Shown here: one piece after another, positions 1-64,000 of the stretch
Layout of the letters: each line of letters opens with the position of its first letter
Numbering within the stretch: the stretch's first letter is position 1
Assembly: GCA_963775935.1 (NCBI GenBank)
Contig: CAVZKR010000002.1
Span: 159,687 to 223,686 of the forward strand
Direction of reading: 5' to 3'
Source: an uncultured Chloroflexia bacterium
GTDB lineage: Bacteria > Chloroflexota > Dehalococcoidia > GIF9 > UBA5629
Length of the DNA stretch: 64,000 nucleotides
The notes under the pieces: model-generated
Databases searched by the model: none
The model's input: the letters and a program-made list of their open reading frames with translations, nothing else
What the model was told of the DNA's origin: nothing
Made by a program: the position numbers and the translations under genes

Positions 1-315
1 ATGCCCCAGGGCGATGGAGAGAGACTCGTTCTTTACCAGTATCGGCTGGGCATTGGACAGAAAGCTGGAGCCGGTAGTGGAATAGCGGTTGTGACCGATG
101 GCAATGTGGCCTCCAAGCTGGCTTAGCTTTTCTTCGGTGAATGCCTGGGCGACAAGACCCATGCTGGTATGGAGATTGATCTTCCCGCCGTCAGTTGTGG
201 CGATACCAGCGCTTTCCTGTCCCCGATGCTGGAGAGCGAAGAGAGCGAAGAAAGTAAGTCTGGCCACATCAACACCACGCGCATATACCCCAAAAATACC
301 GCAGCTTTCGTGCAT
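1..315 (-). CDS. purF: amidophosphoribosyltransferase PurF, N-terminal 105 codons (gene runs off window start)
   Basis: Own minus-strand translation from ATG at 313-315: MHESCGIFGVYARGVDVARLTFFALFALQHRGQESAGIATTDGGKINLHTSMGLVAQAF...GHIAIGHNRYSTTGSS. It shows the CGIFG nucleophile region and the LQHRGQESAGI and GHxRYSTxG motifs of Ntn glutamine amidotransferase PurF. Not in the ORF track because no stop lies inside the window. Confidence 0.85.
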   Translation of the reverse strand, partial: MHESCGIFGVYARGVDVARLTFFALFALQHRGQESAGIATTDGGKINLHTSMGLVAQAFTEEKLSQLGGHIAIGHNRYSTTGSSFLSNAQPILVKNESLSIALGH

Positions 316-652
316 GGTGATTTCACCTCAGATTATAATGCTTATGCTATTGCCTGGTCAATTCTTAGTCGTGTGCGAATTCCTTGCTAGGCTACTAAAA
401 TTTCCCTTGCGAATATAAGTATACGCTATTATTAAGCTCAGCGATATGACCCATGTCTCATTAATGTATTGTAAGAAACTATTGCCCCCGGGATTTCTAT
501 GTTGCTAGCACTTCTAGTGGCCACATTTCCTCCTGGTAGCCCACATTGGAAGCATACCGGACTCGTGTTTGAGAAGAAGCATCTAGTTCCTGCTTCGCAG
601 CAGTTATTTGTTAAGTAGGATCACCTGTGGGCAGACTACACCCAGGAAATAA

Positions 653-1966
653 CTACCCTAGAGCACGTTGCGAATAATGGATTAGGAAATGATCTATGGC
701 CATTCGTGGCTCTCGTTCTAAGTTTGCGAGTCTTCTGTAAATCTCTTCTTTACTGACTTTGTTATTTAAAATTTTCAGCAATTCATCCCTCGATCCCTGC
801 ATTCTAGCCCACTCACAAATACCGACTGTCAGAAGTACTGTATCCCACTGTTTCAATTGGATGGCTTTGGCAGTAATCGCAGTTACTGCTTCGAATAGTG
901 ACTTTGCTCCATTTGCTATCTTACCTGTTTCTGAACTCAACTCAGGAATAATAGTTTTTTCATAGTTATCTAATATAAGATGCCATGTTATCCATCCCAA
1001 AGCTTGGCGAAGATCGTTATTATCGTAGGCCTTTGTCCAAAGCTCGAAAAGTTCCATCGAGATCTGACGAATAAGAGAAAAATCCTTCAACTTTTCTACA
1101 GTTGCCTGTACACGAGACAAAGGATCGGTTGCGACATACTTTTCATGCAATTCTCCCTGGGTTGCTTTCTGTATGATATTGACAAGAAACCCCCAAGTTT
1201 CTGGCTGTAATGTTTCCTCCAATAATTGTCGGTATGGCTCAGATTGGATATATTCTTGCCTCTCCGCAGTATTTAACATTATTTCTCGTATTTTCATAAA
1301 GCTATTCGGTGATATAGTCTCAGTAGCTAAATTATCTTTGTATAAGTGCATTAGGTTCGTTGCGGCGTTCTCATTCAGAGCCTTTTCGTGCATAAGCTGA
1401 TCTAATATAATTTTCCATAACCTATCACCGATTGCCTTGTTTTTAGTGATCGGATAGCCTCTGTGTGGTAAACAATACCATAAATGAATGACTGCGGCTG
1501 CTCTCGATGATAAAACCTCATACATTTCTCGAGTGGAAGGTGTATTCCATTTATATGCACTTGATATTAGAGCATTTGCGAGTAGAACATAGGCATCTCC
1601 CTCTTTGGTATTTATTGATAGTGTCTGCTGACAAAGACGAACGACTTCAACGCAGGCTTCTCTCGCTTTTTCATCGTTGCCTTCTAGTAAAAAGTGTTGG
1701 CGCCTTTGCCATTGTTCATTTGCTTGGTTGAATAATTTTCCGGATTTACCAATCAGTATTTTGCTTGCTTTATCCCATAATGAACTTGTTGCAGATTCCT
1801 GCCCAATGGATTCAAGGCGTTCACTACACTGCTGTTGCACTGGCCAATTCAGTTGAGTTCCACAGTTGCCACAGAATCTTGCTTCGAAGGCGATTGAATT
1901 ATGACAGTTAGGGCATTGATACCATTGCTTCATCATCTTATTGTTACCTTGTGCCAAGTATTTCAA
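653..1966 (-). CDS. hypothetical zinc-ribbon protein, otherwise all-helical
   Basis: 437-aa ORF in the track (TTG start). A more likely start is MMKQW near 1936. N-terminal zinc ribbon CPNCHNSIAFEARFCGNCG, and no other motif I recognise. Visibly AT-rich compared with neighbours. Confidence 0.6.
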   Translation of the reverse strand: MKYLAQGNNKMMKQWYQCPNCHNSIAFEARFCGNCGTQLNWPVQQQCSERLESIGQESATSSLWDKASKILIGKSGKLFNQANEQWQRRQHFLLEGNDEKAREACVEVVRLCQQTLSINTKEGDAYVLLANALISSAYKWNTPSTREMYEVLSSRAAAVIHLWYCLPHRGYPITKNKAIGDRLWKIILDQLMHEKALNENAATNLMHLYKDNLATETISPNSFMKIREIMLNTAERQEYIQSEPYRQLLEETLQPETWGFLVNIIQKATQGELHEKYVATDPLSRVQATVEKLKDFSLIRQISMELFELWTKAYDNNDLRQALGWITWHLILDNYEKTIIPELSSETGKIANGAKSLFEAVTAITAKAIQLKQWDTVLLTVGICEWARMQGSRDELLKILNNKVSKEEIYRRLANLEREPRMAIDHFLIHYSQRALG

Positions 1967-2512
1967 TTAATATTTGGCTTTTAAACATTCTGATATGCCT
2001 ACGCTTATACCCTCAAGCAAAGAGCTGATTCTATCTACGAGATCACGAAGGTTTCTAAAGGTGATAGTGTGCAGTTGATCAACTGAAACAGAAGGGTTAT
2101 CGTCTTTATCTATAGGGTATCGGAAAGCTTGAGAATTCGGATCCCATTCTGAAAATTCGTTGATACCCTGCTCTATAGCATCAAGGTCATTCTTATATTT
2201 ATCGCGTTCATCCTCTCCCAGCTTTTGATATTCCTCTTCGTCAATATTTTTTAAAATATTTCTGCATTCTCTCCATAATTCAGCGATGTTATGATGTGTT
2301 GGAAAACCCACAGAGCAATGTTGGGAAATGTCTAAAAACCAATTACCATTTCGAATTATTTCTTTGAGCTGTAATTCGATATACTGCCGATACAAAAATA
2401 CTGCAGGATATACAAGGATGTGTTGCTCGCCATGAGCAATACCATGTTCAACAAGTAAATCACCAGCCTTCTTGTAACCCGCCGCATACAATACCCAATC
2501 CATATTTACCAA
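1967..2512 (-). CDS. hypothetical protein (181 aa), first gene of AT-rich two-gene module
   Basis: ORF track. Its stop directly abuts the start of the downstream ORF (1966/1967), which suggests an operon. Helical, with no catalytic motif I can name. Confidence 0.55.
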   Translation of the reverse strand: MVNMDWVLYAAGYKKAGDLLVEHGIAHGEQHILVYPAVFLYRQYIELQLKEIIRNGNWFLDISQHCSVGFPTHHNIAELWRECRNILKNIDEEEYQKLGEDERDKYKNDLDAIEQGINEFSEWDPNSQAFRYPIDKDDNPSVSVDQLHTITFRNLRDLVDRISSLLEGISVGISECLKAKY

Positions 2513-2835
2513 GATAACCTATCCCCTATAATTGTATTACTTTTAAGTTTGCATTGGAGCTTGCTGGGATTAGGTGCTAGCTAGGGGTTCACAAAAGAAA
2601 AATCCCGTCTTATTCCTAGTGGGCTTAATTCTTCAAATTAGTAGATCCCAATTAAGCAGTATATCAGCAAAAGTAAGACGATCTCATTATCAAAGGTACT
2701 CTAGAGGGGAACTGAAAATTGTGAAATGCGATTTCTAAGGTAATATCATTACCAGAATACAATCTTAATAAAGTTATTTATTCTATCTAGTATCTGATGA
2801 ACTGAAGCTAAGTTATGGCGATAATATTACCAAAC

Positions 2836-2876
2836 TGCTAGCGGGGCTGGATTTGAACCAGCGACCTGTGGGTAGA
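2836..2876 (-). other. tRNA 3'-half-like fragment (T-arm plus acceptor 3' strand), possible att remnant
   Basis: Minus strand reads ACCCACAGGTC GCTGG TTCAAAT CCAGC CCCGCTA G CA. This is a perfect 5-bp T-stem with a TTCAAAT loop followed by a 7-nt acceptor strand. No matching 5' acceptor strand (TAGCGGG), D-arm or anticodon arm lies upstream, so it is not a complete tRNA. Confidence 0.45.
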
Positions 2877-2997
2877 TTAGTGGAGCAAGCAACGTAGAGC
2901 GAGGATTTTCTCGGTATCTTTGAGTTGAAATATGGTGATATAATGAGCGAACGAATCAGAAATGCGAACTGGAAACAATTTTGCTGGGGATAGAGTT

Positions 2998-3291
2998 ATG
3001 AAAGCGCTTAAAGAAATTAAACAAATCTTAGCTCAACATAAAGAAGAGCTGAAACTGAAGTACAAAGTCAAGGACATAGGGATTTTCGGCTCTGTAGTGA
3101 GGGGGGAGCAGAAGAAGAAAAGTGACGTGGATGTTTTAGTGGAATTTGCTGAGCCTGTAGGGCTTTTTGCATTCATGGATCTGGAAGAATACCTGGAGAG
3201 GTTAATTGGCGCTAAAGTCGACCTGGTATCGAAAAAGGCATTGAAGCCGAGAATCGGCGAATATATCCTCAAAGAGGTTATTTATTTGTAA
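2998..3291 (+). CDS. MNT/MntA-type nucleotidyltransferase (pol-beta fold), no HEPN partner adjacent
   Basis: GIFGSVVRGEQKKKSDVDVLVEF matches the GS-x(9-10)-DxD nucleotidyltransferase motif. The ORF track gives 2962..3291. The ATG at 2998 (MKALKEIK) is the more plausible start. Confidence 0.8.
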   Translation: MKALKEIKQILAQHKEELKLKYKVKDIGIFGSVVRGEQKKKSDVDVLVEFAEPVGLFAFMDLEEYLERLIGAKVDLVSKKALKPRIGEYILKEVIYL

Positions 3292-3301
3292 CGAAACGTG
3301 A

Positions 3302-4843
3302 TTACCGGCTCGATAGCCATTCCATAACCGTATCTATAGCTTTTCCTTCGAGGCGGAGGCGGTGACCAGCGCCGGGGATAATGACCAGTTCCCTGGGGTC
3401 TTTTGCCTGCTCATAAAGCTTGTGAGCATGGGCGATAGGTACGGTATTGTCCTGGTCGCCATGGATGAGGAGCAGGGGGCGGGGTGAGATTTTATGAATG
3501 TGGTGAACCGGGGAAACAGTATTGAATCCTTCAAGCCAGTCCTCTATCGAGGCGGGAAAGCCTGCGTCCCTGATGACGCCAATTTTACGGAAGTAGGCGA
3601 TGAGTTCCTGTCCTTTGTCACGCGGCATGAAATCGAAGTTGGCGGGACAGGAGAGAGTTACCAGAGATGATATCCTGGGGTCGCTGGCAGCCACACATAT
3701 ACTTACTGCAGCGCCGCCGCTGGAGCCTATAACTGCCAATTTGGACTTTTTAACCTCGTCGAAGCCATAGAGGAAATCGATAGCCGCCTTCAAGTCCTGA
3801 GTCCAGCCGCGGAGGTCGAAATTACCCTGGCTTTGTCCTGAGCCCCGAAAATTGAAAATAAAGGTGATGAAGCCGTTGGCGCAAAACTTTTCAGCCAGTA
3901 CAGCATAGCCTCGTTCCGCGGGATTGTGTGGTACTGCGGGAATGCCGTGGCAGATAATAAGGGCTGGCTTATTTAGATTTGTGGTAGTAGGGAAATATAG
4001 TTCACCATACAGGTCGAGATTGTCGGATTTGAAAGAGACCTCTTGTTTTTTCATGGATTCAGAACTCTCCTTTGTTGGTGATTTTATGCAACATCTCCCT
4101 CTATTTTTTAATGTTAGCAATAGTAAAAACTCCTGATTGCCGTCGGCGCCGGTGATAGGTGAGGCGACTAATCCGCGTAATCTGAAACCGTGGTCGACCG
4201 CCCAGAGGACAAAACGCCCGATGACCCTGGCATGAACCAGAGGGTCTTTGATGATGCCGCCTTTGCCTACCTCATGCTTTTCAGCTTCGAATTGCGGCTT
4301 GAGCAGCACGATGATATGACCTGATGGCTTAAGACGCTTTACTATGTTTGGTAGTACCTTGGTGACTGAGATAAACGATACATCTATGGATGCCAGGTCT
4401 GCTTCCTCTGGCAATTCAAATGGATAGTGCACATTGGTCCTATCCATGACTACAACCCTGGAGTCCTGCCTCAGTTTGTAATCGAGCTGACCGTACCCAA
4501 CATCTATGGCGTAGACTCGTCGAGTACCCCGTTGCAGCAGACAATCGGTGAAACCTCCGGTAGAAGCGCCTATATCAATAGCTACTAAAGAGGTAACATC
4601 GAGTTTGAACTCGTCGAGGGCATGGGATAGCTTAATACCCCCGCGGCTGACATACAGAGGTTTCCGGGCTAGCTCAATCCGGGCATCTTCTGCCACCAAA
4701 CTGCCGGCCTTAATGATAGTTTTTCCGTTTACTGTCACCTCGCCAGCCATAATGAGGGCGCGGGCTTTGTTTTTATTGTCGGCTAAACCTGTAGTCACCA
4801 GGAGGCTATCTAATCGCTGTTTTGGCATAGTGGCATCACTCAA
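3302..4843 (-). CDS. tlyA: TlyA-type rRNA 2'-O-methyltransferase (S4 + FtsJ-like) fused in frame to a C-terminal alpha/beta hydrolase
   Basis: Single 513-aa ORF in the track. Residues 1-245 carry an S4-like N-terminus, the DIGASTGGFTD SAM motif and a GNQEFLLLL ending typical of TlyA. Residues ~265-513 carry ALIICHGIP, the nucleophile elbow GSSGGA and HGDQDNTVP...GAGH (serine hydrolase triad layout). Confidence 0.8.
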   Translation of the reverse strand: MSDATMPKQRLDSLLVTTGLADNKNKARALIMAGEVTVNGKTIIKAGSLVAEDARIELARKPLYVSRGGIKLSHALDEFKLDVTSLVAIDIGASTGGFTDCLLQRGTRRVYAIDVGYGQLDYKLRQDSRVVVMDRTNVHYPFELPEEADLASIDVSFISVTKVLPNIVKRLKPSGHIIVLLKPQFEAEKHEVGKGGIIKDPLVHARVIGRFVLWAVDHGFRLRGLVASPITGADGNQEFLLLLTLKNRGRCCIKSPTKESSESMKKQEVSFKSDNLDLYGELYFPTTTNLNKPALIICHGIPAVPHNPAERGYAVLAEKFCANGFITFIFNFRGSGQSQGNFDLRGWTQDLKAAIDFLYGFDEVKKSKLAVIGSSGGAAVSICVAASDPRISSLVTLSCPANFDFMPRDKGQELIAYFRKIGVIRDAGFPASIEDWLEGFNTVSPVHHIHKISPRPLLLIHGDQDNTVPIAHAHKLYEQAKDPRELVIIPGAGHRLRLEGKAIDTVMEWLSSR

Positions 4844-4879
4844 CCAGGGATTATAGTATAGGGTAGGGATTATAACAAG

Positions 4880-4916
4880 AAAGCCCCTCTCTCCTTGAGA
4901 AAGAGAGAGGGGCTTT
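4880..4916 (-). terminator. rho-independent terminator downstream of serA
   Basis: AGCCCCTCTCTC ... GAGAGAGGGGCT stem of ~12 bp, followed on the minus strand by a T-rich run (TTCTTGTT). Confidence 0.6.
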
Positions 4917-4935
4917 GGAGGAGGATTAACAAAAA

Positions 4936-6525
4936 TTACAGTTTAACCAGGTTGGCGGCGTAGACATCACCGAGCGCCATGATTTCCTGCCGTTGCTCTT
5001 CCTGCAAAGCCTCGTCCAGTGCCAGAATCATGAGCGCTTTACCACGTGGTTGCAGCCGTGCTAATTGCATGGAGCTAACATTGATATCTGCTTTGCCGGT
5101 GATGTTCCCCACCGCACCGATAAGCCCGGGACGGTCGCGATGGTCGCAAAACAGGAAGTAGCCACCAGTGGGAGTGATGTCTATCCAGAAATCATTCACC
5201 TTGACGATATGTGTCTCACCGCGGAGCACAGTGCCGGCAACGCTGATGCTGCCGGTGCTGGTGCTGGTGGTAACATTGAGAGTAATAAGGCTGGCGTAGT
5301 TTTCGCAGGTTGCCTCAGTTTGCTCTACTACTTTGATGCCGCGGCGAGCAGCGATGAGGGTAGCATTCACCATATTGATTCTTTCCTCGCTCACTTTTTC
5401 CAGCAAGCCACCGATAATGGAGGTTTTTAAAGCGCTGCTGTCGCAATTGGCAATTTCTCCTGAATAGATAATATGAATACTCTTTATCTGCGCTTCCATT
5501 AATTGGCCTGCCAGCTTACCCAGAGTCGAGGCTACCAGCATATAGGGAGCTACCACCGAAAGCACTTCAGCGGCGATGTGAGGTAGATTAGCAGCGTACT
5601 TGGCAGGTCTCCCGTTTAATACGTCGAGTACCTGCTCGGCAGCGTCGATAGCTACACCTACCTGTGCCTCAGCTGTGGAGGCACCGAGATGTGGTGTCAC
5701 GATAATTTTATCGCTCTTGAATAAAATACTGTCGGTTACCGGCTCCTTCACGAATACATCAATAGCAGCGCCAGCGAGCTTACCTTCTTCGATAGCTTTA
5801 CACAGTGCTTCATCGTCGATAAGCCCGCCGCGAGCGCAGTTGATGATACGGGCTGTCGGCTTCATTGTAGCCAGTTCCTTAGCACCAAGCATGCCCTTGG
5901 TATCTTTGGTCAACGGAAGATGTAAAGTGATGTAATCCGATTCCACGAGTAATTGCTTTAGTGGAATCAGCTCTATTCCCAGATTGCGGGCATAGTCAGC
6001 AGAGACGAAGGGATCATAGCCGACGACTTTCATTTTGAATCCTTGAGAGCGCTTGGCGACCTCCGAGCCGACATTACCCAGACCAATGACGCCTAATGTT
6101 TTGTTATTAAGCTCATTGCCTACAAAGCTGCTCCGCTGCCACACGCCGGACTTGAGCTTGGCATGGGCCTGGGGAACATGGCGTGCCAATGCCAGCATCA
6201 TTGCCATGGTATGTTCCGCTGCAGAGATGGTGTTCCCTGTGGGAGCATTAACTACTACGATACCCTTCTGCGTTGCTGCGTCAATATCGACGTTATCCAG
6301 ACCGACTCCAGCACGGGCGATTACCTGGAGCTTGGTACCTGCCTCGATGATATCCTTGGTTACCTTGGTTTCGCTGCGTACCACAATAGCCTCGTAGTTG
6401 GCTATAATGCTCTTCAATTCATCAGGTTTGAGCCCGGTTTTAACATCGACTTTTACTTTGGCTTGCAGTACTTCTATACCGGCTTTATCGATTGGGTCAG
6501 CAACTAGAACTTTCATGGAAGTCAC
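4936..6525 (-). CDS. serA: D-3-phosphoglycerate dehydrogenase, long form with C-terminal ASB/ACT domains
   Basis: 529 aa. It has the GLGNVG NAD-binding motif, the 2-hydroxyacid dehydrogenase core and a C-terminal regulatory domain. It sits next to a serine-pathway-type aminotransferase. Confidence 0.9.
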   Translation of the reverse strand: MTSMKVLVADPIDKAGIEVLQAKVKVDVKTGLKPDELKSIIANYEAIVVRSETKVTKDIIEAGTKLQVIARAGVGLDNVDIDAATQKGIVVVNAPTGNTISAAEHTMAMMLALARHVPQAHAKLKSGVWQRSSFVGNELNNKTLGVIGLGNVGSEVAKRSQGFKMKVVGYDPFVSADYARNLGIELIPLKQLLVESDYITLHLPLTKDTKGMLGAKELATMKPTARIINCARGGLIDDEALCKAIEEGKLAGAAIDVFVKEPVTDSILFKSDKIIVTPHLGASTAEAQVGVAIDAAEQVLDVLNGRPAKYAANLPHIAAEVLSVVAPYMLVASTLGKLAGQLMEAQIKSIHIIYSGEIANCDSSALKTSIIGGLLEKVSEERINMVNATLIAARRGIKVVEQTEATCENYASLITLNVTTSTSTGSISVAGTVLRGETHIVKVNDFWIDITPTGGYFLFCDHRDRPGLIGAVGNITGKADINVSSMQLARLQPRGKALMILALDEALQEEQRQEIMALGDVYAANLVKL

Positions 6526-6670
6526 CTCTTTACTTTATATTTATTAACCTCTCACCCTTATCCCTCTCCCCTTTAAATCCCATCTTTCCCTCAAATTGCT
6601 TCTTGCGGTGACAGAAATAAAGGCTGATTTTCGTTATAGCACGTAGAAGTAAGAAGCGGAGAGCTACGTA

Positions 6671-7750
6671 TTATACCTTTGCTTTAGGCCATGCCTTTTC
6701 CAGTGCGCTTAGAACTTCTTTAATATCTTTTTCAGTAACCATGCCCAGGTGCCCAATGCGGAAAATCTTTCCTTTGAGGTCGCCCTGTCCTCCAGCGATG
6801 ACCACTTTGTGCTCATCGCGCAATATCTGGCGCAATTTGGACACGTCAACTTTTCCCTGAGCTTTCACTGCAGTTACGGTGTTCGATGCATATTTTTCAT
6901 CGGGCAATATTTCGAATCCCATCGCCTTGACGCCTTCCCTGGCTATCCTGGCTATTTTAGCATGGCGGGCGAAAACGTTTGGCAGACCTTCTGCCAGAAT
7001 CATGTCCAGCGAGACACCGAGCCCATAGAAGATGGGAATTGAGGGAGTCCAGGGCGTCTCTCCATCCATGAGAAATTTCTTCGCTTTGGTGAAGTCCCAG
7101 TAGAAACGGGGCATCTTTGCCTCGGCGTGCGCTTTCCATGCCTTCTCACTCATGCTGACGAAGGCAAGCCCTGGCGGTACCATCCAGCCCTTTTGAGAGC
7201 CACTAACCACCACATCGAGCTTCCAGTTGTCGACCTGTACGTCAATAGAGCTCAGTGAGCTGACAGTATCGACAATAATCAGTTTGTCGAACTCTTTTAC
7301 CGCAACGCTGACCGCAGCCAGGTCGCTGGTGACACCAGTGGAAGTCTCATTGTGAGTCACCAGCACTGCCTTTATCCTGGGGTCAGCTTTCAATGCCTGA
7401 CGTACTTTCTCAGGGTCTACTGCTGTTCCCATTTCAAACTTGACTTGGGTAACATCAGCTCCAAAAGTCCGTGCAATTTCAGCGAGGCGGTCACCGAAAA
7501 CTCCATTAGTTGCAGAGAGAATCTTATCTCCGGGTGAGAGGACGTTAACTACAGCGGCCTCCAGGCCGCCAGTACCCGAGCCGGTGAGAATAAATAGTTC
7601 ATTCTTGGTCTGGAAAACAGTTTGAAGCTTTTGAGTAACGCTCTTGATGAGCTCCTTGAATTCCTTACCCCTGTGGTCGACCATCTGTTTACTCAGGGCT
7701 TTCAGGACCTTTTCTGGACAGGGTGTTGGTCCGGGTACACGTAGTTGCAT
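6671..7750 (-). CDS. class-V aminotransferase (serine-pyruvate / phosphoserine aminotransferase type)
   Basis: MQLRVPGPTP...VDHRGKEF...SGSQKG (PLP-lysine context) is typical of AGXT/archaeal-type SerC enzymes. The ATG at 7750 is preceded by GGAGGT. The track ORF extends to 7786. Confidence 0.85.
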   Translation of the reverse strand: MQLRVPGPTPCPEKVLKALSKQMVDHRGKEFKELIKSVTQKLQTVFQTKNELFILTGSGTGGLEAAVVNVLSPGDKILSATNGVFGDRLAEIARTFGADVTQVKFEMGTAVDPEKVRQALKADPRIKAVLVTHNETSTGVTSDLAAVSVAVKEFDKLIIVDTVSSLSSIDVQVDNWKLDVVVSGSQKGWMVPPGLAFVSMSEKAWKAHAEAKMPRFYWDFTKAKKFLMDGETPWTPSIPIFYGLGVSLDMILAEGLPNVFARHAKIARIAREGVKAMGFEILPDEKYASNTVTAVKAQGKVDVSKLRQILRDEHKVVIAGGQGDLKGKIFRIGHLGMVTEKDIKEVLSALEKAWPKAKV

Positions 7751-7900
7751 AGTAACCTCCCTCTTTGTTTTTATTCGTAAATGCAAGGTGGTGTTTGCAG
7801 CTTTTAATTATACTATTTTATAGGATTTTTATCACTTTTACCTTTGTGGCAGCTTTAAAAATTGTGGCAAACGGCTGCCCCTCGTCGCTTTTGCTCCGAT

Positions 7901-8827
7901 TTAGATTACTTCACGCAGAATCAACTTTGCCTGTTCCACGTCTTTGGCTATCTGGGTTTTGAGTTCATCTACGGAGATGAACCGTTTTTCATTTCTCAGT
8001 TTGTCTATGAATGCTACGCTGAGAGCTTTCCCTGATAACTCAGATTTGTGGTTTATGATGTAGGTTTCAACCATGCGCTTCCCGTCTCCAAAGGTAGGTC
8101 GAACACCGATATTGGTTACGGATGGTAACGGTTCGCTATCGGTGTAGGCGACGGTGACATAGACGCCATCCCCCGGCGATGCCTGGTCGGGCTTTATCTC
8201 GAGATTGGCGGTGGGAAAGCCCAATGTTCTCCCTCTCTGGTCACCAGGCACTACCAATCCGCGTATCCTGAAGGGACGTCCCAGTAGCTTAGCAGCTCTT
8301 TTCATATCTCCTTGAGATAAAACCTGGCGGATAAGACTGCTGCTGACCACTTCACCGTTGATAACCAGCGGCGGCACCACTTCAACGTTGAATCCCATTT
8401 GTTTGCCGAATAGGCGAAGCTGTTCTACCGTGCCCTGCCTGTTTTTACCCAGGGCAAAATCAGGTCCAATAATCAACCCGCGGAGTTTCAGATGCTCTTT
8501 AAGCAACTGCACAAACTCGCGGGCGCTCAGTTGTCTCAGCTCCGTGGTGAAATTCAACGCGATGACTATATCTATGCCCAGGTTTTTGATCAGCTCGATT
8601 CTGTTATCCAGGCTGTCCAGCCAGGGTAACTGATTCTGGGAACCGAGCACAGTCTCCGGATGCGATATAAAAGTAATAACACCGCTCAACCAGTTATTCT
8701 GCTGAGCTTTTTTCTTTAGATAGGTTAACAGGCTTTGATGTCCCAGGTGGACGCCGTCGAAGACGCCGATGGTGAATATCGTCTCCTGATGGGGTTTGAT
8801 TTTCTCTAGCTCTTCTACGATTTCCAT
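7901..8827 (-). CDS. ribF: bifunctional riboflavin kinase / FMN adenylyltransferase
   Basis: GVFDGVHLGHQ nucleotidyltransferase motif at the N-terminus and PTANL...riboflavin kinase C-terminal domain. 308 aa. Confidence 0.9.
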   Translation of the reverse strand: MEIVEELEKIKPHQETIFTIGVFDGVHLGHQSLLTYLKKKAQQNNWLSGVITFISHPETVLGSQNQLPWLDSLDNRIELIKNLGIDIVIALNFTTELRQLSAREFVQLLKEHLKLRGLIIGPDFALGKNRQGTVEQLRLFGKQMGFNVEVVPPLVINGEVVSSSLIRQVLSQGDMKRAAKLLGRPFRIRGLVVPGDQRGRTLGFPTANLEIKPDQASPGDGVYVTVAYTDSEPLPSVTNIGVRPTFGDGKRMVETYIINHKSELSGKALSVAFIDKLRNEKRFISVDELKTQIAKDVEQAKLILREVI

Positions 8828-8862
8828 AGCTTTAGTAAGCGTAAGACAACAGGGTAGGGATT

Positions 8863-9903
8863 TTATGACTTAGCGCTCGATGGTAAAACAGCCAGATTTC
8901 TGCCTACAGCAGCGACCACTGGCTTGAGTTGAGACATGAGCTTGTTAAAGTTCTCGAACGTCAGTGATTGTGCGCCGTCTTTTAGGGCGGAATCTGGAGT
9001 GGGATGAACCTCGACCATAATGCCGTCGGCACCAGCAGCTACCGCAGCCAGCGCCAGTGGAATAACCAGGTACCATTTGCCTGTACCGTGACTGGGGTCA
9101 GCGATGATGGGCAGGTGACTCACCTTCTCGATAACCGGAATAGCGCTGATATCCATAGTATTACGAGTATACGTTTCAAAGGTTCTGATGCCTCTCTCAC
9201 AGAGCATGAGGTTGCTATTTCCCAGTGCCAGGATGTATTCGGCTGCCAGCAGCCATTCCTGAATTGTCGCCGATAATCCCCGTTTCAACATCACCGGCTT
9301 GCCCGTCTCGCTCGCCGCCTCCAGAAGATTGAAATTTTGCATATTACGAGTGCCTATCTGGAGGATATCAGCATAGCTTGCCACCATATCGACATCTTGT
9401 GATGCCATAACCTCGGTGATGACCAGTAGTCCTGTCTCTTTTGCAGCTTGAGACAGTAGCCTGAGCCCTTTCACTCCCAGCCCGCGGAAATGATACGGCG
9501 ATGTGCTCGGTTTGAAGGCGCCGCCGCGCAGGATAGTGGCGCCAGCAGCTTTTACTGCCTTAGCTGTTGCCATAAGCTGCTCTTCGTTTTCTACGGCACA
9601 GGGGCCAGCTATGACTACGATTTCTTTACCGCCGATACTGATGCCTCCTATGGTGATAATGGTGTCCTGAGGATGAAACTCGCGGCTGGCAAGTTTGTAC
9701 GGTTTGCTGACGAGGATAATCTCATCCACGCCAGACATGTTCTCCAGCGTATCTTTCAATTCTGGAAAGATTTGCCCGACCACTCCGATAATGGTATGTT
9801 GTACACCCTGGGAGAGGTGAGGTTTTAAGCCTACGGATTCGATACGACTGCTGACATTGCTGATTTCTTTATCGCTGGCGCCAGCTTTCATGACCACGAT
9901 CAT
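8863..9903 (-). CDS. 3-deoxy-7-phosphoheptulonate (DAHP) synthase, type I-beta with N-terminal ferredoxin-like regulatory domain
   Basis: 346 aa. A KDO8PS-like barrel core (GPCAVE, KRG, DPSH) is preceded by an ~70-aa MIVVMK... regulatory domain. It overlaps the upstream chorismate mutase gene by 4 nt. Confidence 0.85.
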
Positions 9904-10286
9904 GTTTTATTGCCACCTGTTTGAATATTGTTTGTTTCCCCCCTCAACGCTTCTGCCCCTTTGAGGTATACGTAGATAAGCTCATCGGTCTTTTTCTCAG
10001 TGTTGACCAGCATCATCACTCTCAAACAGCTCGGTAAGCTGCCGGGCACGTCCATTTCATGCCCGCAGAGCAAAGCTGTTTTTGACAATCCCAGCTCGCG
10101 GGCTGCCACTGCGGGAAACTCGGCATTGAGGTCGGACGTGGTGGTGAACCAGACTGCAGCTATGTCATCCACGTTCACACCATTGACTGCTATCATCTGT
10201 TGGACTAATTCCTTGCTGGCAGCCAGTATCGATTCTCTGGTATTGTGTTCGACAGTGATCGCCCCGCGTATGCCACGACACTTCAT
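9900..10286 (-). CDS. aroH: AroH-class chorismate mutase
   Basis: [13 protein letters not shown]-terminus, ~125 aa, translationally coupled to DAHP synthase. Confidence 0.8.
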
Positions 10287-10474
10287 GTATTTAGTGCCCC
10301 CTTGAAAAGTAGACTATAAGACTACTCCATTTACCGCTCCATCGTCAAGAAATTTCGGAATTGCATACTACCTGTTTCTCAAGGTATCCTCATCGTATAT
10401 GGGAACGGTTAAATTGGTATTATCATAACCAGTGCTATGATATAATGATTTACATAATTAAGAGGGGGTGTGAA

Positions 10475-11116
10475 ATGCAAGTCAAGGATGTTATGACCTG
10501 GAATGTAGTGACTGTACCCAGCGACACGCCGATAATGGAAGCCAAGAAGATTATGGAGACGCATCATATCCGTCGTCTGCCAGTGGTGGATAAAGGGAAG
10601 CTGGTAGGTATAGTGTCCAAAGAAAGCATAGATAAAGTTGGACCTTCAGCAGCTACCAGCCTCAGTGTCTGGGAAATAACCTATCTACTGGCAAAGATCA
10701 GGGTAAAAGAAGTAATGAAGACAGACGTGGTTACCGTGACTCCGGATATGACAGCAGAGGCAGCCGTGTCCTTAGCTCAGCGCAAACGGGTTGGTTGCCT
10801 CATTGCGGTTGAAGGTGATAAGGTGGTAGGCATACTGACCACGAATGATTTCTTCTATAGGATATTGAATCCGATGCTGGGGATTGGAAAACCAGGTTTG
10901 CGATTAGCCATTACCAGGTGTTTCAGTGCTAAATGTATTAAAGAAGTTATGGAATGTGTGGCGAAACATAATATGAAGATAATTGCTGTGCATAATTCGT
11001 CACCGGTGGAAGATATCGAACCTGACCTGTTTCTTCAACTCGATACTGACAATGCTGACCAGATCATAAAGGACATCAAGGCTAAGGGTTTTGAGGTCAG
11101 GTTAAGAGACCGCTGA
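10475..11116 (+). CDS. CBS-pair domain protein with C-terminal ACT-like domain
   Basis: Two CBS repeats (VKDVMTWNVVTV..., VKEVMKTDVVTV...). The ATG at 10475 is preceded by AGAGGGGG. The track ORF begins at 10361. Confidence 0.8.
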   Translation: MQVKDVMTWNVVTVPSDTPIMEAKKIMETHHIRRLPVVDKGKLVGIVSKESIDKVGPSAATSLSVWEITYLLAKIRVKEVMKTDVVTVTPDMTAEAAVSLAQRKRVGCLIAVEGDKVVGILTTNDFFYRILNPMLGIGKPGLRLAITRCFSAKCIKEVMECVAKHNMKIIAVHNSSPVEDIEPDLFLQLDTDNADQIIKDIKAKGFEVRLRDR

Positions 11117-11143
11117 GGCTCTTAACACGTTTCGGCTTCTCAT

Positions 11144-11181
11144 CGCCCTTTTCTCCTGTTGCGGAGGAAGGGCGTTTTTTA
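11144..11181 (+). terminator. rho-independent terminator after CBS gene
   Basis: CGCCCTTTTCTCC-loop-GGAGGAAGGGCG followed by TTTTTT. Confidence 0.7.
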
Positions 11182-11277
11182 TGCTTGATGTTACCTTGAC
11201 TGTCGTAAGGTAACTTTATAGAATTGGTACGGTTTGCAGAGGTAACTTCATCTGCAGACGAAGGAGTTTATTGCTTA

Positions 11278-12279
11278 ATGGAACTGGTTGACAAGATGCT
11301 TGCCGGGGATGTGTTATCGCTGGCACGCTTGATTTCGATTATCGAGAGAGATAATAACGATGTGCCGGCTATTATGAAGCTGGTCTATGCTCATCCCGGC
11401 AAAGCGTACTGCATCGGTATCACCGGTCCCGCCGGCTCCGGCAAGAGCACTGTTGTGGATAAGTTGACCGCAGTGATACGCCAGCAGGGGTTCACTGTTG
11501 GTATCATCTGTGCCGACCCCACCAGTCCATTCAGTGGGGGTGCAGTGCTCGGGGATAGGATACGGATGCAGCAGCATTATCTCGATAGCGGAGTGTTCAT
11601 CCGCAGTATGGCGACACGGGGCAGCCATGGTGGATTGCCGTACAGTGTCAGTGAGGTGATTAAACTGCTCAGTGCCTTCGGTAAAGACATTATCCTGGTG
11701 GAAACGGTGGGGGTGGGTCAGACAGAGCTCGATATCATACAAAATACCGATACCACGGTAGTTATCCTGACCCCTGAGGCAGGTGACGCTATTCAGACCA
11801 TGAAAGCAGGTTTGCTTGAAATCGCTGATATTTTTGTGGTCAATAAAGCTGACCGTCCCGGTGCTGACAACCTTATTGTGGGATTGAGGACTATGCTTGA
11901 GCTCCGTACGGCTCATGTATACTGGGAAGTGCCGGTCCTGGCTGCTGAGGCGGTGAATAGTGTGGGTATTCAAGAGCTCTTCAGGCAAATTGCCAAGCAT
12001 CGCAAAACCATGGAGGAGACCGGTCTTCTGGCACAGCGTCGTAGAGAGCGGCTGCGCCATGAATTTATAGAAGCAGTCGAGCATCGGCTTAAGAGTGAGC
12101 TATTAAAGCTGGTTCACAATGACCGAGAACTGAGCAACTACATAGCAAAGGTAGAAGCAGCAGAGCTATCTCCGATTTCAGCGGCTGACGAGGTAGTGAG
12201 CTCGGGCAAGGTATTGGATGGCTGGATGAGGCAATTGAAACAGGGTCGCCCTCGAGGAGAGGGACAGCAGGAGAAGTAA
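11278..12279 (+). CDS. meaB: MeaB/ArgK-type G3E GTPase (metallochaperone)
   Basis: GPAGSGKST P-loop, VETVGVGQ and NKAD motifs. The ATG at 11278 is preceded by GAAGGAG. Confidence 0.85.
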   Translation: MELVDKMLAGDVLSLARLISIIERDNNDVPAIMKLVYAHPGKAYCIGITGPAGSGKSTVVDKLTAVIRQQGFTVGIICADPTSPFSGGAVLGDRIRMQQHYLDSGVFIRSMATRGSHGGLPYSVSEVIKLLSAFGKDIILVETVGVGQTELDIIQNTDTTVVILTPEAGDAIQTMKAGLLEIADIFVVNKADRPGADNLIVGLRTMLELRTAHVYWEVPVLAAEAVNSVGIQELFRQIAKHRKTMEETGLLAQRRRERLRHEFIEAVEHRLKSELLKLVHNDRELSNYIAKVEAAELSPISAADEVVSSGKVLDGWMRQLKQGRPRGEGQQEK

Positions 12280-13700
12280 TGTCACAACGTATCAGGAATT
12301 CCAAACGTACAAAGAGTTCAGGCATGTACGATGTCATCATTGTTGGGGGTGGCCCGGCAGGTATGTTTGCTGCTCTGGAGCTGTGCCAGGTAGCCGACCT
12401 CAACATCCTTCTTTTAGAAAAGGGGAAAGATATTCACGCTCGTTTTTGTCCTGCCCAGGAATCAGGCGGACAGTGCCTGTCCTGTTCACCATGCAATCTG
12501 GTCAGTGGTTTAGGTGGCGCTGGTGCCTTCAGCGATGGCAAGCTGACTCTCTCTCCAGAAGTCGGGGGTAGACTGGGTGAACTACTGGATGGCAGACAGG
12601 TTCAGGAATTGATTGATTATGTTGACAGTCTCTACAAAAAGTTCGGCGGCACTGACCATGTTTACGGTGTTTCCGAAGGGGTCGATGAACTGATTCGAAG
12701 GGCGATGTTAGCCGAGCTGCGGTTGATTCCGGTCAAGCTGCGTCACCTGGGTACGGAACGTTCACGAGAGGTGCTGAAGGCGATGCGGGATTTCATCGTG
12801 ACCCGTGTGGAGACGAGGTTTGAAGAGGCTGCCACCAGCATTATCACCAGGCGTGGTCGCGTGGTAGGGATAGAGACCAGCCGTGGTGAGGAGCTACGAT
12901 GCCATTATCTGATTCTGGCGCCGGGCAGGGAGGGCGCAGACTGGTTGACCAAGGAAGCCGAAAGATTGAAGTTGACTCTGACGTCGAATCCTGTTGATGT
13001 CGGTATCAGGGTGGAAGTACCGGCGCCGGTACTCGAGGAGCTTACCTCGGTGTTGTATGAGTCAAAGCTGGAATACTTTTCTCAGAGCTTTGATGATAGA
13101 GTGAGAACGTTTTGTATGTGTCCGGGTGGTGAAGTGATTATGGAGTCAACCGGTGGTAGTGACCCGGTGGTAACGGTCAATGGTAATAGCTATGCCGAGC
13201 GCAAGACCAGCAATACTAACTTCGCTATTCTGGTCAGCACGCATTTTACTGAACCCTTTCATGAGCCGATTGCCTATGGCAAATATCTGGCAAGGCTGGC
13301 TAATATCATCAGTGGTGGAGTACTGGTACAGCGTCTGGGTGATTTGATGGACGGGCATCGGTCAACCCCGGAACGCATTCGGCGCAGCATCGTTACCCCC
13401 ACATTGAAATCGGCTACTCCGGGCGACCTGAGCTTCGTTTTGCCCTTCCGCCATCTCAAAGGCATTGTGGAGATGCTTCAAGCGATGGATAAACTGGCTC
13501 CAGGCGTGGCGTCGCGTCATACGCTGCTCTACGGTGTGGAGGTGAAATTCTATTCCAGCCAGATACTGCTGACCGAATCCCTGGAAACGGAAATAACTAA
13601 TATGTTTGCTGCTGGCGATGGCGCAGGAGTCAGCCGGGGGCTGGTGCAGGCATCTGCCTGCGGTGTGTTGATTGCCAGGGAGATACTGAAGCGGGGTTAA
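12279..13700 (+). CDS. FAD-dependent oxidoreductase (COG2509-like uncharacterised dehydrogenase)
   Basis: YDVIIVGGGPAGMFAAL dinucleotide-binding motif and C-terminal GDGAG. The start overlaps the meaB stop (TAATG). Confidence 0.75.
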   Translation: MSQRIRNSKRTKSSGMYDVIIVGGGPAGMFAALELCQVADLNILLLEKGKDIHARFCPAQESGGQCLSCSPCNLVSGLGGAGAFSDGKLTLSPEVGGRLGELLDGRQVQELIDYVDSLYKKFGGTDHVYGVSEGVDELIRRAMLAELRLIPVKLRHLGTERSREVLKAMRDFIVTRVETRFEEAATSIITRRGRVVGIETSRGEELRCHYLILAPGREGADWLTKEAERLKLTLTSNPVDVGIRVEVPAPVLEELTSVLYESKLEYFSQSFDDRVRTFCMCPGGEVIMESTGGSDPVVTVNGNSYAERKTSNTNFAILVSTHFTEPFHEPIAYGKYLARLANIISGGVLVQRLGDLMDGHRSTPERIRRSIVTPTLKSATPGDLSFVLPFRHLKGIVEMLQAMDKLAPGVASRHTLLYGVEVKFYSSQILLTESLETEITNMFAAGDGAGVSRGLVQASACGVLIAREILKRG

Positions 13701-14425
13701 GGTGCGTTTTTGAAGTAGCTGCGATCGAAGAGGAAGCGGTTCAGTAATATCAATCCGACGCTGGTTCTGGGTGCTTTAAGGTCCTTTCCCAGATTGGCGG
13801 TAAGGCGACGAATGACGATGAGGATGAAGACTACTGCTGTAGCTATGACCAGTTCAGCCGACTGATTTAGAAGCCATGAGGCAAGCGGTGTAACCGCAAA
13901 GCCAACGAGCATACCCAGCGGCAGGCTGTTGCTCACTGGCCCACCGAGTTTTAGTTTTTCATTCATGGTTTGACCTTTTACTGTAAAACGCGGCACAGTC
14001 CTGACGAGGAAGCCAATGGCAAAGCAGAGAACGCAATAGCCAAAGGCGATAAGCGCTCCAACACCGATAAATGAGGCCAGTGTGAGTTCCATGCCCGCAC
14101 CAATGGTATTGCCCTTTTCTCCGTTGAACTTCTGGAATACAGGCCACATCTGTCCGATAAGGGCAGCTACTCCGGCAATGACGATGACCGCCAAGTTGAA
14201 ATTAAGCAGGAAGCCGATGAGGACAGGGATAACTCCCTTCAATACATCGACGACGATTCCCGAGAGACCCTCGAGTCGTCCTACCTTACGCCATGTGGAG
14301 ATATGGAAGTCTTCTTCCAAAGAGAGGTCGAAGCCCCTGGCACGGCTCAGTAGAAGTATATAGGGGAAGGAACCGACCAGGTAGGCGACTATCACTAAGG
14401 CGATGTCAGCTATCAGCCAGGGCAT
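13697..14425 (-). CDS. polytopic membrane protein, divergent PlsY (G3P acyltransferase) family-like
   Basis: AYLVGSFPY and VDVLKGVIPV resemble PlsY signatures, but the GSGNxGATN motif is not conserved. Confidence 0.5.
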   Translation of the reverse strand: MPWLIADIALVIVAYLVGSFPYILLLSRARGFDLSLEEDFHISTWRKVGRLEGLSGIVVDVLKGVIPVLIGFLLNFNLAVIVIAGVAALIGQMWPVFQKFNGEKGNTIGAGMELTLASFIGVGALIAFGYCVLCFAIGFLVRTVPRFTVKGQTMNEKLKLGGPVSNSLPLGMLVGFAVTPLASWLLNQSAELVIATAVVFILIVIRRLTANLGKDLKAPRTSVGLILLNRFLFDRSYFKNAP

Positions 14426-14573
14426 AGTCCTTTAAGTTTAGCAGAGAAACGCAAATAGTGAAACCCCTTTTTTGAGAGATGATATACTGTATTGTCAAGA
14501 AAACACGATACGTTGAGGGTGAATATAAGCAACCCATTATATTCGTAAGAAAGGGTAAGGTTAAAAGACGATA

Positions 14574-15779
14574 ATGAATACCCCACATGTTTCCAGGTAT
14601 CGGTGGATTGTGTTGATTGCCTACATGATTATTGCTGCGCTGACGCAGCTCTACTGGCTGAATTTTGCAGCCATAGACACGTATATTGAACAGCGTTTGA
14701 GCATACCGGCGAGCAGCGCTATGTGGCTCACTCTGGTTTTCCCTTTGATGCAGGTGTTGCTTACCCTACCTGCCGGGTTGGTTATTGACAGCAAAGGATT
14801 TAAATATGGCATTACTATCGGCGCACTATTAACAAGCATTTTTGCCCTGGTGCGTTTGATCAATCCTGAATCTTTCACGGTTCTTTTAATATCCCAGATC
14901 GGTATTGCCGCAGGCCAACCGTTTGTGCTCAACGGCGTCACCAAGCTTGCCATGACCTGGTTTCCCGAAAAGGAGGAGGCTACTGCGGTGGGGCTCGGTT
15001 CCCTGGCACTCTTTGTTGGCATGATGATAGGCCTGGGTGCCACGCCGTCTCTGGTACACAATCTTGGCTATCAACCTATGCTGTGGATATATGGCCTTTT
15101 CGGTGTTATCGGCGCTCTGTTGTTCGTAGCGCTGGCTAAACCAAAACCTGCAATTCCGCCACGTGAGGTTGAACCGAAGGGCGAAGTTACCGGATGGGGG
15201 GGAATACGGGTAATTTTAAGAAATAGGAACTTCATCATACTCGGTTTTATAGCATTCATTGGCATCGGAGTTTTCAATGGCCTGGCTACCTGGCTCGAAA
15301 AAATATTGAATGAGATGCACCATATTCCGATGACTGAGGCGGGGACTATCTCCGCTGTTCTGGTCTTTGCCGGTATGATTGGCTGTATCGTAATTCCTAT
15401 GCTATCAGATAGGTTTCAAAGGCGGAAGCCGTTTCTTATTCTGGCATCATCTGTCGGCATTCTTTGCACCATTCTTTTTATGCTTGTTACAAACTACTGG
15501 CTCGATATGGTAACCAGCATAGTGCTCGGTTTTTTCTTTTTGGCTGCTCTGCCCATCATGCTGGTATTCTCTGCCGAAATAACTGGCTCCAGATACGCCG
15601 GCGTTTCTGTAGGATACCTTCAACTTCTGGGCAATATTGCAGCAGTAGTGATTGTGGTGCTGATGGAGACATTGCGCGGTGCAACCGGTCAGTTTATGGT
15701 ATCGTTACTATTTCTGGCGGTGCTGTTACTGGGTTCCCTCACCCTGTCTGTCATTATTAAGGAACCCGGGAGAAGCTAA
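14574..15779 (+). CDS. MFS transporter
   Basis: 401 aa with ~12 predicted TM helices and an MFS-like loop pattern. Confidence 0.8.
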   Translation: MNTPHVSRYRWIVLIAYMIIAALTQLYWLNFAAIDTYIEQRLSIPASSAMWLTLVFPLMQVLLTLPAGLVIDSKGFKYGITIGALLTSIFALVRLINPESFTVLLISQIGIAAGQPFVLNGVTKLAMTWFPEKEEATAVGLGSLALFVGMMIGLGATPSLVHNLGYQPMLWIYGLFGVIGALLFVALAKPKPAIPPREVEPKGEVTGWGGIRVILRNRNFIILGFIAFIGIGVFNGLATWLEKILNEMHHIPMTEAGTISAVLVFAGMIGCIVIPMLSDRFQRRKPFLILASSVGILCTILFMLVTNYWLDMVTSIVLGFFFLAALPIMLVFSAEITGSRYAGVSVGYLQLLGNIAAVVIVVLMETLRGATGQFMVSLLFLAVLLLGSLTLSVIIKEPGRS

Positions 15780-15822
15780 ATAATAACTGCCTCCTGCTCG
15801 TGAATTAACTATATGTAACGTC

Positions 15823-16347
15823 TTAAATATTTGCGCATAATACTTTAAGAGTGCCATTAGGCTGCTCCCATCTCGTAAATTGAGATACTAAAGCGATTCT
15901 CAATTTTTCGACGGATGTGAAATAACGGTTGTGAGTTACCTGTCGTCGAGTGATTCGCCAGACCCGTTCCACCGGATTGAGTTCGGGTGAATATGACGGC
16001 AGGAAGATTCGTATCAGTCGGTCTTGATTGGACGCGAACAAGTCTTTCAAACCTTTCGCCCTGTGCCATTTGGCATTGTCCAGGATAAGATATATTTTCC
16101 CTTGTGTAGATTCGAGGAGATACCGGATAAAGTCGCCAAAGGTCTCGGAATTGAAGGTAGGCGCCTCTTTTGTAAGGAGACTGCCTGTTTTCAGATTGAG
16201 TGCCCCGAAGAAACCCACGTTGTGACGGACTGAAGGCGAAACTACGCGAGGTTGTTGTCCTTTCGGAGCCCACATCCTTATCAGGCTGCTGTGTCGCTGG
16301 AAATGGACTTCGTCCTCGCACCAAAGCTGCATCGTAGGGTCTTTCAT
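15823..16347 (-). CDS. IS630 transposase, DDE catalytic part (orfB, -1 frame relative to orfA)
   Basis: WCEDEVHF ... LILDNAKWH ... LNPVERVW matches DDE_3 (IS630/Tc1-like) motifs. The frame is -1 with respect to orfA. Confidence 0.8.
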   Translation of the reverse strand: MKDPTMQLWCEDEVHFQRHSSLIRMWAPKGQQPRVVSPSVRHNVGFFGALNLKTGSLLTKEAPTFNSETFGDFIRYLLESTQGKIYLILDNAKWHRAKGLKDLFASNQDRLIRIFLPSYSPELNPVERVWRITRRQVTHNRYFTSVEKLRIALVSQFTRWEQPNGTLKVLCANI

Positions 16348-16853
16348 CCACTCGTAGAAGTTTTTTTAAAGGCCTCCTGCCGGAGAGGATCGGCTTCGCT
16401 TGCCTGACGGCGAGGTCTCTGGAGGCTGAATCCCATCTGATGGAATAGTCTTTGGCATTGCCGTACACTGAGCGATATAGCGTAGTTCTTTCCCAGGTGG
16501 TGTGACAATAACACGCCGTCCCACAGGTTTTGATCATAACCCGTATCTCTGGGAGAACGCCGTAATTCTTTTCGCACTCTTTGCTTTTGCGAAGCTGAAA
16601 GACGGCCAGGTCGGCCAGGATGCTTTCCGTCCCAAAGTCCGCTAAGCCCGTGAGAAGCCAGTCTTTTAACCCAGTATTCGATAGTTCTGGAGGAGAATCC
16701 GAAAGCACGTGATGCCTCATAGGCACTAGCTCCACGCAACACATACAAGACAACGGCAAGCCGATGAAAGTATCGTCCTTCCCTGGTTCGTGATAATTCA
16801 TCTTGAATCGCCGCAATAAAGATTTCGGCATCCGGAATGGTTATCCTTTTCAT
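16344..16853 (-). CDS. IS630 transposase, N-terminal HTH part (orfA)
   Basis: 169 aa with winged-helix/HTH-like regions. It ends just after an A7 run (TTTAAAAAAAC). Confidence 0.8.
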   Translation of the reverse strand: MKRITIPDAEIFIAAIQDELSRTREGRYFHRLAVVLYVLRGASAYEASRAFGFSSRTIEYWVKRLASHGLSGLWDGKHPGRPGRLSASQKQRVRKELRRSPRDTGYDQNLWDGVLLSHHLGKNYAISLSVRQCQRLFHQMGFSLQRPRRQASEADPLRQEAFKKTSTSG

Positions 16854-16952
16854 GGGAGCAACCTCCTACAGCTTTGCTCCCATTATATAGTATTAACAAA
16901 ATATACGCAATATATTATGTCGCTTCATATAGTATATCGCTAGGATGATGGT

Positions 16953-18203
16953 TTAGAGTCTGCCAATAACTTTAATGCGTGTTGGTTTGATGAGCATGTT
17001 GAGCAGGATACCGATAAGCATAATTACGATGCAGGCGAGAAATGCCAGTTGATACTCACCAGTGGTATCAAAGATATAGCCGGATACGAAGGGCCCTATG
17101 GCGGCTCCAATAGTAAAACCCGTGGTAGCAATTCCAAAGATTACACCCAGCGATGTCAACCCGAAAAGTTTTGCTATCAGAGGAGACATCTGTGCCGTAC
17201 ACCCGCCATAGCCGACTCCAAGGACTGCTGCGAACAGGTAAGCTCCCCAGATTTCCCTGGTGAAGGTAAACCATACTAAAGCGAGTAGCATAATGAAGAG
17301 ACCGATTCCGAAGGTCCGTCTATTTCCTATTCTGTCGCCAACAGTGCCCAGTGCAATCCTGCCGACAACGCTGGCGCCGCCCACAGTAGCTAGTATGCTG
17401 GCGGCAATGGCGGATGAAATTCCCAGGTCGGTAAGATAAGGTACCATATGTACCTGGATAGTGAGCAAGGAGAACCCAAAACAAAAAAACATGGTGAAGA
17501 TTGCCCAGAACTGCCTGGTGACTATGGTCTCTTTAAGGGAGAAACTTTCATCTATTGCCTTCAGACTTTCATTGTCTCTATAGGTGTCGCCGTGACCTGA
17601 TTCAGACGGTTCACTTTTTAAAAACTGGGCGGCCACGATGACTACTATCAGGAGGATAATGCCGATGATAATGCTGGACATGCGCCAGCCGGAGACTGCA
17701 ATAAGCCGCTCGATTATAGGTGGTAGGAATAATGAGCCGATACCGACGCCAGCGGTAACGATACCGGTCATGACGGTTCTCCTCTTCGTAAACCACCTGG
17801 CTGTAGTTGATACCAGTGGAGTAAAAACGGTGCTCCCGATGCCGAGCATTACCCCATAGATAAGGAATAAATGGGTGATATCGCTGATTTGTGACATCAG
17901 CAAATAAGCGACGCCGGAGATAAAGCCGCAGATGCTCGTCACTATTCGCGGTCCGATTTTGTCATTAAGTCTGCCCAGGAAAACGGCCATAATACCCTCT
18001 ACGATCCAGGAAAGGGAAAAAGTAGCGGAGATCATCGCTCTGGTCCAGCCAAAATCATTGAGCATTGGTTTCACAAAGACGCCGAAGGAGTACCGTGTAC
18101 CGTGGCTTACTACTAAAATATAGAAGGCGGCAGCAACAACAATATAGCCGTAATCAACCATGCGTTTTGTTGCGGATGTCTGGCTGGGTTTATCTTTGGT
18201 CAA
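16953..18203 (-). CDS. MFS transporter (oxalate/formate antiporter-like subfamily)
   Basis: 416 aa, 12 TM helices, GRLNDKIGPR loop motif. Confidence 0.8.
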   Translation of the reverse strand: MTKDKPSQTSATKRMVDYGYIVVAAAFYILVVSHGTRYSFGVFVKPMLNDFGWTRAMISATFSLSWIVEGIMAVFLGRLNDKIGPRIVTSICGFISGVAYLLMSQISDITHLFLIYGVMLGIGSTVFTPLVSTTARWFTKRRTVMTGIVTAGVGIGSLFLPPIIERLIAVSGWRMSSIIIGIILLIVVIVAAQFLKSEPSESGHGDTYRDNESLKAIDESFSLKETIVTRQFWAIFTMFFCFGFSLLTIQVHMVPYLTDLGISSAIAASILATVGGASVVGRIALGTVGDRIGNRRTFGIGLFIMLLALVWFTFTREIWGAYLFAAVLGVGYGGCTAQMSPLIAKLFGLTSLGVIFGIATTGFTIGAAIGPFVSGYIFDTTGEYQLAFLACIVIMLIGILLNMLIKPTRIKVIGRL

Positions 18204-18360
18204 ATTCAGGTTCCTTTATCCAGTGGGGAGTGGTGACTGTGCCACAGGGAACAATATTGTAACAGATTGGTTACGGTAAACCAAAGTAGTTGACTATGAC
18301 CGGATTGGCCGGTAGGCTTGCATTCTATCGGATAAAACGCTTGAAGACTTGAGAATCACG

Positions 18361-18389
18361 TTGACATCATTCCCCTGGTTATTTACAAT
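18361..18389 (+). promoter_or_regulatory. sigma-70-like promoter candidate upstream of dctP
   Basis: TTGACA, a 17-nt spacer, then TACAAT, ~200 nt upstream of the dctP start. Confidence 0.4.
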
Positions 18390-18590
18390 AAACTATTATC
18401 ACATCTGAAATTCCTGTAATTTCGTTGTTTTCTTGAGGAGAATTGGACTCGGGCAGATACTTCAAAGGTTGAGAGACTCGTATCAGAAATCGCAGGGATG
18501 ATATTGTTTGACACATAGCGTATAATAATTTCGCTGCTTTTTACGGAATCTGCGCTTTAAGTACCGGAAAATTCTGAAGGAGGTGTTTCT

Positions 18591-19631
18591 TTGAAGAACA
18601 AAGTGTTGCTCTTGTCCCTGGTTCTTGTTCTCCTCGCCAGCCTGTCCATTATAGGCTGCGCACCCGCAGCGCCGACCACAGTCACCCAACTCAAGTATGC
18701 CGACCAGAATGCTGAGACTGGTTGGGAAGGTGCTCAGGCTGCGGTGCCCTGGTTGAAGCAAATGGAAACCGCCACCAACGGTGCGGTGAAATTCCAGAGC
18801 TTCTTTGCCCAGAGCTTGTTTAAAGGCACTGATGCCTGGGAATCCCTGAAAGCAGGGCAGGCTGATGTTGCCTGGTGTTTCCATGGCTACTGGGCTAATA
18901 TGACTCCACTGGCTGATGTCATCACATTGCCCTTCCTGCCTGTCCCATCGGCTGAAAAAGGAAGTGAAGCCCTCTGGAAACTGTATGAAAAATACCCTTC
19001 AATTCAGAAGCAGTTTGAAGCCAACAAAGTGGTGCTTACCTGGACTTCCAACTCCTATTTCCTGGCGACCCGCAGCAAGCAGGTCAAAACGCTGGATGAT
19101 ATGAAGGGACTCAAGATCAGGACCACTGGTGGTCCTCCAACCGATATGATAAAAGCGCTTGGCGCTGTACCCATAGCAATGGGTATGCCTGATGTCTACC
19201 TCAACCTGGAGAAAGGCGTTATCGATGGCGCGCTGTTGCCCTGGGAAGCCACCTATAGTTTCAAACTGTACGAGGTAGTAAAATACATTACCCATGCGCC
19301 GTTCCATGCTGTGTACTTTACTCAGCCATTCAATACCAAATGGAACAGTCTGTCACCTGACGTACAGAAGCAAATCATGAGCGTCTGCGGTCTTACCGGC
19401 TCCAAGTTCTGGGGCAAAAACATGTTCGATACTGCAGCGGCAGAAGTACGGAACATAATCAAAGATAAGAAATATGAGCTGGTTGAATACACGATACCTG
19501 CTGCCGAGATAGAGAAGTTTAAGAAAGTCGGCGGTGAGCCTCTATGGGAAGCCTGGGTAAAGCAGCAGGAAGACAAGGGTTCCAAGGATGCCAGGGCGAT
19601 CCTGAACGATACTCTCCAATTTTTGAAATAG
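18591..19631 (+). CDS. dctP: TRAP transporter substrate-binding protein (lipoprotein-type signal LSIIGC)
   Basis: 346 aa, DctP-family length and layout, followed by Q and M subunit genes. Confidence 0.85.
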   Translation: MKNKVLLLSLVLVLLASLSIIGCAPAAPTTVTQLKYADQNAETGWEGAQAAVPWLKQMETATNGAVKFQSFFAQSLFKGTDAWESLKAGQADVAWCFHGYWANMTPLADVITLPFLPVPSAEKGSEALWKLYEKYPSIQKQFEANKVVLTWTSNSYFLATRSKQVKTLDDMKGLKIRTTGGPPTDMIKALGAVPIAMGMPDVYLNLEKGVIDGALLPWEATYSFKLYEVVKYITHAPFHAVYFTQPFNTKWNSLSPDVQKQIMSVCGLTGSKFWGKNMFDTAAAEVRNIIKDKKYELVEYTIPAAEIEKFKKVGGEPLWEAWVKQQEDKGSKDARAILNDTLQFLK

Positions 19632-19652
19632 TTTGCATAAACAGGAACGTTT

Positions 19653-20161
19653 GTGAACGGCTTAGAAAAATTCATCAAATCCTTTTACAGGATTATTAAG
19701 CCGATCAATCATGTTGCGAGTAGCGTAGGTATGATCCTTCTGGCTGCGATGATGTTTCTCACCGCAGCCGATGTTGTCCTGCGCTACTCGCTCAACAAGC
19801 CTATTCTGGGCAGCTATGAGCTTACCCAGTATATGCTGGCTATCATTATCTCGGTAGGTCTGGCATACTGCTCTATCGAGAAAGGTCATGTAACTATCGA
19901 TATACTTACTACACGTTGTCCACACGGACCAGAGCCATTCTTGATAGCGTGACCGGATTACTGGGTTTAATTGTAGCGGGACTGATGACCTGGCAAACCA
20001 TTATCTATATCCCCATGTTGCAAAAATCAGGACTGGTATCCTCGGTATTACTTATTCCTATCTATCCTTTCGTGGCAATTGTCGCCTTTGGCATCGCCTT
20101 CTATTTTGTGGTGCTCGTGTTACAATTTCTTGAATTTATAGTAGAGGGGATGAAGAAATGA
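19653..20161 (+). pseudogene. dctQ: TRAP small permease DctQ, split by a frame break near 19915
   Basis: The track shows two overlapping ORFs in different frames (19653..19952 and 19916..20161). Joined, they read GHVTIDILTTR|LSTRTRAILDSVTGLLGL, the canonical DctQ central motif. The second frame is -1, meaning one nt appears to be missing. Confidence 0.7.
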
Positions 20162-21459
20162 ACCCAATGGCTATTGGAATAGGGGGGATTCTCCTTCTCT
20201 TTGTCCTGATGTTCATGGGTATGCCACTGGGGTTGGCTTTCACGCTGGTTGGATTTGCTGGCTATGCGCTTACCGCTGGTTTTGGTGGTGCTCTCGGTCT
20301 GCTGCGGACGGTGCCTTTTACCAGCTTCTCGGACTATGGTTTCAGCGTGGTACCACTGTTCATGCTCATGGGCGCTTTAGCCTACTTCGGTCGCATGAGC
20401 GAAGACCTCTATGGAAATGCCTACCGCCTCCTCGGTAATATTCGCGGCAGCCTGGCTATGGCTACTATTTTTGCCTGCGGTGTCTTTTCGGCAATAAGCG
20501 GTTCATCGGTAGCCACCGCGGCTACTATGGGCAAAGTATGTCTACCTGAAATGAAACGGTATGGATACGATGATAAGCTTGCCACGGGCAGCGTGGCTGC
20601 CGGCGCTACCATGGATATCCTGATACCACCGAGCGTTATTTTAATCATTTATGGCATTATTGCTGAAGAGTCAATCGGTAAACTCTATATGGCTGGTTAT
20701 ATTCCCGGAGCAATACAGGTAGTAGTATTTATGGGCGTAGTCTGGCTAATGTGCTTGATTGATCGCAATGCAGGTCCTCCGGGGCCGAAGACCACGATTA
20801 AACAAAAATTGGCTGCGGTGGCGAACAGTTGGAGCGCGGCAATCTTAATTATATTGGTTATTGGCGGAATGTATTTTGGTATTTTCAGTGTTAATGAGGC
20901 GGCGGGGGTCGGTGCATTCGCTACCTTCATCGTTTGTTTAGCCCAGAGGAAAATGAATTTTCAGATATTCAAAGATGCCCTCAAGGATACCTTAAAAACG
21001 TCTGCCATGATTTTCGTTATGCTTGTAGGGGGCATTATTTTCGGCTATTTCCTCTCGGTAACCGGTATGACCAGAAGTTTTGGCGACTTTGTCATGGGAT
21101 TGGGAGTGTCCCGTTATGTCATTATTGCGGCTATGGTTATCCTGTATCTCATCCTCGGTGCTATCATGGATGAAATAGGTATGATTTTAATTACGGTTCC
21201 CGTGTTCCTGCCGGTGATTGAGGCATTGGGCTGGGACCCGATATGGTTTGGCATCATTGTGGTGCTGATATGTCAATGTGGCGCCATTAACCCACCAGTT
21301 GCTATTAACGTATTTATTATCAAGGGCATAGCGCCGGAAGTGCCTCTAAGTACCATCTATAAAGGTATACTTCCTTTCTCGCTGGCTACTGTAGTGCTGG
21401 TGATTCTGTTAATTGCATTCCCTGACATCGCCCTGATTTTGCCAAATACCATGAAATAA
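20158..21459 (+). CDS. dctM: TRAP transporter large permease
   Basis: 433 aa polytopic protein of DctM-family length. Its start overlaps the dctQ stop. Confidence 0.9.
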   Translation: MNPMAIGIGGILLLFVLMFMGMPLGLAFTLVGFAGYALTAGFGGALGLLRTVPFTSFSDYGFSVVPLFMLMGALAYFGRMSEDLYGNAYRLLGNIRGSLAMATIFACGVFSAISGSSVATAATMGKVCLPEMKRYGYDDKLATGSVAAGATMDILIPPSVILIIYGIIAEESIGKLYMAGYIPGAIQVVVFMGVVWLMCLIDRNAGPPGPKTTIKQKLAAVANSWSAAILIILVIGGMYFGIFSVNEAAGVGAFATFIVCLAQRKMNFQIFKDALKDTLKTSAMIFVMLVGGIIFGYFLSVTGMTRSFGDFVMGLGVSRYVIIAAMVILYLILGAIMDEIGMILITVPVFLPVIEALGWDPIWFGIIVVLICQCGAINPPVAINVFIIKGIAPEVPLSTIYKGILPFSLATVVLVILLIAFPDIALILPNTMK

Positions 21460-21516
21460 GTAGCGACACGCCGGCGGGCTGAAAAACAAAATGACAAACT
21501 CTAAGGAGAATAACGA

Positions 21517-21927
21517 ATGGCTGCAATTGTATCCTTTGTCGGTAAATCTGGTTCGGGTAAAACTACGCTTATTGAGGCAGCGGTTCGTGAGCTGAAAAAG
21601 AAGGGATTCAGGGTAGCCGTGGTAAAACATGCTCACCATGGTTTTGAAATGGACCGCCCGGGCAAGGATAGCTGGCGCTTTGCACAGGCGGGGAGCGATA
21701 TCGTAGCGGTCTCCTCCCCGGGCAGACTAGCTATGCTCGAGCATGTGGAAGATGAATTAAACTACGACCAGGTGATATCACGAATTGGTAGTAAAGTAGA
21801 TATCGTCCTGGTTGAGGGATTTAAGCAATCTTCCAAGGTAAAAGTTGATGTCTCCGGTGAGGAGAGGAACGAAGACGTTACTAAAGTCGTGGATTTTCTG
21901 GTTGAACAGATACAGCAGAGCAGGTGA
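21517..21927 (+). CDS. mobB: molybdopterin-guanine dinucleotide biosynthesis adaptor MobB
   Basis: VGKSGSGKTTL P-loop followed by VKH, 136 aa. Confidence 0.8.
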   Translation: MAAIVSFVGKSGSGKTTLIEAAVRELKKKGFRVAVVKHAHHGFEMDRPGKDSWRFAQAGSDIVAVSSPGRLAMLEHVEDELNYDQVISRIGSKVDIVLVEGFKQSSKVKVDVSGEERNEDVTKVVDFLVEQIQQSR

Positions 21928-22008
21928 TGAATCAGGTATGCAATCTGAAAGCGTTTAAATGAGGCAAACTACACTATCGAGTGCCCTAGCTTGAAAGGAG
22001 GAAACTAT

Positions 22009-24258
22009 ATGGCAGCTAATAAGGAATATGATTCGATCCATCGTACCACAGTCTGGTCAGCAGGGGCGGGTTGTCATGGTGGTTGTGGAGTCAAACTCTT
22101 TGTCAAAGACGGCAAAGTAGTCAAGGTTGAGGGTGATGAAAATCACCCCTGGAATCAGGGCAAAAGTTGCCCTCGTCTTCTGGCATTGACTCAGTATATG
22201 TATCATCCCGACCGGGTGACCACACCGCTGAAAAGGGTTGGTGAAAGGGGTGAAGGCAAATGGCAGAAAATTTCTTGGGATGAAGCTTATGATATCGTCG
22301 AGAAGAGGCTAACTGAAATCGGCGAAAAATATGGTAGGAAATCGGTAATCTTCTGCCAGGGCACCGGCAGAGACATCGGCGGTCCCATGTCGTTGCTGGC
22401 GTATTCATATGGCAGCCCGAACTGGGGGCAGATAGGATTATCAGGACAGTCCTGCTATACACCGCGATTGGCAGCTATGTTCGCTGCTTTTGGCGACTAT
22501 GGGGTGGTCGATGCCGGGCAATTCTTTGAAAAGAGATTTAATGACCCACAGTGGAAAGCGCCGAAGTGTCTTGTATTATGGGGACATAACCTGCCTTCAT
22601 CCTGCCCTGACGGTTTCTTCTCTCAGTCATGGCTTATGGAAATTAAAAAACGGGGTGCCAAGGTAATTGTCGTAGACCCCAGGGTCACCTGGATAGCTTC
22701 TAAAGCTGACTATCATCTCCGCATTCGTTCCGGCACCGATGGTGCTTTAGCCCTGGGTATGTTGCACATTATCATCAATGAAGGCTTGTATGATAAAGAG
22801 TTTGTGGAAAAGTGGACCTATGGCTTTGATGAATTAAAGAAACGTGTCCAGGAATTCACACCGGAAAAGGTGGCTGAAATTACCTGGATTCCAAAGGAGC
22901 AGATCATTGGCGCTGCCCGCCTCTATGCCGCCAGCAAGCCGGCGACTATGCAGTGGGGGGTACCGGTTGACATGTGCCCTCAGGGTGATGTGGTGGCGCA
23001 GGCAATTTGTCACCTCTGGTGCATTACCGGCAATCTCGATGTTCCCGGAGGTAATGTGATTGCTCGTTCCTCGCACGGCGTCACTGTCTATCCCATGAGC
23101 ACTGACCAGCTTGTTGTCCTCTATGGTGAGGAATTTGTCAAGAATGTGTTAAAGGAAAAAATTGGCGCAACTGAATATCCTATGGTCAGGGATTATCGGC
23201 ACTGGGTGCAACCTGACCTGGCTTTGACCCAGATGCTCACCGACAAGCCTTATCCCATCAAGGCAGCATGGATACAGACCACCAATATCCTTGGAGGACA
23301 GGCTGCTGACACCAAAGGCCACTATGATGCTTTGAAGAAGATGGAATTTGTTGTTGTGGTTGACCTCTTCCAGAATCCCACCAGTATGGCAGCAGCCGAC
23401 CTCTTCTTACCTGCTGCTACGTTTGCGGAAAAAGACAGTGCCAGGGCATGGTGGGCGCCGCTCAGTGTCACCCCCAAGGCAGTGCAGGTGGGAGAGTGCA
23501 AGAATGACTGGGAAATCAACTTCGAGCTGGCCAAGCGTTTTAATCCTAAAGTTGTACCCTGGAAAAATGTCAAAGAAATGTTCAATGACCGTCTAAAGCC
23601 GTCAGGCTTAACCTTTGAGGAGCTGGTTGCTCGTGGTACCTGGGCGATGCCGCCGGAAGGTCCTACTCGACCTTACCGCCGTTATGAAAAGGGCTTGTTG
23701 CGAGCGGATAAAAAAGCTGGGTTCAATACTCCTACGGGTAAGGTCGAACTGTGGTCGAAACGGTTGGAGGGGTGGGGACTCGATCCCCTGCCATACTATG
23801 AGGAACCGCCGGAAAGCCCGGTGAGAACGCCCGAGCTCTGGAAAGAATATCCTCTCATCATGGGCACCGGGCGTCGCTCGTCTGTGTTTTTCCATGCCGA
23901 GCACCGCATGATTCCCTGGCTCAGAAAACTAGACCCTTACCCAATTGTGGAAATTCATCCTGACGTTGCTAAAAAGCTGGGTATTGATGATGGAGAGTGG
24001 GTCTACGTGGAAAACAAGCGTGGGCGCATCAAGAGAAAGGCGAAGGTTACACCGATTGTCCCAACCTGGATGGTTATGGTGCCCCACGGCTGGTGGCTTC
24101 CCGAAACGCAGGGGGCGGAGCCGAACCTCTTCGGTGTCTGGGATTATAATTGCAATCAGCTGGTTCCTATGGGTTGTCATAGCAAGTCCGGTTACGGCGG
24201 TGGTGCTTATAAGACAATGCTTTGCCGGGTAACCAAGATAAAGGAAGGAGGAAAGTAA
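22009..24258 (+). CDS. cytoplasmic Mo/W-bis-pyranopterin (DMSO-reductase superfamily) oxidoreductase catalytic subunit
   Basis: N-terminal FeS-type segment AGCHGGCGVKLFVKDGKVVKVEGDENHPWNQGKSCPR, a molybdopterin-binding core, and a C-terminal VEIHPDVAKKLGIDDGEWV barrel domain. No Tat/Sec signal. The ATG at 22009 is preceded by GAAAGGAGG. Confidence 0.85.
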   Translation: MAANKEYDSIHRTTVWSAGAGCHGGCGVKLFVKDGKVVKVEGDENHPWNQGKSCPRLLALTQYMYHPDRVTTPLKRVGERGEGKWQKISWDEAYDIVEKRLTEIGEKYGRKSVIFCQGTGRDIGGPMSLLAYSYGSPNWGQIGLSGQSCYTPRLAAMFAAFGDYGVVDAGQFFEKRFNDPQWKAPKCLVLWGHNLPSSCPDGFFSQSWLMEIKKRGAKVIVVDPRVTWIASKADYHLRIRSGTDGALALGMLHIIINEGLYDKEFVEKWTYGFDELKKRVQEFTPEKVAEITWIPKEQIIGAARLYAASKPATMQWGVPVDMCPQGDVVAQAICHLWCITGNLDVPGGNVIARSSHGVTVYPMSTDQLVVLYGEEFVKNVLKEKIGATEYPMVRDYRHWVQPDLALTQMLTDKPYPIKAAWIQTTNILGGQAADTKGHYDALKKMEFVVVVDLFQNPTSMAAADLFLPAATFAEKDSARAWWAPLSVTPKAVQVGECKNDWEINFELAKRFNPKVVPWKNVKEMFNDRLKPSGLTFEELVARGTWAMPPEGPTRPYRRYEKGLLRADKKAGFNTPTGKVELWSKRLEGWGLDPLPYYEEPPESPVRTPELWKEYPLIMGTGRRSSVFFHAEHRMIPWLRKLDPYPIVEIHPDVAKKLGIDDGEWVYVENKRGRIKRKAKVTPIVPTWMVMVPHGWWLPETQGAEPNLFGVWDYNCNQLVPMGCHSKSGYGGGAYKTMLCRVTKIKEGGK

Positions 24259-24260
24259 CT

Positions 24261-24593
24261 ATGGCTCGAAATGGTTTGCTCATTGACTACGGAGCCTGCA
24301 TCGGCTGTTATACCTGTGTGGTAGCCTGCCAGCAGGAGCACAACTACCCTGAAGAGAGATATGGCATTAAGGTTACCGAGTATACCCTTGAAAATTTCGA
24401 CAAGGTAGATATTGAATATGTTCCGTTCCCTACCGATCTCTGCGACCTCTGTGCCAAAAGGATAAAGGCTGGCGAGAAGGACACGGCCTGTGTCAAGCAC
24501 TGTCCTGCTGCCTGCATGTACTTTGGACCCATTGCTGAGCTGGCAAAGCGAATGGAGAAGAAGGCAAAAATGGTGCTGTTTGCACCCAGATAA
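24261..24593 (+). CDS. small 4Fe-4S ferredoxin-like subunit, copy 1
   Basis: MARNGLLIDYGACIGCYTCVVAC plus a second Cys group (CDLC...CVKHCPAAC). It starts 3 nt after the catalytic subunit stop. Confidence 0.8.
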   Translation: MARNGLLIDYGACIGCYTCVVACQQEHNYPEERYGIKVTEYTLENFDKVDIEYVPFPTDLCDLCAKRIKAGEKDTACVKHCPAACMYFGPIAELAKRMEKKAKMVLFAPR

Positions 24594-24698
24594 CCAGGGA
24601 GGCAAATTTTCCGTCTTTGATTGGCACCAGCCGCGGGGAAGATAATTGGCGACTGTATCGGTTGCCGCAGGTCTCTTGTTGATGTTGAATTTTCATTC

Positions 24699-24767
24699 AA
24701 TCGCAAGACGACAGATCGCGGTGGTGCCTTCAAAATGGTGCTCTGCCGGGGAACCAAAATGAAATAA
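24699..24767 (+). pseudogene. 3'-terminal remnant of a second catalytic-subunit gene
   Basis: Own translation NRKTTDRGGAFKMVLCRGTKMK* aligns with the C-terminus of the 22009..24258 product (SKSGYGGGAYKTMLCRVTKIKEGGK*). It lies in the same position relative to ferredoxin copy 2. Confidence 0.45.
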
Positions 24768-24782
24768 GAAGGTAATGTAAAC

Positions 24783-25112
24783 ATGGCGAGAAATGGTTTG
24801 CTTATTGACTATGAATACTGCACTGGCTGTCATACCTGTGAGGTAGCCTGCAAGCAGGAGCACAACTATCCCGCAGGTAAGTGGGGCATCAAGGTAACAG
24901 AGTATGTGTTGGAAACCTTCGATAAGGTTGCAATCGACTATGTTCCTTTTCCCACTGATCTTTGTGACCTCTGCAGCAGGAGGACCAAGTCCGGTGAAAA
25001 GCCAGCCTGCGTCAAGCACTGCCAGGCTTTCTGTATGTATTACGGTCCTGTCACGGAGCTCGTGAAGAAGATGGAGAAAAAGGCAAAGACCGCACTCTTT
25101 GCTCCCAGGTAG
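24783..25112 (+). CDS. small 4Fe-4S ferredoxin-like subunit, copy 2 (tandem paralogue, ~70% identical by eye)
   Basis: MARNGLLIDYEYCTGCHTCEVAC..., collinear with copy 1 over its full length. Confidence 0.8.
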   Translation: MARNGLLIDYEYCTGCHTCEVACKQEHNYPAGKWGIKVTEYVLETFDKVAIDYVPFPTDLCDLCSRRTKSGEKPACVKHCQAFCMYYGPVTELVKKMEKKAKTALFAPR

Positions 25113-25125
25113 GTGGGTTGTTACT

Positions 25126-26433
25126 ATGGCGAAACATTCTGAACAAACAAAGAAAATGGCAACTGCTGATTCTCCTGAGATTGACGAGGGCGCCAGCTAC
25201 CTTGGCTACCAGGATGCTCTCAATCTGGTGTATGCCAATGTTCATTCTGTTGCTACCGAGAAGTTGCCCCTCGATGCCTGCGCTGGCCGTATCGTAGCCG
25301 AAGACCTGGTAGCGCTGGTCGATAATCCCTCTAGTGACGTCTCTCTCAAGGATGGTTTTGCCATAAAATCCGAGGATATCGCTCAGGCGTCTGCTCAACA
25401 TCCAGTCCGCCTTCCCGTGATCGGGTCGGTGTTTGCCGGTGCGGTGTTTCAGGGTGAAGTTGCCCATGGCGCTGCGGTTAAAATCTGTTCAGGCTCGCCG
25501 ATACCCCGTGGCGCTGACGCCGTAGTTGCTGAAGAGTTCTGCCAGGAAATAGCGTCTGAGGTAGAGGTAAAAGCCAATGCCGAGCCCGGCAGGAACATAC
25601 TCCGTGGCGGGGAGGAAATAAAAGCCGGGGCGATTGTCATTGAAAAGGGAAAGTCGTTGTTGCCCGGCTACCTGGGGCTGGCTGCTGTTGGCGGCATAAG
25701 CCGTGCTATGGTCTACCGCAGACCGAAAGTTGCGGTTATCGCTATTGGCGATGAAGTGGTCGCTCCGGGCAGGAAACTCCGTACCGGACAGCTCTACGCC
25801 AGCAACCTGGTTACCACTTGCGCCTGGCTGACTTTCTATGGAGTTTCTTCTGTTAATGCTGTCATCGGCGATGATAAAGAAGCCATTCGGTCAACATTGC
25901 TGAAGCACATAGAAGATGTGGATGCCATTATCACCAGCGGTGGCGCCTGGGACAGCGAACGCGACCTGGTGGTGGGCATACTCGATAAGCTTGGCTGGCG
26001 CAAGTTTTTTCACCACGTCCGCATGGGACCGGGCAAGGGCATATCCTTTGGGCTTCTTAATAATAAACCAGTGTTCTGCCTGCCCGGCGGCCCTGCCAGT
26101 CACGAAAAAGCGTTTCTCCAGTTTGCTCTTCCCGGCATCGTGCGCATGGGCGGGCAAATGAAGCATCCTCTCCAGATCTTAAGCGCCAGGCTCACTCGAA
26201 ATATGAAAAGCCGCCATTTGAACTGGACTGAGTTTAAAGATGCCTACCTGTCTCAGGATGCTGATGGCAACTATTTAGTAACGCCATACCGCAATCTCAG
26301 CCGTTTACAGGCTATCGCCAGAGCGAGCTGCCTCATCTGTATCCCCGAGGGTAAGGACTCGCTGAGCGCCGGCGACATGGTGCCTGTGCAGCTCCTCACC
26401 CCCACCTTACGCGACCTGGAAATGGCTCCTTAG
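25126..26433 (+). CDS. moeA: molybdopterin molybdotransferase MoeA
   Basis: MoeA domain order with the GDE...TSGG motif region (ITSGGAWDSERD). ~435 aa. Confidence 0.85.
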   Translation: MAKHSEQTKKMATADSPEIDEGASYLGYQDALNLVYANVHSVATEKLPLDACAGRIVAEDLVALVDNPSSDVSLKDGFAIKSEDIAQASAQHPVRLPVIGSVFAGAVFQGEVAHGAAVKICSGSPIPRGADAVVAEEFCQEIASEVEVKANAEPGRNILRGGEEIKAGAIVIEKGKSLLPGYLGLAAVGGISRAMVYRRPKVAVIAIGDEVVAPGRKLRTGQLYASNLVTTCAWLTFYGVSSVNAVIGDDKEAIRSTLLKHIEDVDAIITSGGAWDSERDLVVGILDKLGWRKFFHHVRMGPGKGISFGLLNNKPVFCLPGGPASHEKAFLQFALPGIVRMGGQMKHPLQILSARLTRNMKSRHLNWTEFKDAYLSQDADGNYLVTPYRNLSRLQAIARASCLICIPEGKDSLSAGDMVPVQLLTPTLRDLEMAP

Positions 26434-26506
26434 TTCACTCCTGTCGTCGCAAAACATTTCCCCTGTTGCCGTGAGCTATCCCCCTGTATTGCGGCCTATC
26501 TATTTT

Positions 26507-26588
26507 GTCATTGCGAGGAACGCAGTGACGAAGCAATCGCTACGTTATCAATTAGACAAAGAGATTGCTTCGCTTCGCTCGCAATGAC
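26507..26588. repeat. palindromic REP/MITE-like element, full copy (boxA-boxB-loop-boxB'-boxA')
   Basis: GTCATTGCGAGG..GACGAAGCAATC ... GAGATTGCTTCG..CTCGCAATGAC. Confidence 0.85.
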
Positions 26589-26631
26589 ATCGAAATAATA
26601 GTACGCATGTAGGGGCGTACCTTGCTACTCT

Positions 26632-27081
26632 TTATAAACGCCCGCCCGGATTTGCTTTCTGGAAATCTCCAGTGCCCAGCATGATAGACATCTGGATATG
26701 CGGTCTCTCAAATTTTGTCCACGTTACCTGACCGTGTTCTACTCCTTTGGGTAGAAAGAATGCTGCGGTCTTATTGCAGACATATTTTTCACCGCCGATG
26801 TAGCTCTCTATTTCTGCTCCCAGATATTCGGGGCGTTGCGGGTCGGAGCCGATATTCAGGGCAATCTGGTCGTAGGGATGGGAATGGAGTTTAGGTACCA
26901 GAGCTCTGGGCTCCGGCATTTCGTATATCCATGCCAGCTCCAAATAGACATTACAACCTGGTACGAGTTTATTGCTCATATAGGTTAAGGTGGGATTGGT
27001 GCGCCCTTTCAGGTTCAAACCGGCAGCAACCTCGCGAATAGGCAGTGTTATCATGTAGTTACCAGCGTTTGATTCAGACAT
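26632..27081 (-). CDS. hypothetical protein, possibly cupin-fold
   Basis: 149 aa from the ATG at 27081 (preceded by AGGAGGAG). HSHPYDQ ... GVEHG spacing resembles cupin metal motifs. The track ORF extends to 27168. Confidence 0.5.
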   Translation of the reverse strand: MSESNAGNYMITLPIREVAAGLNLKGRTNPTLTYMSNKLVPGCNVYLELAWIYEMPEPRALVPKLHSHPYDQIALNIGSDPQRPEYLGAEIESYIGGEKYVCNKTAAFFLPKGVEHGQVTWTKFERPHIQMSIMLGTGDFQKANPGGRL

Positions 27082-27255
27082 GTTGTATCTCCTCCTTTTA
27101 TTTTGTGTGACGACTGATGGGCGGTAATTATTTGGGAAACGAACTGTGACCGGACTGTATTCTATCAATTATAGTGTCGGTGTCAACCGTAAATAGCTCG
27201 TGTGTAAAAATATTGTACAGGCGATTTGTTAATACCTTTTTGGTAGAATAGGGGT

Positions 27256-27840
27256 ATGTACAAGTTTCCCATTTCTAGGCTTAAGGGTTTTATCCCTACG
27301 ACAATTTTCGGCATTGTTCTTTGGCTTGGTCAATGGTGGGCGGAGGAAAAAGGCTTGATTAAACAAGAAAATGCTGACATTATCTTATATGTTGCTATTG
27401 CTATTTTCGTTGGTGGGCTAATATATATGCTGTGGCCGTGGTTATCACAAATATCCCCAATTAGAATTCGAAGTCCATTTACTATAAGAAAACAAGGGCA
27501 ACATTTCTCTAATCAGATAAAGAAAATACCAAGTCGAATAGAATATGATAATGTCCTTTGGGAAGATGGAGGTACACGCTATTGGGGTAGTGGTGTTGTG
27601 GTTATTGGCCCTTTATGCCCTAACGATTTTACGCCTTTATGTACTGAAGATCGTGGTCAAATTAATAGTAACCCAAGTGAAGATACGTTAATTTCTGATT
27701 CTGATTATAACTCGCGGTTGTTTTGCTTGAAGTGTAAAAGTAAATATACCTTAGGCACAGAACCAAAGAGTATAGAAGATTCACGAGATGAGGTTAATAA
27801 TCTCTTTGAGGGAAAGAGAAGGCGTGAGCAAGAAACTTAG
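27256..27840 (+). CDS. hypothetical membrane protein with C-terminal Cys4 zinc-ribbon-like module
   Basis: Two N-terminal TM helices. CPNDFTPLC ... CLKCKSKY. AT-rich. Confidence 0.5.
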   Translation: MYKFPISRLKGFIPTTIFGIVLWLGQWWAEEKGLIKQENADIILYVAIAIFVGGLIYMLWPWLSQISPIRIRSPFTIRKQGQHFSNQIKKIPSRIEYDNVLWEDGGTRYWGSGVVVIGPLCPNDFTPLCTEDRGQINSNPSEDTLISDSDYNSRLFCLKCKSKYTLGTEPKSIEDSRDEVNNLFEGKRRREQET

Positions 27841-27958
27841 ATTGCTTTTTGCGTTAGTTCTATATATGGAAGGTTATCAGGTTTGATTAGCTCTAGTAGC
27901 GTTGACCTTCCCCCAGTTTTAGTATAACCGTCTATTAGAGTCCCACCGCCATTCTTAT

Positions 27959-28111
27959 TCATATATCTTTGACACCGTCTTCATCGTAAGTAAAAATGTC
28001 CTCAATCTTGACGTCGAACAGTCTGGATATTTTGAAGGCAAGGGGAAGTGAGGGGTCGTATTGGCCTTTCTCGATGTGATTATTCGAGGTATTCAGGTGA
28101 TTAATATGCTG
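27959..28111 (-). pseudogene. C-terminal remnant of an XRE/Cro-type HTH regulator
   Basis: Own translation ...NNHIEKGQYDPSLPLAFKISRLFDVKIEDIFTYDEDGVKDI* matches the recognition-helix/C-terminal half of XRE HTH proteins. No start codon and no helix 1-2 region. Confidence 0.5.
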
Positions 28112-28123
28112 CTATAAAGCACT

Positions 28124-28879
28124 TCACCTTTGATTAATACTCTGGAAGATCTGCTCGAAATTAGTTCTCGAGCTCATTACTGAGCGTCTGTCTTCACCTA
28201 TTACTATTTCATATTCATCATTTGCCAGTGCTGTCAGAGTTGCCTTGGCGACCTCTGATGGTGGTATCCCTTTCAATTTTTGCTCACCAGCTTTGGTGCT
28301 TCTATCGAATATCTCAGTATCCACTATCGGCGGTATAATTTCGAATACTTTTATATTCTTATCCCTCAATTGGTGTCTCAATGATATCGTGAACGAATGA
28401 ATTGCTGCTTTAGTAGCACAATAAAGGGGTTTACTGGCTTTGGGAACAAATGCCATCCCTGAACCTATATTGATAATTGCCGCCTCTGCTCTTTTGAGGA
28501 ATAATGGAATGAAATAGGAAGACAGGTGAACCGGGGCGATGAGGTTAATATCGATTTCACTATCATCATCAAGTAAGTCCTGAGTCCCGTTCTTGAAATT
28601 TATCCTCCTCTGAATTCCGGCATTGTTAATTAAAACATTGATGTCTTTGAAACTATCTTTGACCCAGTTGAATAATGCTTCACGTTCCTTCTCTTTGGAT
28701 ACATCACATACTCTAATCTGTAGTTGTGGCAGCTTTTGCTGGGCTTCTTTGAGTTTGTTTTCCCTTCTTCCGCAGATAATTACCTTATTGCCAGCATTGA
28801 TTAATACTTCAGCCAGTGAGAAACCAATACCTGTGGCCCCACCGGTAATCAGGACTGTGTTATTTTTTGTTTTCATCAC
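28124..28879 (-). CDS. short-chain dehydrogenase/reductase (classical SDR)
   Basis: TGGATGIG, NNAG and YCATKAA motifs. Confidence 0.85.
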   Translation of the reverse strand: MMKTKNNTVLITGGATGIGFSLAEVLINAGNKVIICGRRENKLKEAQQKLPQLQIRVCDVSKEKEREALFNWVKDSFKDINVLINNAGIQRRINFKNGTQDLLDDDSEIDINLIAPVHLSSYFIPLFLKRAEAAIINIGSGMAFVPKASKPLYCATKAAIHSFTISLRHQLRDKNIKVFEIIPPIVDTEIFDRSTKAGEQKLKGIPPSEVAKATLTALANDEYEIVIGEDRRSVMSSRTNFEQIFQSINQR

Positions 28880-28975
28880 TTTCTCCGCTATTCCAGGATT
28901 TGCCTGTAGTAACTATAGTATATTAAAAAGTATCATTTGATTCGGGCAAATTATAGCTCATAACTCAAAGATATT

Positions 28976-29812
28976 TTACGACGGCTGCTCTAAGTGGAGA
29001 CGACGAGACTCGCGCAGACGCCGGAAGAGAAGAGTCAAACTTACTGCCGCCACCGCCAGATTGCCAATAACCACAATAACTAACTGCCCAACCGTTGGAC
29101 CACCGAAGGAGTAGATAATATCCCAGAGGGAGTGGAGAATCACCGCTACTATGAAAGCTCCGACTACCGTGAAATTTACTACCTTTCGTCCCTTTCGGTT
29201 TCGTTCTCGCCAGAGCACCGCACAGACAAAACCAGTCCACGCAGCGTGACCTGCAGGTGCCAGTAAGCCGCGAATAAATAATACCTCTTCGAATGAGCCA
29301 ATGTCGCCACGTGAAGCGATCAACGTTGTCAAACCATAGCCCATAGTTTCCAGCGCCGCAAATCCCATGCCACAGGCAACACCGAAAAGTAATCCATCAG
29401 CTTCTGAGCGATACTGCCAGCGAATGAAAATAATAACCGGCAGGATGAGCTTGACAACTTCCTCGATGAATCCTACGCCGAATAGCCCCAGGAACGACGT
29501 ATTCTGCAGGGTTGCATATTCAATAGTCGCTGCAGCCGCTACACCGAGTATTCCCCCAACGAGAAAACACATTGCTGCTATTGTAATCGGTGATTGCGCC
29601 TGATGTACCTCACGGTCAATAGCACGCTCTTGCCCGTAGAAATAGGCTACGAACGTTAACGGTACGACAAAGGCTCCCAGCAGGAGCACAGTGGGGACCA
29701 AATTTAGATTCTGAGTTAGCTTTAATGCCTGCTCAGTAGCGATGAAGAGGATGATTCCTCCGACAAGAATTTGGAACCATCTACTGCGTAGAAAACCCAG
29801 TCCCTTTTTCAC
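28976..29812 (-). CDS. PrsW-family intramembrane metalloprotease
   Basis: FIEEVVKL and HAAWTG motifs in a polytopic protein. Confidence 0.8.
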   Translation of the reverse strand: MKKGLGFLRSRWFQILVGGIILFIATEQALKLTQNLNLVPTVLLLGAFVVPLTFVAYFYGQERAIDREVHQAQSPITIAAMCFLVGGILGVAAAATIEYATLQNTSFLGLFGVGFIEEVVKLILPVIIFIRWQYRSEADGLLFGVACGMGFAALETMGYGLTTLIASRGDIGSFEEVLFIRGLLAPAGHAAWTGFVCAVLWRERNRKGRKVVNFTVVGAFIVAVILHSLWDIIYSFGGPTVGQLVIVVIGNLAVAAVSLTLLFRRLRESRRLHLEQPS

Positions 29813-29860
29813 AACTATCCCTCCATTCTTAAAGATGGCAGAGCTGTTTCAGGATAACAC

Positions 29861-30838
29861 TTACATCCATTTACCGATCCACTCAAGCATTTTCTCCGGC
29901 TTGTCCTCAAAATAGCTGTAGGACTCAAAACGGTGGGTGGTGTCTTCAATCCAGAAAAAGTCTTTGGGGTTGTCAGGAGTTCCTTGGTGAAAACTCTGAA
30001 TGTCGCTCAGTTCAGTCCAGGGATCGTTTCTTGCCTGGACATACATGGTTGGCACCTTTATATCCTTGACGTATTCCTTCGGAGACATTTCTCCCATGGG
30101 ATAGGCGCCCCGCCAGACAACAAATTTCTTTACCATGGGCAGCAGCAGTTTTGCTCCGACAGGGGTAAATAACTTCTTGGCATAGGTGCGCACAAAGACT
30201 TCCATAGATATCGGCTGGACAGCGAACAGGCACTTCACATTGGTGAAGGCTTTCGGCTCCTTGCTCATGGCGACGATGGTTGAGTTGGCTCCCATGCAGA
30301 AACTGACAAAACCGGCATTCATATGTTTTAATTCGTCTCTGCCCTTTACATACTCCATTGCTGCTACTACATCTTTGTATTCTTTCAGGCCGACGCCGGC
30401 TATGCCTTTGTTCGGGTCAGGGCCGCTTTCACCGTGATTGCGGAAATCGAACATCAGCATCCAGTATCCCTTTTTATGCAAATGCTCAGCCGTCCTTAGA
30501 AATTGTATTTCCTTGTTGTAAAGTTTGGAGACATTTTTGTACCGGACGGTGGAGCCGTATTTAGTCAGGCCACCGACATGGGTCAGCAGTATTAATTTCT
30601 TGAGAGAACCGGGAATAAGCCAGCCTTTAATTGTTACCCCGTCGGATGTATTGAACTCTATAGGCTCAAAATCCATGTCATAATCCCGGGGATTTTTGGG
30701 GACAGGCTGGCGGTTAAGATAGATTACCGTGCCGGCAATGAAATAGCAGAGAAACAGGTAGAGAAGAATGATGACCAGAATGATACCTATAATGATTGGT
30801 AGAGCAAGCATTAACGTTTCAATACAAAGATTTGTCAT
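29861..30838 (-). CDS. membrane-anchored alpha/beta hydrolase, dienelactone-hydrolase-like with Cys in the nucleophile elbow
   Basis: N-terminal TM helix. Elbow SFCMG (Cys where serine hydrolases have Ser). FRNHGES and a C-terminal D...H region. Confidence 0.7.
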   Translation of the reverse strand: MTNLCIETLMLALPIIIGIILVIILLYLFLCYFIAGTVIYLNRQPVPKNPRDYDMDFEPIEFNTSDGVTIKGWLIPGSLKKLILLTHVGGLTKYGSTVRYKNVSKLYNKEIQFLRTAEHLHKKGYWMLMFDFRNHGESGPDPNKGIAGVGLKEYKDVVAAMEYVKGRDELKHMNAGFVSFCMGANSTIVAMSKEPKAFTNVKCLFAVQPISMEVFVRTYAKKLFTPVGAKLLLPMVKKFVVWRGAYPMGEMSPKEYVKDIKVPTMYVQARNDPWTELSDIQSFHQGTPDNPKDFFWIEDTTHRFESYSYFEDKPEKMLEWIGKWM

Positions 30839-30929
30839 GCCATTATATCACGCTTATTCCTCCCTGGTAACACGATGATATATTGCAACTTCCCTGATTT
30901 GCTACTAGAATTTGAATAAGGTGAAAATT

Positions 30930-31226
30930 GGTAGTCAGCATTGGTACTATTTCACCGGAGGCAACGATATCATATTCGATAACAGCTAGTAATGCCAATG
31001 CCACAGTGAGTACTACCGTTACGGTTACTGTTACTACCGCTGTGGACGGAGCGATGGTGCCAAAGGTGCCACGCAAAGCTTAACCTTTTATTAAGCCGAT
31101 ACTCAGACGGTGACCTATTTATGGCAGGTAACTGAGGCTGGAGACTATGGGGCGCGGCTGCATACGATAACGCCCAATGCCATGAAAACACTCGATTATA
31201 TTACTCTCACCATAGGATGTGAGTAA
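30930..31226 (+). pseudogene. decayed fragments of a PKD/Ig-like surface protein gene
   Basis: Own translations in shifting frames: WYYFTGGNDIIFDNS*, NANATVSTTVTVTVTTAVDGA..., TVTYLWQVTEAGDYGARLHTITPNAMKTLDYITLTIGCE*. No start codon and multiple stops. Confidence 0.35.
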
Positions 31227-31244
31227 GTCGCTGCTGTAAATGAA

Positions 31245-31271
31245 CAGAGGCTGGGGTATACCCAGCCTCTG
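31245..31271 (-). terminator. perfect 11-bp hairpin downstream of the zinc-ribbon gene
   Basis: CAGAGGCTGGG-GTATA-CCCAGCCTCTG. The U-tract is weak. Confidence 0.45.
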
Positions 31272-31297
31272 TATGCGTTCGCAATTGTGAGCGAGAC

Positions 31298-31603
31298 TTA
31301 TCTGTTTACTTTTACTTTATTGTAGCAAGCGCTACAGTAAACAGGTCTATCTTCACGTGGCTGAAACGGCACTTCGGTGGATTGACCACACTGAGAGCAC
31401 ACTGCCGGAAACATCTGGCGTCTGCTGCTTGTGTAGCTGGAATCGCTTTGTCCGCGCTCAGCTTTCCTTGCCTGACGGCACGCAGGGCAGCGTTTCGGCT
31501 CGTTTTTGTACCCTCGGGATGCGAATGCCTCTTGTTCGTCAGCGGTGAACGTAAACGTAGCACTGCAGTCGGAACACTGGATTGACTTATCCTGAAAACT
31601 CAT
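31298..31603 (-). CDS. small zinc-ribbon protein (two CxxC...CxxC modules)
   Basis: CSDC...CPAC and CSQC...CSAC. 101 aa, basic linker. Confidence 0.7.
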   Translation of the reverse strand: MSFQDKSIQCSDCSATFTFTADEQEAFASRGYKNEPKRCPACRQARKAERGQSDSSYTSSRRQMFPAVCSQCGQSTEVPFQPREDRPVYCSACYNKVKVNR

Positions 31604-31971
31604 CGGATATCCTCCTCTCTTTTATAGTTGGTTTGAGTTGGGGCTATCCGGTAGCTGATTTAATTTTGGTGAATTAAACTGTGTACGAGATTAGCTAAAC
31701 TAAAACCACTGTTTTCTAGTATAAAGTAAAAGTGAAAGGAAAGCAAATCGGGCTGGGATATGGCCTCCGATGGTTGTGGCCGATTATCCGTAATGTAATT
31801 TTTTAAGGCTGGTTTTGTATGCATCACATTTTTTGTGCTAAAATAGCGTCTGGTTTTGCACCAAGAACCCGATTTGCTTAATCCATGGAAATGAATGGTC
31901 AACTGCGTAGAATTATGTATGTGTATCTTAATCGGATACGATATATGAAGCGATAGTAAGGAGGATGTTTT

Positions 31972-34494
31972 ATGTCTGAACAGGTCTTCACCACATGTAC
32001 TGTCGGCGGGCCACTTTCAGTTTATGTCCGCGATGGCAAAATCGTCAGAGTTCGCCCCATTGTCATTGACGAAAAGGATTTAAAACCATGGACCATCGAG
32101 GCGAAAGGTAAGAAATTCTCCCCGCCCAAGCAGATTAAGCTGGCGCCCTTTGCCGTAACCGAGAGAATGAAAGTGAATTCCGAAGAGCGGATTAAGTATC
32201 CGATGAAGAGGATAGACTTCGACCCCAGGAGCAAGGACCGACGCACCGAGAACAGAGGCAAGTCAGGGTACGTGCGTATAAGCTGGGATGAGGCTTTGTC
32301 TATCGTCTCCGGTGAAATAAAACGAATCAGGGAGACTTATGGACCGGAAGCGATTACCGGCATCACCTCATCGCATCATAACTGGGGCGTAGTGAACTAT
32401 AAGATGGGCCCTTTTATGAGATTTTTAAATTGCCTCGGCTTTACCTTCATATTCGATAATCCTGATAGCTGGGAAGGCTTCCACTGGGGAGCGGTGCACA
32501 CCTATGGCTTTTTCTGGAGATTAGGTTGTCCTGAGCCCTACGACCTTCTCGAGGACACACTGAAAAATGCCGAGATGGTAGTATATTGGTCGAACGATCC
32601 CTATAGCACCTGGGGAACGTATTGTGGCGGTGAGTCGCAGGTCTGGCGTCTGTGGACGAGAGAAGCAGGCATTAAGCAGGTGTTTATCGACCCCTTCTGC
32701 AACTATACCGCAGCCACTATTGGAGACAAATGGATAGCTCCCAAAGTTGGCACCGATGCGGCTCTGGCGCTGGCTATCGCCTATGTCTGGCTGCAGGACG
32801 ACAGCTATGATAAGAAGTATCTGGAAACGCATACCATCGGTTTTGAACAATTCAGGGACTATATTTTAGGCAAAGAGGATAAGAAGCCCAAGACGCCGCA
32901 ATGGGCTGAGAAAATCTGCGGTGTTCCAGCACGAAAAATCACAGCGTTAGCCAGGGAGTGGGCATCAAAGAGAACGGTCGTTTCCTGCGGTGTCCGAGGT
33001 GGGTTCGGTGGCGCTATGCGTCTGGCGTATGGACATGAGTGGGCGCGTATTGTGGTGCTCCTGCAGGCAATGCAGGGTCTGGGCAAGCCCGGCGTCAGTT
33101 TGTGGGGCAGTGGCATGGGTGCTCCGTTTAATGGCGACTTCTATTTCCCGGGCTATGCTGATGCCGAGTCGAAAATGCCCACTACTCCTGCTGCAAATAA
33201 GAAAATCACCAATCCTGTACAGCAGCGGCTCTATCGCTTGTTGTTCCCTGATGCTATTTTGAATCCGCCTGTCGAGTGGCGTGGGGAAGGATTTTGTGGA
33301 AACTCGATAGAGCAGCAACTCAAACCGTACAAATATCCGCTGCCAGGAAAATCTGAAGTCAAGATGTTCTATCGATATGGCGGCTCATTTATTGGAACCA
33401 TGACCGAAACGAATAGATGGGTGATGGCGTACCAGAGCCCGAAACTGGAATTTGTGGTCAATCAGGATTGCTGGTGGGGCAGTGAAACGAAGTTCGCCGA
33501 TATCATACTGCCGGCATGCACTAACTTGGAGCGCGACGATATTGCCGAGTTCGGCAGTCCGGGCGGCTATTCCGCCCACGGCAGTAGCGGCTGCAACTAC
33601 CGGGTTATCGTTCGGCAGAAGAAGTGTATTGAGCCGCTCTATGAATCCAAGGCGGATTACGATATATTTACCCTTCTCTCCGAGAGACTTGGCATCAAGG
33701 ATGATTTCACCGATGGCGGCAAGACGGTGATGGACTGGGTGAAACGATACTTCGAGATATCTGAACTGCCCAAGCATATCTCGTGGGAGGAGTTTAACAG
33801 GAAAGGTTACTTTGTCGTGCCGGTTCCAGACAATTATAAACCTACCTACGGCTTGCGCTGGTTCTATGAGGGCCGAACCTGTGATACCCCTGACTATTTG
33901 AATCCCAAGAGAAACACTGACAAGGGCAATGAGCTCTCTACCTACAGTGGCAAAATAGAGTTTGTTTCCCAGAGCCTTACCCAGCATCTGCCCAATGATA
34001 AAGAGCGACCTCCGATGCCGCGGTATATACCAAGCTGGGAAGGGCCGAACTCACGAATTGCCCGTAAATACCCGTTACAATTGTTGTCTCCGCATCCCAG
34101 GTATTCTTTCCATACTCACTATGATACCCACAGCCCCTGGCTTGCTGATATCCCGGGACATCGCATGTTGAAAGATGGGTACTCGTACTGGACAGTGAGG
34201 ATTCATCCTTCCGATGCTGGGCAAAGGGGCATCAACGAAGGCGATATTGTCAGATTGTACAACGATCGTGGTTCAGTGCTTGGCGCAGCCCATGTCACCG
34301 AGCGCACACGGCCGGGTGTTATTCACAGCTACTGCTCATCTATCAAATATGACCCTCTGGAGCCAGGCAAACCTTATTCTACAGACAAAGGTGGCTGTGT
34401 CAACATGCTCACTTCGGTGAAAATGTTATCGAAGAATGCTCCAGGTATGGCACCGAACTCCTGCCAAATAGAAATCGAGAAATGGGAGGCATAG
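31972..34494 (+). CDS. pyrogallol-phloroglucinol transhydroxylase large (Mo-bisPGD) subunit-like protein
   Basis: 840 aa DMSO-reductase-superfamily protein lacking the N-terminal Cys cluster (TCTVGGPLSVYVRDGKIVRV). It has NPDSWEGFHWG, YDLLEDTLKNAEM, GTDAALALAIAYVWLQDDSYDKKY and YFPGYA blocks, as I remember them for the Pelobacter acidigallici enzyme family. No signal peptide. Confidence 0.8.
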   Translation: MSEQVFTTCTVGGPLSVYVRDGKIVRVRPIVIDEKDLKPWTIEAKGKKFSPPKQIKLAPFAVTERMKVNSEERIKYPMKRIDFDPRSKDRRTENRGKSGYVRISWDEALSIVSGEIKRIRETYGPEAITGITSSHHNWGVVNYKMGPFMRFLNCLGFTFIFDNPDSWEGFHWGAVHTYGFFWRLGCPEPYDLLEDTLKNAEMVVYWSNDPYSTWGTYCGGESQVWRLWTREAGIKQVFIDPFCNYTAATIGDKWIAPKVGTDAALALAIAYVWLQDDSYDKKYLETHTIGFEQFRDYILGKEDKKPKTPQWAEKICGVPARKITALAREWASKRTVVSCGVRGGFGGAMRLAYGHEWARIVVLLQAMQGLGKPGVSLWGSGMGAPFNGDFYFPGYADAESKMPTTPAANKKITNPVQQRLYRLLFPDAILNPPVEWRGEGFCGNSIEQQLKPYKYPLPGKSEVKMFYRYGGSFIGTMTETNRWVMAYQSPKLEFVVNQDCWWGSETKFADIILPACTNLERDDIAEFGSPGGYSAHGSSGCNYRVIVRQKKCIEPLYESKADYDIFTLLSERLGIKDDFTDGGKTVMDWVKRYFEISELPKHISWEEFNRKGYFVVPVPDNYKPTYGLRWFYEGRTCDTPDYLNPKRNTDKGNELSTYSGKIEFVSQSLTQHLPNDKERPPMPRYIPSWEGPNSRIARKYPLQLLSPHPRYSFHTHYDTHSPWLADIPGHRMLKDGYSYWTVRIHPSDAGQRGINEGDIVRLYNDRGSVLGAAHVTERTRPGVIHSYCSSIKYDPLEPGKPYSTDKGGCVNMLTSVKMLSKNAPGMAPNSCQIEIEKWEA

Positions 34495-34501
34495 AAAAGA
34501 A

Positions 34502-35356
34502 ATGGCAAAGAAATACGGAATGGTCATTGACGTCACCAAATGCAATGGCTGCTACAACTGCTTTTTATCGTGTCGAGATGAATACTGCGGGAATGACTAT
34601 CCACCGTACTCGGCAGCACAGCCGAGCAGCGGTCATTTCTGGATGAAGGTGGTAGAGAAAGAGCGGGGTCAGTATCCCAGAGTAAAGGTAGCATATACAT
34701 CGATACCGTGCATGCAATGCGAGAAGCCAAGCTGTGTGAGTGCGGCATTGAATGGCGGAGCGTATCAGAGGGACGATGGCATTGTTATCATTGACCCGGA
34801 GAAAGCGGTAGGGCAGAAAGAAATTATGAATGCCTGCCCCTATCGAGTGATTTACTGGAACGAGGAGAAGAAGCTTCCGCAAAAGTGCACCTTCTGCGCA
34901 CATTTGCTGGATAAAGGATGGAAGGAGCCGCGTTGTGTGGAGGCATGTCCCACGGCAGCGCTGCTGTTTGGTGACTTAAACGACCCCAATAGCGAGATTG
35001 CGAATGTAGTGGCCAGTGGCAAAATAGAGGTATTGCATCCTGAATATGCCTTGGAGCCGAAGGTGAAGTACATCGGGCTGCCGAAGCGCTTTATCGCTGG
35101 TGAGGTAGTATTCAGAGATAAACAGGATGAAAGCGCTGAGGGGGTCAAGGTAACCTTAAAGGGTGCTGGCATGGAAAAGACCACAGCGACGGACAACTAT
35201 GGAGACTTCGAGTTTGAAGGTTTAGAAGCAGATAAAGAGTATACAGTAGCCGTGGAGCAGAAAGGGTATACGACGAAGAAGCTGAAAACAAAGACCAAAA
35301 TTGATATCTACTTAGGTGAGATAGTGCTGAGCAAAGCAGTTGCTGCAGCTAAATAG
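34502..35356 (+). CDS. transhydroxylase small (3x[4Fe-4S]) subunit-like protein with C-terminal beta-barrel domain
   Basis: MAKKYGMVIDVTKCNGCYNC plus further Cys groups. The C-terminal ~90 aa form a carboxypeptidase-regulatory-like beta domain (GVKVTLKG...TTATDNYGDFEFEGL). This matches the known beta-subunit architecture. Confidence 0.8.
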   Translation: MAKKYGMVIDVTKCNGCYNCFLSCRDEYCGNDYPPYSAAQPSSGHFWMKVVEKERGQYPRVKVAYTSIPCMQCEKPSCVSAALNGGAYQRDDGIVIIDPEKAVGQKEIMNACPYRVIYWNEEKKLPQKCTFCAHLLDKGWKEPRCVEACPTAALLFGDLNDPNSEIANVVASGKIEVLHPEYALEPKVKYIGLPKRFIAGEVVFRDKQDESAEGVKVTLKGAGMEKTTATDNYGDFEFEGLEADKEYTVAVEQKGYTTKKLKTKTKIDIYLGEIVLSKAVAAAK

Positions 35357-35518
35357 TTGGAGTATAATTGACCACTGTCACATTTGCAGATTTTGTAGAC
35401 GAACTTAGGAAGTGAGGAAAGGAGGCACAGGTATCGTCAATAACAGCAGTAATACAGTCTGAACAGTATAACTCTACGTATATCATTTGCGAAAATTACA
35501 GAATTAAAGGAGGAAAAG

Positions 35519-36301
35519 ATGGCTCAGAAATTTTATAATCTGTCTCAACCGTTCTATGCAGGAGTCCCGCTATGGCCCTGGCCAGTAATGTATGATACTG
35601 AAGTCACCAGAGTCACCTTCCCTGAGTTTGCCACCTTCCCAGGCGATCCCAAGAAAGGTCGCGTCAACAAAATGACCACCGTTATCAAGACCAAAATGCA
35701 TGTTTCTACCCATATGGATGCCCCGCTGCATGTTCTCGAGGGCGGTCTCAGCATTGATAAAATGCCCCTGTCTAGCTGCTATGGCGAGGGCGTTGTCGTG
35801 GACATGCGCTATCTTAAGAAATGGGATGTCATTGGCAAGAAAGACCTCGACAATGCCAAGCCCAAGATTAAAAAGGGCGATTTTGTTGTTATTAATACCG
35901 GTTGGCACAAATATTTCCCCACCTATGGTTACACTTTCTTCAATTATTTCCCGGGCTGCTATACTGAAGCCGCAGAGTGGTTTATTGAGCACGAGGTAAA
36001 AGCCGTTGCCCAAGATGGTGGAGCATCGGACCATCCCCTGGCTCACGCTCCATTGAAGAAATGGCAGCCAAACCTGTGGGAAGAGTATAAGCAGGTAACC
36101 GGCAAAGACTCTGATGAGGAATTCCCGATTTATGAACCCACCCACCTCGCGCTCGCCCAGAATGGTATTCCCGGCATCGAAATAGCCGGCGGACAGATTG
36201 ATGAAGTCACGGGAAAACGCTGCACCCTGGCTTGTTTCCCGCTTAACTTCATTGGTGGAGAAGCTTCACTGGTGCGCTTAGTGGCAATTGTCGACGAGTA
36301 G
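35519..36301 (+). CDS. cyclase-family metal hydrolase (kynurenine-formamidase fold); candidate dihydrophloroglucinol cyclohydrolase
   Basis: HVSTHMDAPLH motif of the putative-cyclase family. 260 aa. Confidence 0.75.
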   Translation: MAQKFYNLSQPFYAGVPLWPWPVMYDTEVTRVTFPEFATFPGDPKKGRVNKMTTVIKTKMHVSTHMDAPLHVLEGGLSIDKMPLSSCYGEGVVVDMRYLKKWDVIGKKDLDNAKPKIKKGDFVVINTGWHKYFPTYGYTFFNYFPGCYTEAAEWFIEHEVKAVAQDGGASDHPLAHAPLKKWQPNLWEEYKQVTGKDSDEEFPIYEPTHLALAQNGIPGIEIAGGQIDEVTGKRCTLACFPLNFIGGEASLVRLVAIVDE

Positions 36302-36318
36302 TCTAGAGATAAAGTACG

Positions 36319-37191
36319 TTGAGTTATACTAAGTTACCACCCAATAAAGTCATTATTACGGTAGCCCAGACTGGCGCTCTGGTTACCAAGAAGATGAATC
36401 CTGCGGTTCCTGAGCAACCAGAAGAGATAGCAGCGTCAACGTATAATTGTTATAACGAGGGCGCTGCTATCATTCATATCCATGCCCGTGATAAAGAAGG
36501 CGTTACCACGGGAAGCGCTGAGATATTCCGCGATATCCATGAAAAGATAGGGAAGCTCTGCAATGTCGTGATTCAGGACTCCACTGGCGGCGGCGCTAAT
36601 CTTAGCATCGAGCAGCGTACCGAATGCCTTGAGGCTTATCCTGAGATGGCCTCCCTCAATATGGGCACGTTGGGGCGAACCATCGGTGCCGGTGCCGGCA
36701 CAGTGTTTATGAATAGCCGTGCCGATATTGAAGCCTTCGTCAAACGCATGAATCACTTTGGCGTGAAGCCTGAGATGGAATGCTATAACCTTGCCATGGT
36801 GCAGGAAGCCGAGCTCCTCATCAAGAAAGGTCTGCTCGAGAAACCCTATTATGTAGACCTGATACTGGGCATGGCGTACCAGGGAGCGCTGCAGTATAAT
36901 CCAGCGCTATTCCAGACATATCTCCAGTATTTGCCAGATGATTGCATGTTTAATTCGCTCGGCGTAGGTCCAGCTCAGACCGCGGTGGCAACCCTGGGGA
37001 TGATTTTCGGCGGCGCTGTCCGCGTGGGATTGGAAGATAACCTCTATTATGCCAAAGGCGAATTAGCCAAAAGCAATGCCCAGTTGGTAGCTCGTGTGGT
37101 CAGGATTGCGCGAGAGCTCGGCAAAGAACCAGCAACACCTGATGAAGCTAGAAAGATACTGGGATTGAAGCCAAAAGTTAAAGAAAGCTGA
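36319..37191 (+). CDS. beta-keto acid cleavage enzyme (BKACE/DUF849); candidate triacetate acetoacetate-lyase
   Basis: IITVAQTGA ... IIHIHARD ... GLED motifs of the 3-keto-5-aminohexanoate cleavage enzyme family. TTG start in the track. Confidence 0.8.
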   Translation: MSYTKLPPNKVIITVAQTGALVTKKMNPAVPEQPEEIAASTYNCYNEGAAIIHIHARDKEGVTTGSAEIFRDIHEKIGKLCNVVIQDSTGGGANLSIEQRTECLEAYPEMASLNMGTLGRTIGAGAGTVFMNSRADIEAFVKRMNHFGVKPEMECYNLAMVQEAELLIKKGLLEKPYYVDLILGMAYQGALQYNPALFQTYLQYLPDDCMFNSLGVGPAQTAVATLGMIFGGAVRVGLEDNLYYAKGELAKSNAQLVARVVRIARELGKEPATPDEARKILGLKPKVKES

Positions 37192-37224
37192 GATAAAAAA
37201 CTAGCGAAACGGAGGTGATATACG

Positions 37225-37998
37225 ATGTGCGAAATGTTTAGCCTTGAAGGAAAAGTTGCCGTGGTTATCGGCGGAGCTGGCGGCATTGGTGAAATTCTGT
37301 CACAGGGATTAGCCAAGCAGGGCGCTAAAGTAGCGATTGCCGACATCGCTTTCGACAAGGGTGAGGCAATTGCCAAGAAGATTCAAGCGGAAACGAAAAA
37401 GGAAACTGCTGCATTCAAAGTAGACCTTACCAACGAGGCCAGCGTGGCTCAACTTGCCAAGGACGTTGCTGCCAAATTCGGGACGGTTGATATCCTGGTC
37501 AATGCTCAGGGGGTCAATTTTAAATTTAATGCTACCGAGTTTCCTCCCGAAAAATGGGATACCATGTTCGCTGTTAATGTGCGAAGCCTCATGCTTACCT
37601 GCCGTGAATTTGGTAAAATCATGATCGCCAAAAAGAAGGGCAAGGTCGTCAACCTATCTTCGGTGAGAGGCATTCGTGCTACCCTCTGGGAAGGCAACGA
37701 AGGCTACTGTGCTACCAAAGGAGCGGTTGACATGATTACCAGGTCACTTGCTTCAGAGTGGGCGCAGCATAATATTAACGTCAATGCTATTGGCCCATCG
37801 ACGATACGTACCCCGCTCGCTGAGAGAACGTTAAGCGATCCTGAACGCCTGGCAAGATATATGGCCAATGTGCCATTGAAGCGGGTAGGCGAACCTGCAG
37901 ACCTGGTTGGTGCCTGTGTTTTCCTGGCATCATCTGCCTCGGACTTTGTCACCGGGCAGATACTCTACCTTGACGGCGGGCTTACTGCTATCGGATAG
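37225..37998 (+). CDS. SDR oxidoreductase; candidate phloroglucinol reductase
   Basis: GGAGGIG, the YCATKGA catalytic motif, 257 aa. GGAGGT lies 8 nt upstream of the ATG. Confidence 0.8.
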   Translation: MCEMFSLEGKVAVVIGGAGGIGEILSQGLAKQGAKVAIADIAFDKGEAIAKKIQAETKKETAAFKVDLTNEASVAQLAKDVAAKFGTVDILVNAQGVNFKFNATEFPPEKWDTMFAVNVRSLMLTCREFGKIMIAKKKGKVVNLSSVRGIRATLWEGNEGYCATKGAVDMITRSLASEWAQHNINVNAIGPSTIRTPLAERTLSDPERLARYMANVPLKRVGEPADLVGACVFLASSASDFVTGQILYLDGGLTAIG

Positions 37999-38065
37999 AC
38001 TTCATTCGTTGTAATGAATGATTCTGTAAGGAAATCGGTTCAAAGGGGCAATGTCAGAGGATAGT

Positions 38066-38100
38066 TTCATCCTTCTATCCGTCACGGGGAGAAGGATGAA
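38066..38100 (+). terminator. hairpin after SDR gene
   Basis: TTCATCCTTCT, a 13-nt loop, then AGAAGGATGAA, followed by a T-rich stretch. Confidence 0.4.
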
Positions 38101-38162
38101 TGGTATTATTATTGTAATGTTGCTAATACATAGTTGAATTTTATTGAAAGGATGGTGTAATT

Positions 38163-38498
38163 ATGAAATTGGTCAAACACGGTGAAGGCGCTGAATATGA
38201 AGTCAAAGGACACACTCGTTGCCATGTTATGAATAAACTGGTAGCAGGGAAAGACAACAAACGATTGACAGTTGGCATGTCCCATTTCCTTCCTGGTGGC
38301 GGCGCTGAGATGTCCTCCGCTCCATTGGATAGGGTGTACTATGTGCTGTCAGGCTCCATAAAACTCACTGGAAAGACAGAGAAGTATGTAGTGGGTCCCG
38401 GTGACCTGATTTTGATAGGTGCCAATGAGGAGCGTGCCTTCGAAGTGGTGGGCAGTGAGCCGACTACTATTCTGGTGATGGGAGTTCTTTTAGATTAA
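38163..38498 (+). CDS. small single-domain cupin, copy 1
   Basis: 111 aa. GMSHFLPGGGAEM ... GPGDLILIGANEE cupin motifs. Confidence 0.75.
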   Translation: MKLVKHGEGAEYEVKGHTRCHVMNKLVAGKDNKRLTVGMSHFLPGGGAEMSSAPLDRVYYVLSGSIKLTGKTEKYVVGPGDLILIGANEERAFEVVGSEPTTILVMGVLLD

Positions 38499-38643
38499 TA
38501 CTCTTACGGCCACATAGTGCGTTGGCAGTCACCGCGGGTATATTTGGATACCCATACATCTACTGGATTGAGCAACCCTGTTGAGCATATCACATCCTCC
38601 AGGATTGCGAAGCTTAATCTTTTTCTGAGAGGCTGGTGTTATT

Positions 38644-38976
38644 ATGAAACTCATAAAACATGGTCAAGGCGTTCAATATGAAGCCAAGGGTCACTTTAGC
38701 TGTTATGCCATGAACAAGTTAGTGGTAGGGCAGGATACCAGGAAACTGACTGTTGGCATGTCTCATTTCCTCCCCGGCGGTGGCGCTCAAATGTCCTCCT
38801 TGCCAAAGGAGAGGGCTTACTATGTGCTTTCAGGCACAATAAAGATAATAGGAAAGAGCGAGGAATATGAGGTGAGCCCGGGTGACCTTATTTATATTGG
38901 CGCCGGTGAAGAGCGCTCTTTTCAGGCATTAGGAACTGAGCCGGCCACCATTCTGGTAACGATAGTCGATGTATAG
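38644..38976 (+). CDS. small single-domain cupin, copy 2 (tandem paralogue)
   Basis: 110 aa, collinear with copy 1 (~65% identity by eye), including a similar RBS context. Confidence 0.75.
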   Translation: MKLIKHGQGVQYEAKGHFSCYAMNKLVVGQDTRKLTVGMSHFLPGGGAQMSSLPKERAYYVLSGTIKIIGKSEEYEVSPGDLIYIGAGEERSFQALGTEPATILVTIVDV

Positions 38977-39075
38977 ACTGCAACTAGCTCACTGAAGTAT
39001 CAAAATAGTGGGATAAAGGAAACTGCCATAGATATAAAAGATATTAAGAAAATATTCGTTGTTGGCGCTGGAACA

Positions 39076-39972
39076 ATGGGCGCCGGGCTGGCTCAGGTGT
39101 ATTCTCAAGCCGGCTATCAGGTCTCAGTGTGCTCTCGAAGCCAGCAGACCCTGGATAAAGCTGTAGAGCTTACGAAGTCAAGTTTACAAACGATGGCTGA
39201 TGAGGGTATGGTTGATGGTAAGCAGATACCGGCAATAATAAATCGGATAAAACTGACCACATCGCTCGAGGAAGGCGCTAAAGATGCGGATATCGTGGTG
39301 GAAACAATTGTGGAAAATGCCGAGGACAAGAAAAAGGTCTTTAAGCAGCTGGACGAGCTATGCCCTCCCAGAGCAATCCTGACCAGCAATACCTCGTTCT
39401 TGAATATTTATGATTTTGTGGAGACATCCCGCCCGGATAAGGTGCTTATTGCCCACTGGTATGCGCCGCCTCAGCTTATTCCCTTTGTGGAGGTGGTCAA
39501 AGGTCCCCAGACCAGTGACACCAGTGTCCAGCTCGTCGTTGACCTGCTAAAAAAGATGGGTAAGAAAACTGCCGTCATGGAAAAATTTATTCCCGGTTTT
39601 ATTATTAATCGCCTGCAGATTGCCCTGCACCGTGAGGTGTATTATCTGCTGGACAATGACTTCATTGCACCCAAGGAACTTGATGAGGCTGCCAGATGGG
39701 GACTCGCTCTCCGTATGCTGGTGGTAGGGATTCTGCAGCGAATGGACTATGGTGGTATCGACCTCAGCGTGCAGAACCTCAGTAATCCCAATACTCAGCC
39801 TGTGCCTGCTGATTATAAGCCTAAGAAAATCTACGAGCTCTATGAAAAGGGATACTATGGGGTTAAGAGCGGTAAAGGCTGGTACGATTATTCAGGTAAA
39901 TCACAGGCCGAGTGGAACCGCGAACGAGACGTTGGCTTAATCAGATTACTCAAATCACTGAAGCTGCAATAA
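39076..39972 (+). CDS. 3-hydroxyacyl-CoA-dehydrogenase-family NAD(P) dehydrogenase; candidate 3-hydroxy-5-oxohexanoate dehydrogenase. The true N-terminus lies upstream of the first ATG.
   Basis: The track ORF starts MGAGLAQ. The in-frame upstream codons read IDIKDIKKIFVVGAGT, which are the Rossmann beta1 strand and Gly loop, so coding must begin at or before ~39028-39043. Confidence 0.75.
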   Translation: MGAGLAQVYSQAGYQVSVCSRSQQTLDKAVELTKSSLQTMADEGMVDGKQIPAIINRIKLTTSLEEGAKDADIVVETIVENAEDKKKVFKQLDELCPPRAILTSNTSFLNIYDFVETSRPDKVLIAHWYAPPQLIPFVEVVKGPQTSDTSVQLVVDLLKKMGKKTAVMEKFIPGFIINRLQIALHREVYYLLDNDFIAPKELDEAARWGLALRMLVVGILQRMDYGGIDLSVQNLSNPNTQPVPADYKPKKIYELYEKGYYGVKSGKGWYDYSGKSQAEWNRERDVGLIRLLKSLKLQ

Positions 39973-40031
39973 GAGCAAGTTTTAGCACCCTCATCTTAAT
40001 CCTATTTTTTCTGAAATGTATGGGCGGACTT

Positions 40032-41924
40032 TTAAGTCCACCCTTCCGCAACCAGCTTATCCAATCCCAGCTCAGTCAGCGGCTTAGCGCCAGGCTTGCC
40101 GGTTTTAATGTCCCAGCCCATTGCCTCGAAGTAGCCCTTCTTCAATCTATCGTGGTCGATCACAGCGCCGGTGGCTGGACCGACCTTCTGTGGCAAAGTC
40201 ACTCGCTTGGGCAGTTTGAATGAATCTGGCGTAATGCCCTCACGGGCATTAAAAGCCTGCCTCAAGGTGAGAATTCTGCGCCCTATTTTCAGTCCCTCAG
40301 CCCAGTTCATATCCCAGCCGGTGAGCGGAGCCAGCAATTCCACTACTGGAACAGCGAAGTTAATGGTATAAATAGCGCACAATGCGGTGGATGATAGCAA
40401 CTGGAAATAGGAGTTACCGGTGATGAACATAGGACCTTTTTTATCGAAGTCACCGTACGTTTCTAGCTTAGGGAATTGCAGCAATGGGTCGGCACCGAGA
40501 GGCGCACCATTATTCAATCGACCGCTGCCCTGAACCTCCATGTGACAGGCTGGCTGAGCATCTGAGATCATATTACTACCCAGTGCGGGATTGTTCCTGC
40601 CGTCGTGATAGGGTAATCGGTGCCCTCCTACATGCATGGCGTATGCTTCTGAACCCTTGCCGATACGTTCGGCAGCTTTGGCGGAGCCATCGGCGAGCAC
40701 TGCACCGAAACCTTCACGCTTGCCCATCTTCTCTGCTATGGCCACAACGGCGGCGCCATTGCCCCAGGTGAGCTCGATGCCATCGGTATCTTTCCTGGTG
40801 ATAATGCCCTTTTCATAGCATTCCATGGCGAAAGCGATAACGTTTCCTACTGCCATGGTATCCATGCCGAAGTTGTTACAGAGCTCGTTCGCCTTAATTA
40901 CCGATTCAACATTATCGTTAAGGCACATATTGCCCAGAGCAGCAATAGTTTCATATTCAGGTCGATGCACTTCGCCATTCGTAGCAAAGGGACCTTCTTT
41001 AACATTGATAAGCGCACCACATCGTATGGGACAGGCATGGCAGCCATAGCTTTCCAGCTTATATTTGTCCATGTTGGCGCTGTTTAACTTGTTACAGGTA
41101 GGCATGGAGTCCGTTCCGGTGCTGTTCCAGTTCTTGGTCGGGCTATCGCCGATGGATACCAGGAAGCTATTGCCGCCACCGGTGCCTGCTGTCATAAGGC
41201 CCTGGTGAAACTTGCTGGCGTTAAGGCTCTTCAGGAATGCTTCCCGTGCTGCTTTCAGTCCGGCTATATTGGCTGCCTCGATTTTCTGCTTCACCGTCGT
41301 GTTCTGAATCACTACTGCCTTGAGCTTTTTAGAACCCATTACTGCACCCACGCCGCAGCGGGCGGCTATCCTGCCGCCATCATTGACTATGCCAGCCATC
41401 AGTGAGAGCGACTCTCCCGCCTGGCCGATACAGGTGATAGCAGCCTTCGGTTCGCCCAGCTCTTTTTTCAGGGTTTGCTCGGTTTCCATAGTGTTTTTAC
41501 CCCAGAGGCTTGAAGCATCTTTGATTTCAGCCTTGCCTCCCGATATGAGCAGGTAAACCGGCTTGGCACTTTTACCTGAGAAAAATACCGCATCGTACCC
41601 GACCCATTTCAATTCGGGACCCCAGTAGCCGCCGGAGCTGGCATCAGTCCAGCAACCGGTTGTAGGTGATTTGGTGACGACGGTATAGCGTCCGCCGCCG
41701 GGCACTGGCGCAGCGGTAAACGGGCCGGTGACAAAACCCAGCATATTGTCCGGTCCTAGCGGGTCTGCCTTGGGTTTCATCCGCTCATAGAGAATCCGGA
41801 TGCCCAGCCCTGTGCCACCGATATACTCCCGGTATATTTGCTCTGAAGGAGTCTCCTCCTTGATAGTGCCTTTGGACAGGTCGACAAATAGAATTTTTCC
41901 GGTGTAACATTTGGGCACTGCCAT
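40032..41924 (-). CDS. aldehyde:ferredoxin oxidoreductase (tungsten-pterin AOR family)
   Basis: MAVPKCYTGKILFVDLSKG N-terminus, the CHACPIRC FeS motif and AOR-family length. The ATG at 41924 is preceded by GGAGGAAAAG. Confidence 0.85.
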   Translation of the reverse strand: MAVPKCYTGKILFVDLSKGTIKEETPSEQIYREYIGGTGLGIRILYERMKPKADPLGPDNMLGFVTGPFTAAPVPGGGRYTVVTKSPTTGCWTDASSGGYWGPELKWVGYDAVFFSGKSAKPVYLLISGGKAEIKDASSLWGKNTMETEQTLKKELGEPKAAITCIGQAGESLSLMAGIVNDGGRIAARCGVGAVMGSKKLKAVVIQNTTVKQKIEAANIAGLKAAREAFLKSLNASKFHQGLMTAGTGGGNSFLVSIGDSPTKNWNSTGTDSMPTCNKLNSANMDKYKLESYGCHACPIRCGALINVKEGPFATNGEVHRPEYETIAALGNMCLNDNVESVIKANELCNNFGMDTMAVGNVIAFAMECYEKGIITRKDTDGIELTWGNGAAVVAIAEKMGKREGFGAVLADGSAKAAERIGKGSEAYAMHVGGHRLPYHDGRNNPALGSNMISDAQPACHMEVQGSGRLNNGAPLGADPLLQFPKLETYGDFDKKGPMFITGNSYFQLLSSTALCAIYTINFAVPVVELLAPLTGWDMNWAEGLKIGRRILTLRQAFNAREGITPDSFKLPKRVTLPQKVGPATGAVIDHDRLKKGYFEAMGWDIKTGKPGAKPLTELGLDKLVAEGWT

Positions 41925-42122
41925 AGTAAACTTTTCCTCCTTGTTCTTTTCGGTTGGGGACTTATATGGGCCAGTCAAATGATTATGTGGCGACTATACT
42001 AACAAAAAGCTGCGGGTCAATCAATGACCTGCCAGTATCATGCCATGTTTTGTTTTAATAACGAAATCGTAATTTAATGGGGTAATGCATTCTGAAATCA
42101 GGTGCTGTAGACCAGGTAACAT

Positions 42123-44471
42123 CTATACTTCTCCCAAGGTGAGCTGCTGGTAGTAAAGCTGCTGGGTGGGGTCGTAGGTGAGCCTAGCTCCCATCACCCG
42201 GTACTTCCTGCCTTCCTGGCTGCAGAGCGCATCATAGATGGTAATCACATCAAACAGCTCTACCCCACAGTGCGGCGGCAAGGTGATGAAGCCTGCCCTG
42301 GTTTCCAGGCGTGCCCTCTCCAGGGCTGCATCTGCTGCCTGCACTGCCAGGACTGCGGTGGTGAGGGCGGGGTTAAACCTGATGTCGAGGCGTTCACCCA
42401 CCAGGGCAATCTCTGCCGTTTCCTCATCAGCTCCGTTGCCTGAGCTACCGATAATAAACACCCTGTTGGTTTGATAAGGTAAGCTCCGATAAGAACCGTC
42501 AATTAAATAGTGGTAGACACCGGCGCCCTGGTCGGGGAAGTAAAAGCTATAAGTGGAGCTGTCGCTGGTCTGGGGGTAGACGATATAACCAGTGACGCCA
42601 TCAAAGTAAATGACATCGGGGACTAAGGCCAGCAAGCGCCGTAACAAGGCTGCTCCCGTCTCTCCTGCGTGTACGGTGAGCTTGGGGTACAGGCTGGTGA
42701 TGTCTGAACTCCTGCTCTTATAGCTTAAGCTGCCACCGATGCACTGCATGAGCTTGCTTATCAAACCGTAAACGGTTAGCTCGTTGCTGGCCTGGTTATA
42801 TTCCTGGTAGCCTGGTATGCAATAGCGGTCAAGCAAGCCCCAAGCATCAATACAATAGAAGGTAAGTGTGGCCTGGTTGGGCTCACGGTCGTAAATCCAA
42901 TCCTCGATAAAATACTTATTGCTGGGGCTGCATACCTCATCGCCGGTGGTGGTGTGGTAGCCGTAAGCCAGAGATACCATGCTCCCCTTCTTTATAAAGG
43001 CAGTGGGTAAACTGGCGTACTGCCCCTTGGAATTATCGAAAACAAGCTCCAGCTCTGAGCACTGCAACGGCCTGATGGTTTCCCTGACTGACTGGATATC
43101 TGCGGAGTCCAGGACGATAATGGGTGAGCCTGCGCCTGTGCCTGCGGTGGGGGTAGCCCAACCTTTGGCTGGTAGCGGGCTTCTATACACCTCATTAGCT
43201 CTGGTGCCCCATATATAGTTACTGTCGGCTGCGATAGCTAGACCGTAGGGGCAACTACCGGAAAACATATACGCCTGATTCCAGGATGAATCGTAGAAGT
43301 CAGTGCCTGGTGTTAGCCTAACAAGCCATTTCTCGAACTCACGGTAAAAGGATAGTATGGCGGGGTCACTGCCAGGTTTACATAAAAAGGGAGCGTCAAG
43401 TGCCAGGTTATCAACAAGCCTGGCTGCCAGGATGGCTGATACCTTAGCCCAATCGGGGCTATTAAATCTGGCATTATGGCTGTACATATTACGGAATATC
43501 TGCTGATAATAAGCCTTGAAATAGCCTGATGGGTATATTTCCCTGCCGTAGTAATCCCGGTGTGGTGCTGGTACTAAGATACCTCTCTTGGTGCGGATGG
43601 GTGGGAAGTCTGGCAGCTCTGGCCTGTCCTGGGGTGCTCTATCGTAATACTGCTGTACCAGCTCATAGACGTCCACCGTTGCCTTACCCAAGTTAAGGTA
43701 GTCATAGGGACTCCAATAGCCTGCGGTGACTCTATACCCATCGCCATAAGCGATACGGACCAGCTTGAACTCATCATAAGAATTGATTAGGGCAATGATA
43801 TTCCAGTCGCCATCATAGTACATAGCCAGGGCTTCGGCCTGAGGTGGTGAACTCATATAGTCGGCAGTTCCCCATGATCCACCGATGCGCCTAACTATCC
43901 AGAGGGCGGTAGTGCTGGTATCTGAACCCACGATAGCGCAATCACCGTTGGGCTTATAGGCTACGGCCACAGCTCTACGGCAATCTCCTGCTCCTGAGAT
44001 ATAGGCAGCTCCGCCGAAGCTTATGCCGTTATTCGATGATAGGTTGTAATGAGTCCCGGTGTAAAGGTCGTTGACATAGGAAACTACAATAACCTCTGAG
44101 CCTAGGGCTGCAATGGCGCATGGTAGATCGCCTCCCATGGCCAGATTAGTCCAGGCAGCTCCGAAGTCGGAGCTAGGGCCTGGACTGGCTACTCTCTGAT
44201 GATTGACACCCAAAGGGATCACTGGGGAATTGCGGATACGGTTTAGTGAGCCGTCACCGGCAATAGCAACACCGTGATAGCTGGGGGCAATGGTATCGGT
44301 GGTATAGAGGCAAGTCCAGTTGAATAGTCCTGGGTAGATACCATCTGCTGCAGCTCCGCTGGTGCCTCCTGCCTTCTGGGGGTGGCCGAATGGCCTTACG
44401 GTGTGGCTGAGGACGGGGATGCCTGAGGCGTTCTTCTGAGCCGCCAGTAGAGATGCGCTAAGAGTTTTCAT
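42123..44471 (-). CDS. large phage structural protein: beta-propeller-like N-terminal half plus gpD/Mu-gp44-like baseplate-hub C-terminal half
   Basis: 782 aa, last gene of the phage-like operon. The C-terminal pattern SELELVFDNSKGQYASLP..IKKGSMVSLAYGY...FIEDWIYDREPNQATLTFYCIDAW resembles late-control-D/hub proteins. The N-terminal half has an Asp-box-like SSNNGISFGG. Confidence 0.5.
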   Translation of the reverse strand: MKTLSASLLAAQKNASGIPVLSHTVRPFGHPQKAGGTSGAAADGIYPGLFNWTCLYTTDTIAPSYHGVAIAGDGSLNRIRNSPVIPLGVNHQRVASPGPSSDFGAAWTNLAMGGDLPCAIAALGSEVIVVSYVNDLYTGTHYNLSSNNGISFGGAAYISGAGDCRRAVAVAYKPNGDCAIVGSDTSTTALWIVRRIGGSWGTADYMSSPPQAEALAMYYDGDWNIIALINSYDEFKLVRIAYGDGYRVTAGYWSPYDYLNLGKATVDVYELVQQYYDRAPQDRPELPDFPPIRTKRGILVPAPHRDYYGREIYPSGYFKAYYQQIFRNMYSHNARFNSPDWAKVSAILAARLVDNLALDAPFLCKPGSDPAILSFYREFEKWLVRLTPGTDFYDSSWNQAYMFSGSCPYGLAIAADSNYIWGTRANEVYRSPLPAKGWATPTAGTGAGSPIIVLDSADIQSVRETIRPLQCSELELVFDNSKGQYASLPTAFIKKGSMVSLAYGYHTTTGDEVCSPSNKYFIEDWIYDREPNQATLTFYCIDAWGLLDRYCIPGYQEYNQASNELTVYGLISKLMQCIGGSLSYKSRSSDITSLYPKLTVHAGETGAALLRRLLALVPDVIYFDGVTGYIVYPQTSDSSTYSFYFPDQGAGVYHYLIDGSYRSLPYQTNRVFIIGSSGNGADEETAEIALVGERLDIRFNPALTTAVLAVQAADAALERARLETRAGFITLPPHCGVELFDVITIYDALCSQEGRKYRVMGARLTYDPTQQLYYQQLTLGEV

Positions 44472-44484
44472 TTATATTACTCTG

Positions 44485-44620
44485 TCATTGCGAGCGAAGC
44501 GTGGCAATCTCTATGTTTTGCTGAGGGCGATGAGATTGCTTCGTCGCTATCGCTCCTCGCAATGACATGTGGTTTAATGTTCCTCTCAATGATATGGTGG
44601 AAAGGCTCCTCGCAACGACA
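44485..44620. repeat. REP/MITE-like element, full copy (44485-44567) plus two degenerate boxA' repeats at ~27-bp spacing
   Basis: GTCATTGCGAGCGAAGCGTGGCAATCTC ... GAGATTGCTTCGTCGCTATCGCTCCTCGCAATGAC, then CCTCTCAATGAT and CCTCGCAACGAC. Confidence 0.85.
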
Positions 44621-44644
44621 CCATTTATCATCACTTTGGTGCTA

Positions 44645-45481
44645 TTAGCTGCAATACTTTAATAGCTCTGGCGCCATTTCACCGGCATAATAGAGTGTGC
44701 GATAAGCCGTTGATAGCCTGGCTTTCCAGTCGAAGCCCCTGGCGGTCACGATACCGGCCAGCACTCTGACGTTTTGGAGCTTAGACATGGCGTGATCATA
44801 GTCCAGGTAAGCGATATAGAACTTCTCACCCAAAGACAAGGCTTTATGCTTCAGGCTGCTAAAGCTGCCACAGGTAGAGGGGGCTGCGGGGCATCCTGGC
44901 TCTGACACCCTCTCGGCGGCTTCTCTGAAGCTATAACCCCATACATCAGCAAACCTGGCATCGGCTTTCATCACGATATAGTCCCAGTAGGCTTCGACAT
45001 GCTCGATATGCTCGGCTGGGGCTGCCTGGCCTTCGGCTAATGCCTGGTAAAGCTCGGTGCTGGGATTAGCAGCTCCATAGGTAAGGGGAGCACGCTCCTT
45101 AACCCTAGCATCAAAAGCCTGCACGTCCCATGCTGGAGCTGGAGCTGCTGCTACCACTGCTGGCTGGCTGGCTGCTACTGCTGGCTGGCTGGCTGCTACT
45201 GCCTGGCTGCTTGCCTGCTGCTGTGCGGGCATCAAGTAGCCTGGGGCTACCAAGGCATTAGCTGCCTGGTTTCCAGTGGAATTTTTAATCTTGGTGTTAT
45301 CATTGATGCCTCCCACCAAAGCGATCAGCGTGGGCATAAACTCCTGGACAAGCCCTGATAGCGTGTTCTGAGTTTCTGGATTAGAAACAAAGACATTGAT
45401 GAGGGTGACAACTATGGGGATGATAACAGAAGCGCTATACTTCTTCTTCCCCACCATGAAGTTGTTTAACCAGTTTCCCAT
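44645..45481 (-). CDS. hypothetical membrane-anchored protein with Ala/Gln/Pro-rich repeat linker (phage-like operon)
   Basis: Start MGNWLNNF (M19 of the track ORF; upstream residues are repeat-element translation). N-terminal TM helix. AASQPAV x2 is encoded by a 21-bp tandem repeat near 45150-45200. Confidence 0.5.
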   Translation of the reverse strand: MGNWLNNFMVGKKKYSASVIIPIVVTLINVFVSNPETQNTLSGLVQEFMPTLIALVGGINDNTKIKNSTGNQAANALVAPGYLMPAQQQASSQAVAASQPAVAASQPAVVAAAPAPAWDVQAFDARVKERAPLTYGAANPSTELYQALAEGQAAPAEHIEHVEAYWDYIVMKADARFADVWGYSFREAAERVSEPGCPAAPSTCGSFSSLKHKALSLGEKFYIAYLDYDHAMSKLQNVRVLAGIVTARGFDWKARLSTAYRTLYYAGEMAPELLKYCS

Positions 45482-45519
45482 TAGATTGTGCCTCCTTTTT
45501 GGTTTTTTCCGGTAACGAT

Positions 45520-45576
45520 GAGATTGCTTCGTCACTGCGCTCCTCGCAATGACAGAGGGGCGCTCCTCGCAATGAC
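45520..45576. repeat. REP/MITE-like half element (boxB'-boxA'-boxA')
   Basis: GAGATTGCTTCGTCACTGCGCTCCTCGCAATGAC AGAGGGGCG CTCCTCGCAATGAC. Confidence 0.8.
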
Positions 45577-45585
45577 ATTGGTTTT

Positions 45586-46011
45586 TTAAACAAGTACTGC
45601 CAGGGCATCGGGCAACGATTTGCCTGCCTTCTTATAGTGAGCTGCCAGGTGGGCGGCGGCTGCCAGTATTTGCAGCTCATCGGCGATCACTCTCTGCCCC
45701 TCGACTCCTTGCCGTGATAGGTAAGCCACCATGAGGGGCATGTTCACCCAGTCAACGGTATGCTCGTAACCTAGCTTGCCCTTGATGGCTCGGTATACCT
45801 GCCTGGTATGGTGTGGCAGTTTCCAGGTCTCGGGGTTAGCCCTATCTCCCACAATGGCGAAAGCCTGATGTGGCAAGCCTCCACGTGATACCGGCTGCTC
45901 CTCCTCATCCTGGTCGAACTCATCTGGTGGGATAGTGGGGGCGATAACGTCTATCTTTTTAAGCCCCTTTCTCCCACTTGCTAGTTTCTGCTTTGTTTTA
46001 GTTGTTACCAT
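45586..46011 (-). CDS. hypothetical phage-region protein (141 aa)
   Basis: ORF track. It overlaps the upstream connector gene end by 14 nt, consistent with an operon. Confidence 0.5.
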   Translation of the reverse strand: MVTTKTKQKLASGRKGLKKIDVIAPTIPPDEFDQDEEEQPVSRGGLPHQAFAIVGDRANPETWKLPHHTRQVYRAIKGKLGYEHTVDWVNMPLMVAYLSRQGVEGQRVIADELQILAAAAHLAAHYKKAGKSLPDALAVLV

Positions 46012-46586
46012 AGATTAGCCTCCGTGGTCGTACTTTAGATTTAAGCTTCTTACAGCCGTCAATAAACTCTCTTAGCCTGGCCTCACCCCATGAGCGATAA
46101 TCGGTATCGGTGTTCTCGCCTCCGTAGTTAGCTCTATTGGTGCTGTACTCTGCCTGGGATATAGCTGCATAGGCTGCAGCTCCCAAAGCAACCAGAATCC
46201 TCATGCTGGGTGGGGATGGTAGAACTTCCGTCCAGGGTATGAACCGTGCTCCAATAGACGTTACAATCTTCACCGTCACCGGTGACACCCAGCAAATAGA
46301 GGGTATCCTGGAAGGTTTCAAAGGGGACAAACGTCCTGGGTGTTTCATCGATGGGGAACTCCACCCTGTCTATTGATATCCTGGGGGTAAGGGTGCTGAT
46401 GTCTACCTCCACGCTGGCGGACACGGTTTCCAGGGTGGACATGGTTTCCAGGGGGCAATACTTGGAGAACTCGGATACTGCCCTGGCGACAGCTCTTTCC
46501 AGCTCATCATCCGTCCAGCGGTAGGTAGCCTCATCCTCATCTTTGAGGTCGATGCGTACCAGGGCAACCATAGCGTCTAAGTCCAT
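45998..46586 (-). pseudogene. head-tail connector (gp6-like) protein, frame-broken near 46195-46205
   Basis: Two track ORFs overlap by 215 nt in different frames (46134..46586 and 45998..46348). The N-terminal VALVRIDLKDEDEATYRWTDDELERAV resembles gp6-like connectors. Sensible sequence continues in the +1 frame (LVALGAAAYAAISQAEY...). Confidence 0.5.
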
Positions 46587-46608
46587 AGTAGTGTCTCCTC
46601 ATTCTGTA

Positions 46609-46642
46609 GAGATTGCTTCGTCACTTCGTTCCTCGCAATGAC
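46609..46642. repeat. REP/MITE-like half element (boxB'-boxA')
   Basis: GAGATTGCTTCGTCACTTCGTTCCTCGCAATGAC. Confidence 0.8.
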
Positions 46643-46799
46643 AAGGTGGGCGTTTTTAGCAGCTCCACCTGGACGGATCCGCTGGGGTCTGAGACAATTC
46701 TGCCAACGTCACCACGCTGCAAGCCCAGCTCCTTCTCCAGATCAACACAGGTAATTGACGAATATGGTTTTAAGTTTAGCCACATAGTTAATTCCTCCT

Positions 46800-47564
46800 T
46801 TATGCTTTAGGTAAGGCAACTGCCAGCGCATAGGCTGAAACAGCTATAGCCATGTTGGCTACGCCTGCGCCATTTTCCACATCAGCATAAGCGCTCATAA
46901 GCGCTGCTGAATCGCCTGCTGGTATTTTAGCGGTATCGGTTTCGGTATACTTCAATACCCAGCCTGTGCCTGAATCGATATAAAACTTAATGCTGGTGGC
47001 TGGCGTATGCACAATAAGAGCGTAATAATTCGTCCAGGTGGAAAGCGCCATAGATAACGATGTTTCTTTTCGTGAATCTCCATAGCTCTCGGCGTAAAGA
47101 GCACCGGCCATAACCTTCAAGCCAACACCTTTAGCTGCCAGGTCTCCAAGTGTAGTTACCTGCTTAAACTGAAACCTGGCAATAGTGAGAGCCGTATTAA
47201 CACTAATCTCAAACGTAAACTTCAGCATATACGGCTTATTAAAGTCAAACAAACTACATAACCTTCCTGGTCTGGTCGCAAGAGCCATCGAGGCATCACC
47301 AGTTGATGACGAGCCTGTAGTTGTCCCTGTATTCAGATAGTTATACCAGAGGCCACCGTAGCCGCCACCAGAGCCTACCTTATTGCGGTTATAGAAATAG
47401 CTACCAAGAGAATACTCATAGCGATGGCCTGAAAGGCTAATACCGCTGGGGTCCTCGTAGGCAATAAAAGGCCTGCCGTAATTATCAAACAACTGCGCTG
47501 GGTTAGTCGGGTCAACTATGACCTGGATGGGGTGACCATATTCATCAAACAATTCATTTGCCAT
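46800..47564 (-). CDS. hypothetical phage structural protein (254 aa, Gly/Ser/Thr-rich, beta-rich)
   Basis: ORF track plus its position between the decoration-like and connector genes. Confidence 0.5.
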   Translation of the reverse strand: MANELFDEYGHPIQVIVDPTNPAQLFDNYGRPFIAYEDPSGISLSGHRYEYSLGSYFYNRNKVGSGGGYGGLWYNYLNTGTTTGSSSTGDASMALATRPGRLCSLFDFNKPYMLKFTFEISVNTALTIARFQFKQVTTLGDLAAKGVGLKVMAGALYAESYGDSRKETSLSMALSTWTNYYALIVHTPATSIKFYIDSGTGWVLKYTETDTAKIPAGDSAALMSAYADVENGAGVANMAIAVSAYALAVALPKA

Positions 47565-47592
47565 AATCAGTTACTCCTTTTCTGTCAGCGAT

Positions 47593-47626
47593 GAGATTGC
47601 TTCGTCGCTGCGCTCCTCGCAATGAC
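47593..47626. repeat. REP/MITE-like half element (boxB'-boxA')
   Basis: GAGATTGCTTCGTCGCTGCGCTCCTCGCAATGAC. Confidence 0.8.
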
Positions 47627-47766
47627 AGAGTATATTTGCCAGGGTGGGGGGGCTGGGTAGTATTACCCCCCTCCCTGGCTGTGCAAGGAGGTTAGATGGC
47701 CTGCAGGGCGGTTACCTCTGATGAGGTGGGTATACCCTGCAAGCTCTAACGCTTCTTATTCAGTTG

Positions 47767-48177
47767 TTAAGCGGTGCTATCTGCCCTGCTGTTCAGAATG
47801 AACATTACTTCCGTGGCCGATAGGGCAATACCGATAATGGTATTAGCATCGCCTCCTGTGCTGGGTGCGGTCTCGGTTACCTGGCCGTTAAGGGTGCTCT
47901 CGGCAACATAGATGGGGTTGCCTGCGGTAGCCCCGGTATAGCCCCCCACTACTGCCCTGGGGGATACCGGTATGACGTCACCAATGGCGCCGTCTGCCAG
48001 AGCTACAAGCCTGCCCTGAATAACTCCGCCGGTGGTAGCCAGAGCTCGTTTCCATCCTGAGCTATAGCCGAGGATATCACCGCGCAAGCAAGCTCCTGCC
48101 AGGGTCACGGTGGGGGCTGAGGGTGCGACACCTGAGTTAATTATCTGTCTGTCTTTTGCTGGGTCTGCGAATGCCAT
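47767..48177 (-). CDS. small phage head-associated protein (decoration/cement, DUF2190-like?)
   Basis: 136 aa, Gly/Ala/Val-rich, located immediately after the major capsid gene. Confidence 0.4.
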   Translation of the reverse strand: MAFADPAKDRQIINSGVAPSAPTVTLAGACLRGDILGYSSGWKRALATTGGVIQGRLVALADGAIGDVIPVSPRAVVGGYTGATAGNPIYVAESTLNGQVTETAPSTGGDANTIIGIALSATEVMFILNSRADSTA

Positions 48178-48206
48178 AGTATTTACTCCTTTAAGTTATT
48201 TACTCT

Positions 48207-48310
48207 GTCATTGCGAGCGTAGCGAAGCAATCTCCGTGTCTAACTGTAAACGTAGAGATTGCTTCGTCACTTCGTTCCTCGCAATGACATGGTTCGTATT
48301 CCTCGCACTA
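48207..48310. repeat. REP/MITE-like element, full copy plus one degenerate boxA'
   Basis: GTCATTGCGAGCGTAGCGAAGCAATCTC ... GAGATTGCTTCGTCACTTCGTTCCTCGCAATGAC, then TTCCTCGCACTA. Confidence 0.85.
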
Positions 48311-48338
48311 CTTTATTTATGCCAGCGGGTGCTACCCG

Positions 48339-49263
48339 CTAATCCTGGACTCCGATAAGGGCTGCTGCCTTGACGTTGCTGAACAGTGCCAGGCTGACAT
48401 ACCACTTGATACGGGTTCTGACGGCATCTTTGGTCTCCATGGGGCCGATAGGCTCTGCCTGTAAGCCTCCTGGGCTGGTCAAGCCGCAAAGCCCGTTCTC
48501 ACCGTACTGGACGGCATAGATAACGGAGCTGGTGCTGCCAGTGACGGCGGTCTCTACACTGCTGGATACGGTATGAGTATCAAGCTGGAAGTCGCTCACT
48601 GATATGGGTATGCCGTTATAGAGCTGCACGAACTCTCCGAGAAGCCCTTTGCCTACTTCCAGATTGTTACCGGCAGCTCGCGCCAGGGCGTTAATCTTCC
48701 TGCGGGACCGGCGGGACATAACCAGCATATCTGGCTTGCCTCCCCTGATGGCGTCAATGAGCTGGTCAAGCATGGTTAACGTCAAGGTGGCACCACTGGC
48801 GCCTGCGGCGATCACCTGGGCGCTGGCAGCACCGGTATTGATAATCTTCCGCAAGCCGTCGAACTGGTTAGCATCGGCTGAGCTATCGCCGTAAAGGAAC
48901 TTGTCCTCCAGCTCATGCCTGATAGCCTTGGCGGTAAGCTCGATAATGGCTGCCTCTACGTCCTGAATGTTAGAACGGGTCTGCTTGATGTAATTGTCGA
49001 CGCTCGGCGTTCTGACCCAGGATTTTAAGGGTAGCGGTCTGCTGGCTGAAAGCCAGGGCGGGGCTGGTCACCCAATCGTCATTGGCAGCATGCCACTCTG
49101 CCTCGGGTAGGGTGCTCTCACGGTTATAGGTCAAGGCATTGCCCACAATCTCAATAAAGGGCATGGTCTGGAGTAGCGGGCTATCCTTGATAATGGTTTC
49201 AATGACACCCTGTAACAGGGCATCATTACTAAGTTTGGCTGCTTCGGCTAAGGTTGTTGCCAT
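48339..49263 (-). pseudogene. HK97-fold-type major capsid protein, frame-broken near 49000
   Basis: Track ORFs 48970..49263 and 48339..48854 lie in different frames. My translation of the gap in the second frame is open and sensible (VDNYIKQTRSNIQDVEAAIIELTAKAIRHELEDKFLYGDSSADANQFDGLRKIINTG). This gives a ~308-aa capsid-like protein if one nt is removed. Confidence 0.7.
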
Positions 49264-49287
49264 TTATGTTATTTCTCCTTTTGTTAG

Positions 49288-49797
49288 TTATTTCTTCTTG
49301 CTGGCTAAGCCATGATTGATTTTCTCCCTGGTGGTCATAGCAGACAGGTCGGGGGGTGTTCTGCCTGGCGCACCGGCTGGGATGGTAACCTGCTGGGATT
49401 CCTGGCTGAGCCCCTGCTTAATCTTGCTGACGATAGCAGATGCCTTCTCCACGGCAGCATCCACTTCGGCGATGGTAGCACCGCTGATCAGCTCGGCTGG
49501 GACCAGGGGGTTCGCTTTTAACAGCGCTCCCTTATAGGCGGTGACAGCGCCGTCAAGCGAAGCGGTAAGCGAAGCGAAGCTCTTATCGCTGTCGCTAAGC
49601 TTAGCTTTGAGGACATCAATGTCCTGGGACTTGCTGCCAACTTCGGAGTCAAGCGTAGCGATGCGGTCACTGAGGGGTTTGGTGGCCTGCTCCACTGCCT
49701 GGCTGGTGGCAGTCTTAGCTGCCTCCAGCTCGGCCTGCAGGGTTGAATAGGCTTCTAGGGTGATCTCCTGGGTAGCTGGGATATTCTCTTTAGACAA
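49288..49797 (-). CDS. phage scaffolding protein
   Basis: 169 aa, Ala/Glu/Lys-rich with coiled-coil character, between the portal and capsid genes. It overlaps the portal stop by 8 nt. Confidence 0.6.
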   Translation of the reverse strand: MSKENIPATQEITLEAYSTLQAELEAAKTATSQAVEQATKPLSDRIATLDSEVGSKSQDIDVLKAKLSDSDKSFASLTASLDGAVTAYKGALLKANPLVPAELISGATIAEVDAAVEKASAIVSKIKQGLSQESQQVTIPAGAPGRTPPDLSAMTTREKINHGLASKKK

Positions 49798-51217
49798 GTG
49801 TTCCTCCTTCGGTAGTTTCTATAGCCTGCTCGGCCTCTGCGGTGAATTTTCTATCTCTCTCTCCGCCGCGTGTTGACCTCGCTTTAAACTCGTTATTCAT
49901 TTCCAGGATGCGCTTCCGTTCGTCTAACCAGCGGTTAAACTCCTGCTCGGGATCCCTGATGCCTAACTCATCCATAGCAGTACGCCTGCTATGGACGCCT
50001 GACTGTACCAAGAGCTGCTCATTCTGCGCTGATCGGACGGCATCCTGAGGCAATACCTGCCCCCATATAATTCTCTGGTTAACCTGATTAAGGTCTTGCC
50101 TGGCAAACTGCTGATGCAGTTTAAGGATCATCTGATTCCTGGTGGTATAGGTAGCGGTGCGGATGGTGCGCTTGCGCCGTACCTTCTGAAGCAATGATTG
50201 CAGCTCCACTTCAAGGGCAACGCCTGAAAGCTCCCTCTCGATGCCTCCGTAGGCTGCCCTGGGGGCTTCAGAGATGTCATGGAGGCAGCGATAGACTAAA
50301 TCGATATAGTCCACATGGAGCCTGATGCCTCCCCCCTGCAGCAAGTCCAGCAAGTACGCCTTGCTCTCCTGGGGGATATTCCAGACGGCGCCTGGCTGCA
50401 CTCTGATATCCTCTGAGCTTTCCACACCTTCGAGTACGGCGATGGGATTGCCTGATACCTCCAGGATGCGGCTGAGCTGGGTCAAAGCTCGGTTAAGCTC
50501 GGTCTGCGCCTGCTTAACGGCTGGTATATCGGAATAGCCCCAAAACTTCTTAGGCTGCCTCAGATTGGGGAAGATCACAAAGGGGATAAAGCCATAAGGA
50601 TTCGGCTTATTCTCAATAAGGTCGTTATCAATAAAGAGCTGGAACTGCTTAGCCGTCCATACCTCGGTAAGCATGGCGAACTTCTTAGATATCTTCCTGG
50701 AGTAAAGTAGCTCAATCTCCTCTTGGCTAAGCTGATACCTGCTGGCTACTCTCCACACCTTGCTGATATCGTCTCCCATGTGCCAGGCATAGAGGCCGTG
50801 AACATCGGGACTGGTTACCCTGATACGCTTTTCCAGATTGTCATAGGTGACCTTATAGCACCCATCCCCCAATACGGCTGCGTCAATTTCCGTTTCATAG
50901 TCCAGCTCCTGGAGATTATTATCCTGGTAAACACGGTAGAGCAATCGTTCTGCTTCCTGCGCCACCTGTTTATCGGGTCCTGAGTCAGTGACCGAGTCAC
51001 AGGCGAAGTTCAATCCCTGGGTCAAATAGCTGGTAACCTTATCCACGGCGATTCGAACATAGTTAAACACGAGCTGTCGATTGCGTGACCGCTCTGCCCA
51101 CTGGCTGCCTTCGTAGAAGTCCAGGTTAGCCTTATAGGCGCCCATGCGGTCCTTATCCATATTAGCCAGGGACTGAGGATTAAAGCCTGCACTGAGCGGA
51201 GCGAATGTGTCAGTCAT
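49790..51217 (-). CDS. phage portal protein
   Basis: 475 aa with a DFYEGSQW-type N-terminal motif. Located upstream of the scaffold and capsid genes. Confidence 0.7.
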   Translation of the reverse strand: MTDTFAPLSAGFNPQSLANMDKDRMGAYKANLDFYEGSQWAERSRNRQLVFNYVRIAVDKVTSYLTQGLNFACDSVTDSGPDKQVAQEAERLLYRVYQDNNLQELDYETEIDAAVLGDGCYKVTYDNLEKRIRVTSPDVHGLYAWHMGDDISKVWRVASRYQLSQEEIELLYSRKISKKFAMLTEVWTAKQFQLFIDNDLIENKPNPYGFIPFVIFPNLRQPKKFWGYSDIPAVKQAQTELNRALTQLSRILEVSGNPIAVLEGVESSEDIRVQPGAVWNIPQESKAYLLDLLQGGGIRLHVDYIDLVYRCLHDISEAPRAAYGGIERELSGVALEVELQSLLQKVRRKRTIRTATYTTRNQMILKLHQQFARQDLNQVNQRIIWGQVLPQDAVRSAQNEQLLVQSGVHSRRTAMDELGIRDPEQEFNRWLDERKRILEMNNEFKARSTRGGERDRKFTAEAEQAIETTEGGTLV

Positions 51218-51493
51218 TACGTACGCCTCCGGTAGCGAGGATACGTTGCACTGTCCTCTGGCTTACTTTAAAGAGTACGGCAATTTCCCTGGTGCTTTTA
51301 CCACAGCGTCTTAGCTCAGCCATCTGGCTGGCTCTGCTGAGCATCCGCAGCTTTTGCTTACCTCGTGGCTTGTCCTCGATGCAATGGGGCAGGGGGCAAC
51401 TGAGACAGGCTGGGAACAGCTCGCAGCCATTGTCTTTCCATTGTTTTCATCGGCTGTGAGGTTTAGTTTGATAGTGGTCTCGGCAGGAGTCAT
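51210..51493 (-). pseudogene. small Cys-rich HTH protein (terminase-small/regulator-like), frame-broken at an A-run
   Basis: The track ORF 51311..51493 starts MTPAETTIKLNLTADENNGK. The -1 frame then reads KQWKDNGCELFPACLSCPLPHCIEDKPRGKQKLRMLSRASQMAELRRCGKSTREIAVLFKVSQRTVQRILATGGVRND*, with its stop overlapping the portal ATG. One extra A in GAAAAC would join them into a 94-aa ORF. Confidence 0.45.
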
Positions 51494-51556
51494 GGCATTT
51501 ATAATAGTACAATTGTTCTAGTTTAACAACAGTAAAGTGGCGTTTTTATTATGCCT

Positions 51557-51706
51557 TGTCATGGCAAGGCACTCCCACCTGTTATTGCGAGGCACTCCCA
51601 CCTGTCATTGCGAGCTGAAGCGAAGCAATCTCTCTGTCTTACTGTCAACGTAACGATTGTTTCGTCGTTACACTCCTCGCAATGACAGAAAAAAACTCGC
51701 CATGAC
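51557..51706. repeat. REP/MITE-like element with a 23-bp tandem array of boxA units, followed by a full palindrome
   Basis: TGTCATGGCAAGGCACTCCCACC / TGTTATTGCGAGGCACTCCCACC / TGTCATTGCGAGC..GAAGCAATCTC ... CGATTGTTTCGTCGTTACACTCCTCGCAATGAC ... CTCGCCATGAC. Confidence 0.85.
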
Positions 51707-51812
51707 AGAAAAGGTGAACGAAGCCCATTTAAATCCTTTGCCATCGTGGGTTAGATTCAATACACTGGCCTGTTTTCTTGACAAAAAAGTCTAAAAGAGC
51801 TTTAATTCCACT

Positions 51813-51899
51813 ATGCGCATTTTGCATTGTGCAGGAATCTTTTTACTTTTCGCTGGCGCTCTGCTGGCGATACCGGCTCCCGTTGCCAGTGGTGGCTGA
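51813..51899 (+). other. 28-codon signal-peptide-like ORF ending in TGA, in frame with the downstream surface-protein ORF
   Basis: Own translation MRILHCAGIFLLFAGALLAIPAPVASGG*. By my count it is in the same frame as 51924..53108. Positions 51843 onward are cross-validated by the antisense track ORF 51843..52388. Confidence 0.5.
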
Positions 51900-51923
51900 G
51901 GTGAGGGTGGCTGCGGCGTCAGT

Positions 51924-53108
51924 TTGACGCCGACGAGTGGTCAGGTAGGGAGCACGGCTACCATTTCCATTAGCAGCACTGCCTTTCCCATCGACGGTGA
52001 ATATAAGATTCGCTGGAGCAAGACGGCATCTTATGATGATGATAAGACCCTGGTCATCAAGGAGGGGGCTGTGCCCAAGAATGGCTATTCGGTAACGGAT
52101 AGCTTCACCATTCCTGAGGCGCAGTATGGCAATCATTATATTCAGTTCTGGCGCTACAACCGTGATGATGCCGTGAACTTTCAGTTTACCGTGAGGCCGA
52201 AACTCGAGGTTATGCCACAGCAGGCAGCGCCGGGAACCATAATAAAAGTTAAGGGTACCGGCTTTCCTCTCGACGGAGAGGGTACGGTCACCTTCGATGG
52301 CAAGGCGACTACTATCCAGGTTGCGCCTGGCGCCAACGGTACCTTTCTTGCTGATTTTATCATGCCGGTGACCATTGCTGGCGACCATAAATTCGTGGCT
52401 AATTCACCCAAGGTTTTCACCGATGTGCTGACTGCTATGGTGAAAGTGGTGCCGGTAATCACCATGGAGCCCAAACAGCCGGAAATCGGCGCTGAGGTAA
52501 AAATAACCGGTGCTGGCTTCGCTGCCAAAAGCATCATGAAGCTCAAGTACGACAATGTGAGCATTGCTAACTCGCCGACCACTGCTGAGGATGGTAGTTT
52601 TGTCTATACCTTCAAGGTGCCGGATAGCTCTGCCAAGGACCATAAGATCACTGCCGAGGACGGGGCAGGCAACAGCGCGGTCTGGAGTCTGGCGCTGGAG
52701 GGCAAAGCGCCGCCCAAGCCAACGCCAATGTCACCCAAGAATGAGCGGTTCGGCTGGTTAGGTGACCAGTCAGTCACCTTCACCTGGTCGGCGGTGACTG
52801 ACCTCAGCGGCGTCACCTATACCATGGAAGTGGCTGAGGATCTCAATTTCTTCCCGTTGAAACCGGGGATGAAGAAAGTTGGCCTGACAAAGCCCGACTG
52901 CACGCTTACCGTTAAGCCGGGCACCTACTACTGGCGGATCAAGGCAATTGACGGTGCCGGTAACGAAGGTGAGTGGGCAATCTCGCCCTATCCCTTTTTC
53001 GTGGGCTTTTTCTCCACCTGGATGCTGGTTGCTGGCGGCCTGGTCTGTCTGCTTGTTTTTATTCTGCTCATCCGCGCCTTCTTCAGAAGGCTCAGAGACT
53101 ATTACTAA
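51924..53108 (+). CDS. IPT/TIG-repeat surface protein with FN3-like domain and C-terminal TM anchor
   Basis: Three ~85-aa Ig-like repeats (..GSTATISISS.., ..GTIIKVKGTGFP.., ..GAEVKITGAGFA..), then GTYYWRIKAIDGAGNEGEW, then the TM helix WMLVAGGLVCLLVFILLI. The track start is a TTG with no signal peptide of its own. Confidence 0.8.
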   Translation: MTPTSGQVGSTATISISSTAFPIDGEYKIRWSKTASYDDDKTLVIKEGAVPKNGYSVTDSFTIPEAQYGNHYIQFWRYNRDDAVNFQFTVRPKLEVMPQQAAPGTIIKVKGTGFPLDGEGTVTFDGKATTIQVAPGANGTFLADFIMPVTIAGDHKFVANSPKVFTDVLTAMVKVVPVITMEPKQPEIGAEVKITGAGFAAKSIMKLKYDNVSIANSPTTAEDGSFVYTFKVPDSSAKDHKITAEDGAGNSAVWSLALEGKAPPKPTPMSPKNERFGWLGDQSVTFTWSAVTDLSGVTYTMEVAEDLNFFPLKPGMKKVGLTKPDCTLTVKPGTYYWRIKAIDGAGNEGEWAISPYPFFVGFFSTWMLVAGGLVCLLVFILLIRAFFRRLRDYY

Positions 53109-53131
53109 TAATTTAACACCTCTCACCCCTG

Positions 53132-53169
53132 CCCCTCTCTCCTTCGAAGGAGAGAGGGGTTGTTTTTTA
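53132..53169 (+). terminator. rho-independent terminator
   Basis: CCCCTCTCTCCTT-CG-AAGGAGAGAGGGG followed by TTGTTTTTT. Confidence 0.8.
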
Positions 53170-53570
53170 TGTACTTATATATATAATAAGGAAGCCCGTG
53201 CTGCTGATGAGCGCAGTGGTGGGGGCTTGACAGCAGTGGTACAATAGATAACAGGTGAGGGAAAACCTCGCCTGTTTTGCTATAATTAAAAAAGGAGGTG
53301 ATGGTATGGCCTAGAGCTCTGGTGGGGCGAGCCCTGCCAAAGCAAGTGAAAGACGGTCCTGGCCCAGGGACAGAAAGCGGTACTTCTGGGGGCAGCCTTA
53401 CGGACAGGCTTAAAAGAACCGAAAAGACAATTGAATATGTTCCCTTTTGGGGTTCCAAATAGAAATCCAGAAATAGTTGGGATACCCATAAAACCCGAGG
53501 CGAAAAGTCGAATTTGCCGAGGGTCCTGTGGAGAGAAATCGATACAGGTTAACTACTTAATGGAGGAAGA

Positions 53571-56500
53571 ATGAAAGTTAAATATTCGAGTTTTCTTGGA
53601 ATACTCGTCGCTCTGATGCTGGTAGCCAGCTTTGTGGTACCGGCCAGACTGATGAGCCCCGAGCCGGTATCTGCCGCTTCCGAGCAATCGAAAATGCAAT
53701 GGTGGACGGTAGACACTCCGGATAATGAATTAGGTCAGACCAAGAACCTGTACAGCCCGATATGGCCAACGGCGGCAGGTACTGAGTCTGGTTCGGAACT
53801 GATCAAGCTGCTGGTGGGCAGTAATGGCACCACCATGTATGTCATTTATGCCCGCACCGCTGTGGGTACTACGGCACTTGGCCCCCCCCCTGTTAGCAGC
53901 CTGGATGACGCTCTGTTTGCCAGGGTACGGTTTATGAAATCCAATGATGGCGGCCGTTCCTGGAGCGGAGCCAACTACAACAACCTTGTTCGAGACTGGC
54001 TGAACCCGACGACGTTTAGTCCCGGGCAGTATCCCAAGGTTTGCATCTGGGATATGGTGATAGCGCCGGATAATCCCAATGTCGTCGCCGTTGCGGCAAG
54101 CTATGTTGGCAATCCCGTTATTGCTGGCGAGGGCATAAACATTCACAGAGTGTTCATTTCCATGGATGGAGGCAGTAACTGGGAAAATACCCAGTGGGCA
54201 CCGGCGGCACCGGCACCTCTGCCTGATACCTATATCAGCGCCATGGACATAAGCATGGACTACGGCGCCCGTTCCATTCTGGTGGGCTGCCGCCGCGGTG
54301 TGGTCACCGCTGACAACAATATGCTGTGGACGATGAAGATGCCCGGCTACGGTGGCTGGAACGCCCAGAATACTGATAACGGCACACCGGCATCGATTAA
54401 TCCCTTTGACGGCGATATCATTGCCGCCAAATTCTCGCCGACCTTCAATGGTGATTCCACCATTGTTGTGATCTATGCAAATGCCGTCGGCACCTACATG
54501 GTCACTGGTGTTGCTGACATCGCTAAGAACACCACCACCTGGCAGCCGGCTGGCACGCATGTGGAAATCATGCGGCCGACCGACAGTCCAAACTTTTCGC
54601 CTAACATCAACGAGATCATCACTGCTATGATTCAGCTGCCGTCAGACTTCTCCGGCCAGAGCGCCAGCCTGCGCCGCGTCTACGTCAGCACTGATTCCAT
54701 CGGTGCTAATGGTGCAGTTGCCCGCGGTGTGTTCCGCATTGATGACAATATCGTCTATTGTCTGATGGACAACACCAATACGTTCTACGTTGCTGGCGTT
54801 ACCACGTCACGTAGAGCTGCCAGCATTGCCTACTGGGGCACCTATGCCTCAGGCAAGCTGCTGGTTGGCGAGAGACTGGGACAGGCCTGCAGGGCACAGG
54901 TCCCGGTATGGTTCACCGACTCGCCGACCACCTGTCCCGTACCCTGCTGGTATCCGGCCAAGAAACCGCCTACCGGCGCTGCTGGACAAACCGATTGTAC
55001 TTCGAGTACTAATTACTATGGCAATGCCTATGTGGTGTGGTCACCGACCTTTGCCGCACAGGGCGTCGCCTATGCCACTACTGGCGCCTCGAGCTACGAT
55101 GGGGCGTTTCTTGCCTATGCTTCTCCGCAGACGCCAGCTATCAACTGGCCTGCTGCCATTTTCAACATAAGATTCCTTGACGAGTCAGCATTCAGTCTGA
55201 CCCGCAATAACGGTGAGACCTGGAACCAGCTGTCATTGATTGACACTCGGATCAACAAGCTCACCGACGTTGCCCCATCTCCTGATTGCACCACGGTCTA
55301 CCTGGCATCGGTCAACAATGGAACCTACTGTCAGGGCTTTGACAGCGTGTGGCGCAGCAGCACCAATGAGAAAGTAGTGGCTCCGCCGCTACCGGCACTG
55401 CCCATCGGGCAGGTGTGGGAGAGGGTGTACACCCATGTCACCGCTCTCACCTGCACTGATGTTCCTCAGTCCAACTATGCTATCCTGAGACTGGCTCCGG
55501 ATAAGCTGGACGGACAGGTGGTAGGCTGGGCTGCTGGTGGTACCAGCGGACTTTCTGCTATTGGTGGATTCGGTGTTGGTGCCAACACCAAAGCGATGGC
55601 CTGGTCACCGGACTTCGGTGATTACTGGGCTGACCAGAACCCCAGAATCCCGGTACAGGACTTTGCCTTTGAAACCAGCACCATTCTGTATGTCCTGTCG
55701 CTCGATGGCAATATGCAGAAGATGCCGTACACCGGCACTGCCTGGTCGAGCACCATCCAGACGGTGGGCACGGCCACTGCTGGCGGTCACACTATTGAAG
55801 CCATGGCGCCTGACAAGGTGCTGGTGGGCAATGCTCAGACAGGAGCCTCGCCGAATCCGGCATCCCTCTCCACCAATGGTGGCACCTCCTTCGTGCCAAT
55901 GGTGAGACCGATGCCGAACGCAGCTACCGTCGGCTACCATGCCATTTTTGACACCGACTTTGTCAAGAATGCCACCATCTATGTCGCCAACGACAAAACG
56001 GGTTATGGCCTGGTCTACCGCAATACGGCACCGGCCGGCTCCAATGTCGACTGGACCGACATGATGACCAACATGTGCTTCATCGGCTATGCCGGCCCGC
56101 ACGAGGCGTACTTCGGTCTGATACAGACCAACTCGCTGAACGCGACTGGCCAGGGCACGCTGTATGCAGCCCATGACTGGCAGAGTCAGGGTGGATGGAG
56201 TGGTGTCGAGCGTACACTTACCCCGCTGGCTGGGATACCCAAGCCAGGTCTGGAATGGGTATGTCTCGATGCTGCTGCCTCTCCATATCAGGCTCAAAAC
56301 GTCCAATTCACCCTTGAGCCGAAATCACTCAAATTCTGCGGTTGTCTGACTGCTGACACCTATACTACGCTGTATGCCATTGACAACGATTACTACTCCG
56401 ATGTCCACAACGTTGGCAAGACTACTGCCTGGGCTGGGTACAACAAAGGCGTCAGGACAATCGGCTTGCTCTGGGAGTACACTGACTGTGTCGCCAAGAA

Positions 56501-57380
56501 GGGTCCCAAACTGACCCTCGATGACGGCGCCATCATTGGCTGCGATCCAGCCACTGGCCGAAACCAGGAAGTGAACTTCCGCTGGGAGCAGCTCTGCATC
56601 GCCACACTGTACCAGTTGCAGATAGCCAAGGATAAGGCATTCACGCTGGGCGTGTACGATAGCTCTGCTCCAGTATGCTCTTCCTCAGGTCCCTTTGGCG
56701 TATTACCAGTCGACGTTACCTCGCCGGCTCTGGTGTACTTCACCGGTGGTGGCGGCACCATGCCTGACACTTCCGATGCAGCGGGCACCGCCCGACGCTC
56801 GGAAGGCTGGCAGCCTTCAGTACCCGCATTAGAGTGCGGACATCTCTACTACTGGAGAGTGAGAGTCCTCGATGAGGTCACGCTTGATGCGGTCATCAGC
56901 CCATGGTCTGACGTGAGGAACTTCACCATCAAAGCTGGATTCCGCGTTACCACTCCGTACTACGGACCGCAGCTTTTGTCACCGGACAATGGCTGTGCCT
57001 GCCCGTGCGACACACCGATAGCTTTCTCATGGTCGCCGTTCAAGGAGACCACAGCATACAAGATACAGATATCTGCCAATGCTGACATGAGTGCTCCATT
57101 GGAAGAGGATTCCAATGTCATCTCCACGGCGTACATGGCGAAGAAAGCGAAGTTCGATTGTGGCAAACAGTACTTCTGGCGCGTACAGGCTGTGAAGCCG
57201 GCACCGTCAGAGTGGAGTGCGTCATTCGCCTTCTCCATCCAGCCGAGACCGGCGGCACCTCCGACAGCTCCTGAACCCAAAGAACCGACAACTCCGTTAT
57301 GGGTTTGGATAGTGATAGCCATTGGTGCCATTCTGGTGATTGTGACTCTGGTCCTCATTATGAAGACCCGCAGAGCCTAA
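53571..57380 (+). CDS. very large secreted, C-terminally anchored BNR/Asp-box beta-propeller protein with FN3-like domains (S-layer/surface protein candidate)
   Basis: 1269 aa. Signal peptide MKVKYSSFLGILVALMLVASFVVPA. Asp-boxes SNDGGRSW, SMDGGSNW, TRNNGETW. YYWRVRV and YFWRVQA FN3-like modules. C-terminal TM helix plus KTRRA. Confidence 0.8.
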   Translation: MKVKYSSFLGILVALMLVASFVVPARLMSPEPVSAASEQSKMQWWTVDTPDNELGQTKNLYSPIWPTAAGTESGSELIKLLVGSNGTTMYVIYARTAVGTTALGPPPVSSLDDALFARVRFMKSNDGGRSWSGANYNNLVRDWLNPTTFSPGQYPKVCIWDMVIAPDNPNVVAVAASYVGNPVIAGEGINIHRVFISMDGGSNWENTQWAPAAPAPLPDTYISAMDISMDYGARSILVGCRRGVVTADNNMLWTMKMPGYGGWNAQNTDNGTPASINPFDGDIIAAKFSPTFNGDSTIVVIYANAVGTYMVTGVADIAKNTTTWQPAGTHVEIMRPTDSPNFSPNINEIITAMIQLPSDFSGQSASLRRVYVSTDSIGANGAVARGVFRIDDNIVYCLMDNTNTFYVAGVTTSRRAASIAYWGTYASGKLLVGERLGQACRAQVPVWFTDSPTTCPVPCWYPAKKPPTGAAGQTDCTSSTNYYGNAYVVWSPTFAAQGVAYATTGASSYDGAFLAYASPQTPAINWPAAIFNIRFLDESAFSLTRNNGETWNQLSLIDTRINKLTDVAPSPDCTTVYLASVNNGTYCQGFDSVWRSSTNEKVVAPPLPALPIGQVWERVYTHVTALTCTDVPQSNYAILRLAPDKLDGQVVGWAAGGTSGLSAIGGFGVGANTKAMAWSPDFGDYWADQNPRIPVQDFAFETSTILYVLSLDGNMQKMPYTGTAWSSTIQTVGTATAGGHTIEAMAPDKVLVGNAQTGASPNPASLSTNGGTSFVPMVRPMPNAATVGYHAIFDTDFVKNATIYVANDKTGYGLVYRNTAPAGSNVDWTDMMTNMCFIGYAGPHEAYFGLIQTNSLNATGQGTLYAAHDWQSQGGWSGVERTLTPLAGIPKPGLEWVCLDAAASPYQAQNVQFTLEPKSLKFCGCLTADTYTTLYAIDNDYYSDVHNVGKTTAWAGYNKGVRTIGLLWEYTDCVAKKGPKLTLDDGAIIGCDPATGRNQEVNFRWEQLCIATLYQLQIAKDKAFTLGVYDSSAPVCSSSGPFGVLPVDVTSPALVYFTGGGGTMPDTSDAAGTARRSEGWQPSVPALECGHLYYWRVRVLDEVTLDAVISPWSDVRNFTIKAGFRVTTPYYGPQLLSPDNGCACPCDTPIAFSWSPFKETTAYKIQISANADMSAPLEEDSNVISTAYMAKKAKFDCGKQYFWRVQAVKPAPSEWSASFAFSIQPRPAAPPTAPEPKEPTTPLWVWIVIAIGAILVIVTLVLIMKTRRA

Positions 57381-57402
57381 AATACACCAGTACTTGAATA
57401 GT

Positions 57403-57437
57403 AAGGGGGTAGCCAAAAGCTACCCCCTTATTTTTTA
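57403..57437 (+). terminator. rho-independent terminator
   Basis: AAGGGGGTAGC-CAAAA-GCTACCCCCTT followed by ATTTTTT. Confidence 0.8.
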
Positions 57438-57442
57438 CCCTC

Positions 57443-57563
57443 TGTCATTGCGATGGGTTAGCCTTATGTCAGAACAATGTAGTGGCCGACCTGAAGGTAC
57501 GCCCCTACAATCACGTGTCATTGCGAGGAGTCCGCCTACGGTCAGACGACGAAGCAATCTCTC
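57443..57563. repeat. REP/MITE-like: degenerate boxA (57443-57455) and a boxA-boxB arm (57517-57563) upstream of the GIY-YIG gene
   Basis: TGTCATTGCGATGG ... GTCATTGCGAGGAGTCCGCCTACGGTCAGACGACGAAGCAATCTCTC. Confidence 0.8.
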
Positions 57564-57615
57564 TACATATCCCTATACAAAGCATGCATGATGCTGCTAC
57601 CATGTAATAACACAC

Positions 57616-57903
57616 ATGAATAAGCAATATTACGTATATATTATGACCAATAAGATAAACACGGTTCTTTATACTGGAGTGACTAATGATGTACAGAGGA
57701 GAGTAGTAGAGCATAAAGAAGGATTAGGAGGGGGATTCAGCAAACGCTATCAGACCAATAAGCTTATCTACTATGAGATGACTAGTAGCATCGAAAGTGC
57801 TATTGCAAGGGAGAAGCAGATTAAAGGTGGTTCGAGGCAGAAGAAGGTAGATTTAATCAATAGTGTTAATAAGGAATGGCGTGATTTATTTTTGGATTGG
57901 TAA
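57616..57903 (+). CDS. GIY-YIG nuclease family protein (small stand-alone, COG2827/UPF0213-like)
   Basis: YYVYIMTNKINTVLYTGVTNDVQRRVVEHK ... AIAREKQIKGGSRQKK, showing the GIY, YIG, Arg and Glu catalytic signature. 95 aa. Confidence 0.85.
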   Translation: MNKQYYVYIMTNKINTVLYTGVTNDVQRRVVEHKEGLGGGFSKRYQTNKLIYYEMTSSIESAIAREKQIKGGSRQKKVDLINSVNKEWRDLFLDW

Positions 57904-57925
57904 AAGGATACTGAAACGAGTGCGC

Positions 57926-58061
57926 AGAGATTGCTTCGTCGCGGAGTTTATACTGAACGAAGTGAATGTGCTCCTCGCAATGACATGGGGAGGCGTTTCT
58001 CGCAATGACGGGAAGGAGAGGGTTCCTTGCAATGAAAGGGGGAGACATTCCTCGCAATGAC
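57926..58061. repeat. REP/MITE-like: boxB'-boxA' arm (57926-57984) followed by three more boxA' units at ~26-27-bp spacing
   Basis: AGAGATTGCTTCGTC...CTCCTCGCAATGAC, then TTCTCGCAATGAC, CCTTGCAATGAA and TCCTCGCAATGAC. Confidence 0.85.
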
Positions 58062-58130
58062 GGGGAAAAGGCTGGATGCCAGTTGACATCATTTGCGGGC
58101 GTCTTTATACTTTTGAGAAGAGGTGTAACT

Positions 58131-59399
58131 ATGAATAAAAATAAAGCACTATTGAGTCTTTTTATTTTGATACTTACTATTATCGCTGTCACCGCGTCGA
58201 GCTGTATCACCATCGTGGAAAAGAGCAACCCCAGCGATAAGCCGGGCATTTCGGTGCCACCGACAGGGCTATCAGGTTCCGGGGCGCCGGTGATTAAATC
58301 CTTTGTTGCCGGTCAGACTTCGGTCAATGCTGGTCAGCAGGTTCAGTTGACCTGGGAAGTATCAGGGAGTCAGAAGGTGGAAATCAGTCCGATTGTGGGG
58401 ACGGTGGATGCCGTAAGCGCCGCCCTGGTATCACCCACGGCGACCACGACATATACGTTGACCGCTACCAATGCTGCCGGCACCACTGTTGCCAATGTCA
58501 CCATCGCAGTTGCTGCGGGAGCCGCCAGCAGGGCGGAGCTGGCCATCACCGACATTCAGCTTGTTACCAGAGACGTATACTATAAGACAAAGAATTCGGG
58601 TGGTGCTGAGTCCAAAGGGTGCCGCGCTAACCTGTATGTCAACGGCATTAAGCAGGCTGATGACTATATCGAGATATTGTCGCCGGGGCAGGAGAGATTA
58701 AGTAATTTCTCCAACTATTCTTTCCCTTATCTGGTCGGTAGTCTTCCTGAGACTCAATTTTTTGAATTGCTGCGGCAGTTCACCATAAAGGTATGCGCTG
58801 ACGTGGAAAATGTGGTCGTGGAAAGCGACGAGAGCAATAACTGCAAGTCGGTTATCTGGGGACAGAAGTTTGTCTACAACTTCCTCAATTTCTCCCATCA
58901 GGCGCTGTGGACTACCGGCTACGGCGTGTTAAAACTGCCCTTGCCCGAGGATAGCTCCACCGGGTCGGCTCGGGTAGAATATCAAACGCTCGAGGATAAT
59001 CTGGGCTACGGGGCAGCGCTGCTCACGGTTCCCCAGCAGGTGAACGACGGCTGGATACAGGGACAGTATGGTGAGTTCTATACCGATGAGCTGCGCCAGA
59101 CCCGCGTCCGTGAGATTACCATCCCGGATATGGCGATATTCAGCGCCAAAGTGGGGTTCTCTTCCGGCACTCCTCCAGGCAGCCAGGCCAGATTCATGTT
59201 CGGCACTGTTGACCAGAGCGGACGTGCCACTTTCGCTCCGGCGATCACAGCAAGCATGGATGGCAAACTGCAGGCATACGAGTGGGATTTAAGCAGTGTG
59301 GCGGGACAGAAGCGCATGTTCGTTCTGAGGGTTGAGGTTATCGGGTCTACGGCAAAAGTGAGGCCAGTTTGGGTGGACCCCCAGATATCACAGCCATAG
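58131..59399 (+). CDS. lipoprotein with Ig-like and CARDB domains
   Basis: The start MNKNKALLSLFILILTIIAVTASSC has a lipobox-like Cys. CARDB-like ELAITDIQL...KNSGGAES...ESDESNNC. The first 42 codons of the track ORF (58005) are repeat translation. Confidence 0.75.
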   Translation: MNKNKALLSLFILILTIIAVTASSCITIVEKSNPSDKPGISVPPTGLSGSGAPVIKSFVAGQTSVNAGQQVQLTWEVSGSQKVEISPIVGTVDAVSAALVSPTATTTYTLTATNAAGTTVANVTIAVAAGAASRAELAITDIQLVTRDVYYKTKNSGGAESKGCRANLYVNGIKQADDYIEILSPGQERLSNFSNYSFPYLVGSLPETQFFELLRQFTIKVCADVENVVVESDESNNCKSVIWGQKFVYNFLNFSHQALWTTGYGVLKLPLPEDSSTGSARVEYQTLEDNLGYGAALLTVPQQVNDGWIQGQYGEFYTDELRQTRVREITIPDMAIFSAKVGFSSGTPPGSQARFMFGTVDQSGRATFAPAITASMDGKLQAYEWDLSSVAGQKRMFVLRVEVIGSTAKVRPVWVDPQISQP

Positions 59400-59431
59400 G
59401 ATTTATTCCTGTCATTACTGTTCTTTACTCT

Positions 59432-59523
59432 GTCATTGCGAGCCGAAGCGAAGCAATCTCTCTGCCTACATGTCAAGGAGAGATTGCTTCGTCGTCCACC
59501 CCAGGTGGACTCCTCGCAATGAC
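59432..59523. repeat. REP/MITE-like element, full copy (plus degenerate boxA at 59411)
   Basis: GTCATTGCGAGCCGAAGCGAAGCAATCTCTC ... GAGAGATTGCTTCGTCGTCCACCCCAGGTGGACTCCTCGCAATGAC. Confidence 0.85.
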
Positions 59524-59816
59524 AAAATGGATGAGTGGTTGTAAAACTTGACAAGCTGCAGGCTGCTACTTATAATAAAAGAAAACTACTTTCCCCTGCT
59601 TTTAATTTGTTAGTCCTTTATTTATTTTCCCATAATAGTATGTTTTCAGGTATTGTGGTGTAGGTATAATTGTACTGTGGGAATACAACATACCACCACT
59701 GTCATCAGGTATATGTATCTTTCCGTTTACTCTAGTCGTAAATCGTTGTGATATGCAGGATTTTAAACCTCTGTATAAACGAAATGCGAGTTTCCACCGT
59801 ATAACTAGAGAAGCCG

Positions 59817-61448
59817 ATGAGTAAGTATATTTTTGTTACCGGTGGCGTTGTCAGTTCAGTAGGCAAAGGCATCAGCGTTGCTTCTATGGGACGGGTGTTG
59901 AAGAGCCGTGATGTTACGGTTTCTGTTCAGAAGCTGGACCCCTACCTGAACGTTGACCCAGGCACGATGTCTCCTTATCAGCATGGCGAGGTGTTTGTCA
60001 CTGACGATGGCGCCGAGACGGACCTTGATTTGGGACATTATGAACGGTTCATTGATGTTGACTTAACTCATGCTTCTAATGTCACCTCCGGTCAGATTTA
60101 TTCTGCGGTGATCGCCGGTGAACGGCGAGGCGATTTTCTCGGCGGCACCATCCAGGTGGTGCCCCATGTGACCAATGAGATTAAACGGAAAATCAGAGAA
60201 GTTTCCCGCCTCTCACAGGCTCAGGTGGTCATTGTGGAGGTTGGCGGTACGGTGGGTGATATTGAAGGGCAGCCGTTTCTGGAAGCTATTCGCCAGATGC
60301 GGAATGAAGAGGGCAGGGATAATACCCTGTATATCCATGTAACCTACTTGCCTCATATTTCCACGACCAACGAACTCAAAACCAAGCCCACACAGCACAG
60401 TGTGAATGAGCTGCGGCGCATCGGTATCCAGCCGGATATCATTCTTTGCCGTGCCGATTTTCCCATCTCGGAAAGTATCAAGGAAAAGATATCGCTGTTC
60501 TGCAGTGTGGATAGAAATGCGGTCATCCCGCTGGTTACTGCGGAAACGATTTATGAAGTACCGCTGATGATGGAAGATACCGGTCTGACTGATTTGATAG
60601 TGGAGCGCTTGAAGCTGGGGGGAGAAGCAGCTGACCTTACCGAGTGGCGTCAGATGGTAGTGAAGCTGAAGGCTCCCAGAGAGCCGGTGACCATAGCCCT
60701 GGTAGGCAAATACGTGGAGCTTCAAGATGCCTATTACTCGGTGCGGGAGGCGCTTGGGCATGCCGGACTGTACCATAACCGTCAGATAAACATGCAATGG
60801 GTGCATTCCGAGGGTCTGGAATGTGCCAGCGGCGGTGAGAACCTGCTGCGAACAGCCCAGGGCATCATTGTGCCCGGTGGCTTTGGCTATCGGGGTATTG
60901 AAGGTATGATTGCAGCGGCGCGCTATGCCCGGCAGAATCATATCCCCTATCTCGGCTTATGCCTGGGTATGCAGGTTATGGTAATTGAGTTTGGGCGCTA
61001 TGCTTTGGGGAGTAAGCTGGCGAATTCCACCGAGTTCGACCCGGAGACACCGTATCCAGTGATTGACTTACTCCCGGATCAGATCAAGATAAGCAATATG
61101 GGTGGCACGATGAGGCTTGGGGCGTATCCCTGCCGGCTGGTTCTCGGTACCCATGCGGCGGCGGCGTATGCTCAGGAGGTAGTCCATGAACGCCATCGCC
61201 ATCGTTTTGAGTTCAATAATCACTTTCGCGAACAGTTTGCCCAGAAGGGTATGGTTGCCAGCGGCGTATCTCTTGATAACAGGCTGGTGGAGATTACCGA
61301 GTTGAAAGACCATCCCTGGATGGTGGCATGCCAGTTTCATGCCGAGTTTAAGTCACGTCCCAACCGCCCCCATCCTCTGTTTGTGAAATTTATCGAGGCG
61401 GCGCAAGAGACGCTGGTTGAAGGCGCCCAGGTGACCATGCCGCTTTGA
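59817..61448 (+). CDS. pyrG: CTP synthase
   Basis: MSKYIFVTGGVVSSVGKG N-terminus and the GLCLGMQ glutaminase Cys motif. 543 aa. Confidence 0.95.
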   Translation: MSKYIFVTGGVVSSVGKGISVASMGRVLKSRDVTVSVQKLDPYLNVDPGTMSPYQHGEVFVTDDGAETDLDLGHYERFIDVDLTHASNVTSGQIYSAVIAGERRGDFLGGTIQVVPHVTNEIKRKIREVSRLSQAQVVIVEVGGTVGDIEGQPFLEAIRQMRNEEGRDNTLYIHVTYLPHISTTNELKTKPTQHSVNELRRIGIQPDIILCRADFPISESIKEKISLFCSVDRNAVIPLVTAETIYEVPLMMEDTGLTDLIVERLKLGGEAADLTEWRQMVVKLKAPREPVTIALVGKYVELQDAYYSVREALGHAGLYHNRQINMQWVHSEGLECASGGENLLRTAQGIIVPGGFGYRGIEGMIAAARYARQNHIPYLGLCLGMQVMVIEFGRYALGSKLANSTEFDPETPYPVIDLLPDQIKISNMGGTMRLGAYPCRLVLGTHAAAAYAQEVVHERHRHRFEFNNHFREQFAQKGMVASGVSLDNRLVEITELKDHPWMVACQFHAEFKSRPNRPHPLFVKFIEAAQETLVEGAQVTMPL

Positions 61449-61480
61449 ATGAGAGACTATAAAAAAGCTGAGGTGAGACT

Positions 61481-62146
61481 ATGCGTTTGTTCTTAGATAC
61501 GGCGAATATCGAGCATATCGGTCATGGAGTAAGGCTCGGAGTAATTAGCGGTGTTACCACCAATCCCAGCCTGGTGTCCAAGGAAGGCAAAGTTGACTAT
61601 AAACAGCTTGTCCAGAAAATCTGCGCTATCGTCCCCGGCCCGGTATCGACCGAGGTGCTGAGCACTGGTGTCGACGGTATGATTGCCGAGGCGAGGAGGA
61701 TTGCCAAATGGGCAACGAACGTGGTGGTAAAAATACCTGCCAGTATCCAGGGAATCGAAGCTACCCACCAGCTATCGAAAGAGGGCATTAAGGTAAACCT
61801 TACCCTGTGTTTTTCGGTGAATCAGGCGTTATTGGGAGCTTCGGCAGGAGCTGCCTATGTCAGTCCTTTTGTGGGCAGGCTCGATGACATCGGCGAGAAC
61901 GGTATGAGGCTGATACAGGAAATCGTGGCGGTATTCAAAACCTACCCTGCTGTTACCACGGAGGTTATCGCTGCCAGCATTCGCCATCCTAAGCACTGCG
62001 TGGAGGCGGCTCAGGCGGGTGCGCCCATCGCTACTATTCCCTATCAGATACTGCTCCAGATGGCGAAACATCCTTTGACCGATATCGGCATCAGCCGTTT
62101 TCAGGAGGACTGGCGCAAGGTGATGGGGGAAGCGAAGATTGAGTAG
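61481..62146 (+). CDS. transaldolase / fructose-6-phosphate aldolase family (short TalC/Fsa type)
   Basis: [13 protein letters not shown]...GVTTNPSL...VKIP (Schiff-base Lys context). 221 aa. Confidence 0.85.
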
Positions 62147-62159
62147 CATTTTTATGCCT

Positions 62160-62242
62160 GTCATTGCGAGGAACTGTAGTGACGAAGCAATCTCTGCGTT
62201 TATAGATAGACAGAGAGATTGCTTCGCTGCGCTCGCAATGAC
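62160..62242. repeat. REP/MITE-like element, full copy
   Basis: GTCATTGCGAGGAACTGTAGTGACGAAGCAATCTCT ... AGAGATTGCTTCGCTGCGCTCGCAATGAC. Confidence 0.85.
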
Positions 62243-62275
62243 ATGGGAACATGTATCGCGATGATAGGAGGGACT

Positions 62276-63568
62276 ATGACAATGAACACGAACGTAAACT
62301 TAACTATGACAGAGATGGAGGAAAAGACCCGCGAAGAGCTTATTGAGCTCGCCAAGCAGCTGGGCATCGAGGATTGCAAGAACCTGAAGAAGGCGGAGAT
62401 TATCGAACGCCTGATGCAGGCGCAGGCAGAGCAGCAGGGTTTGATGTACCTCAGCGGTATACTGGATATTATGGATGACGGCTATGGTTTTCTCCGTCAG
62501 GACACACTGTTGCCCGGAGCTGATGATGTCTATATCTCCAATTCTCAGATACGTCGCTTCAGCTTGCGCAATGGGGATTCGGTAAGCGGGCAGGCACGAC
62601 CGCCGAAGGAAGGTGAGAAATACTACAGCCTGCTGAGAGTGGAGACGGTCAATGCTCAGGATCCAGAACAAACCAGGAGCCGCAGACATTTCGGCTCTCT
62701 CACTCCTACCTTCCCGGACAAGATGTTTGACCTGGAGACTGACCAGCGTAATTTATCGACACGGTTAATCAATATGGTATCGCCTATCGGCAGAGGGCAG
62801 CGTGGTCTTATCGTATCACCGCCGAAGGCAGGTAAGACCATGCTGTTGAAGAGCATTGCCAACGCTATTGTCACCAACTATAAAGATACCCATGTCATTG
62901 TCTGTCTCATCGGTGAAAGGCCTGAAGAGGTGACCGATATGAAACGCTCGGTAGCTGCTGAGGTGATTGCAGCGACATTTGATGTGCCCGTGGAGCATCA
63001 TACCCGTGTTGCTGAGCTGGCGCTGGAGCGCGCCAAGCGCCTGGTGGAGGGGGGCAAAGATGTCGTTATCTTGCTCGATGGTATTACCAGGCTGACACGT
63101 TCCTATAACCTGGCAATGCCGCCCAGCGGGCGAACACTGTCGGGTGGTATAGATTCGGTAGCCCTCTACCCGCCGAAGCGGTTTTTTGGTGCTGCCAGGA
63201 ATATAGAGGAGGGTGGTAGCCTCACCATCATTGCCACCTGCCTGGTCGATACCGGCAGCCGCATGGACGAGCTCATTTATGAAGAGTTCAAGGGGACAGG
63301 TAACATGGAATTGCATCTCGAACGCCGTTTGGCTGAGAAGAGGATATTCCCTGCAATCGATATAGTGAAGAGCGGCACTCGCCGTGAGGAGCTGCTGCTC
63401 GACGAGGCAACGCTGAAGCAGGTGTACGTGATGCGGCGTATCGTCAGCATGCTGTCTGAGGATTCGCCGAATGGCACGAACGCTACTGAGAGGCTTCTCG
63501 ACCGTCTTGTCAAGACACAGAACAATGCTGAGTTCCTGTCTACTTTATCGAAGGATGTACAGTCGTAA
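62276..63568 (+). CDS. rho: transcription termination factor Rho
   Basis: N-terminal [12 protein letters not shown] domain, the RNA-binding GFLR motif, Walker A PPKAGKT, and the Q- and R-loop regions. The ATG at 62276 is preceded by TAGGAGGG. The track start at 62219 lies inside the repeat. Confidence 0.9.
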
Positions 63569-63650
63569 AGCTTCAGGGGTGGTATCACTACTCTAATAAT
63601 TTTATCTGGTTTGTGATATGATAACTTCCAACAGTATGATGGAGGCACGA

Positions 63651-64000
63651 ATGAAAGTAAAAGCTTCAGTGCTGGTATTGCTGCTATCACTGGTAGTCCT
63701 GATATCTCCAAAACCAGTTACTGCTGCCGGCCTTACTCTTAATCCGGTACAGGGAATAGTCGGCTCGGAAGTCGCTGTCATTAATATCGCGGCTTATGGA
63801 AGCGGCGAGTACCAGGTGTACTGGGGGGATGCCAGGCAGCTTATTGGGCAGGGCAGCACTGCGGGAATTTCGACTATCAGCTTTCTCGTCCCGGAATCTG
63901 CCAGGGGCAAACAGAAAGTTATGTTGAAGTTGGGAGCGAATGTCTATGACGGTGAATACATTGTGCTCCCCTCAATTAAGGTGAGCGCCAAGGAAGGGTA
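63651..64000 (+). CDS. secreted IPT/TIG-like surface protein, 5' part (runs off window end); paralogue of 51924..53108
   Basis: Own translation MKVKASVLVLLLSLVVLISPKPVTAAGLTLNPVQGIVGSEVAVINIAAYGSGEYQVYWGD... GGAGG lies 6 nt upstream of the ATG. Confidence 0.7.
   Translation, partial: MKVKASVLVLLLSLVVLISPKPVTAAGLTLNPVQGIVGSEVAVINIAAYGSGEYQVYWGDARQLIGQGSTAGISTISFLVPESARGKQKVMLKLGANVYDGEYIVLPSIKVSAKEG

Follow-up and report, generated by a model that had tools for sequence, protein, structure and literature searches.

The locus at positions 31972-39972 of the window (the whole stretch of 64,000 nucleotides that was analysed) is probably a chromosomal catabolic cluster of a Dehalococcoidia-type bacterium, through which a trihydroxybenzene would be channelled into central metabolism without oxygen. 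This interpretation had been put forward in an earlier note made from the DNA sequence, and it is supported by homology to characterised enzymes and by recurrent synteny; those of the note's proposed checks that were run all agree with it. All eight ORFs that the note described are present in the given order on the + strand, with intergenic gaps of 7-164 bp, and their Pfam domains agree with the assignments. These genes and one convergent neighbour are:

31972..34494, +, cytoplasmic-type Mo-bisMGD large subunit, AthL family, 840 aa; Molybdopterin, AhtL-like_1st (PF21423, E 3e-21) and Molydop_binding domains
34502..35356, +, AthS-like small subunit, 284 aa; Fer4_11 domain and CarboxypepD_reg beta-barrel
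35519..36301, +, cyclase-family hydrolase, candidate DPGC-like, 260 aa; Cyclase domain (PF04199)
36319..37191, +, BKACE (DUF849) enzyme, candidate TAL-like, 290 aa, TTG start; PF05853, E 2e-90
37225..37998, +, SDR, candidate PGR-like, 257 aa, NAD(H)-type beta2 motif; adh_short domain
38163..38498, +, cupin A, single-domain, 111 aa, Rv1717 family; Cupin_2 domain; NF050094, E 7e-9
38644..38976, +, cupin B, single-domain, 110 aa, Rv1717 family; Cupin_2
39028..39972 (first ATG at 39076), +, 3-hydroxyacyl-CoA-dehydrogenase-family (3HCDH) enzyme, candidate TfD/HOHD-like; 3HCDH_N and 3HCDH domains
40032..41978, -, aldehyde:ferredoxin oxidoreductase of the tungsten AOR family, convergent with the cluster; AFOR_N and AFOR_C domains

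Proposed pathway and genomic setting

The gene content, the homologies, the conserved catalytic residues and the recurrent synteny are direct observations, from which we infer every substrate and product, the cofactor preference and expression as an operon. The AthLS-type Mo enzyme, with Ser166 as Mo ligand and three FeS clusters in the small subunit, would convert pyrogallol or a close analogue, e.g. hydroxyhydroquinone, to phloroglucinol, which the SDR would reduce to dihydrophloroglucinol. The Mn-type cyclase-family hydrolase would then open the ring to give (S)-3-hydroxy-5-oxohexanoate, the 3HCDH-family enzyme would oxidise this to 3,5-dioxohexanoate, and the Zn-type BKACE would convert the latter with acetyl-CoA to acetoacetate and acetoacetyl-CoA. 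Since the fourth step would give back a reducing equivalent, the second and fourth steps together would be redox-neutral. Thiolase, CoA-transferase and ADP-forming acetyl-CoA synthetase, encoded elsewhere, would afterwards yield acetate and ATP; the last two of these enzymes are encoded inside related clusters of other genomes.

The cluster can thus be called complete, as the note had it, as far as acetoacetate and acetoacetyl-CoA, but not beyond, as no thiolase, CoA-transferase, acetate-forming enzyme or gallate decarboxylase was found in the window. Neither a transporter nor a regulator was found inside the cluster, and a prophage starts about 150 bp past the AOR gene; these features, and the lack of thiolase and CoA-transferase genes, count against the proposed function. 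Membership of the AOR gene itself is doubtful, as its synteny with the cluster is shared by just two loci, L088 and the close relative L008 (78% identity), and it is missing from all other related loci. The genes mobB and moeA, which lie 6-10 kb upstream inside the window, count in favour of the proposed function.

The closest relatives of the Mo subunit come from Dehalococcoidia/Chloroflexota metagenome-assembled genomes (MAGs), which bears out the guess that the host is of Chloroflexota type. The extension of polyphenol degradation to this phylum, which the note suggested, is not new: predictions of AthLS and of pyrogallol fermentation in Chloroflexi date from 2013 and 2016, and the list of DPGC homologues (UniRef50 clusters from a co-location search) in the 2023 paper on the phloroglucinol pathway already includes Chloroflexi/Dehalococcoidia MAGs (PMC10470551, supplement). 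The cluster is an expected member of a known pathway.

The molybdenum enzyme

The closest solved proteins are, by a wide margin, the AthL and AthS subunits of the pyrogallol-phloroglucinol transhydroxylase of Pelobacter acidigallici (PDB 4v4c-4v4e; EC 1.97.1.2). The Mo subunit aligns over residues 6-839 with AthL (4v4c_A; E 2.4e-267, 892 bits, 48% identity by BLASTP), compared to 280 bits for TMAO/DMSO reductases, and the small subunit matches AthS (4v4c_B) with E 5e-64, 219 bits and 43% identity. The architecture is also the same, as had been noted: the Mo subunit lacks the N-terminal FeS motif (a single Cys in the first 80 residues), and no twin-arginine signal was found in it, while the 12 Cys of the small subunit correspond one-to-one to the 12 cluster Cys of AthS, consistent with three [4Fe-4S] clusters, and are followed by the C-terminal, Ig-like beta-barrel. 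Seven of nine active-site positions are identical to AthL (H144, Y152, D174, the Mo ligand S175, W176, Y404 and Y560), whereas R153 is replaced by K144 and W354 by F345; at position 354 the clade as a whole is variable, with W, F, E, Q, M, H or V.

Phylogenetic placement did not put the enzyme in AthL's own clade: in a neighbour-joining tree the Mo subunit (48-49% identity to AthL) belongs to a sister clade, and for all 80 relatives as well as the window enzyme the identity to AthL is only 47-53%. As it falls outside that clade and two pocket residues differ, pyrogallol as substrate is unproven, and the aromatic substrate is not settled by the sequence. The same downstream module could be fed by an enzyme acting on another hydroxybenzene, either a hydroxyhydroquinone/tetrahydroxybenzene transhydroxylase, as in Pelobacter massiliensis, or a net hydroxylase of the resorcinol hydroxylase type with the FeS subunit serving electron transfer, the product being phloroglucinol or a close analogue. 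Apart from the sister-clade position and the two pocket positions, which vary between subclades, this alternative gains from the side-by-side AthL-like paralogues in many genomes, which suggest a range of substrates, and from resorcinol hydroxylase being a known member of the family. The literature places RhLS of Azoarcus anaerobius in the same branch (RhL/PgtL, Ser-coordinated) of the DMSO reductase superfamily; compared by description, however, it performs a net hydroxylation feeding the hydroxyhydroquinone pathway rather than a phloroglucinol module. Against a different substrate stand the seven retained active-site positions (the Ser ligand, Asp174, His144, Tyr404 and Tyr560 among them) and the fact that the AthL signature is complete in L066, a module-linked member of the same subclade that shares 73% identity with the window enzyme. 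We consider such a substrate a serious but rather unlikely alternative.

The enzymes of the downstream module

Phloroglucinol reductase (PGR), dihydrophloroglucinol cyclohydrolase (DPGC), (S)-3-hydroxy-5-oxohexanoate dehydrogenase (TfD/HOHD) and triacetate acetoacetate-lyase (TAL) have been characterised in Clostridium scatologenes (Zhou et al., mBio 2023, PMC10470551). Full-length homologues of all four types are encoded beside the putative transhydroxylase, as the note had stated, with 29-38% identity and with catalytic and diagnostic residues kept. The reference used here is a Clostridium-type cluster (cupin-SDR-3HCDH-cyclase-BKACE-CoA transferase) whose DPGC shares 83% identity with the sequence of the characterised CsDPGC in an OCR-derived copy, and full-length homology to it extends to the cupin. 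In common with the C. scatologenes cluster, the four families and a small cupin are clustered, but the gene order differs, CoA-transferase and transporter are absent, and the AthLS pair, physically joined to the downstream genes, and a second cupin are added. The function assigned to this lineage is a prediction from sequence, and the modest homology weighs against it.

The cyclase is 29% (BLASTP) or 34% (alignment) identical to CsDPGC, 43-45% to the cyclases of Novosphingobium and Mycobacterium clusters, and 22% to isatin hydrolase. It contains the expected HxxTHxDAPxH motif at residues 61-71 and retains the DPGC metal ligands (H61..H65.D67...H71, H209 and E221) and the W-P-aromatic motif (W19-P-W21, vs W20-P-Y22 in CsDPGC). 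Its 260 residues lack the long insert of the 312-residue C. scatologenes enzyme; W21 occupies the position of the substrate-contact Tyr22 of CsDPGC, and there is an 11-residue insertion.

The SDR is 34% identical to the Clostridium-type PGR orthologue, but is overall nearer to gluconate 5-dehydrogenase (181 bits, vs 145 bits for the PGR orthologue), and I38-A-D40-I, with its NAD-type Asp, replaces the TR(S/N) NADPH motif of PGRs. Both features argue against the assignment as a PGR, and the latter suggests that the cofactor is probably NADH rather than NADPH. In favour of the assignment, the PGR-lineage motif SS[VA]R...Y[CG]xxK is common to this and all cluster-linked SDRs, whereas gluconate 5-dehydrogenase (1vl8) has GSLT...YAASK.

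In the BKACE, which is 38% identical to the Clostridium-type TAL orthologue, the zinc ligands (HxH at 53-55, and E239) are kept, and Glu14 of Kce is replaced by a hydrophobic residue, here Leu21 and in CsTAL Trp. It scores under the cut-offs of two NCBIfam models, that for Kce and that for 3,5-dioxohexanoate, which speaks against a TAL function, but the Clostridium-type orthologue also fails both, with an identical score pattern. The BKACE of the Novosphingobium/mycobacterial version passes NF053538 with 504 bits, whereas that of the window does not (216 bits).

The last gene belongs to the 3-hydroxyacyl-CoA-dehydrogenase family, as noted, but the start listed for it, the internal ATG at 39076, does not stand, since Rossmann beta1 and the first glycines (KKIFVVGAGT) are encoded in frame upstream. 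Read from 39028, the protein is 37% identical over 310 aa to the Clostridium-type TfD orthologue, keeps the catalytic residues S123, H143 and N194, and has the NRLQ and LR-insertion features common to TfD and absent from Hbd. No ATG, GTG or TTG was found between the upstream stop and the GxGxxG motif. The probable start, judged by alignment, is ATA at 39028, which coincides with the ATG of the L008 homologue. The missing canonical start codon detracts from the proposed pathway, and could mean that the cluster is decaying in this genome, with oxidation blocked and the pathway incomplete or rerouted; the identical sequence of this region in a separate assembly agrees with such a loss. Decay is nevertheless improbable, as a good Shine-Dalgarno-like AAGGA lies 6 nt before the ATA, the remaining ORF is intact and well conserved, as is every other gene of the cluster, and near-cognate start codons are usable at low efficiency.

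Synteny across genomes and the cupin companions

Part or all of the module adjoins AthLS-like genes in about 20 of the 80 related loci (Dehalococcoidia, Desulfobacterales and others). The other 60 or so have no module genes nearby, as would be expected if the Mo enzyme and the five other families were neighbours by coincidence, with unrelated functions. We give this hardly any credence, since at least three phylum-level groups show the linkage, in differing gene orders, and the eight genes lie closely spaced on one strand.

The same gene set, including an Rv1717-family cupin, occurs on pLA3 of Novosphingobium pentaromativorans, which the 2023 paper (PMC10470551) includes among its phloroglucinol clusters; the BKACE encoded there passes the NCBIfam 3,5-dioxohexanoate model. 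For Mycobacterium riyadhense the annotation covers the SDR, cyclase, cupin and BKACE but leaves a gap where the 3HCDH gene would be expected. The Rv1714-Rv1718 region of M. tuberculosis presumably belongs to the mycobacterial version of the cluster too. Unlike the window cluster, these versions lack a Mo enzyme, and their hosts are aerobes or facultative.

The window lineage forms a third branch, which shares only 29-38% identity with the Clostridium type and 34-45% with the Novosphingobium type. This divergence, the Trp21 and the insertion in the cyclase, and at least three cyclase paralogues in the Chloroflexi MAG RBG_16_50_9 could indicate that the substrate of the module is, instead of phloroglucinol, a related cyclic 1,3-dione or a substituted phloroglucinol (e.g. 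a resorcinol derivative, or a phloroglucinol carrying a methyl or acyl group). We regard this as very improbable, because each of the three lineages has the five families together, the dehydrogenase step makes sense only for a 5-hydroxylated ring-opening product, and the module is linked to an enzyme family whose single characterised reaction yields phloroglucinol.

The two cupins, left unexplained before, are a tandem duplicate (68% identity), and cupin A is 38% identical to the Clostridium-type cluster cupin. Homologues of cupin B always lie within the same gene set, and the Rv1717-family cupin goes with the phloroglucinol pathway in four lineages; rather than being peculiar to this locus, it is conserved alongside the pathway. 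An AF2 model of cupin B (pLDDT 90.5) gave TM1459, TTHA0104 and RemF as best Foldseek matches, and TM1459 was also compared by profile alignment. The metal-binding His of canonical cupins are replaced in cupin B, two of them by Arg57 and Arg91 in the alignment. Both cupins are probably metal-free accessory proteins of the phloroglucinol pathway that would bind an anionic enolate or carboxylate intermediate. Accompanying the pathway in several phyla, the Rv1717-family cupin is the new lead from this locus and its most interesting part.

Gene content and surroundings of the cluster

Eight ORFs lie on one strand between 31972 and 39972, separated by gaps of 7-164 bp. Their Pfam domains identify an AthL-like Mo oxidoreductase, a 4Fe-4S dicluster protein with a CarboxypepD_reg domain, a cyclase, a BKACE enzyme, an SDR, two Cupin_2 proteins and a 3HCDH-family dehydrogenase, in accordance with the gene description of the earlier note.

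Genes of the cluster, with the step proposed for each and the identity to its counterpart in a Clostridium-type Firmicutes cluster
31972-34494, +, AthL-like Mo (large) subunit, pyrogallol to phloroglucinol
34502-35356, +, AthS-like FeS (small) subunit, same step
35519-36301, +, cyclase, DPGC candidate, 29% identity
36319-37191, +, BKACE, TAL candidate, 38% identity
37225-37998, +, SDR, PGR candidate, 34% identity
38163-38498, +, cupin A, and 38644-38976, +, cupin B, 38% identity to the cupin of that cluster
39028/39076-39972, +, 3HCDH-family dehydrogenase, TfD/HOHD candidate, 37% identity when read from 39028

The cluster had been called complete. This holds for the genes of the phloroglucinol module (SDR, cyclase, 3HCDH dehydrogenase, BKACE and cupin), all of which were found, but not for the steps around it, as no thiolase, CoA-transferase, acetate-forming enzyme, gallate decarboxylase or tannase gene is present in the 64-kb window. 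An ADP-forming acetyl-CoA synthetase and CoA-transferases do occur in related clusters, as expected for fermentation to acetate. The window annotation contains no transporter or regulator inside the cluster, and a promoter/terminator scan of 31.5-42.2 kb gave counts no higher than in shuffled sequence.

Features surrounding the cluster
18591-19631, TRAP transporter DctP
20158-21459, TRAP transporter DctM
21517-21927, mobB
21991-24258, second molybdopterin oxidoreductase, Fdh/Phs-like, with N-terminal Fe4S4 domain
25099-26433, moeA
40032-41978, -, tungsten-type aldehyde:ferredoxin oxidoreductase (AOR), convergent to the cluster
about 42100-53500, prophage-like region directly past the AOR gene, including an SPP1-type portal protein (49790-51217) and large ORFs without Pfam match (42123-44471 and 44645-45535)

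The TRAP transporter, mobB, the second Mo oxidoreductase and moeA are found upstream of the cluster, at a distance of 6-13 kb. This oxidoreductase belongs to another branch than the AthL-like enzyme, and 18591-26433 may be another unit for Mo-dependent uptake and conversion of a substrate. The AOR gene was considered as a cluster component and set aside, since its synteny is limited to very close relatives: it is retained in a Chloroflexota MAG (L008, 78% identity) and in a contig from run ERR10755944 (L088), and absent from more distant loci.

The molybdenum enzyme and its relatives

The large subunit has AthL of Pelobacter acidigallici as its best PDB match (E 2.4e-267, 892 bits, residues 6-839), far ahead of the next matches, TMAO/DMSO reductases at about 280 bits, and it contains the AthL-type first domain PF21423 (E 3e-21). 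It has a single Cys in residues 1-80 and no twin-arginine motif, which bears out the proposed absence of an N-terminal FeS motif. The small subunit matches AthS in the PDB (4v4c_B, E 5e-64); each of its 12 Cys has its own counterpart among the 12 cluster-ligating Cys of AthS, and a CarboxypepD_reg domain at residues 205-262 corresponds to the C-terminal beta-barrel, so that the predicted architecture of a 3x[4Fe-4S] subunit with such a barrel is also borne out. BLASTP identities to AthL and AthS are 48% and 43%, respectively. Judged by sequence, membership of the AthL family is secure.

For the active site, the AthL sequence was rebuilt from the PDB alignment, by which the numbering of nine pocket residues was reproduced. 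These are H144, Y152, R153, D174, S175, W176, W354, Y404 and Y560, which are reported by Messerschmidt et al. 2004 to make up the Ser Mo-ligand and substrate pocket. Seven of the nine positions are identical in the window enzyme, the exceptions being R153 (Lys) and W354 (Phe).

A search with the large subunit against one genome per species yielded 80 loci (designated by L-numbers) with 60-85% identity. The best three (85, 83 and 83%) are Dehalococcoidia/Chloroflexota MAGs, and the earlier guess of a Chloroflexota-type host was therefore right. To AthL, the 80 relatives show no more than 47-53% identity. A neighbour-joining tree of 101 sequences, built without support values and without a resorcinol hydroxylase sequence, places AthL with another, smaller set of paralogues and the window clade as the sister of that group; within the window clade, position 354 is occupied by W, F, E, Q, M, H or V. 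The phylogenetic placement that had been expected thus stands at the level of the AthL family, but the window enzyme falls outside AthL's own clade. Given this sister position, the low identity and the variable position 354, orthology with the pyrogallol enzyme AthL, as far as it can be read from the alignments, is not secure.

A Dehalococcoidia clade with the signature HYRDSW[E/Q]YY (L031-L083, e.g. L035, L043, L059 and L071) accounts for roughly half of the 80 AthL-like genes. Its members have neither an adjoining FeS small-subunit gene nor a phloroglucinol module nearby, and are orphan large subunits. In six loci (L020, L021, L023, L060, L077 and L080) the AthLS-like pair is followed immediately, in tandem, by a second Mo/FeS pair, with only 34-41% identity to the window pair and the signature HA[AP]DSW[GA]H, which suggests two-enzyme hydroxyl-shuffling systems.

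Candidate enzymes of the phloroglucinol module

The pathway characterized in C. scatologenes consists of PGR (an SDR), a Mn-dependent DPGC of the cyclase family, TfD/HOHD of the 3HCDH family, which acts on the free acid, and TAL, a BKACE enzyme (PMC10470551). The CsDPGC and CsTfD references used here are OCR copies from the supplement of that paper. The CsDPGC copy led to the Firmicutes comparison genome, which encodes a DPGC with 83% identity to this copy, in a cluster of the order cupin-SDR-3HCDH-cyclase-BKACE-CoA transferase; the PGR comparison was made with the orthologue in this cluster. All four enzyme types have homologues in the window, 29-38% identical to those of the Clostridium-type cluster, as had been claimed.

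In the cyclase, the HxxTHxDAPxH motif was confirmed at residues 61-71, and H61, H65, D67, H71, H209 and E221 align with the metal ligands of CsDPGC and isatin hydrolase. The substrate contacts of DPGC, Trp20 and Tyr22, are Ile/Leu in isatin hydrolase (PMC10470551); the window cyclase has W19-P-W21 (WPWP) where CsDPGC has W20-P-Y22 (WPY), thus keeping the first Trp and having Trp for Tyr at the second position. It scores 103-111 bits against the CsDPGC type, compared to 44 bits against the best PDB cyclase, and shares the motifs D[HS]PL, EP[CT]H and GKR with the DPGC type, whereas isatin hydrolase is 22% identical to the window cyclase and lacks these motifs. The specific likeness to DPGC is thereby upheld.

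The SDR carries the catalytic residues S145/S146, Y161 and K165 (adh_short, E 7e-51), and its proposed similarity to phloroglucinol reductase is upheld in part. In its favour, the motif SS[VA]R...Y[CG]xxK, derived in this study, is common to the window SDR and every cluster-linked SDR, whereas gluconate 5-dehydrogenase, the best PDB relative, has GSLT...YAASK instead. On the other hand, gluconate 5-dehydrogenase (1vl8) scores higher, with 181 bits against 145 bits for the Clostridium-type PGR orthologue, and no PGR is found among the best 60 PDB matches. The TR(S/N) motif of PGRs, which contacts the 2'-phosphate of NADPH (PMC10470551), is also absent; the window SDR has I-A-D40-I at that place, as does its homologue in L008, while other cluster-linked SDRs mostly have ASRN or ASRT. 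This replacement indicates a probable cofactor switch and not necessarily a new substrate. The enzyme reads as NADH-dependent, in which case its reduction and the later oxidation would form a closed NADH/NAD+ loop. L008 encodes two PGR-like SDRs (4205-4984 and 6922-7698), one of NADP type (ASRR) and one of NAD type (ADIA), and of these two kinds the window retains the NAD type only.

In the dehydrogenase the catalytic Ser/His/Asn are present (S123, H143 and N194). Alignment by eye to TfD and Hbd, on the OCR-derived references, places Met at Lys56 of Hbd and a TfD-like 'LxLR' insertion at the site of the Hbd GAN, and the CoA contacts Lys56 and Asn221 of Hbd are lacking; the NRLQ and LxLR features are TfD-like, and unlike butyryl-CoA-type enzymes. 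The start of this gene is unusual. The first ATG of the ORF falls within the GxGxxG motif. The N-terminus thereby lost is encoded further upstream in the same frame, in which no ATG, GTG or TTG precedes the Rossmann motif (38977-39078). An ATA at 39028, preceded at 6 nt by an SD-like AAGGA, aligns exactly with the ATG of the L008 homologue. It is not an obvious assembly slip, since L088, a separately assembled 4.5-kb Logan contig, is identical over 4501 bp.

The BKACE protein (TIM-barrel family PF05853, 303 bits) has the predicted Zn ligands H53, H55 and E239 (HxH...E). In Kce the 5-amino group is bound by Glu14, for which CsTAL has Trp16 (PMC10470551); the window protein has Leu21 at this position, and the other three lineages have Trp, Ile and Phe. 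Against the model NF053538 (3,5-dioxohexanoate:acetyl-CoA transferase) it scores 216 bits, below the cut-off of 430. This says nothing about its function, since the orthologue of the characterized Clostridium TAL (L001 11019-11876) fails likewise with 234 bits and the Novosphingobium type alone passes (504 bits); the cut-off was therefore dropped as a discriminator of TAL. PGAP would name the Clostridium-type orthologue a Kce-like protein.

For synteny, the 80 AthL-like loci were searched by tblastn with the window proteins. Part or all of the module lies within 9 kb of AthLS-like genes in about 20 of them, with differing gene orders, including Dehalococcoidia (L020, L021, L023, L029 and L066) and Desulfobacterales-type MAGs (L011, L013, L019, L037 and L052). 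L008, the closest syntenic locus, matches the window gene order nearly in full, with Mo-FeS-SDR'-cyclase(95%)-BKACE(86%)-SDR(82%)-cupin-dehydrogenase(74%)-AOR. Of all the evidence, the recurrence of AthLS-module linkage across phyla argues most strongly that the product of the Mo enzyme would enter the module. The module also occurs without the Mo enzyme, in a Peptococcaceae MAG and on plasmid pLA3 of Novosphingobium pentaromativorans, a species listed in the 2023 phloroglucinol paper (PMC10470551). A M. riyadhense plasmid, the annotation of which is incomplete, has SDR, cyclase, cupin and BKACE genes and a gap at the place of the dehydrogenase. In the Peptococcaceae MAG, genes for a glycyl-radical enzyme and its activase come after the five-gene module (L004 9185-16022).

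The extension of polyphenol use to Chloroflexota, which the earlier note drew for the case of such a host, had been anticipated. For Chloroflexi, Hug et al. 2013 had predicted both pyrogallol hydroxytransferases and the fermentation of pyrogallol; Wasmund et al. 2016 mentioned these for Dehalococcoidia, and MAGs of Chloroflexi and Dehalococcoidia are already among the DPGC homologues obtained by co-location search in the 2023 supplement (PMC10470551). Our literature search found no paper describing transhydroxylase genes joined to the phloroglucinol module. The locus is a well-formed instance of a known system, in which the cupin offers a lead of modest novelty.

A cupin conserved in the module

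The role of the cupin pair had been left unexplained. A cupin of about 110 residues recurs in the module of four lineages (Clostridium, Peptococcaceae/Dehalococcoidia, Novosphingobium and Mycobacterium types). Outside the window, module cupins lie at L001 7814-8158, L004 5297-5629, L086 8876-9226 and L087 6801-7151, and the Dehalococcoidia/Peptococcaceae type also adjoins AthLS in Desulfobacterales-type loci. When the search was started from the cupin and four homologues were picked, three lay among or next to cyclase, BKACE, SDR and 3HCDH genes, and the fourth, on a 3.9-kb contig, adjoins SDR and 3HCDH genes only. Cupins A and B are a tandem duplicate with 68% identity; a related contig (L089) also has two adjacent cupin genes.

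All module-linked cupins compared have as their best NCBIfam model NF050094, which takes its name, beta-D-galactosidase, from M. tuberculosis Rv1717. The window cupins match it over the full length with 36 and 40 bits, below the cut-off of 175, and the cupin of the M. riyadhense cluster passes with 205 bits. The AF2 model of cupin B, of high confidence (pLDDT 90.5), resembles minimal cupins, e.g. TM1459 and the polyketide cyclase RemF; as the fold search returned generic single-domain cupins only, no function can be transferred. In a profile alignment of cupin B with TM1459, the four metal-binding His are replaced by Ser, Ser/Leu, Arg57 and Arg91, and R91, E89, H17, H41 and Y59 are invariant among 44 cupin sequences. 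From these replacements we infer a putative metal-free, anion-binding site. The protein would then act on or carry an anionic intermediate, either an enol or a carboxylate: a tautomer of phloroglucinol or dihydrophloroglucinol, 3,5-dioxohexanoate, or its lactone.

We tentatively propose, while considering it somewhat less probable than its negation, that the Rv1717-family cupin is an unrecognized, dedicated component of both anaerobic and aerobic phloroglucinol-type catabolism, metal-free and handling an anionic intermediate. The paper on M. tuberculosis Rv1717 describes a beta-galactosidase and leaves the neighbouring genes unmentioned, the phloroglucinol paper (PMC10470551) mentions no cupin, and our literature search found no paper tying an Rv1717-type cupin to the phloroglucinol pathway. 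If the proposal is true, the published assignment of Rv1717 needs re-examination given its operon. The pathway has been reconstituted in vitro from just four enzymes, and the conserved cupin is a candidate for a piece still missing from it.

The linkage of AthLS to the module in many uncultured lineages is the best available functional anchor for the large AthL-like clade. If the assignment holds, the locus provides a testable genetic basis for the old prediction that Dehalococcoidia of sediment and peat ferment plant-derived trihydroxybenzenes, a fermentation that bears on the anoxic turnover of polyphenol carbon.

Follow-up and report, generated by a model that had tools for sequence, protein, structure and literature searches.

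Clustered hairpin repeats in a Chloroflexota genome are probable recognition motifs of an Ssn-family GIY-YIG nuclease

Our results support a model in which the hairpin repeats described here are probably recognized by a GIY-YIG nuclease of the Ssn family that cuts single-stranded DNA, which would make them Ssn-related motifs as understood by Chenal et al. (Nat Commun 2025, PMC11893778). Repeat and enzyme together are a variant of the system described in 2025 rather than an unknown element, and the sequence variant lies outside the published SRM pattern. The direct evidence consists of anatomy, homology, cross-phylum linkage of gene and arms, covariation of the stem, a patchy distribution, and orthologous sites at which arms were gained or lost; for the 95-aa protein, we infer binding, cleavage, strand specificity, and a biological effect by homology to SsnA. 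The window, meaning the whole stretch that was analyzed, is 64,000 nt of contig CAVZKR010000002.1 from assembly GCA_963775935.1, an uncultured Chloroflexia bacterium (GTDB Dehalococcoidia; GIF9; UBA5629). This source genome (G000; 2.75 Mb, 8 contigs) is a MAG of an anaerobic Chloroflexota.

Anatomy of the repeat

All repeat loci listed in a preliminary description of the window exist: TGTCATTGCGAG, with at most one mismatch, has 24 matches in the window (mean 0.35, maximum 3 in 100 dinucleotide-preserving shuffles of the window), and GAGATTGCTTCG has 15 (0.42 expected). The peptide CHCEERSDEAIS, rightly suspected of being an artefact of the open reading frame track, results from translating TGTCATTGCGAGGAACGAAGTGACGAAGCAATCTC directly. 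What repeats is a single arm of 26–56 nt, with covariation of the stem within arms, rather than the 85-bp palindrome proposed earlier, and the supposed half copies are complete solo arms, with no truncation. Each arm reads 5′-(T)GTC, an ATTGC stem, a loop framed by GAG…GAA, a GCAAT stem, and C. The stem (ATTGC/GCAAT) has 5 bp, and the loop is purine-rich, often contains a nested hairpin, and spans 12–52 nt; 270 arms had 231 distinct loops. In a full copy, one short (S) and one long (L) arm form a head-to-head doublet with a spacer of usually 23–24 nt.

In a covariation scan with no requirement for complementarity, ATCGC stood opposite GCGAT in 11 cases and opposite GCAAT in 2, ACTGC/GCAGT occurred 3 times versus 1 uncompensated case, ATTAC/GTAAT 2 times versus 1, and GTTGC/GCAAC 6 times. 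In two doublets of the source genome, an ATCGC/GCGAT arm stands beside a partner that still reads ATTGC/GCAAT, which fits pairing within arms and does not fit pairing between them. A formal test gave a score of 0.243 versus 0.189 for shuffles, and 3 of 500 shuffles came up to the observed score, although this support is only moderate, as sliding the partner by 3 columns gave a similar score. Full copies can fold as single strands into the hairpin proposed earlier, a long imperfect inter-arm structure of −26 kcal/mol (z ~ −7) that would dominate over the single-arm hairpins within a doublet; short and long arms alone form weak hairpins (−2.7 and −3.6 kcal/mol, z ~0; nearest-neighbor DNA energies). 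These energies weigh against the nuclease model.

The first 44 kb contain a single copy, the doublet at 26506–26589 (L arm 26507–26538, plus strand; 24-nt spacer; S arm 26563–26588, minus). The next, at 44483–44567 (S arm 44484–44509, plus; L arm 44534–44566, minus), lies 11 nt from the start of a downstream gene for a 782-aa hub-like protein and has a partial copy consisting of the first box only, or stutter (TGTCGTTGCGAG, 44609–44620, minus), outside the 5′ end of its L arm. A solo L arm with a stutter follows at 45522–45577 (minus; arm 45522–45553, first box 45566–45577, 23 nt apart), and two further solo L arms (46611–46642 and 47595–47626, both minus) form a direct-repeat bracket around a gene at 46800–47564, giving an arm-gene-arm cassette. 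Doublets lie at 48206–48289 (S arm 48207–48232, plus; L arm 48257–48288, minus) and, within a stuttered region at 51558–51707, at 51603–51687, where the S arm (51604–51630, plus) faces a decayed right L arm and first boxes stand at 51558 and 51580 (plus) and at 51696–51707 (minus). The doublet at 59431–59524, between a CARDB gene and pyrG, combines an S arm (59432–59458, plus) with an H arm (59482–59523, minus) that has a nested hairpin (GTCCACC/GGTGGAC), and the last, at 62159–62243, lies between a transaldolase gene and rho (L arm 62160–62192, plus; S arm 62217–62242, minus). Besides the gene at 46800–47564, arms in the window bracket a 1269-aa surface protein and the CARDB protein.

The preliminary description had missed the stutters, which in the window begin at 44609, 45566, 51558, 51580, 51696, 57443, 57999, 58036, and 58051. 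Overall, 17 lie upstream of an arm versus 1 downstream. The upstream side is where SsnA cuts, and we count this pile-up in favor of recognition by an Ssn-family enzyme. Similar stutters can be read beside other arm variants and apparently also in the Neisseria locus.

Roles at the RNA level have been proposed for some REP, BIME, and ERIC elements. A comparable role here, in which the long hairpin is transcribed in operons and stabilizes or processes mRNA or tunes translation of the next gene, with the nuclease link secondary, seems unlikely. Arms in the phage-like operon do lie between consecutive genes, 13–31 nt upstream of start codons with a Shine-Dalgarno sequence in between, and all four solo arms of this operon are sense to the genes; where a doublet lies between co-directional genes, its long arm is sense to them in 9 cases versus 2 (two-sided binomial p ~0.07, our own calculation), and G-T (G-U) wobble is common, GTTGC standing opposite GCAAT 21 times. 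Genome-wide, however, solo arms between co-directional genes are unbiased (9 sense, 9 antisense), and arms are also found between divergent and convergent genes. The copies have no T-run 3′ of the hairpins, which are therefore not intrinsic terminators; no Rfam family matches the element, even at E up to 1; the cross-phylum conservation is tied to a DNA nuclease gene; and SsnA does not bind RNA (PMC11893778).

The nuclease gene and its homologues

One copy carries a gene. A GIY-YIG ORF (PF01541, E=6e-18) lies exactly between two outward-facing arms (57517–57984): a left arm of 43 nt with a nested-hairpin loop (57517–57559, plus), the gene itself (57616–57903, plus; 95 aa, single domain, Ssn family), and a right arm of 56 nt (57929–57984, minus). 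The source genome has no second gene of this kind and no other ORF between arms. A stutter (TGTCATTGCGAT, 57443–57454, plus) lies 73 nt upstream of the left arm, and three more (57999–58062, minus; at 57999, 58036, and 58051) lie beyond the right arm on its 5′ side, where they overlap the predicted start of the ORF for the CARDB surface protein. The ~85-bp full copies have the two-arm frame of this copy but no gene.

The 95-aa protein is 44% identical to a 94-aa SsnA homologue of N. gonorrhoeae (BLASTP E=2e-28), whose gene is flanked by canonical NTS hairpins in a locus with 7 exact NTS repeats in 1.47 kb. SsnA of Neisseria meningitidis binds NTS hairpins and cuts single-stranded DNA upstream of them (PMC11893778). 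Arm and NTS share an outer frame, GTCATT-GC…GC-AATC in the former and GTCATT-CCCGC…GCGGG-AATC in the latter. Homologous proteins are 55–72% identical across at least 17 phyla; in 44 of 80 loci (at least 17 phyla) the gene has all four boxes around it, on both sides, and in 14 more it has three, and in many phyla the gene is packed tightly between its arms (10–30 nt upstream, 0–10 nt downstream). Around the homologues of eight sampled class relatives, the stems form a graded series of intermediates (ATTCT/AGAAT, ACCCT/AGGGT, ATTCC/GGAAT, ATTCCGGC/GCCGGAAT, ATACCCGCG/CGCGGGTAT); across these genomes, protein identity to the source nuclease falls from 63% to 40%.

Whether the repeat belongs to a named family had been raised earlier, and the answer is mixed: it falls within the repeat class described in 2025 (PMC11893778) and in no named Rfam family. 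With the published SRM search pattern, 0 of 64 arms are recovered and the source genome gives 7 hits versus 10–17 in shuffles, and we did not find the arm sequence in print.

Of the label "REP/MITE-like", the REP half holds in that a small nuclease gene accompanies the hairpin repeats. A classical REP/REPIN family with a RAYT (Y1 HUH transposase), or a MITE that descends from a DDE insertion sequence, would account for palindromic, intergenic repeats in REPIN-like inverted doublets, but either origin is extremely improbable. We reject a REP/RAYT system because no Y1 transposase (PF01797) was found in the assembly (~12% of the genome is unassembled; the same search was positive in 6 of 14 control genomes) and the gene in the one copy with an ORF codes for a GIY-YIG nuclease, and a classical MITE because the flanks of the copies show no evident target-site duplication and there is no transposase-bearing parent.

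Distribution and turnover

Clustering in the accessory region is borne out by the genome-wide count: 14 of 62 non-redundant arms fall within a 17.8-kb part of the window (44.4–62.3 kb), versus ~0.4 expected (Poisson probability ~1e-17 by our own arithmetic). On a crude ORF map, 55 of the 62 arms are intergenic. As with NTS, arms lie nearly always between genes and cluster next to surface-protein genes.

In a survey of the class, 49 of 151 genomes contained the arm pattern, in 1–247 copies, and a reversed-pattern control gave 0. The nuclease gene was present in 21 of 33 genomes with at least 10 arms versus 22 of 102 without arms. It was not found in the other 12 arm-rich genomes, nor in G153, a relative of the same genus (97% complete, 32 arms) that has kept the cluster, which indicates that arms persist without the enzyme. 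No nuclease gene was found in 80 viral-contig loci with 201 arms. Both findings weigh against the nuclease model.

Among relatives, within the genus included, repeats have been gained and lost at orthologous sites. G153 also has a doublet at the junction matching 44483–44567, lacks the solo arm and stutter of 45522–45577 at the same junction, lacks the bracketed gene 46800–47564, and carries a different palindromic repeat in place of the doublet at 48206–48289 and a solo L arm in place of that at 59431–59524. At the junction of 62159–62243, five relatives have no arm, and a solo arm of a different subtype stands in G151.

These observations also bear on a possible, though clearly less probable, explanation, a selfish mobile element (transposon or homing unit) in which arm-gene-arm is the autonomous copy and the ~85-bp doublets are non-autonomous, MITE- or REPIN-like derivatives moved by the GIY-YIG nuclease. 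Clustering would then reflect local hopping, with no gain to the host; the idea overlaps with recognition by an Ssn-family nuclease and differs only in the purpose of the system. The arm-gene-arm copy, tightly packed in many phyla, resembles an insertion sequence; doublets can be aligned as a single unit with a direction (short arm, spacer, long arm) and a partly conserved spacer, and the source genome has 17 head-to-head and 0 tail-to-tail pairs. Copy number is patchy and bursty within the class (0–247), orthologous junctions differ within the genus, at least 105 viral-contig stretches contain an exact match to the 26-nt short arm, and the proteins remain similar across phyla. Against this, target-site duplications are not evident, and GIY-YIG enzymes are hydrolytic nucleases for which, to our knowledge, neither strand transfer nor ligation is known. 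Nothing points to a recent burst, as copies in the source genome are 74–91% identical and none are identical at unrelated sites; no clean empty site can be aligned among relatives this diverged, and the resolution of the protein tree is too low to reveal transfer.

Discussion

If the arms are recognition hairpins of an Ssn-family nuclease, homology to SsnA suggests how they might act. When DNA becomes single-stranded, during replication, in transforming, conjugative, or phage entry, or in R-loops, the 95-aa enzyme would bind the hairpin on the GTCATT strand only and would nick a few nucleotides 5′ of it. Since a doublet presents one sense arm per strand, at the 5′ boundary, two predicted nick sites would bracket the element. 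Cutting of motif-bearing single-stranded DNA could then modulate how the bracketed accessory genes (a phage-derived module, surface proteins) recombine and are exchanged horizontally, and could also cause the repeats to duplicate locally, turn over, and spread.

The likeness to the system of Chenal et al. (PMC11893778) extends to a single-domain enzyme of ~94–95 aa, a gene with inverted copies of an oriented hairpin repeat on either side, a common outer frame (GTCATT…AATC), numerous intergenic repeats clustered near surface-protein genes, and genomes that have repeats without the gene. In contrast, the arm stem is 5 bp and AT-rich (ATTGC) rather than 8 bp and GC-rich as in NTS, the loop is large and very variable, short and long arms form doublets with a near-fixed spacer, and the host is an anaerobic Chloroflexota MAG rather than a symbiont or pathogen.

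Other systems share some of these features. REP/REPIN elements of Pseudomonas fluorescens (Bertels and Rainey 2011, PMC3116915) are likewise short intergenic hairpin repeats, patchy, in inverted doublets and solos, with one single-copy cognate enzyme gene flanked by repeats, although that enzyme is a Y1 HUH transposase rather than a hydrolytic nuclease. Bacterial MITEs such as Correia elements and Nezha (PMC10969869) also comprise ~85-bp intergenic units with terminal inverted repeats that look like ORF-less derivatives of an ORF-bearing copy, whereas the solo half-units here are complete, functional-looking hairpins. The GIY-YIG non-intron insertions of CPR rRNA genes (Tsurumaki et al. 2024, PMC11270868) lie within rRNA genes rather than between genes, and the text of that paper does not mention palindromes or inverted repeats; they too place a tiny GIY-YIG ORF in a short non-intron insert, apparently without classical homing. 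Finally, Neisseria dRS3 and the neisserial intergenic mosaic elements (PMC11893778) differ in sequence from the repeats studied here; there as here, short palindromic repeat arrays bracket variable, often surface-related genes in a repeat-gene-repeat arrangement.

Repeat arms and their clustering

The repeats of the window had been described as a dense family of ~85-bp palindromic, REP/MITE-like elements, and all eleven reported loci are present, at most 1–2 bases from where they had been placed. The box TGTCATTGCGAG (≤1 mismatch) gives 24 matches in the window, whereas 100 dinucleotide-preserving shuffles of the window average 0.35 and never exceed 3, and the inner box GAGATTGCTTCG gives 15, compared with 0.42 expected. 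In the genome as a whole (G000; an assembly of 2.75 Mb in 8 contigs, 88% complete, in which the window is C2:159687–223686), there are 62 non-redundant arms. Fourteen of them lie within 44.4–62.3 kb of the window, which is 0.65% of the genome and would be expected to hold about 0.4; thus, the clustering is real, and the genome-wide count bears out the earlier claim.

The repeating unit, however, is not an 85-bp palindrome but the arm: full copies are doublets of two arms, and the supposed half copies (boxB'-boxA' only) are in fact complete solo arms. Each arm has the form 5'-(T)GTC-ATTGC-[loop]-GCAAT-C, with an invariant 5' (T)GTC, a length of 26–56 nt and a loop framed by GAG…GAA (or GTG or GCG). 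Short (S) arms have 26 nt (TGTCATTGCGAGCGAAGCGAAGCAATCTC, loop GAGCGAAGCGAA), long (L) arms have 32–33 nt (loop GAGGAACGAAGTGACGAA), and H arms of 42–56 nt carry a nested hairpin, for example GTCCACC…GGTGGAC or TCCCGAT…ATCGGGA. Every one of the 17 doublets in the genome is head to head, with the GTCATT ends outward, and 16 of them combine an S arm with an L or H arm; the spacer measures 23–24 nt in 14. When oriented from S to L, the doublets align as a single directional unit with a partly conserved spacer. Spacers are lineage-specific, and the idea that they are remnants of an ORF found no support across phyla.

This organization, with its 17 doublets, 28 solo arms and no tail-to-tail pairs among the arm pairs of the genome, is that of the inverted doublets and singlets of REP/REPIN–RAYT systems, and to this extent, which is one of organization only, the REP/MITE-like label was apt. 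In other respects it was not. The Y1 HUH transposase of such systems (PF01797) has no match in this 88% complete genome, in a search that was positive in 6 of 14 control genomes, and REP/RAYT is rejected for that reason. A DDE-type MITE would lead one to look for target-site duplications and a transposase parent; inspection of the 10–12-nt flanks of 18 copies revealed none of the former, and the sole ORF lying between arms in G000, as in loci from other phyla, is a GIY-YIG nuclease gene. We consider either origin very improbable indeed. A comparison with Rfam, proposed in the preliminary description, matched the elements to no family, whether for the whole window at gathering thresholds or for window 44000–62600 at E up to 1.

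The elements sit 13–31 nt upstream of start codons and do not cover the ATG, and their reported intergenic location is true of 55 of the 62 arms genome-wide and not of the rest, as judged from a crude ORF map. A role at the RNA level would agree with the way elements precede ribosome-binding sites in the operon and with a weak orientation bias of the doublets (9 vs 2), but we regard it as improbable. The artefactual peptides noted earlier in the ORF track (CHCEERSDEAIS…) are indeed translated repeats, and they account for spurious ORFs and assembly breaks in metagenomes. The ORF tracks of rho (TTG 62219) and of a 296-aa gene (GTG 45535) begin within arms (window 62219–62300 and 45435–45535). 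Because alignment with relatives places the true rho start near 62290–62300, the listed N-terminal extensions are repeat artefacts. Six GAG-less, 34-nt arm-like sequences (GTCATTGCCRACATGCTCATCCTTGCAGGCAATC) were excluded from the family as coding sequence: those at C2:129206, 295073, 329854, 349550 and 427728 encode part of the conserved N terminus of paralogous 4Fe-4S subunits (MKALVIDITRCNGCHNCQIACKDEH…), and the one at C4:575039 is a diverged 51-nt variant within an unrelated ORF.

A stem within each arm

Comparison of arm sequences suggests that the stem forms inside the arm. In a set of 300 arms, taken from G000 and from 80 loci of other phyla and scanned without requiring complementarity, changes in one stem strand were largely met in the other: ATCGC faces GCGAT in 11 cases and GCAAT in two, ACTGC faces GCAGT in three and GCAAT in one, and ATTAC faces GTAAT in two and GCAAT in one. 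The stem GTTGC/GCAAC was seen 6 times and its wobble counterpart GTTGC/GCAAT 21 times. Two doublets of G000 (C2:155857 and C4:463790) have ATCGC/GCGAT in one arm and an unchanged ATTGC/GCAAT in the other; these mixed stems therefore fit an intra-arm hairpin, whereas a long hairpin between arms would not demand them. A formal test on 42 distinct rows, a set kept noisy on purpose, gave a covariation score of 0.243 compared with 0.189 in shuffles (equalled by 3 of 500) and 14 doubly changed cells compared with 7.4 expected (equalled by 5 of 500). Sliding the partner by 3 columns gave a similar score, and formal covariation support for the intra-arm stem is only moderate.

Loops show extreme variability, with 231 distinct sequences in 270 arms and lengths of 7–52 nt. 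Those of at least 18 nt fold at −3.8 kcal/mol compared with −2.0 in shuffles, through nested stems of at least 84 different sequences. In nearest-neighbour DNA energies, the lone S arm (−2.7 kcal/mol) and lone L arm (−3.6 kcal/mol) are weak, and the long hairpin of a doublet reaches −26 kcal/mol (z ≈ −7), so the earlier statement that a full copy can fold into a hairpin holds. The S loop contains GCGAAGC, a DNA mini-hairpin of reportedly unusual stability that such energy models underestimate. Because an arm's box A and the box A' of its partner arm hold identical ATTGC/GCAAT pentamers, the same local stem would be present in either conformation.

A GIY-YIG nuclease gene between arms

A gene at 57616–57903 of the window, encoding a GIY-YIG protein of 95 aa, is flanked on both sides by inverted arms (57517–57559, plus strand; 57929–57984, minus strand). 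The protein consists of a single GIY-YIG domain (PF01541, residues 4–77, E=5.9e-18) with no other domain matches, as in Ssn proteins of ~94 aa. NCBIfam is without a specific model for it, giving only a weak, sub-threshold match to a group I intron endonuclease, and the nearest solved structures are the UPF0213 proteins 1zg2 and 1ywl. The catalytic residues of GIY-YIG enzymes are conserved: Y5, Y8, Y19, G21, R29, H33, E66 and N85 are invariant across 16 homologues, and Y8, Y19, G21, H33, E66 and N85 are identical in the aligned gonococcal protein. This is the sole Ssn-type gene in the genome, which has just two further GIY-YIG matches, to UvrC and to a UPF0213/BH0048-like protein of 83 aa. The gene for the latter (C5:51553–51800) has no flanking arms and was ruled out as a relative of the Ssn type; unrelated to the family, it provides a handy internal contrast.

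Homology searching returned at least ~8000 relatives, most of them 95 aa long and many encoded by very short contigs, and at least 595 loci in species-representative genomes encode relatives. The best 80 of these ≥595 loci are 55–72% identical to the query and come from at least 17 phyla, among them Chloroflexota, Cyanobacteriota (Nostoc, Anabaena, Calothrix), Ignavibacteriota, Patescibacteria, Nitrospirota, Planctomycetota and Pseudomonadota. Among the same best 80, all four boxes (upstream GTCATTGCGAG…GAAGCAATC, downstream GATTGCTTC…CTCGCAATGAC) lie within 260 nt of the gene in 44 loci, three boxes in 14 further loci and none in only 2, and the gene is often tightly packed between the arms. 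Near-identical 11- and 9-nt boxes recur in at least 17 phyla, and also on viral contigs. The closest nuclease homologues among the matches listed are from Dehalococcoidales and Dehalococcoidia MAGs. A protein tree of 92 columns, built to look for horizontal transfer, has mostly unresolved branching and supports no claim of transfer.

Relation to Ssn nucleases and their hairpin repeats

In Neisseria meningitidis, the nuclease SsnA, 94 aa long and made up of one GIY-YIG domain (CDD cd10448), binds the hairpin repeat NTS (CGTCATTCCCGCGMAVGCGGGAATCYRG) solely on single-stranded DNA, on one strand only, and cuts upstream of the hairpin (PMC11893778). Its gene is typically framed as NTS-ssnA-NTS, NTS repeats are intergenic and clustered beside surface and virulence genes, and the system reduces transformation by NTS-flanked DNA (PMC11893778). 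Thousands of Ssn homologues in many phyla are flanked by "Ssn-related motifs" (SRM), and many nuclease-hairpin pairs were predicted (Chenal et al. 2025, PMC11893778). That study took tblastn E<1e-10 as its criterion of homology (PMC11893778). In a tblastn search of a plasmid collection, our 95-aa protein, aligned over 96% of its length, matched two chromosome records of N. gonorrhoeae (E=2e-18), a homology to SsnA in which the comparator is the gonococcal homologue and not the N. meningitidis protein itself. The gonococcal locus holds a 94-aa ORF, 44% identical to our protein in pairwise BLASTP (E=2e-28), together with seven exact NTS repeats in 1.47 kb.

The arms also resemble the described motifs: at 26–56 nt they correspond to SRM as oriented hairpins of 20–50 nt with a conserved single-stranded 5' flank, and they share the outer frame GTCATT…AATC with NTS. 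However, the published SRM pattern, HGTCWYN(0-2)YYVSBRHN(0-5)WNVSBRGN(0-2)RNCYNB, which we take as a means of searching, built from 29 genomes, and not as a conceptual definition, overlaps 0 of 64 G000 arms. It has 7 matches in the genome compared with 10–17 in shuffles, and as a positive control it recovered 7 of 7 NTS repeats in the gonococcal locus. Because the pattern matches none of them, the arms are a variant of the Ssn/SRM kind and not a described member. The repeats thus do fall to a kind named in 2025 (PMC11893778), an outcome that the preliminary description had allowed for, although the published pattern misses all 64 arms. In eight class relatives, whose nucleases range from 63% down to 40% identity to that of G000, the flanks of the nuclease genes form a graded stem series: ATTCT/AGAAT (which keeps the GAGCG.AGCGA loop), ACCCT/AGGGT, ATTCC/GGAAT, the NTS-like ATTCCGGC-GAAG-GCCGGAAT, and ATACCCGCG/CGCGGGTAT.

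Searching the literature by sequence gave only unrelated primer matches for GTCATTGCGAG and no paper with 14–16-mers of the arms, and keywords returned nothing relevant tying GIY-YIG to MITE, inverted repeats or COG2827. Our findings are an extension of a recent discovery whose kind was already described in 2025, and not a new category. What is new is a hairpin class missed by the published pattern, the S+L doublets, the arm-gene-arm cassettes, the 5' stutter arrays, and a conserved cluster that persists without the enzyme. The range of Ssn/SRM systems is widened to free-living anaerobic Chloroflexota and, through boxes held in common, to many further phyla, cyanobacteria and Patescibacteria among them, and a whole hairpin class is overlooked by the published SRM pattern.

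Stutter arrays and a model for nuclease action

Just beyond the 5' ends of arms lie partial copies, or stutters, that hold the outer flank and the first ~11 nt of the arm, repeated in tandem with a period of 17–27 nt and keeping the orientation of the arm. In the window they occur at 44609, 45566, 51558–51591, 51696, 57443 and 57999–58062, and stutter-like repeats are seen elsewhere in the fetched loci L213, L214 and L084 (470–520). In G000, 17 stutters are upstream and 1 is downstream, and the upstream side is the one where SsnA cuts (PMC11893778). Tandem repeats also stand beside other hairpin variants, with at least 8 units in one class relative (G148) and 5 in another (G005) in the printed flanks, and the gonococcal locus has apparently similar ones. 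We infer that stutters may be a footprint of repeated nicking and slipped repair.

We favour a model in which the arms serve the encoded Ssn-type nuclease as hairpin sites on single-stranded DNA. We consider this identity of the repeats probable, and hold the biochemical details of the predicted nicking with somewhat lower confidence. The nuclease would nick the GTCATT strand a few nt 5' of the hairpin; as each strand of a doublet has one sense arm at its 5' boundary, the two predicted nicks would bracket the element. The effect would be to restrict or modulate recombination by motif-bearing single-stranded DNA near the bracketed accessory genes, and further to let repeats be duplicated locally, turned over and spread. 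That the repeats are mobile DNA of a purely selfish kind, which the nuclease moves, is a reading that overlaps with that of Ssn hairpin sites and is possible but on the unlikely side. More tentative still is the proposal that the S/spacer/L doublet and its gene-bearing form are truly mobile, moved by a hairpin-guided GIY-YIG single-strand nuclease whose nicks bracket the element and leave stutters as repair footprints. If so, they would be among the most widespread small mobile DNAs in bacteria and would move by a transposition or copy mechanism without a known case among bacterial elements.

Under the favoured reading as nuclease hairpin sites, apparent orphan repeats become half of a candidate enzyme-substrate pair whose members, a nuclease of 95 aa and a hairpin of 26 nt, can both be synthesized. 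A candidate new Ssn/hairpin specificity would be of interest for single-stranded-DNA tools. The fixed-spacing doublets, cassettes around accessory surface and phage-derived genes, enzyme-less clusters and 5' stutters also bear on how such repeats spread.

Distribution and turnover among relatives

We surveyed 151 genomes of the class with the exact arm pattern, using the reversed pattern as a control. The arm pattern occurs in 49 genomes, at 1 to 247 copies, and the reversed pattern in none of the 151. A nuclease homologue (E ≤1e-10) is encoded in 51 of the 151: in 21 of 33 genomes with at least 10 arms, 8 of 16 with 1–9 and 22 of 102 with none, counts that we give without a test because the genomes are related and not independent. 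All eight sampled genomes with the gene and zero arms have other arm variants. Conversely, the gene was not found in 12 of the 33 arm-rich class genomes. No nuclease gene was found in one same-genus relative (G153; 97% complete, 2 contigs), although it carries 32 arms, of which 15 fall inside a syntenic 33 kb; thus, the cluster is not merely a halo around the gene.

Individual sites differ between relatives. The transaldolase-rho spacer has a doublet in G000, a solo arm of another subtype in the relative G151 and nothing in five other relatives. At the hub-gene junction, G000 and G153 both have a doublet, with one arm differing by a nested hairpin; at the CARDB-pyrG junction, the G000 doublet corresponds to a solo arm in G153. 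At 45.5, 46.6, 47.6, 48.2 and 51.6 kb, where G000 has arms, G153 has none, and 3 of these 5 junctions carry a different palindromic repeat, so that one and the same intergenic site can be occupied by unlike repeat families in sister genomes. The G153 repeat, at the 46.6-, 48.2- and 51.6-kb junctions, is a ~80-nt palindrome (…cccctctcc…ggagagggg… plus cgaaggggc…gccccttcg; L101/L102, G153:C1:642000–681000). No clean empty sites could be aligned to fix the insertion boundaries, as the intergenic DNA of the closest relatives is too diverged (coding sequence 76–83% identical).

Two solo L arms, direct repeats of each other, enclose the gene at 46800–47564 (window 46611–47626) and form an arm-gene-arm cassette with it. 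The gene encodes 254 aa with a weak, sub-threshold match to PF22237 (SO2946-like_C), and is missing from the otherwise syntenic phage-like operon of G153. The phage-derived module (portal, capsid, connector and hub; window 42127–53108) has a counterpart in G153 at 50–87% amino-acid identity (L101/L102), inverted there relative to the pyrG-transaldolase-rho block. The genes for a 1269-aa surface protein and the nuclease (53571–57903) have no counterpart in the 39-kb stretch of G153.

Arms on viral contigs and a plasmid nuclease homologue

At least 105 stretches of IMG/VR viral contigs contain the 26-nt S arm in exact form. In the 80 viral loci that were fetched (L103–L182), there are 201 arms, including 42 doublets, and no Ssn-type gene; cultured phages have only distant GIY-YIG relatives. 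On plasmid p1 of the cyanobacterium Planktothrix agardhii, a 62%-identical homologue of the nuclease (L085, 18847–19131) lies in a defence island, with an MmeI-type restriction-modification gene on one side and drmA, the helicase gene of DISARM, on the other.

Follow-up and report, generated by a model that had tools for sequence, protein, structure and literature searches.

We report that the open reading frame (ORF) at 57616-57903 very probably encodes an Ssn-family endonuclease for single-stranded DNA (ssDNA), flanked by its cognate hairpin repeats, and that the palindromes dispersed around it are then inverted dimers of these hairpins. "The window" denotes here the whole stretch analysed, 64,000 nucleotides of an uncultured Chloroflexota genome. 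The system is of an already described kind; new here is the class of hairpin, one missed by the published string used to search for its repeats. The Ssn family comprises single-domain GIY-YIG nucleases of ~94 aa that cut ssDNA only, beside a hairpin repeat (NTS or SRM), and whose genes are typically flanked by this repeat (Chenal et al. 2025, Nat Commun 16:2388; PMC11893778). The prototype, SsnA of Neisseria meningitidis (NMB0047/NMV_0044; 94 aa; CDD cd10448, GIY-YIG_unchar_3), binds the NTS CGTCATTCCCGCGMAVGCGGGAATCYRG solely as ssDNA and cuts a few nucleotides upstream of it, on one strand only (PMC11893778). The trinucleotide on the 5' side of the palindrome governs cleavage, no base counts more for binding than the C directly after the palindrome, and each of the substitutions Y6A, Y17A and E64A abolishes cleavage (PMC11893778). 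Using a degenerate motif, the authors found an SRM near 71% of homologous genes and on both sides of 42%; they likened NTS-ssnA-NTS to an insertion sequence, drew parallels to IS200/IS605 and REP/RAYT, and raised mobility of the cassettes as a hypothesis only (PMC11893778). An earlier reading of the window, made from the letters alone (the sequence-only reading), had raised the possibility of an undescribed GIY-YIG-centred REP system, a claim of novelty that falls because small GIY-YIG nucleases flanked by cognate hairpin repeats were described in that 2025 paper.

The gene occupies an intergenic position in the chromosome, and the features at the locus are as follows.

57444-57480, + strand: degenerate extra arm upstream of the cassette (GTCATTGCGATG...GAACAATG), with a boxA unit at 57444-57455
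57517-57561, + strand: upstream arm, one SRM-type hairpin unit, facing the gene and ending 54 nt before the ATG
57517-57528: boxA (GTCATTGCGAGG), upstream of the gene
57548-57561: boxB (GACGAAGCAATCTC), upstream of the gene
57616-57903, + strand: ssn-like gene, a 95-aa single-domain GIY-YIG nuclease by PF01541 and SsnA homology
57927-57984, - strand: downstream arm, of the same long type as the upstream arm, facing the gene, 23 nt past the stop codon
57927-57940: boxB', downstream of the gene
57973-57984: boxA', downstream of the gene
57972-58065, - strand: tandem array of 5'-half units (boxA plus ~13 nt), period 25, 3.7 copies

The arm-gene-arm cassette measures 468 bp. Both arms keep the 5' GTC and the 3' C (GTC-ATTGC...GCAAT-C), and the upstream arm reads GTC-ATTGC-GAGGAG(16-nt insert)CGACGAA-GCAAT-C. 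They are long-type arms with enlarged apex inserts (16 and 29 nt) and A-B spacers of 19 and 32 nt; the 29-nt apex insert of the downstream arm is unstructured, and this arm may be degenerate. The array of half units runs outward from the downstream arm, and comparable arrays were found in other genomes. The boxes and ORF that the sequence-only reading had placed at 57517-57984, and the palindromic repeat to which it assigned the boxes, were recovered in full. Its fixed architecture holds for the order of the boxes only, and its spacer range of 3-10 nt does not, because the arms at the gene are long-type with enlarged inserts. Its proposal that the ORF takes the place of the short loop likewise stands for box order, without an exact match to the short elements, both gene arms being long-type. 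That each arm is a hairpin unit of its own, that full copies are asymmetric, that the gene arms are long-type and that outer boxA-only units are present had escaped that reading.

The 95-aa product matches PF01541 (GIY-YIG) over residues 4-77 (E 5.9e-18), which bears out the initial assignment of the ORF, and the Pfam search returned PF01541 alone, with no second domain. The public annotation of the gene gives 86 aa only, with the start at Met10; homologues of the window protein are also 95 aa long, the nearest of them in Dehalococcoidales, Anaerolineales and other Chloroflexota. For comparison with SsnA we used N. gonorrhoeae chromosomes that are filed as plasmids in PLSDB, where tblastn found a match at 44% identity and E 2e-18, below the threshold (tblastn E < 1e-10) that Chenal et al. 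apply for homology. The matched gonococcal ORF was taken as the SsnA orthologue because it encodes 94 aa, carries Y6, Y17 and E64, and has nine canonical NTS within 3.3 kb. Pairwise BLASTP aligned it with the window protein over 91 residues, gapless, at 44% identity (E 2e-28). In an 11-sequence alignment that includes the window protein, Y8, Y19, R29, H33 and E66 are invariant; Y8, Y19 and E66 align with Y6, Y17 and E64 of SsnA, and all three residues whose mutation abolishes SsnA cleavage are thus retained. On this homology we infer that the window protein is a member of the Ssn clade.

The gene has a GC content of 36.5% vs 49.5% for the whole window, and a GC3 of 41% vs 62-64% in neighbouring genes. 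At 121 of 123 related loci the ssn-like gene exceeds its flanks in AT content, and its GC tracked that of the host (r = 0.82), for which reason we rejected low GC as proof of recent transfer. The low value may reflect a protein composition rich in Lys, Asn, Tyr and Ile.

The boxes recur throughout the window far beyond expectation: boxA with at most one mismatch gave 23 matches (0.32 expected) and boxB with at most two mismatches gave 15 (0.45 expected), counts that no shuffle reached. They form 11 clusters in the 64 kb, every one between ORFs, and include six complete palindromes and three half copies. Each boxA-boxB arm constitutes its own hairpin unit (GTC, 5-nt stem, interior, complementary 5 nt, C), with a short type of 26 nt, GTCATTGCGAGCGAAGCGAAGCAATC, and a long type of 32 nt, GTCATTGCGAGGAGCGCAGTGACGAAGCAATC. 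Full copies are asymmetric: a short arm and a long arm stand inverted to each other across a ~20-nt loop. Every solo copy in the window is a long arm. Loop sequences are alike among the six short elements of the window, which therefore form one element family. Copies away from the gene are located as follows.

26507-26588, no strand assigned: full palindromic element; long arm, loop, short arm inverted
44484-44566, no strand assigned: full palindromic element; short and long arm, with two extra boxA' half units to 44619
45520-45553, - strand: solo long arm just upstream of a - strand gene, with an extra boxA half unit to 45576
46609-46642, - strand: solo long arm, ~20 nt upstream of a - strand gene start
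47593-47626, - strand: solo long arm upstream of a - strand gene start
48207-48288, no strand assigned: full palindromic element; short and long arm; ssDNA fold -26.4 kcal/mol, z = -7.0
51557-51614, no strand assigned: array of boxA half units, period 23, running into the full element at 51604-51686
51604-51686, no strand assigned: full palindromic element, right arm slightly degenerate, preceded by the half-unit array
59432-59523, no strand assigned: full palindromic element; long arm with an apex hairpin insert (GTCCACC..GGTGGAC)
62160-62242, no strand assigned: full palindromic element; long and short arm; ssDNA fold -26.9 kcal/mol, z = -7.0

Searches of the window returned zero Rfam matches at the gathering threshold and no tRNA or tmRNA, and a literature search with the repeat sequence yielded unrelated primer matches only. 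Spurious ORFs of the 'HCERSEAIS' type in MAG annotations presumably derive from these repeats.

Evidence that the arms are hairpins comes from covariation across related loci. With both stem halves left free in the search pattern, the halves were perfectly complementary (Watson-Crick) in 42 of 44 locus-stem combinations, compared with a mean of 10.3 and a maximum of 21 in 5000 shuffles, and eight stem types covary (TTGC, TTCT, TCCT, TTCC, CTGC, CTCT, CCCT and CCCC). Among 105 short arms, GA...GA flanks the inner stem in 83, the first inner pair is G-C in 75, A-T in 14 and C-G in 5, and the apex is GNA in 79 (GAA 37, GCA 21, GTA 14, GGA 7). This fits an arm fold with a 5-bp outer stem, GA/GA dinucleotides and an inner mini-hairpin closed by a GNA triloop or carrying a variable insert. 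The GA/GA dinucleotides are probably tandem sheared G.A pairs, and the inner hairpin is probably a mini-hairpin of the d(GCGNAGC) type. Under standard DNA nearest-neighbour parameters, which take no account of sheared G.A pairs or GNA mini-hairpins, single arms folded no better than shuffles (z +0.6 to -2.3), and full elements folded as ssDNA at z ~ -7. Since the thermodynamic support for single arms was not significant, we rely on the stem covariation. An alternative hairpin in the long arm, GTCATTGCG/CGCAGTGAC (-7.6 kcal/mol), was rejected as a conserved structure because in lineages with a changed outer stem (ATTCT, ATTAC) the 3' GAAGNAATC half covaries with that stem and the inner CGNAGNGAC does not.

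The association of arms with this gene family extends well beyond the window. We sampled 80 loci from a scan of one genome per GTDB species and 80 from a metagenome scan, with proteins 55-75% identical to the window protein. Homologues occur in Cyanobacteria, Chloroflexota, Ignavibacteriota, Bacteroidota, Desulfobacterota, Firmicutes, Alphaproteobacteria and several candidate phyla, and the arm-gene association spans at least eight phyla. The detector for arms required no more than GTCA, a stem of 5 nt, the complement of that stem at most 48 nt away, and C. Their density was 5.76 per kb up to 250 bp from the gene vs 0.1-0.3 per kb past 750 bp, a roughly 30-fold enrichment within 250 bp of homologous genes (164 loci). 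Layouts were counted at the 139 loci with at least 250 bp on each side of the gene. At least one arm was present in 114 of these and none was detectable nearby in 25 (18%). The nearest arms faced inward in 41 (29%), the commonest layout and that of the window, and outward in 23. In the inward-facing class, the upstream arm lies a median of 31 nt from the start codon and the downstream arm a median of 12 nt past the stop codon, which it often abuts. The stem sequence of the arm varies between lineages, yet the arm stays beside the gene. That inverted arms bracket the gene, linked to it as REPs are to a RAYT gene, is thereby corroborated, together with the cassette ends described below; the expectation that homologous genes would be bracketed in the same way is borne out in part, at the 41 loci with an inward-facing pair and not at the 25 that have no arm.

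The published SRM string, HGTCWYN(0-2)YYVSBRHN(0-5)WNVSBRGN(0-2)RNCYNB, matches no arm in the window, where its sole match (at 23008) is unrelated. Near the gene it matched in 1 of 160 related loci vs 130 of 160 for the stem-defined arm, and 126 of these 130 carry the GTCA-NNNN-GA type. Derived from 29 genomes, the string serves for searching and does not define the SRM. In words, SRMs are defined as hairpin-forming inverted repeats of 20-50 nt (PMC11893778), and the window arms fit this wording. A large clade of homologues, 55-75% identical to the window protein, thus uses a hairpin class that the string misses almost wholly, and string-based censuses therefore underestimate the association of repeat and gene.

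By analogy with Neisseria SsnA, the window protein would be a small, single-domain, Mg-dependent GIY-YIG endonuclease that acts on single-stranded DNA only. Each boxA-spacer-boxB arm would serve as one cognate recognition unit (SRM) that folds to a hairpin when single-stranded, in the order 5'-GTC, 5-bp stem ATTGC/GCAAT, GA...GA, inner stem with GNA triloop or insert, and 3' C. The protein is predicted to bind the hairpin together with the 3' C and to cut a few nucleotides 5' of GTC, on the GTCAT strand only. As inverted SRM pairs, the palindromes of 82-92 bp would then offer one cleavable site per strand, and since the arms at the gene face inward, the predicted cuts would fall at both outer borders of the cassette, on opposite strands. 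In the cell, the enzyme may cut motif-bearing ssDNA during uptake, replication or recombination, or it may drive the spread of the cassette and the repeats.

The second of these roles leads to the strongest competing account, in which the arm-gene-arm unit moves, or until recently moved, as an autonomous cassette and the 82-92-bp elements are MITE- or REPIN-like relatives spread by the same nuclease. This account, which concerns biological role and is compatible with membership of the Ssn family, we consider possible and on balance doubtful. Such spread could resemble homing, with the nuclease cutting ssDNA at the outer GTC borders and the host then repairing or copying the DNA. Its best support comes from cassette boundaries. 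In a Smithella MAG (L039), the homology between two cassettes separated by 1.7 kb begins exactly with GTCATT and ends exactly with AATGAC, and the sequences beyond are unrelated; the arms are 97-100% identical and the genes about 85%. In a Bacteroidales MAG, two contigs (L059, L078) share a 474-bp unit at 99.2% identity between unrelated flanks, the right end of which is exactly ...ATGACAA. The arm-gene-arm unit is thus a discrete cassette in its behaviour, with duplicates that end at the arm termini. At an intergenic site between a TPR gene and uvrB, L039 carries its second cassette of 391 bp and L036, syntenic across both genes at 87-90% nucleotide identity, carries a 27-nt solo hairpin only. 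Together, these comparisons fit gain or loss of whole cassettes and do not indicate a direction or mechanism.

Further points in favour of mobility are that inward-facing arms are the commonest layout, that GC3 is lower in the gene than in its neighbours, and that the six short elements belong to one family with similar loops. Against it, GIY-YIG enzymes are hydrolytic, and we know of no strand-transfer chemistry for them; no target-site duplications were seen; the nearest arms face inward in only 29% of loci and 18% have no arm; and the low GC of the gene follows the host and may reflect protein composition. The 15% divergence of the Smithella cassettes marks an old duplication, and the presence/absence difference at the TPR-gene/uvrB site could be loss rather than gain. 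A derivation of the short-element loops from cassette leaders or trailers was considered and rejected: across 64 cassettes, the leaders between arm and ATG are not conserved and are heterogeneous in length and sequence. The short-element loops have no convincing homology to the cassette interior, and the words common to the two are few and very short. For the window locus itself, the metagenome scan for an orthologous empty site returned no relatives of the downstream 422-aa neighbour. The evidence for nuclease-driven mobility of the cassettes and their short relatives is therefore suggestive, not decisive. The comparison of an autonomous element with its MITEs, put forward in the sequence-only reading, gains from the cassette duplications and from one presence/absence polymorphism and loses from the missing target-site duplications and the want of clear homology between loops and interior, so that it keeps the standing of a hypothesis; its call for orthologous loci with and without the insertion was answered outside the window, by the L039/L036 site, which differs by a 391-bp cassette, again with no target-site duplication. 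In its most specific form, the arm-ssn-arm unit (~390-470 bp) would be a minimal mobile cassette with the 82-92-bp elements as its non-autonomous derivatives, a nuclease-only counterpart of RAYT/REPIN found in at least eight phyla, using the GA/GA and GNA hairpin class and moving by ssDNA cleavage at the outer GTC borders and host copying. We offer this version tentatively, as a rather unlikely one.

It is very improbable that the repeats are ordinary REP-like intergenic elements (terminators, mRNA stabilisers or sites for host proteins) and that the gene lies between two of them by chance. Their distribution would suit such elements, since every copy in the window is intergenic, full elements follow gene 3' ends at a distance of 14-80 nt, solo arms sit just upstream of gene starts, and full elements are very stable hairpins (z about -7). 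However, no T-run follows the hairpins, no terminator-like site was called, and the arm changes its stem between lineages while staying beside the gene. The 30-fold enrichment at this one gene family, in at least eight phyla, argues strongly against chance placement. A homologous nuclease has, moreover, been shown by experiment to bind and cut such hairpins (PMC11893778).

Hardly credible, too, is a repair nuclease of the UPF0213/YhbQ or SLX1 type, or an I-TevI-type homing endonuclease, either of them lacking any sequence-specific link to the repeats: UPF0213 proteins are the nearest solved structures, with weak similarity (1zg2, E 1.1e-6; 1ywl, E 0.009), and the group I intron endonuclease model TIGR01453 matches weakly (E 0.0016), but SsnA is much closer (E 2e-28), TIGR01453 reaches 18.5 bits where its cutoff is 56 and matches only 31 residues, the 95 aa amount to the nuclease domain alone and thus leave no DNA-binding extension, and the association of protein and repeat is strong.

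On the preferred Ssn reading, the commonest repeat of the window would, by analogy, be the recognition hairpin of an ssDNA nuclease of this type rather than an orphan REP. The cassette boundaries, the intragenomic duplicates and the one filled/empty site provide material for tests of Ssn mobility. For biotechnology, each arm variant together with its nuclease is a candidate for a new ssDNA cutter specificity.

Compared with known systems, the window protein resembles UPF0213 proteins (E. coli YhbQ; B. halodurans BH0048, PDB 1zg2) as a small stand-alone GIY-YIG protein of similar length, but these are far more distant from it than SsnA (E 1e-6 vs 2e-28), and we know of no report linking UPF0213 to repeats. 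I-TevI-like homing endonucleases possess an N-terminal GIY-YIG domain, a linker and a C-terminal DNA-binding domain and typically occur in introns or phages, whereas the window protein has no such extension and its gene is chromosomal and intergenic. Like IS200/IS605 elements and MITE pairs, the locus is a compact cassette whose ends are inverted, has short relatives that carry these ends but no gene and, by analogy, would have its hairpin ends recognised on ssDNA. It differs in having neither transposase nor target-site duplication, and its ends are near-identical inverted hairpin units instead of the distinct left-end and right-end hairpins of IS200/IS605.

REP/RAYT and REPIN systems (Nunvar 2010; Bertels & Rainey 2011; Ton-Hoang 2012) are similar in their dispersed, intergenic hairpin repeats arranged in inverted pairs, in a single-copy gene flanked by repeats whose product recognises, for the window by analogy, an ssDNA hairpin, and in a relation of repeat and gene that looks domesticated or selfish. 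However, the window enzyme is a hydrolytic GIY-YIG nuclease and not an HUH Y1 transposase (RAYT, PF01797), and its repeat begins with GTCAT and has no GTAG/CGTC tetranucleotide.

From the published Ssn/SRM system the window departs in several respects. Its arms have a 5-bp outer stem, GA/GA and a mini-hairpin or insert, whereas the NTS has an 8-bp perfect stem, and the degenerate SRM string fails on them. Most of its units are 82-92-bp inverted dimers of a short and a long arm with a conserved loop. The nearest arms face inward at the window gene and outward at the gonococcal gene, and the host belongs to Chloroflexota rather than being a proteobacterial symbiont. The two systems nevertheless have in common a single-domain GIY-YIG protein of ~94-95 aa with conserved Y, Y and E, a gene in repeat-gene-repeat order whose flanking hairpin repeat is also dispersed and intergenic, and a repeat with a directional 5' GTC(AT) lead, a palindromic stem beginning with AT, and a 3' C.

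Every one of the 11 repeat clusters falls within the right-hand 36 kb of the window (26500-62300), and none was found in its first 26 kb (1-26000). Three of the repeats are solo arms, half copies of the full element, and all three are of the long type:

45520-45553, solo long-type arm
46609-46642, solo long-type arm
47593-47626, solo long-type arm

Each (3/3) has the sense orientation of a - strand gene and lies 15-30 nt ahead of that gene's RBS, the arrangement also seen for the arm preceding the nuclease gene. Full elements in the window, unlike solo arms, are located 14-80 nt past gene 3' ends. This placement suggests either that the repeats affect expression or that they insert preferentially. 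Upstream of the cassette, directly after a 1269-aa ORF, a GC-rich hairpin with a T-run behind it (57405-57432, GGGGGTAGCCAAAAGCTACCCCCTTATTTTTT) looks like the intrinsic terminator of that ORF; a simple terminator scan of the window made no call at this hairpin.

The public annotation of the nuclease gene (P0001) starts at Met10, leaving out window 57616-57642, and yields 86 aa; the protein would then lack the first beta-strand, which bears the GIY tyrosine Y8. The 95-aa start at 57616 is supported by the homologues and by the conserved N-terminus, MNKQYYVYI. At the other end of such genes, the stop codon is often abutted or overlapped by an arm, with a gap of 0-4 nt in many loci. Some homologues carry C-terminal extensions, including several proteins of 105-148 aa and the ORF of locus L059 (2492-2848), whose frame continues into the downstream arm.

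Partial arms also occur as tandem arrays, both in the window and at loci with homologous nuclease genes:

57972-58065, half-unit array in the window
51557-51614, half-unit array in the window
1195-1290 and 1813-1920, half-unit arrays in L002
further half-unit arrays in L012, L064 and L156

The repeated unit is the 5'-half of an arm, made up of GTCATTGCGAGG and a further 10-16 nt; it recurs with a period of 20-32 nt and ends immediately ahead of the 3' stem half. In every case the array runs outward and lies 5' of a complete arm; in 9 of 10 arrays a complete arm is the 3'-most unit. Such arrays could possibly originate by slippage, or possibly by repeated repair at the cut site predicted 5' of GTC by analogy with Neisseria SsnA.

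L002, on Planktothrix agardhii plasmid p1 (NZ_LR882964.1, 17350-20622), encodes a homologue 62% identical to the window protein, and complete palindromic elements belonging to a sister arm type (GTCATTCTGAGTGAAACGAAGAATC) flank its gene. An MmeI-type restriction-modification gene lies on one side and DISARM drmA on the other, placing this Ssn-like cassette within a defence island. Two N. gonorrhoeae records listed as plasmids in PLSDB, NZ_CP119140.1 (L001) and NZ_CP119142.1, are ~2.17 Mb each and evidently mislabelled chromosomes, and it is through this mislabelling that an SsnA orthologue could be obtained for comparison.
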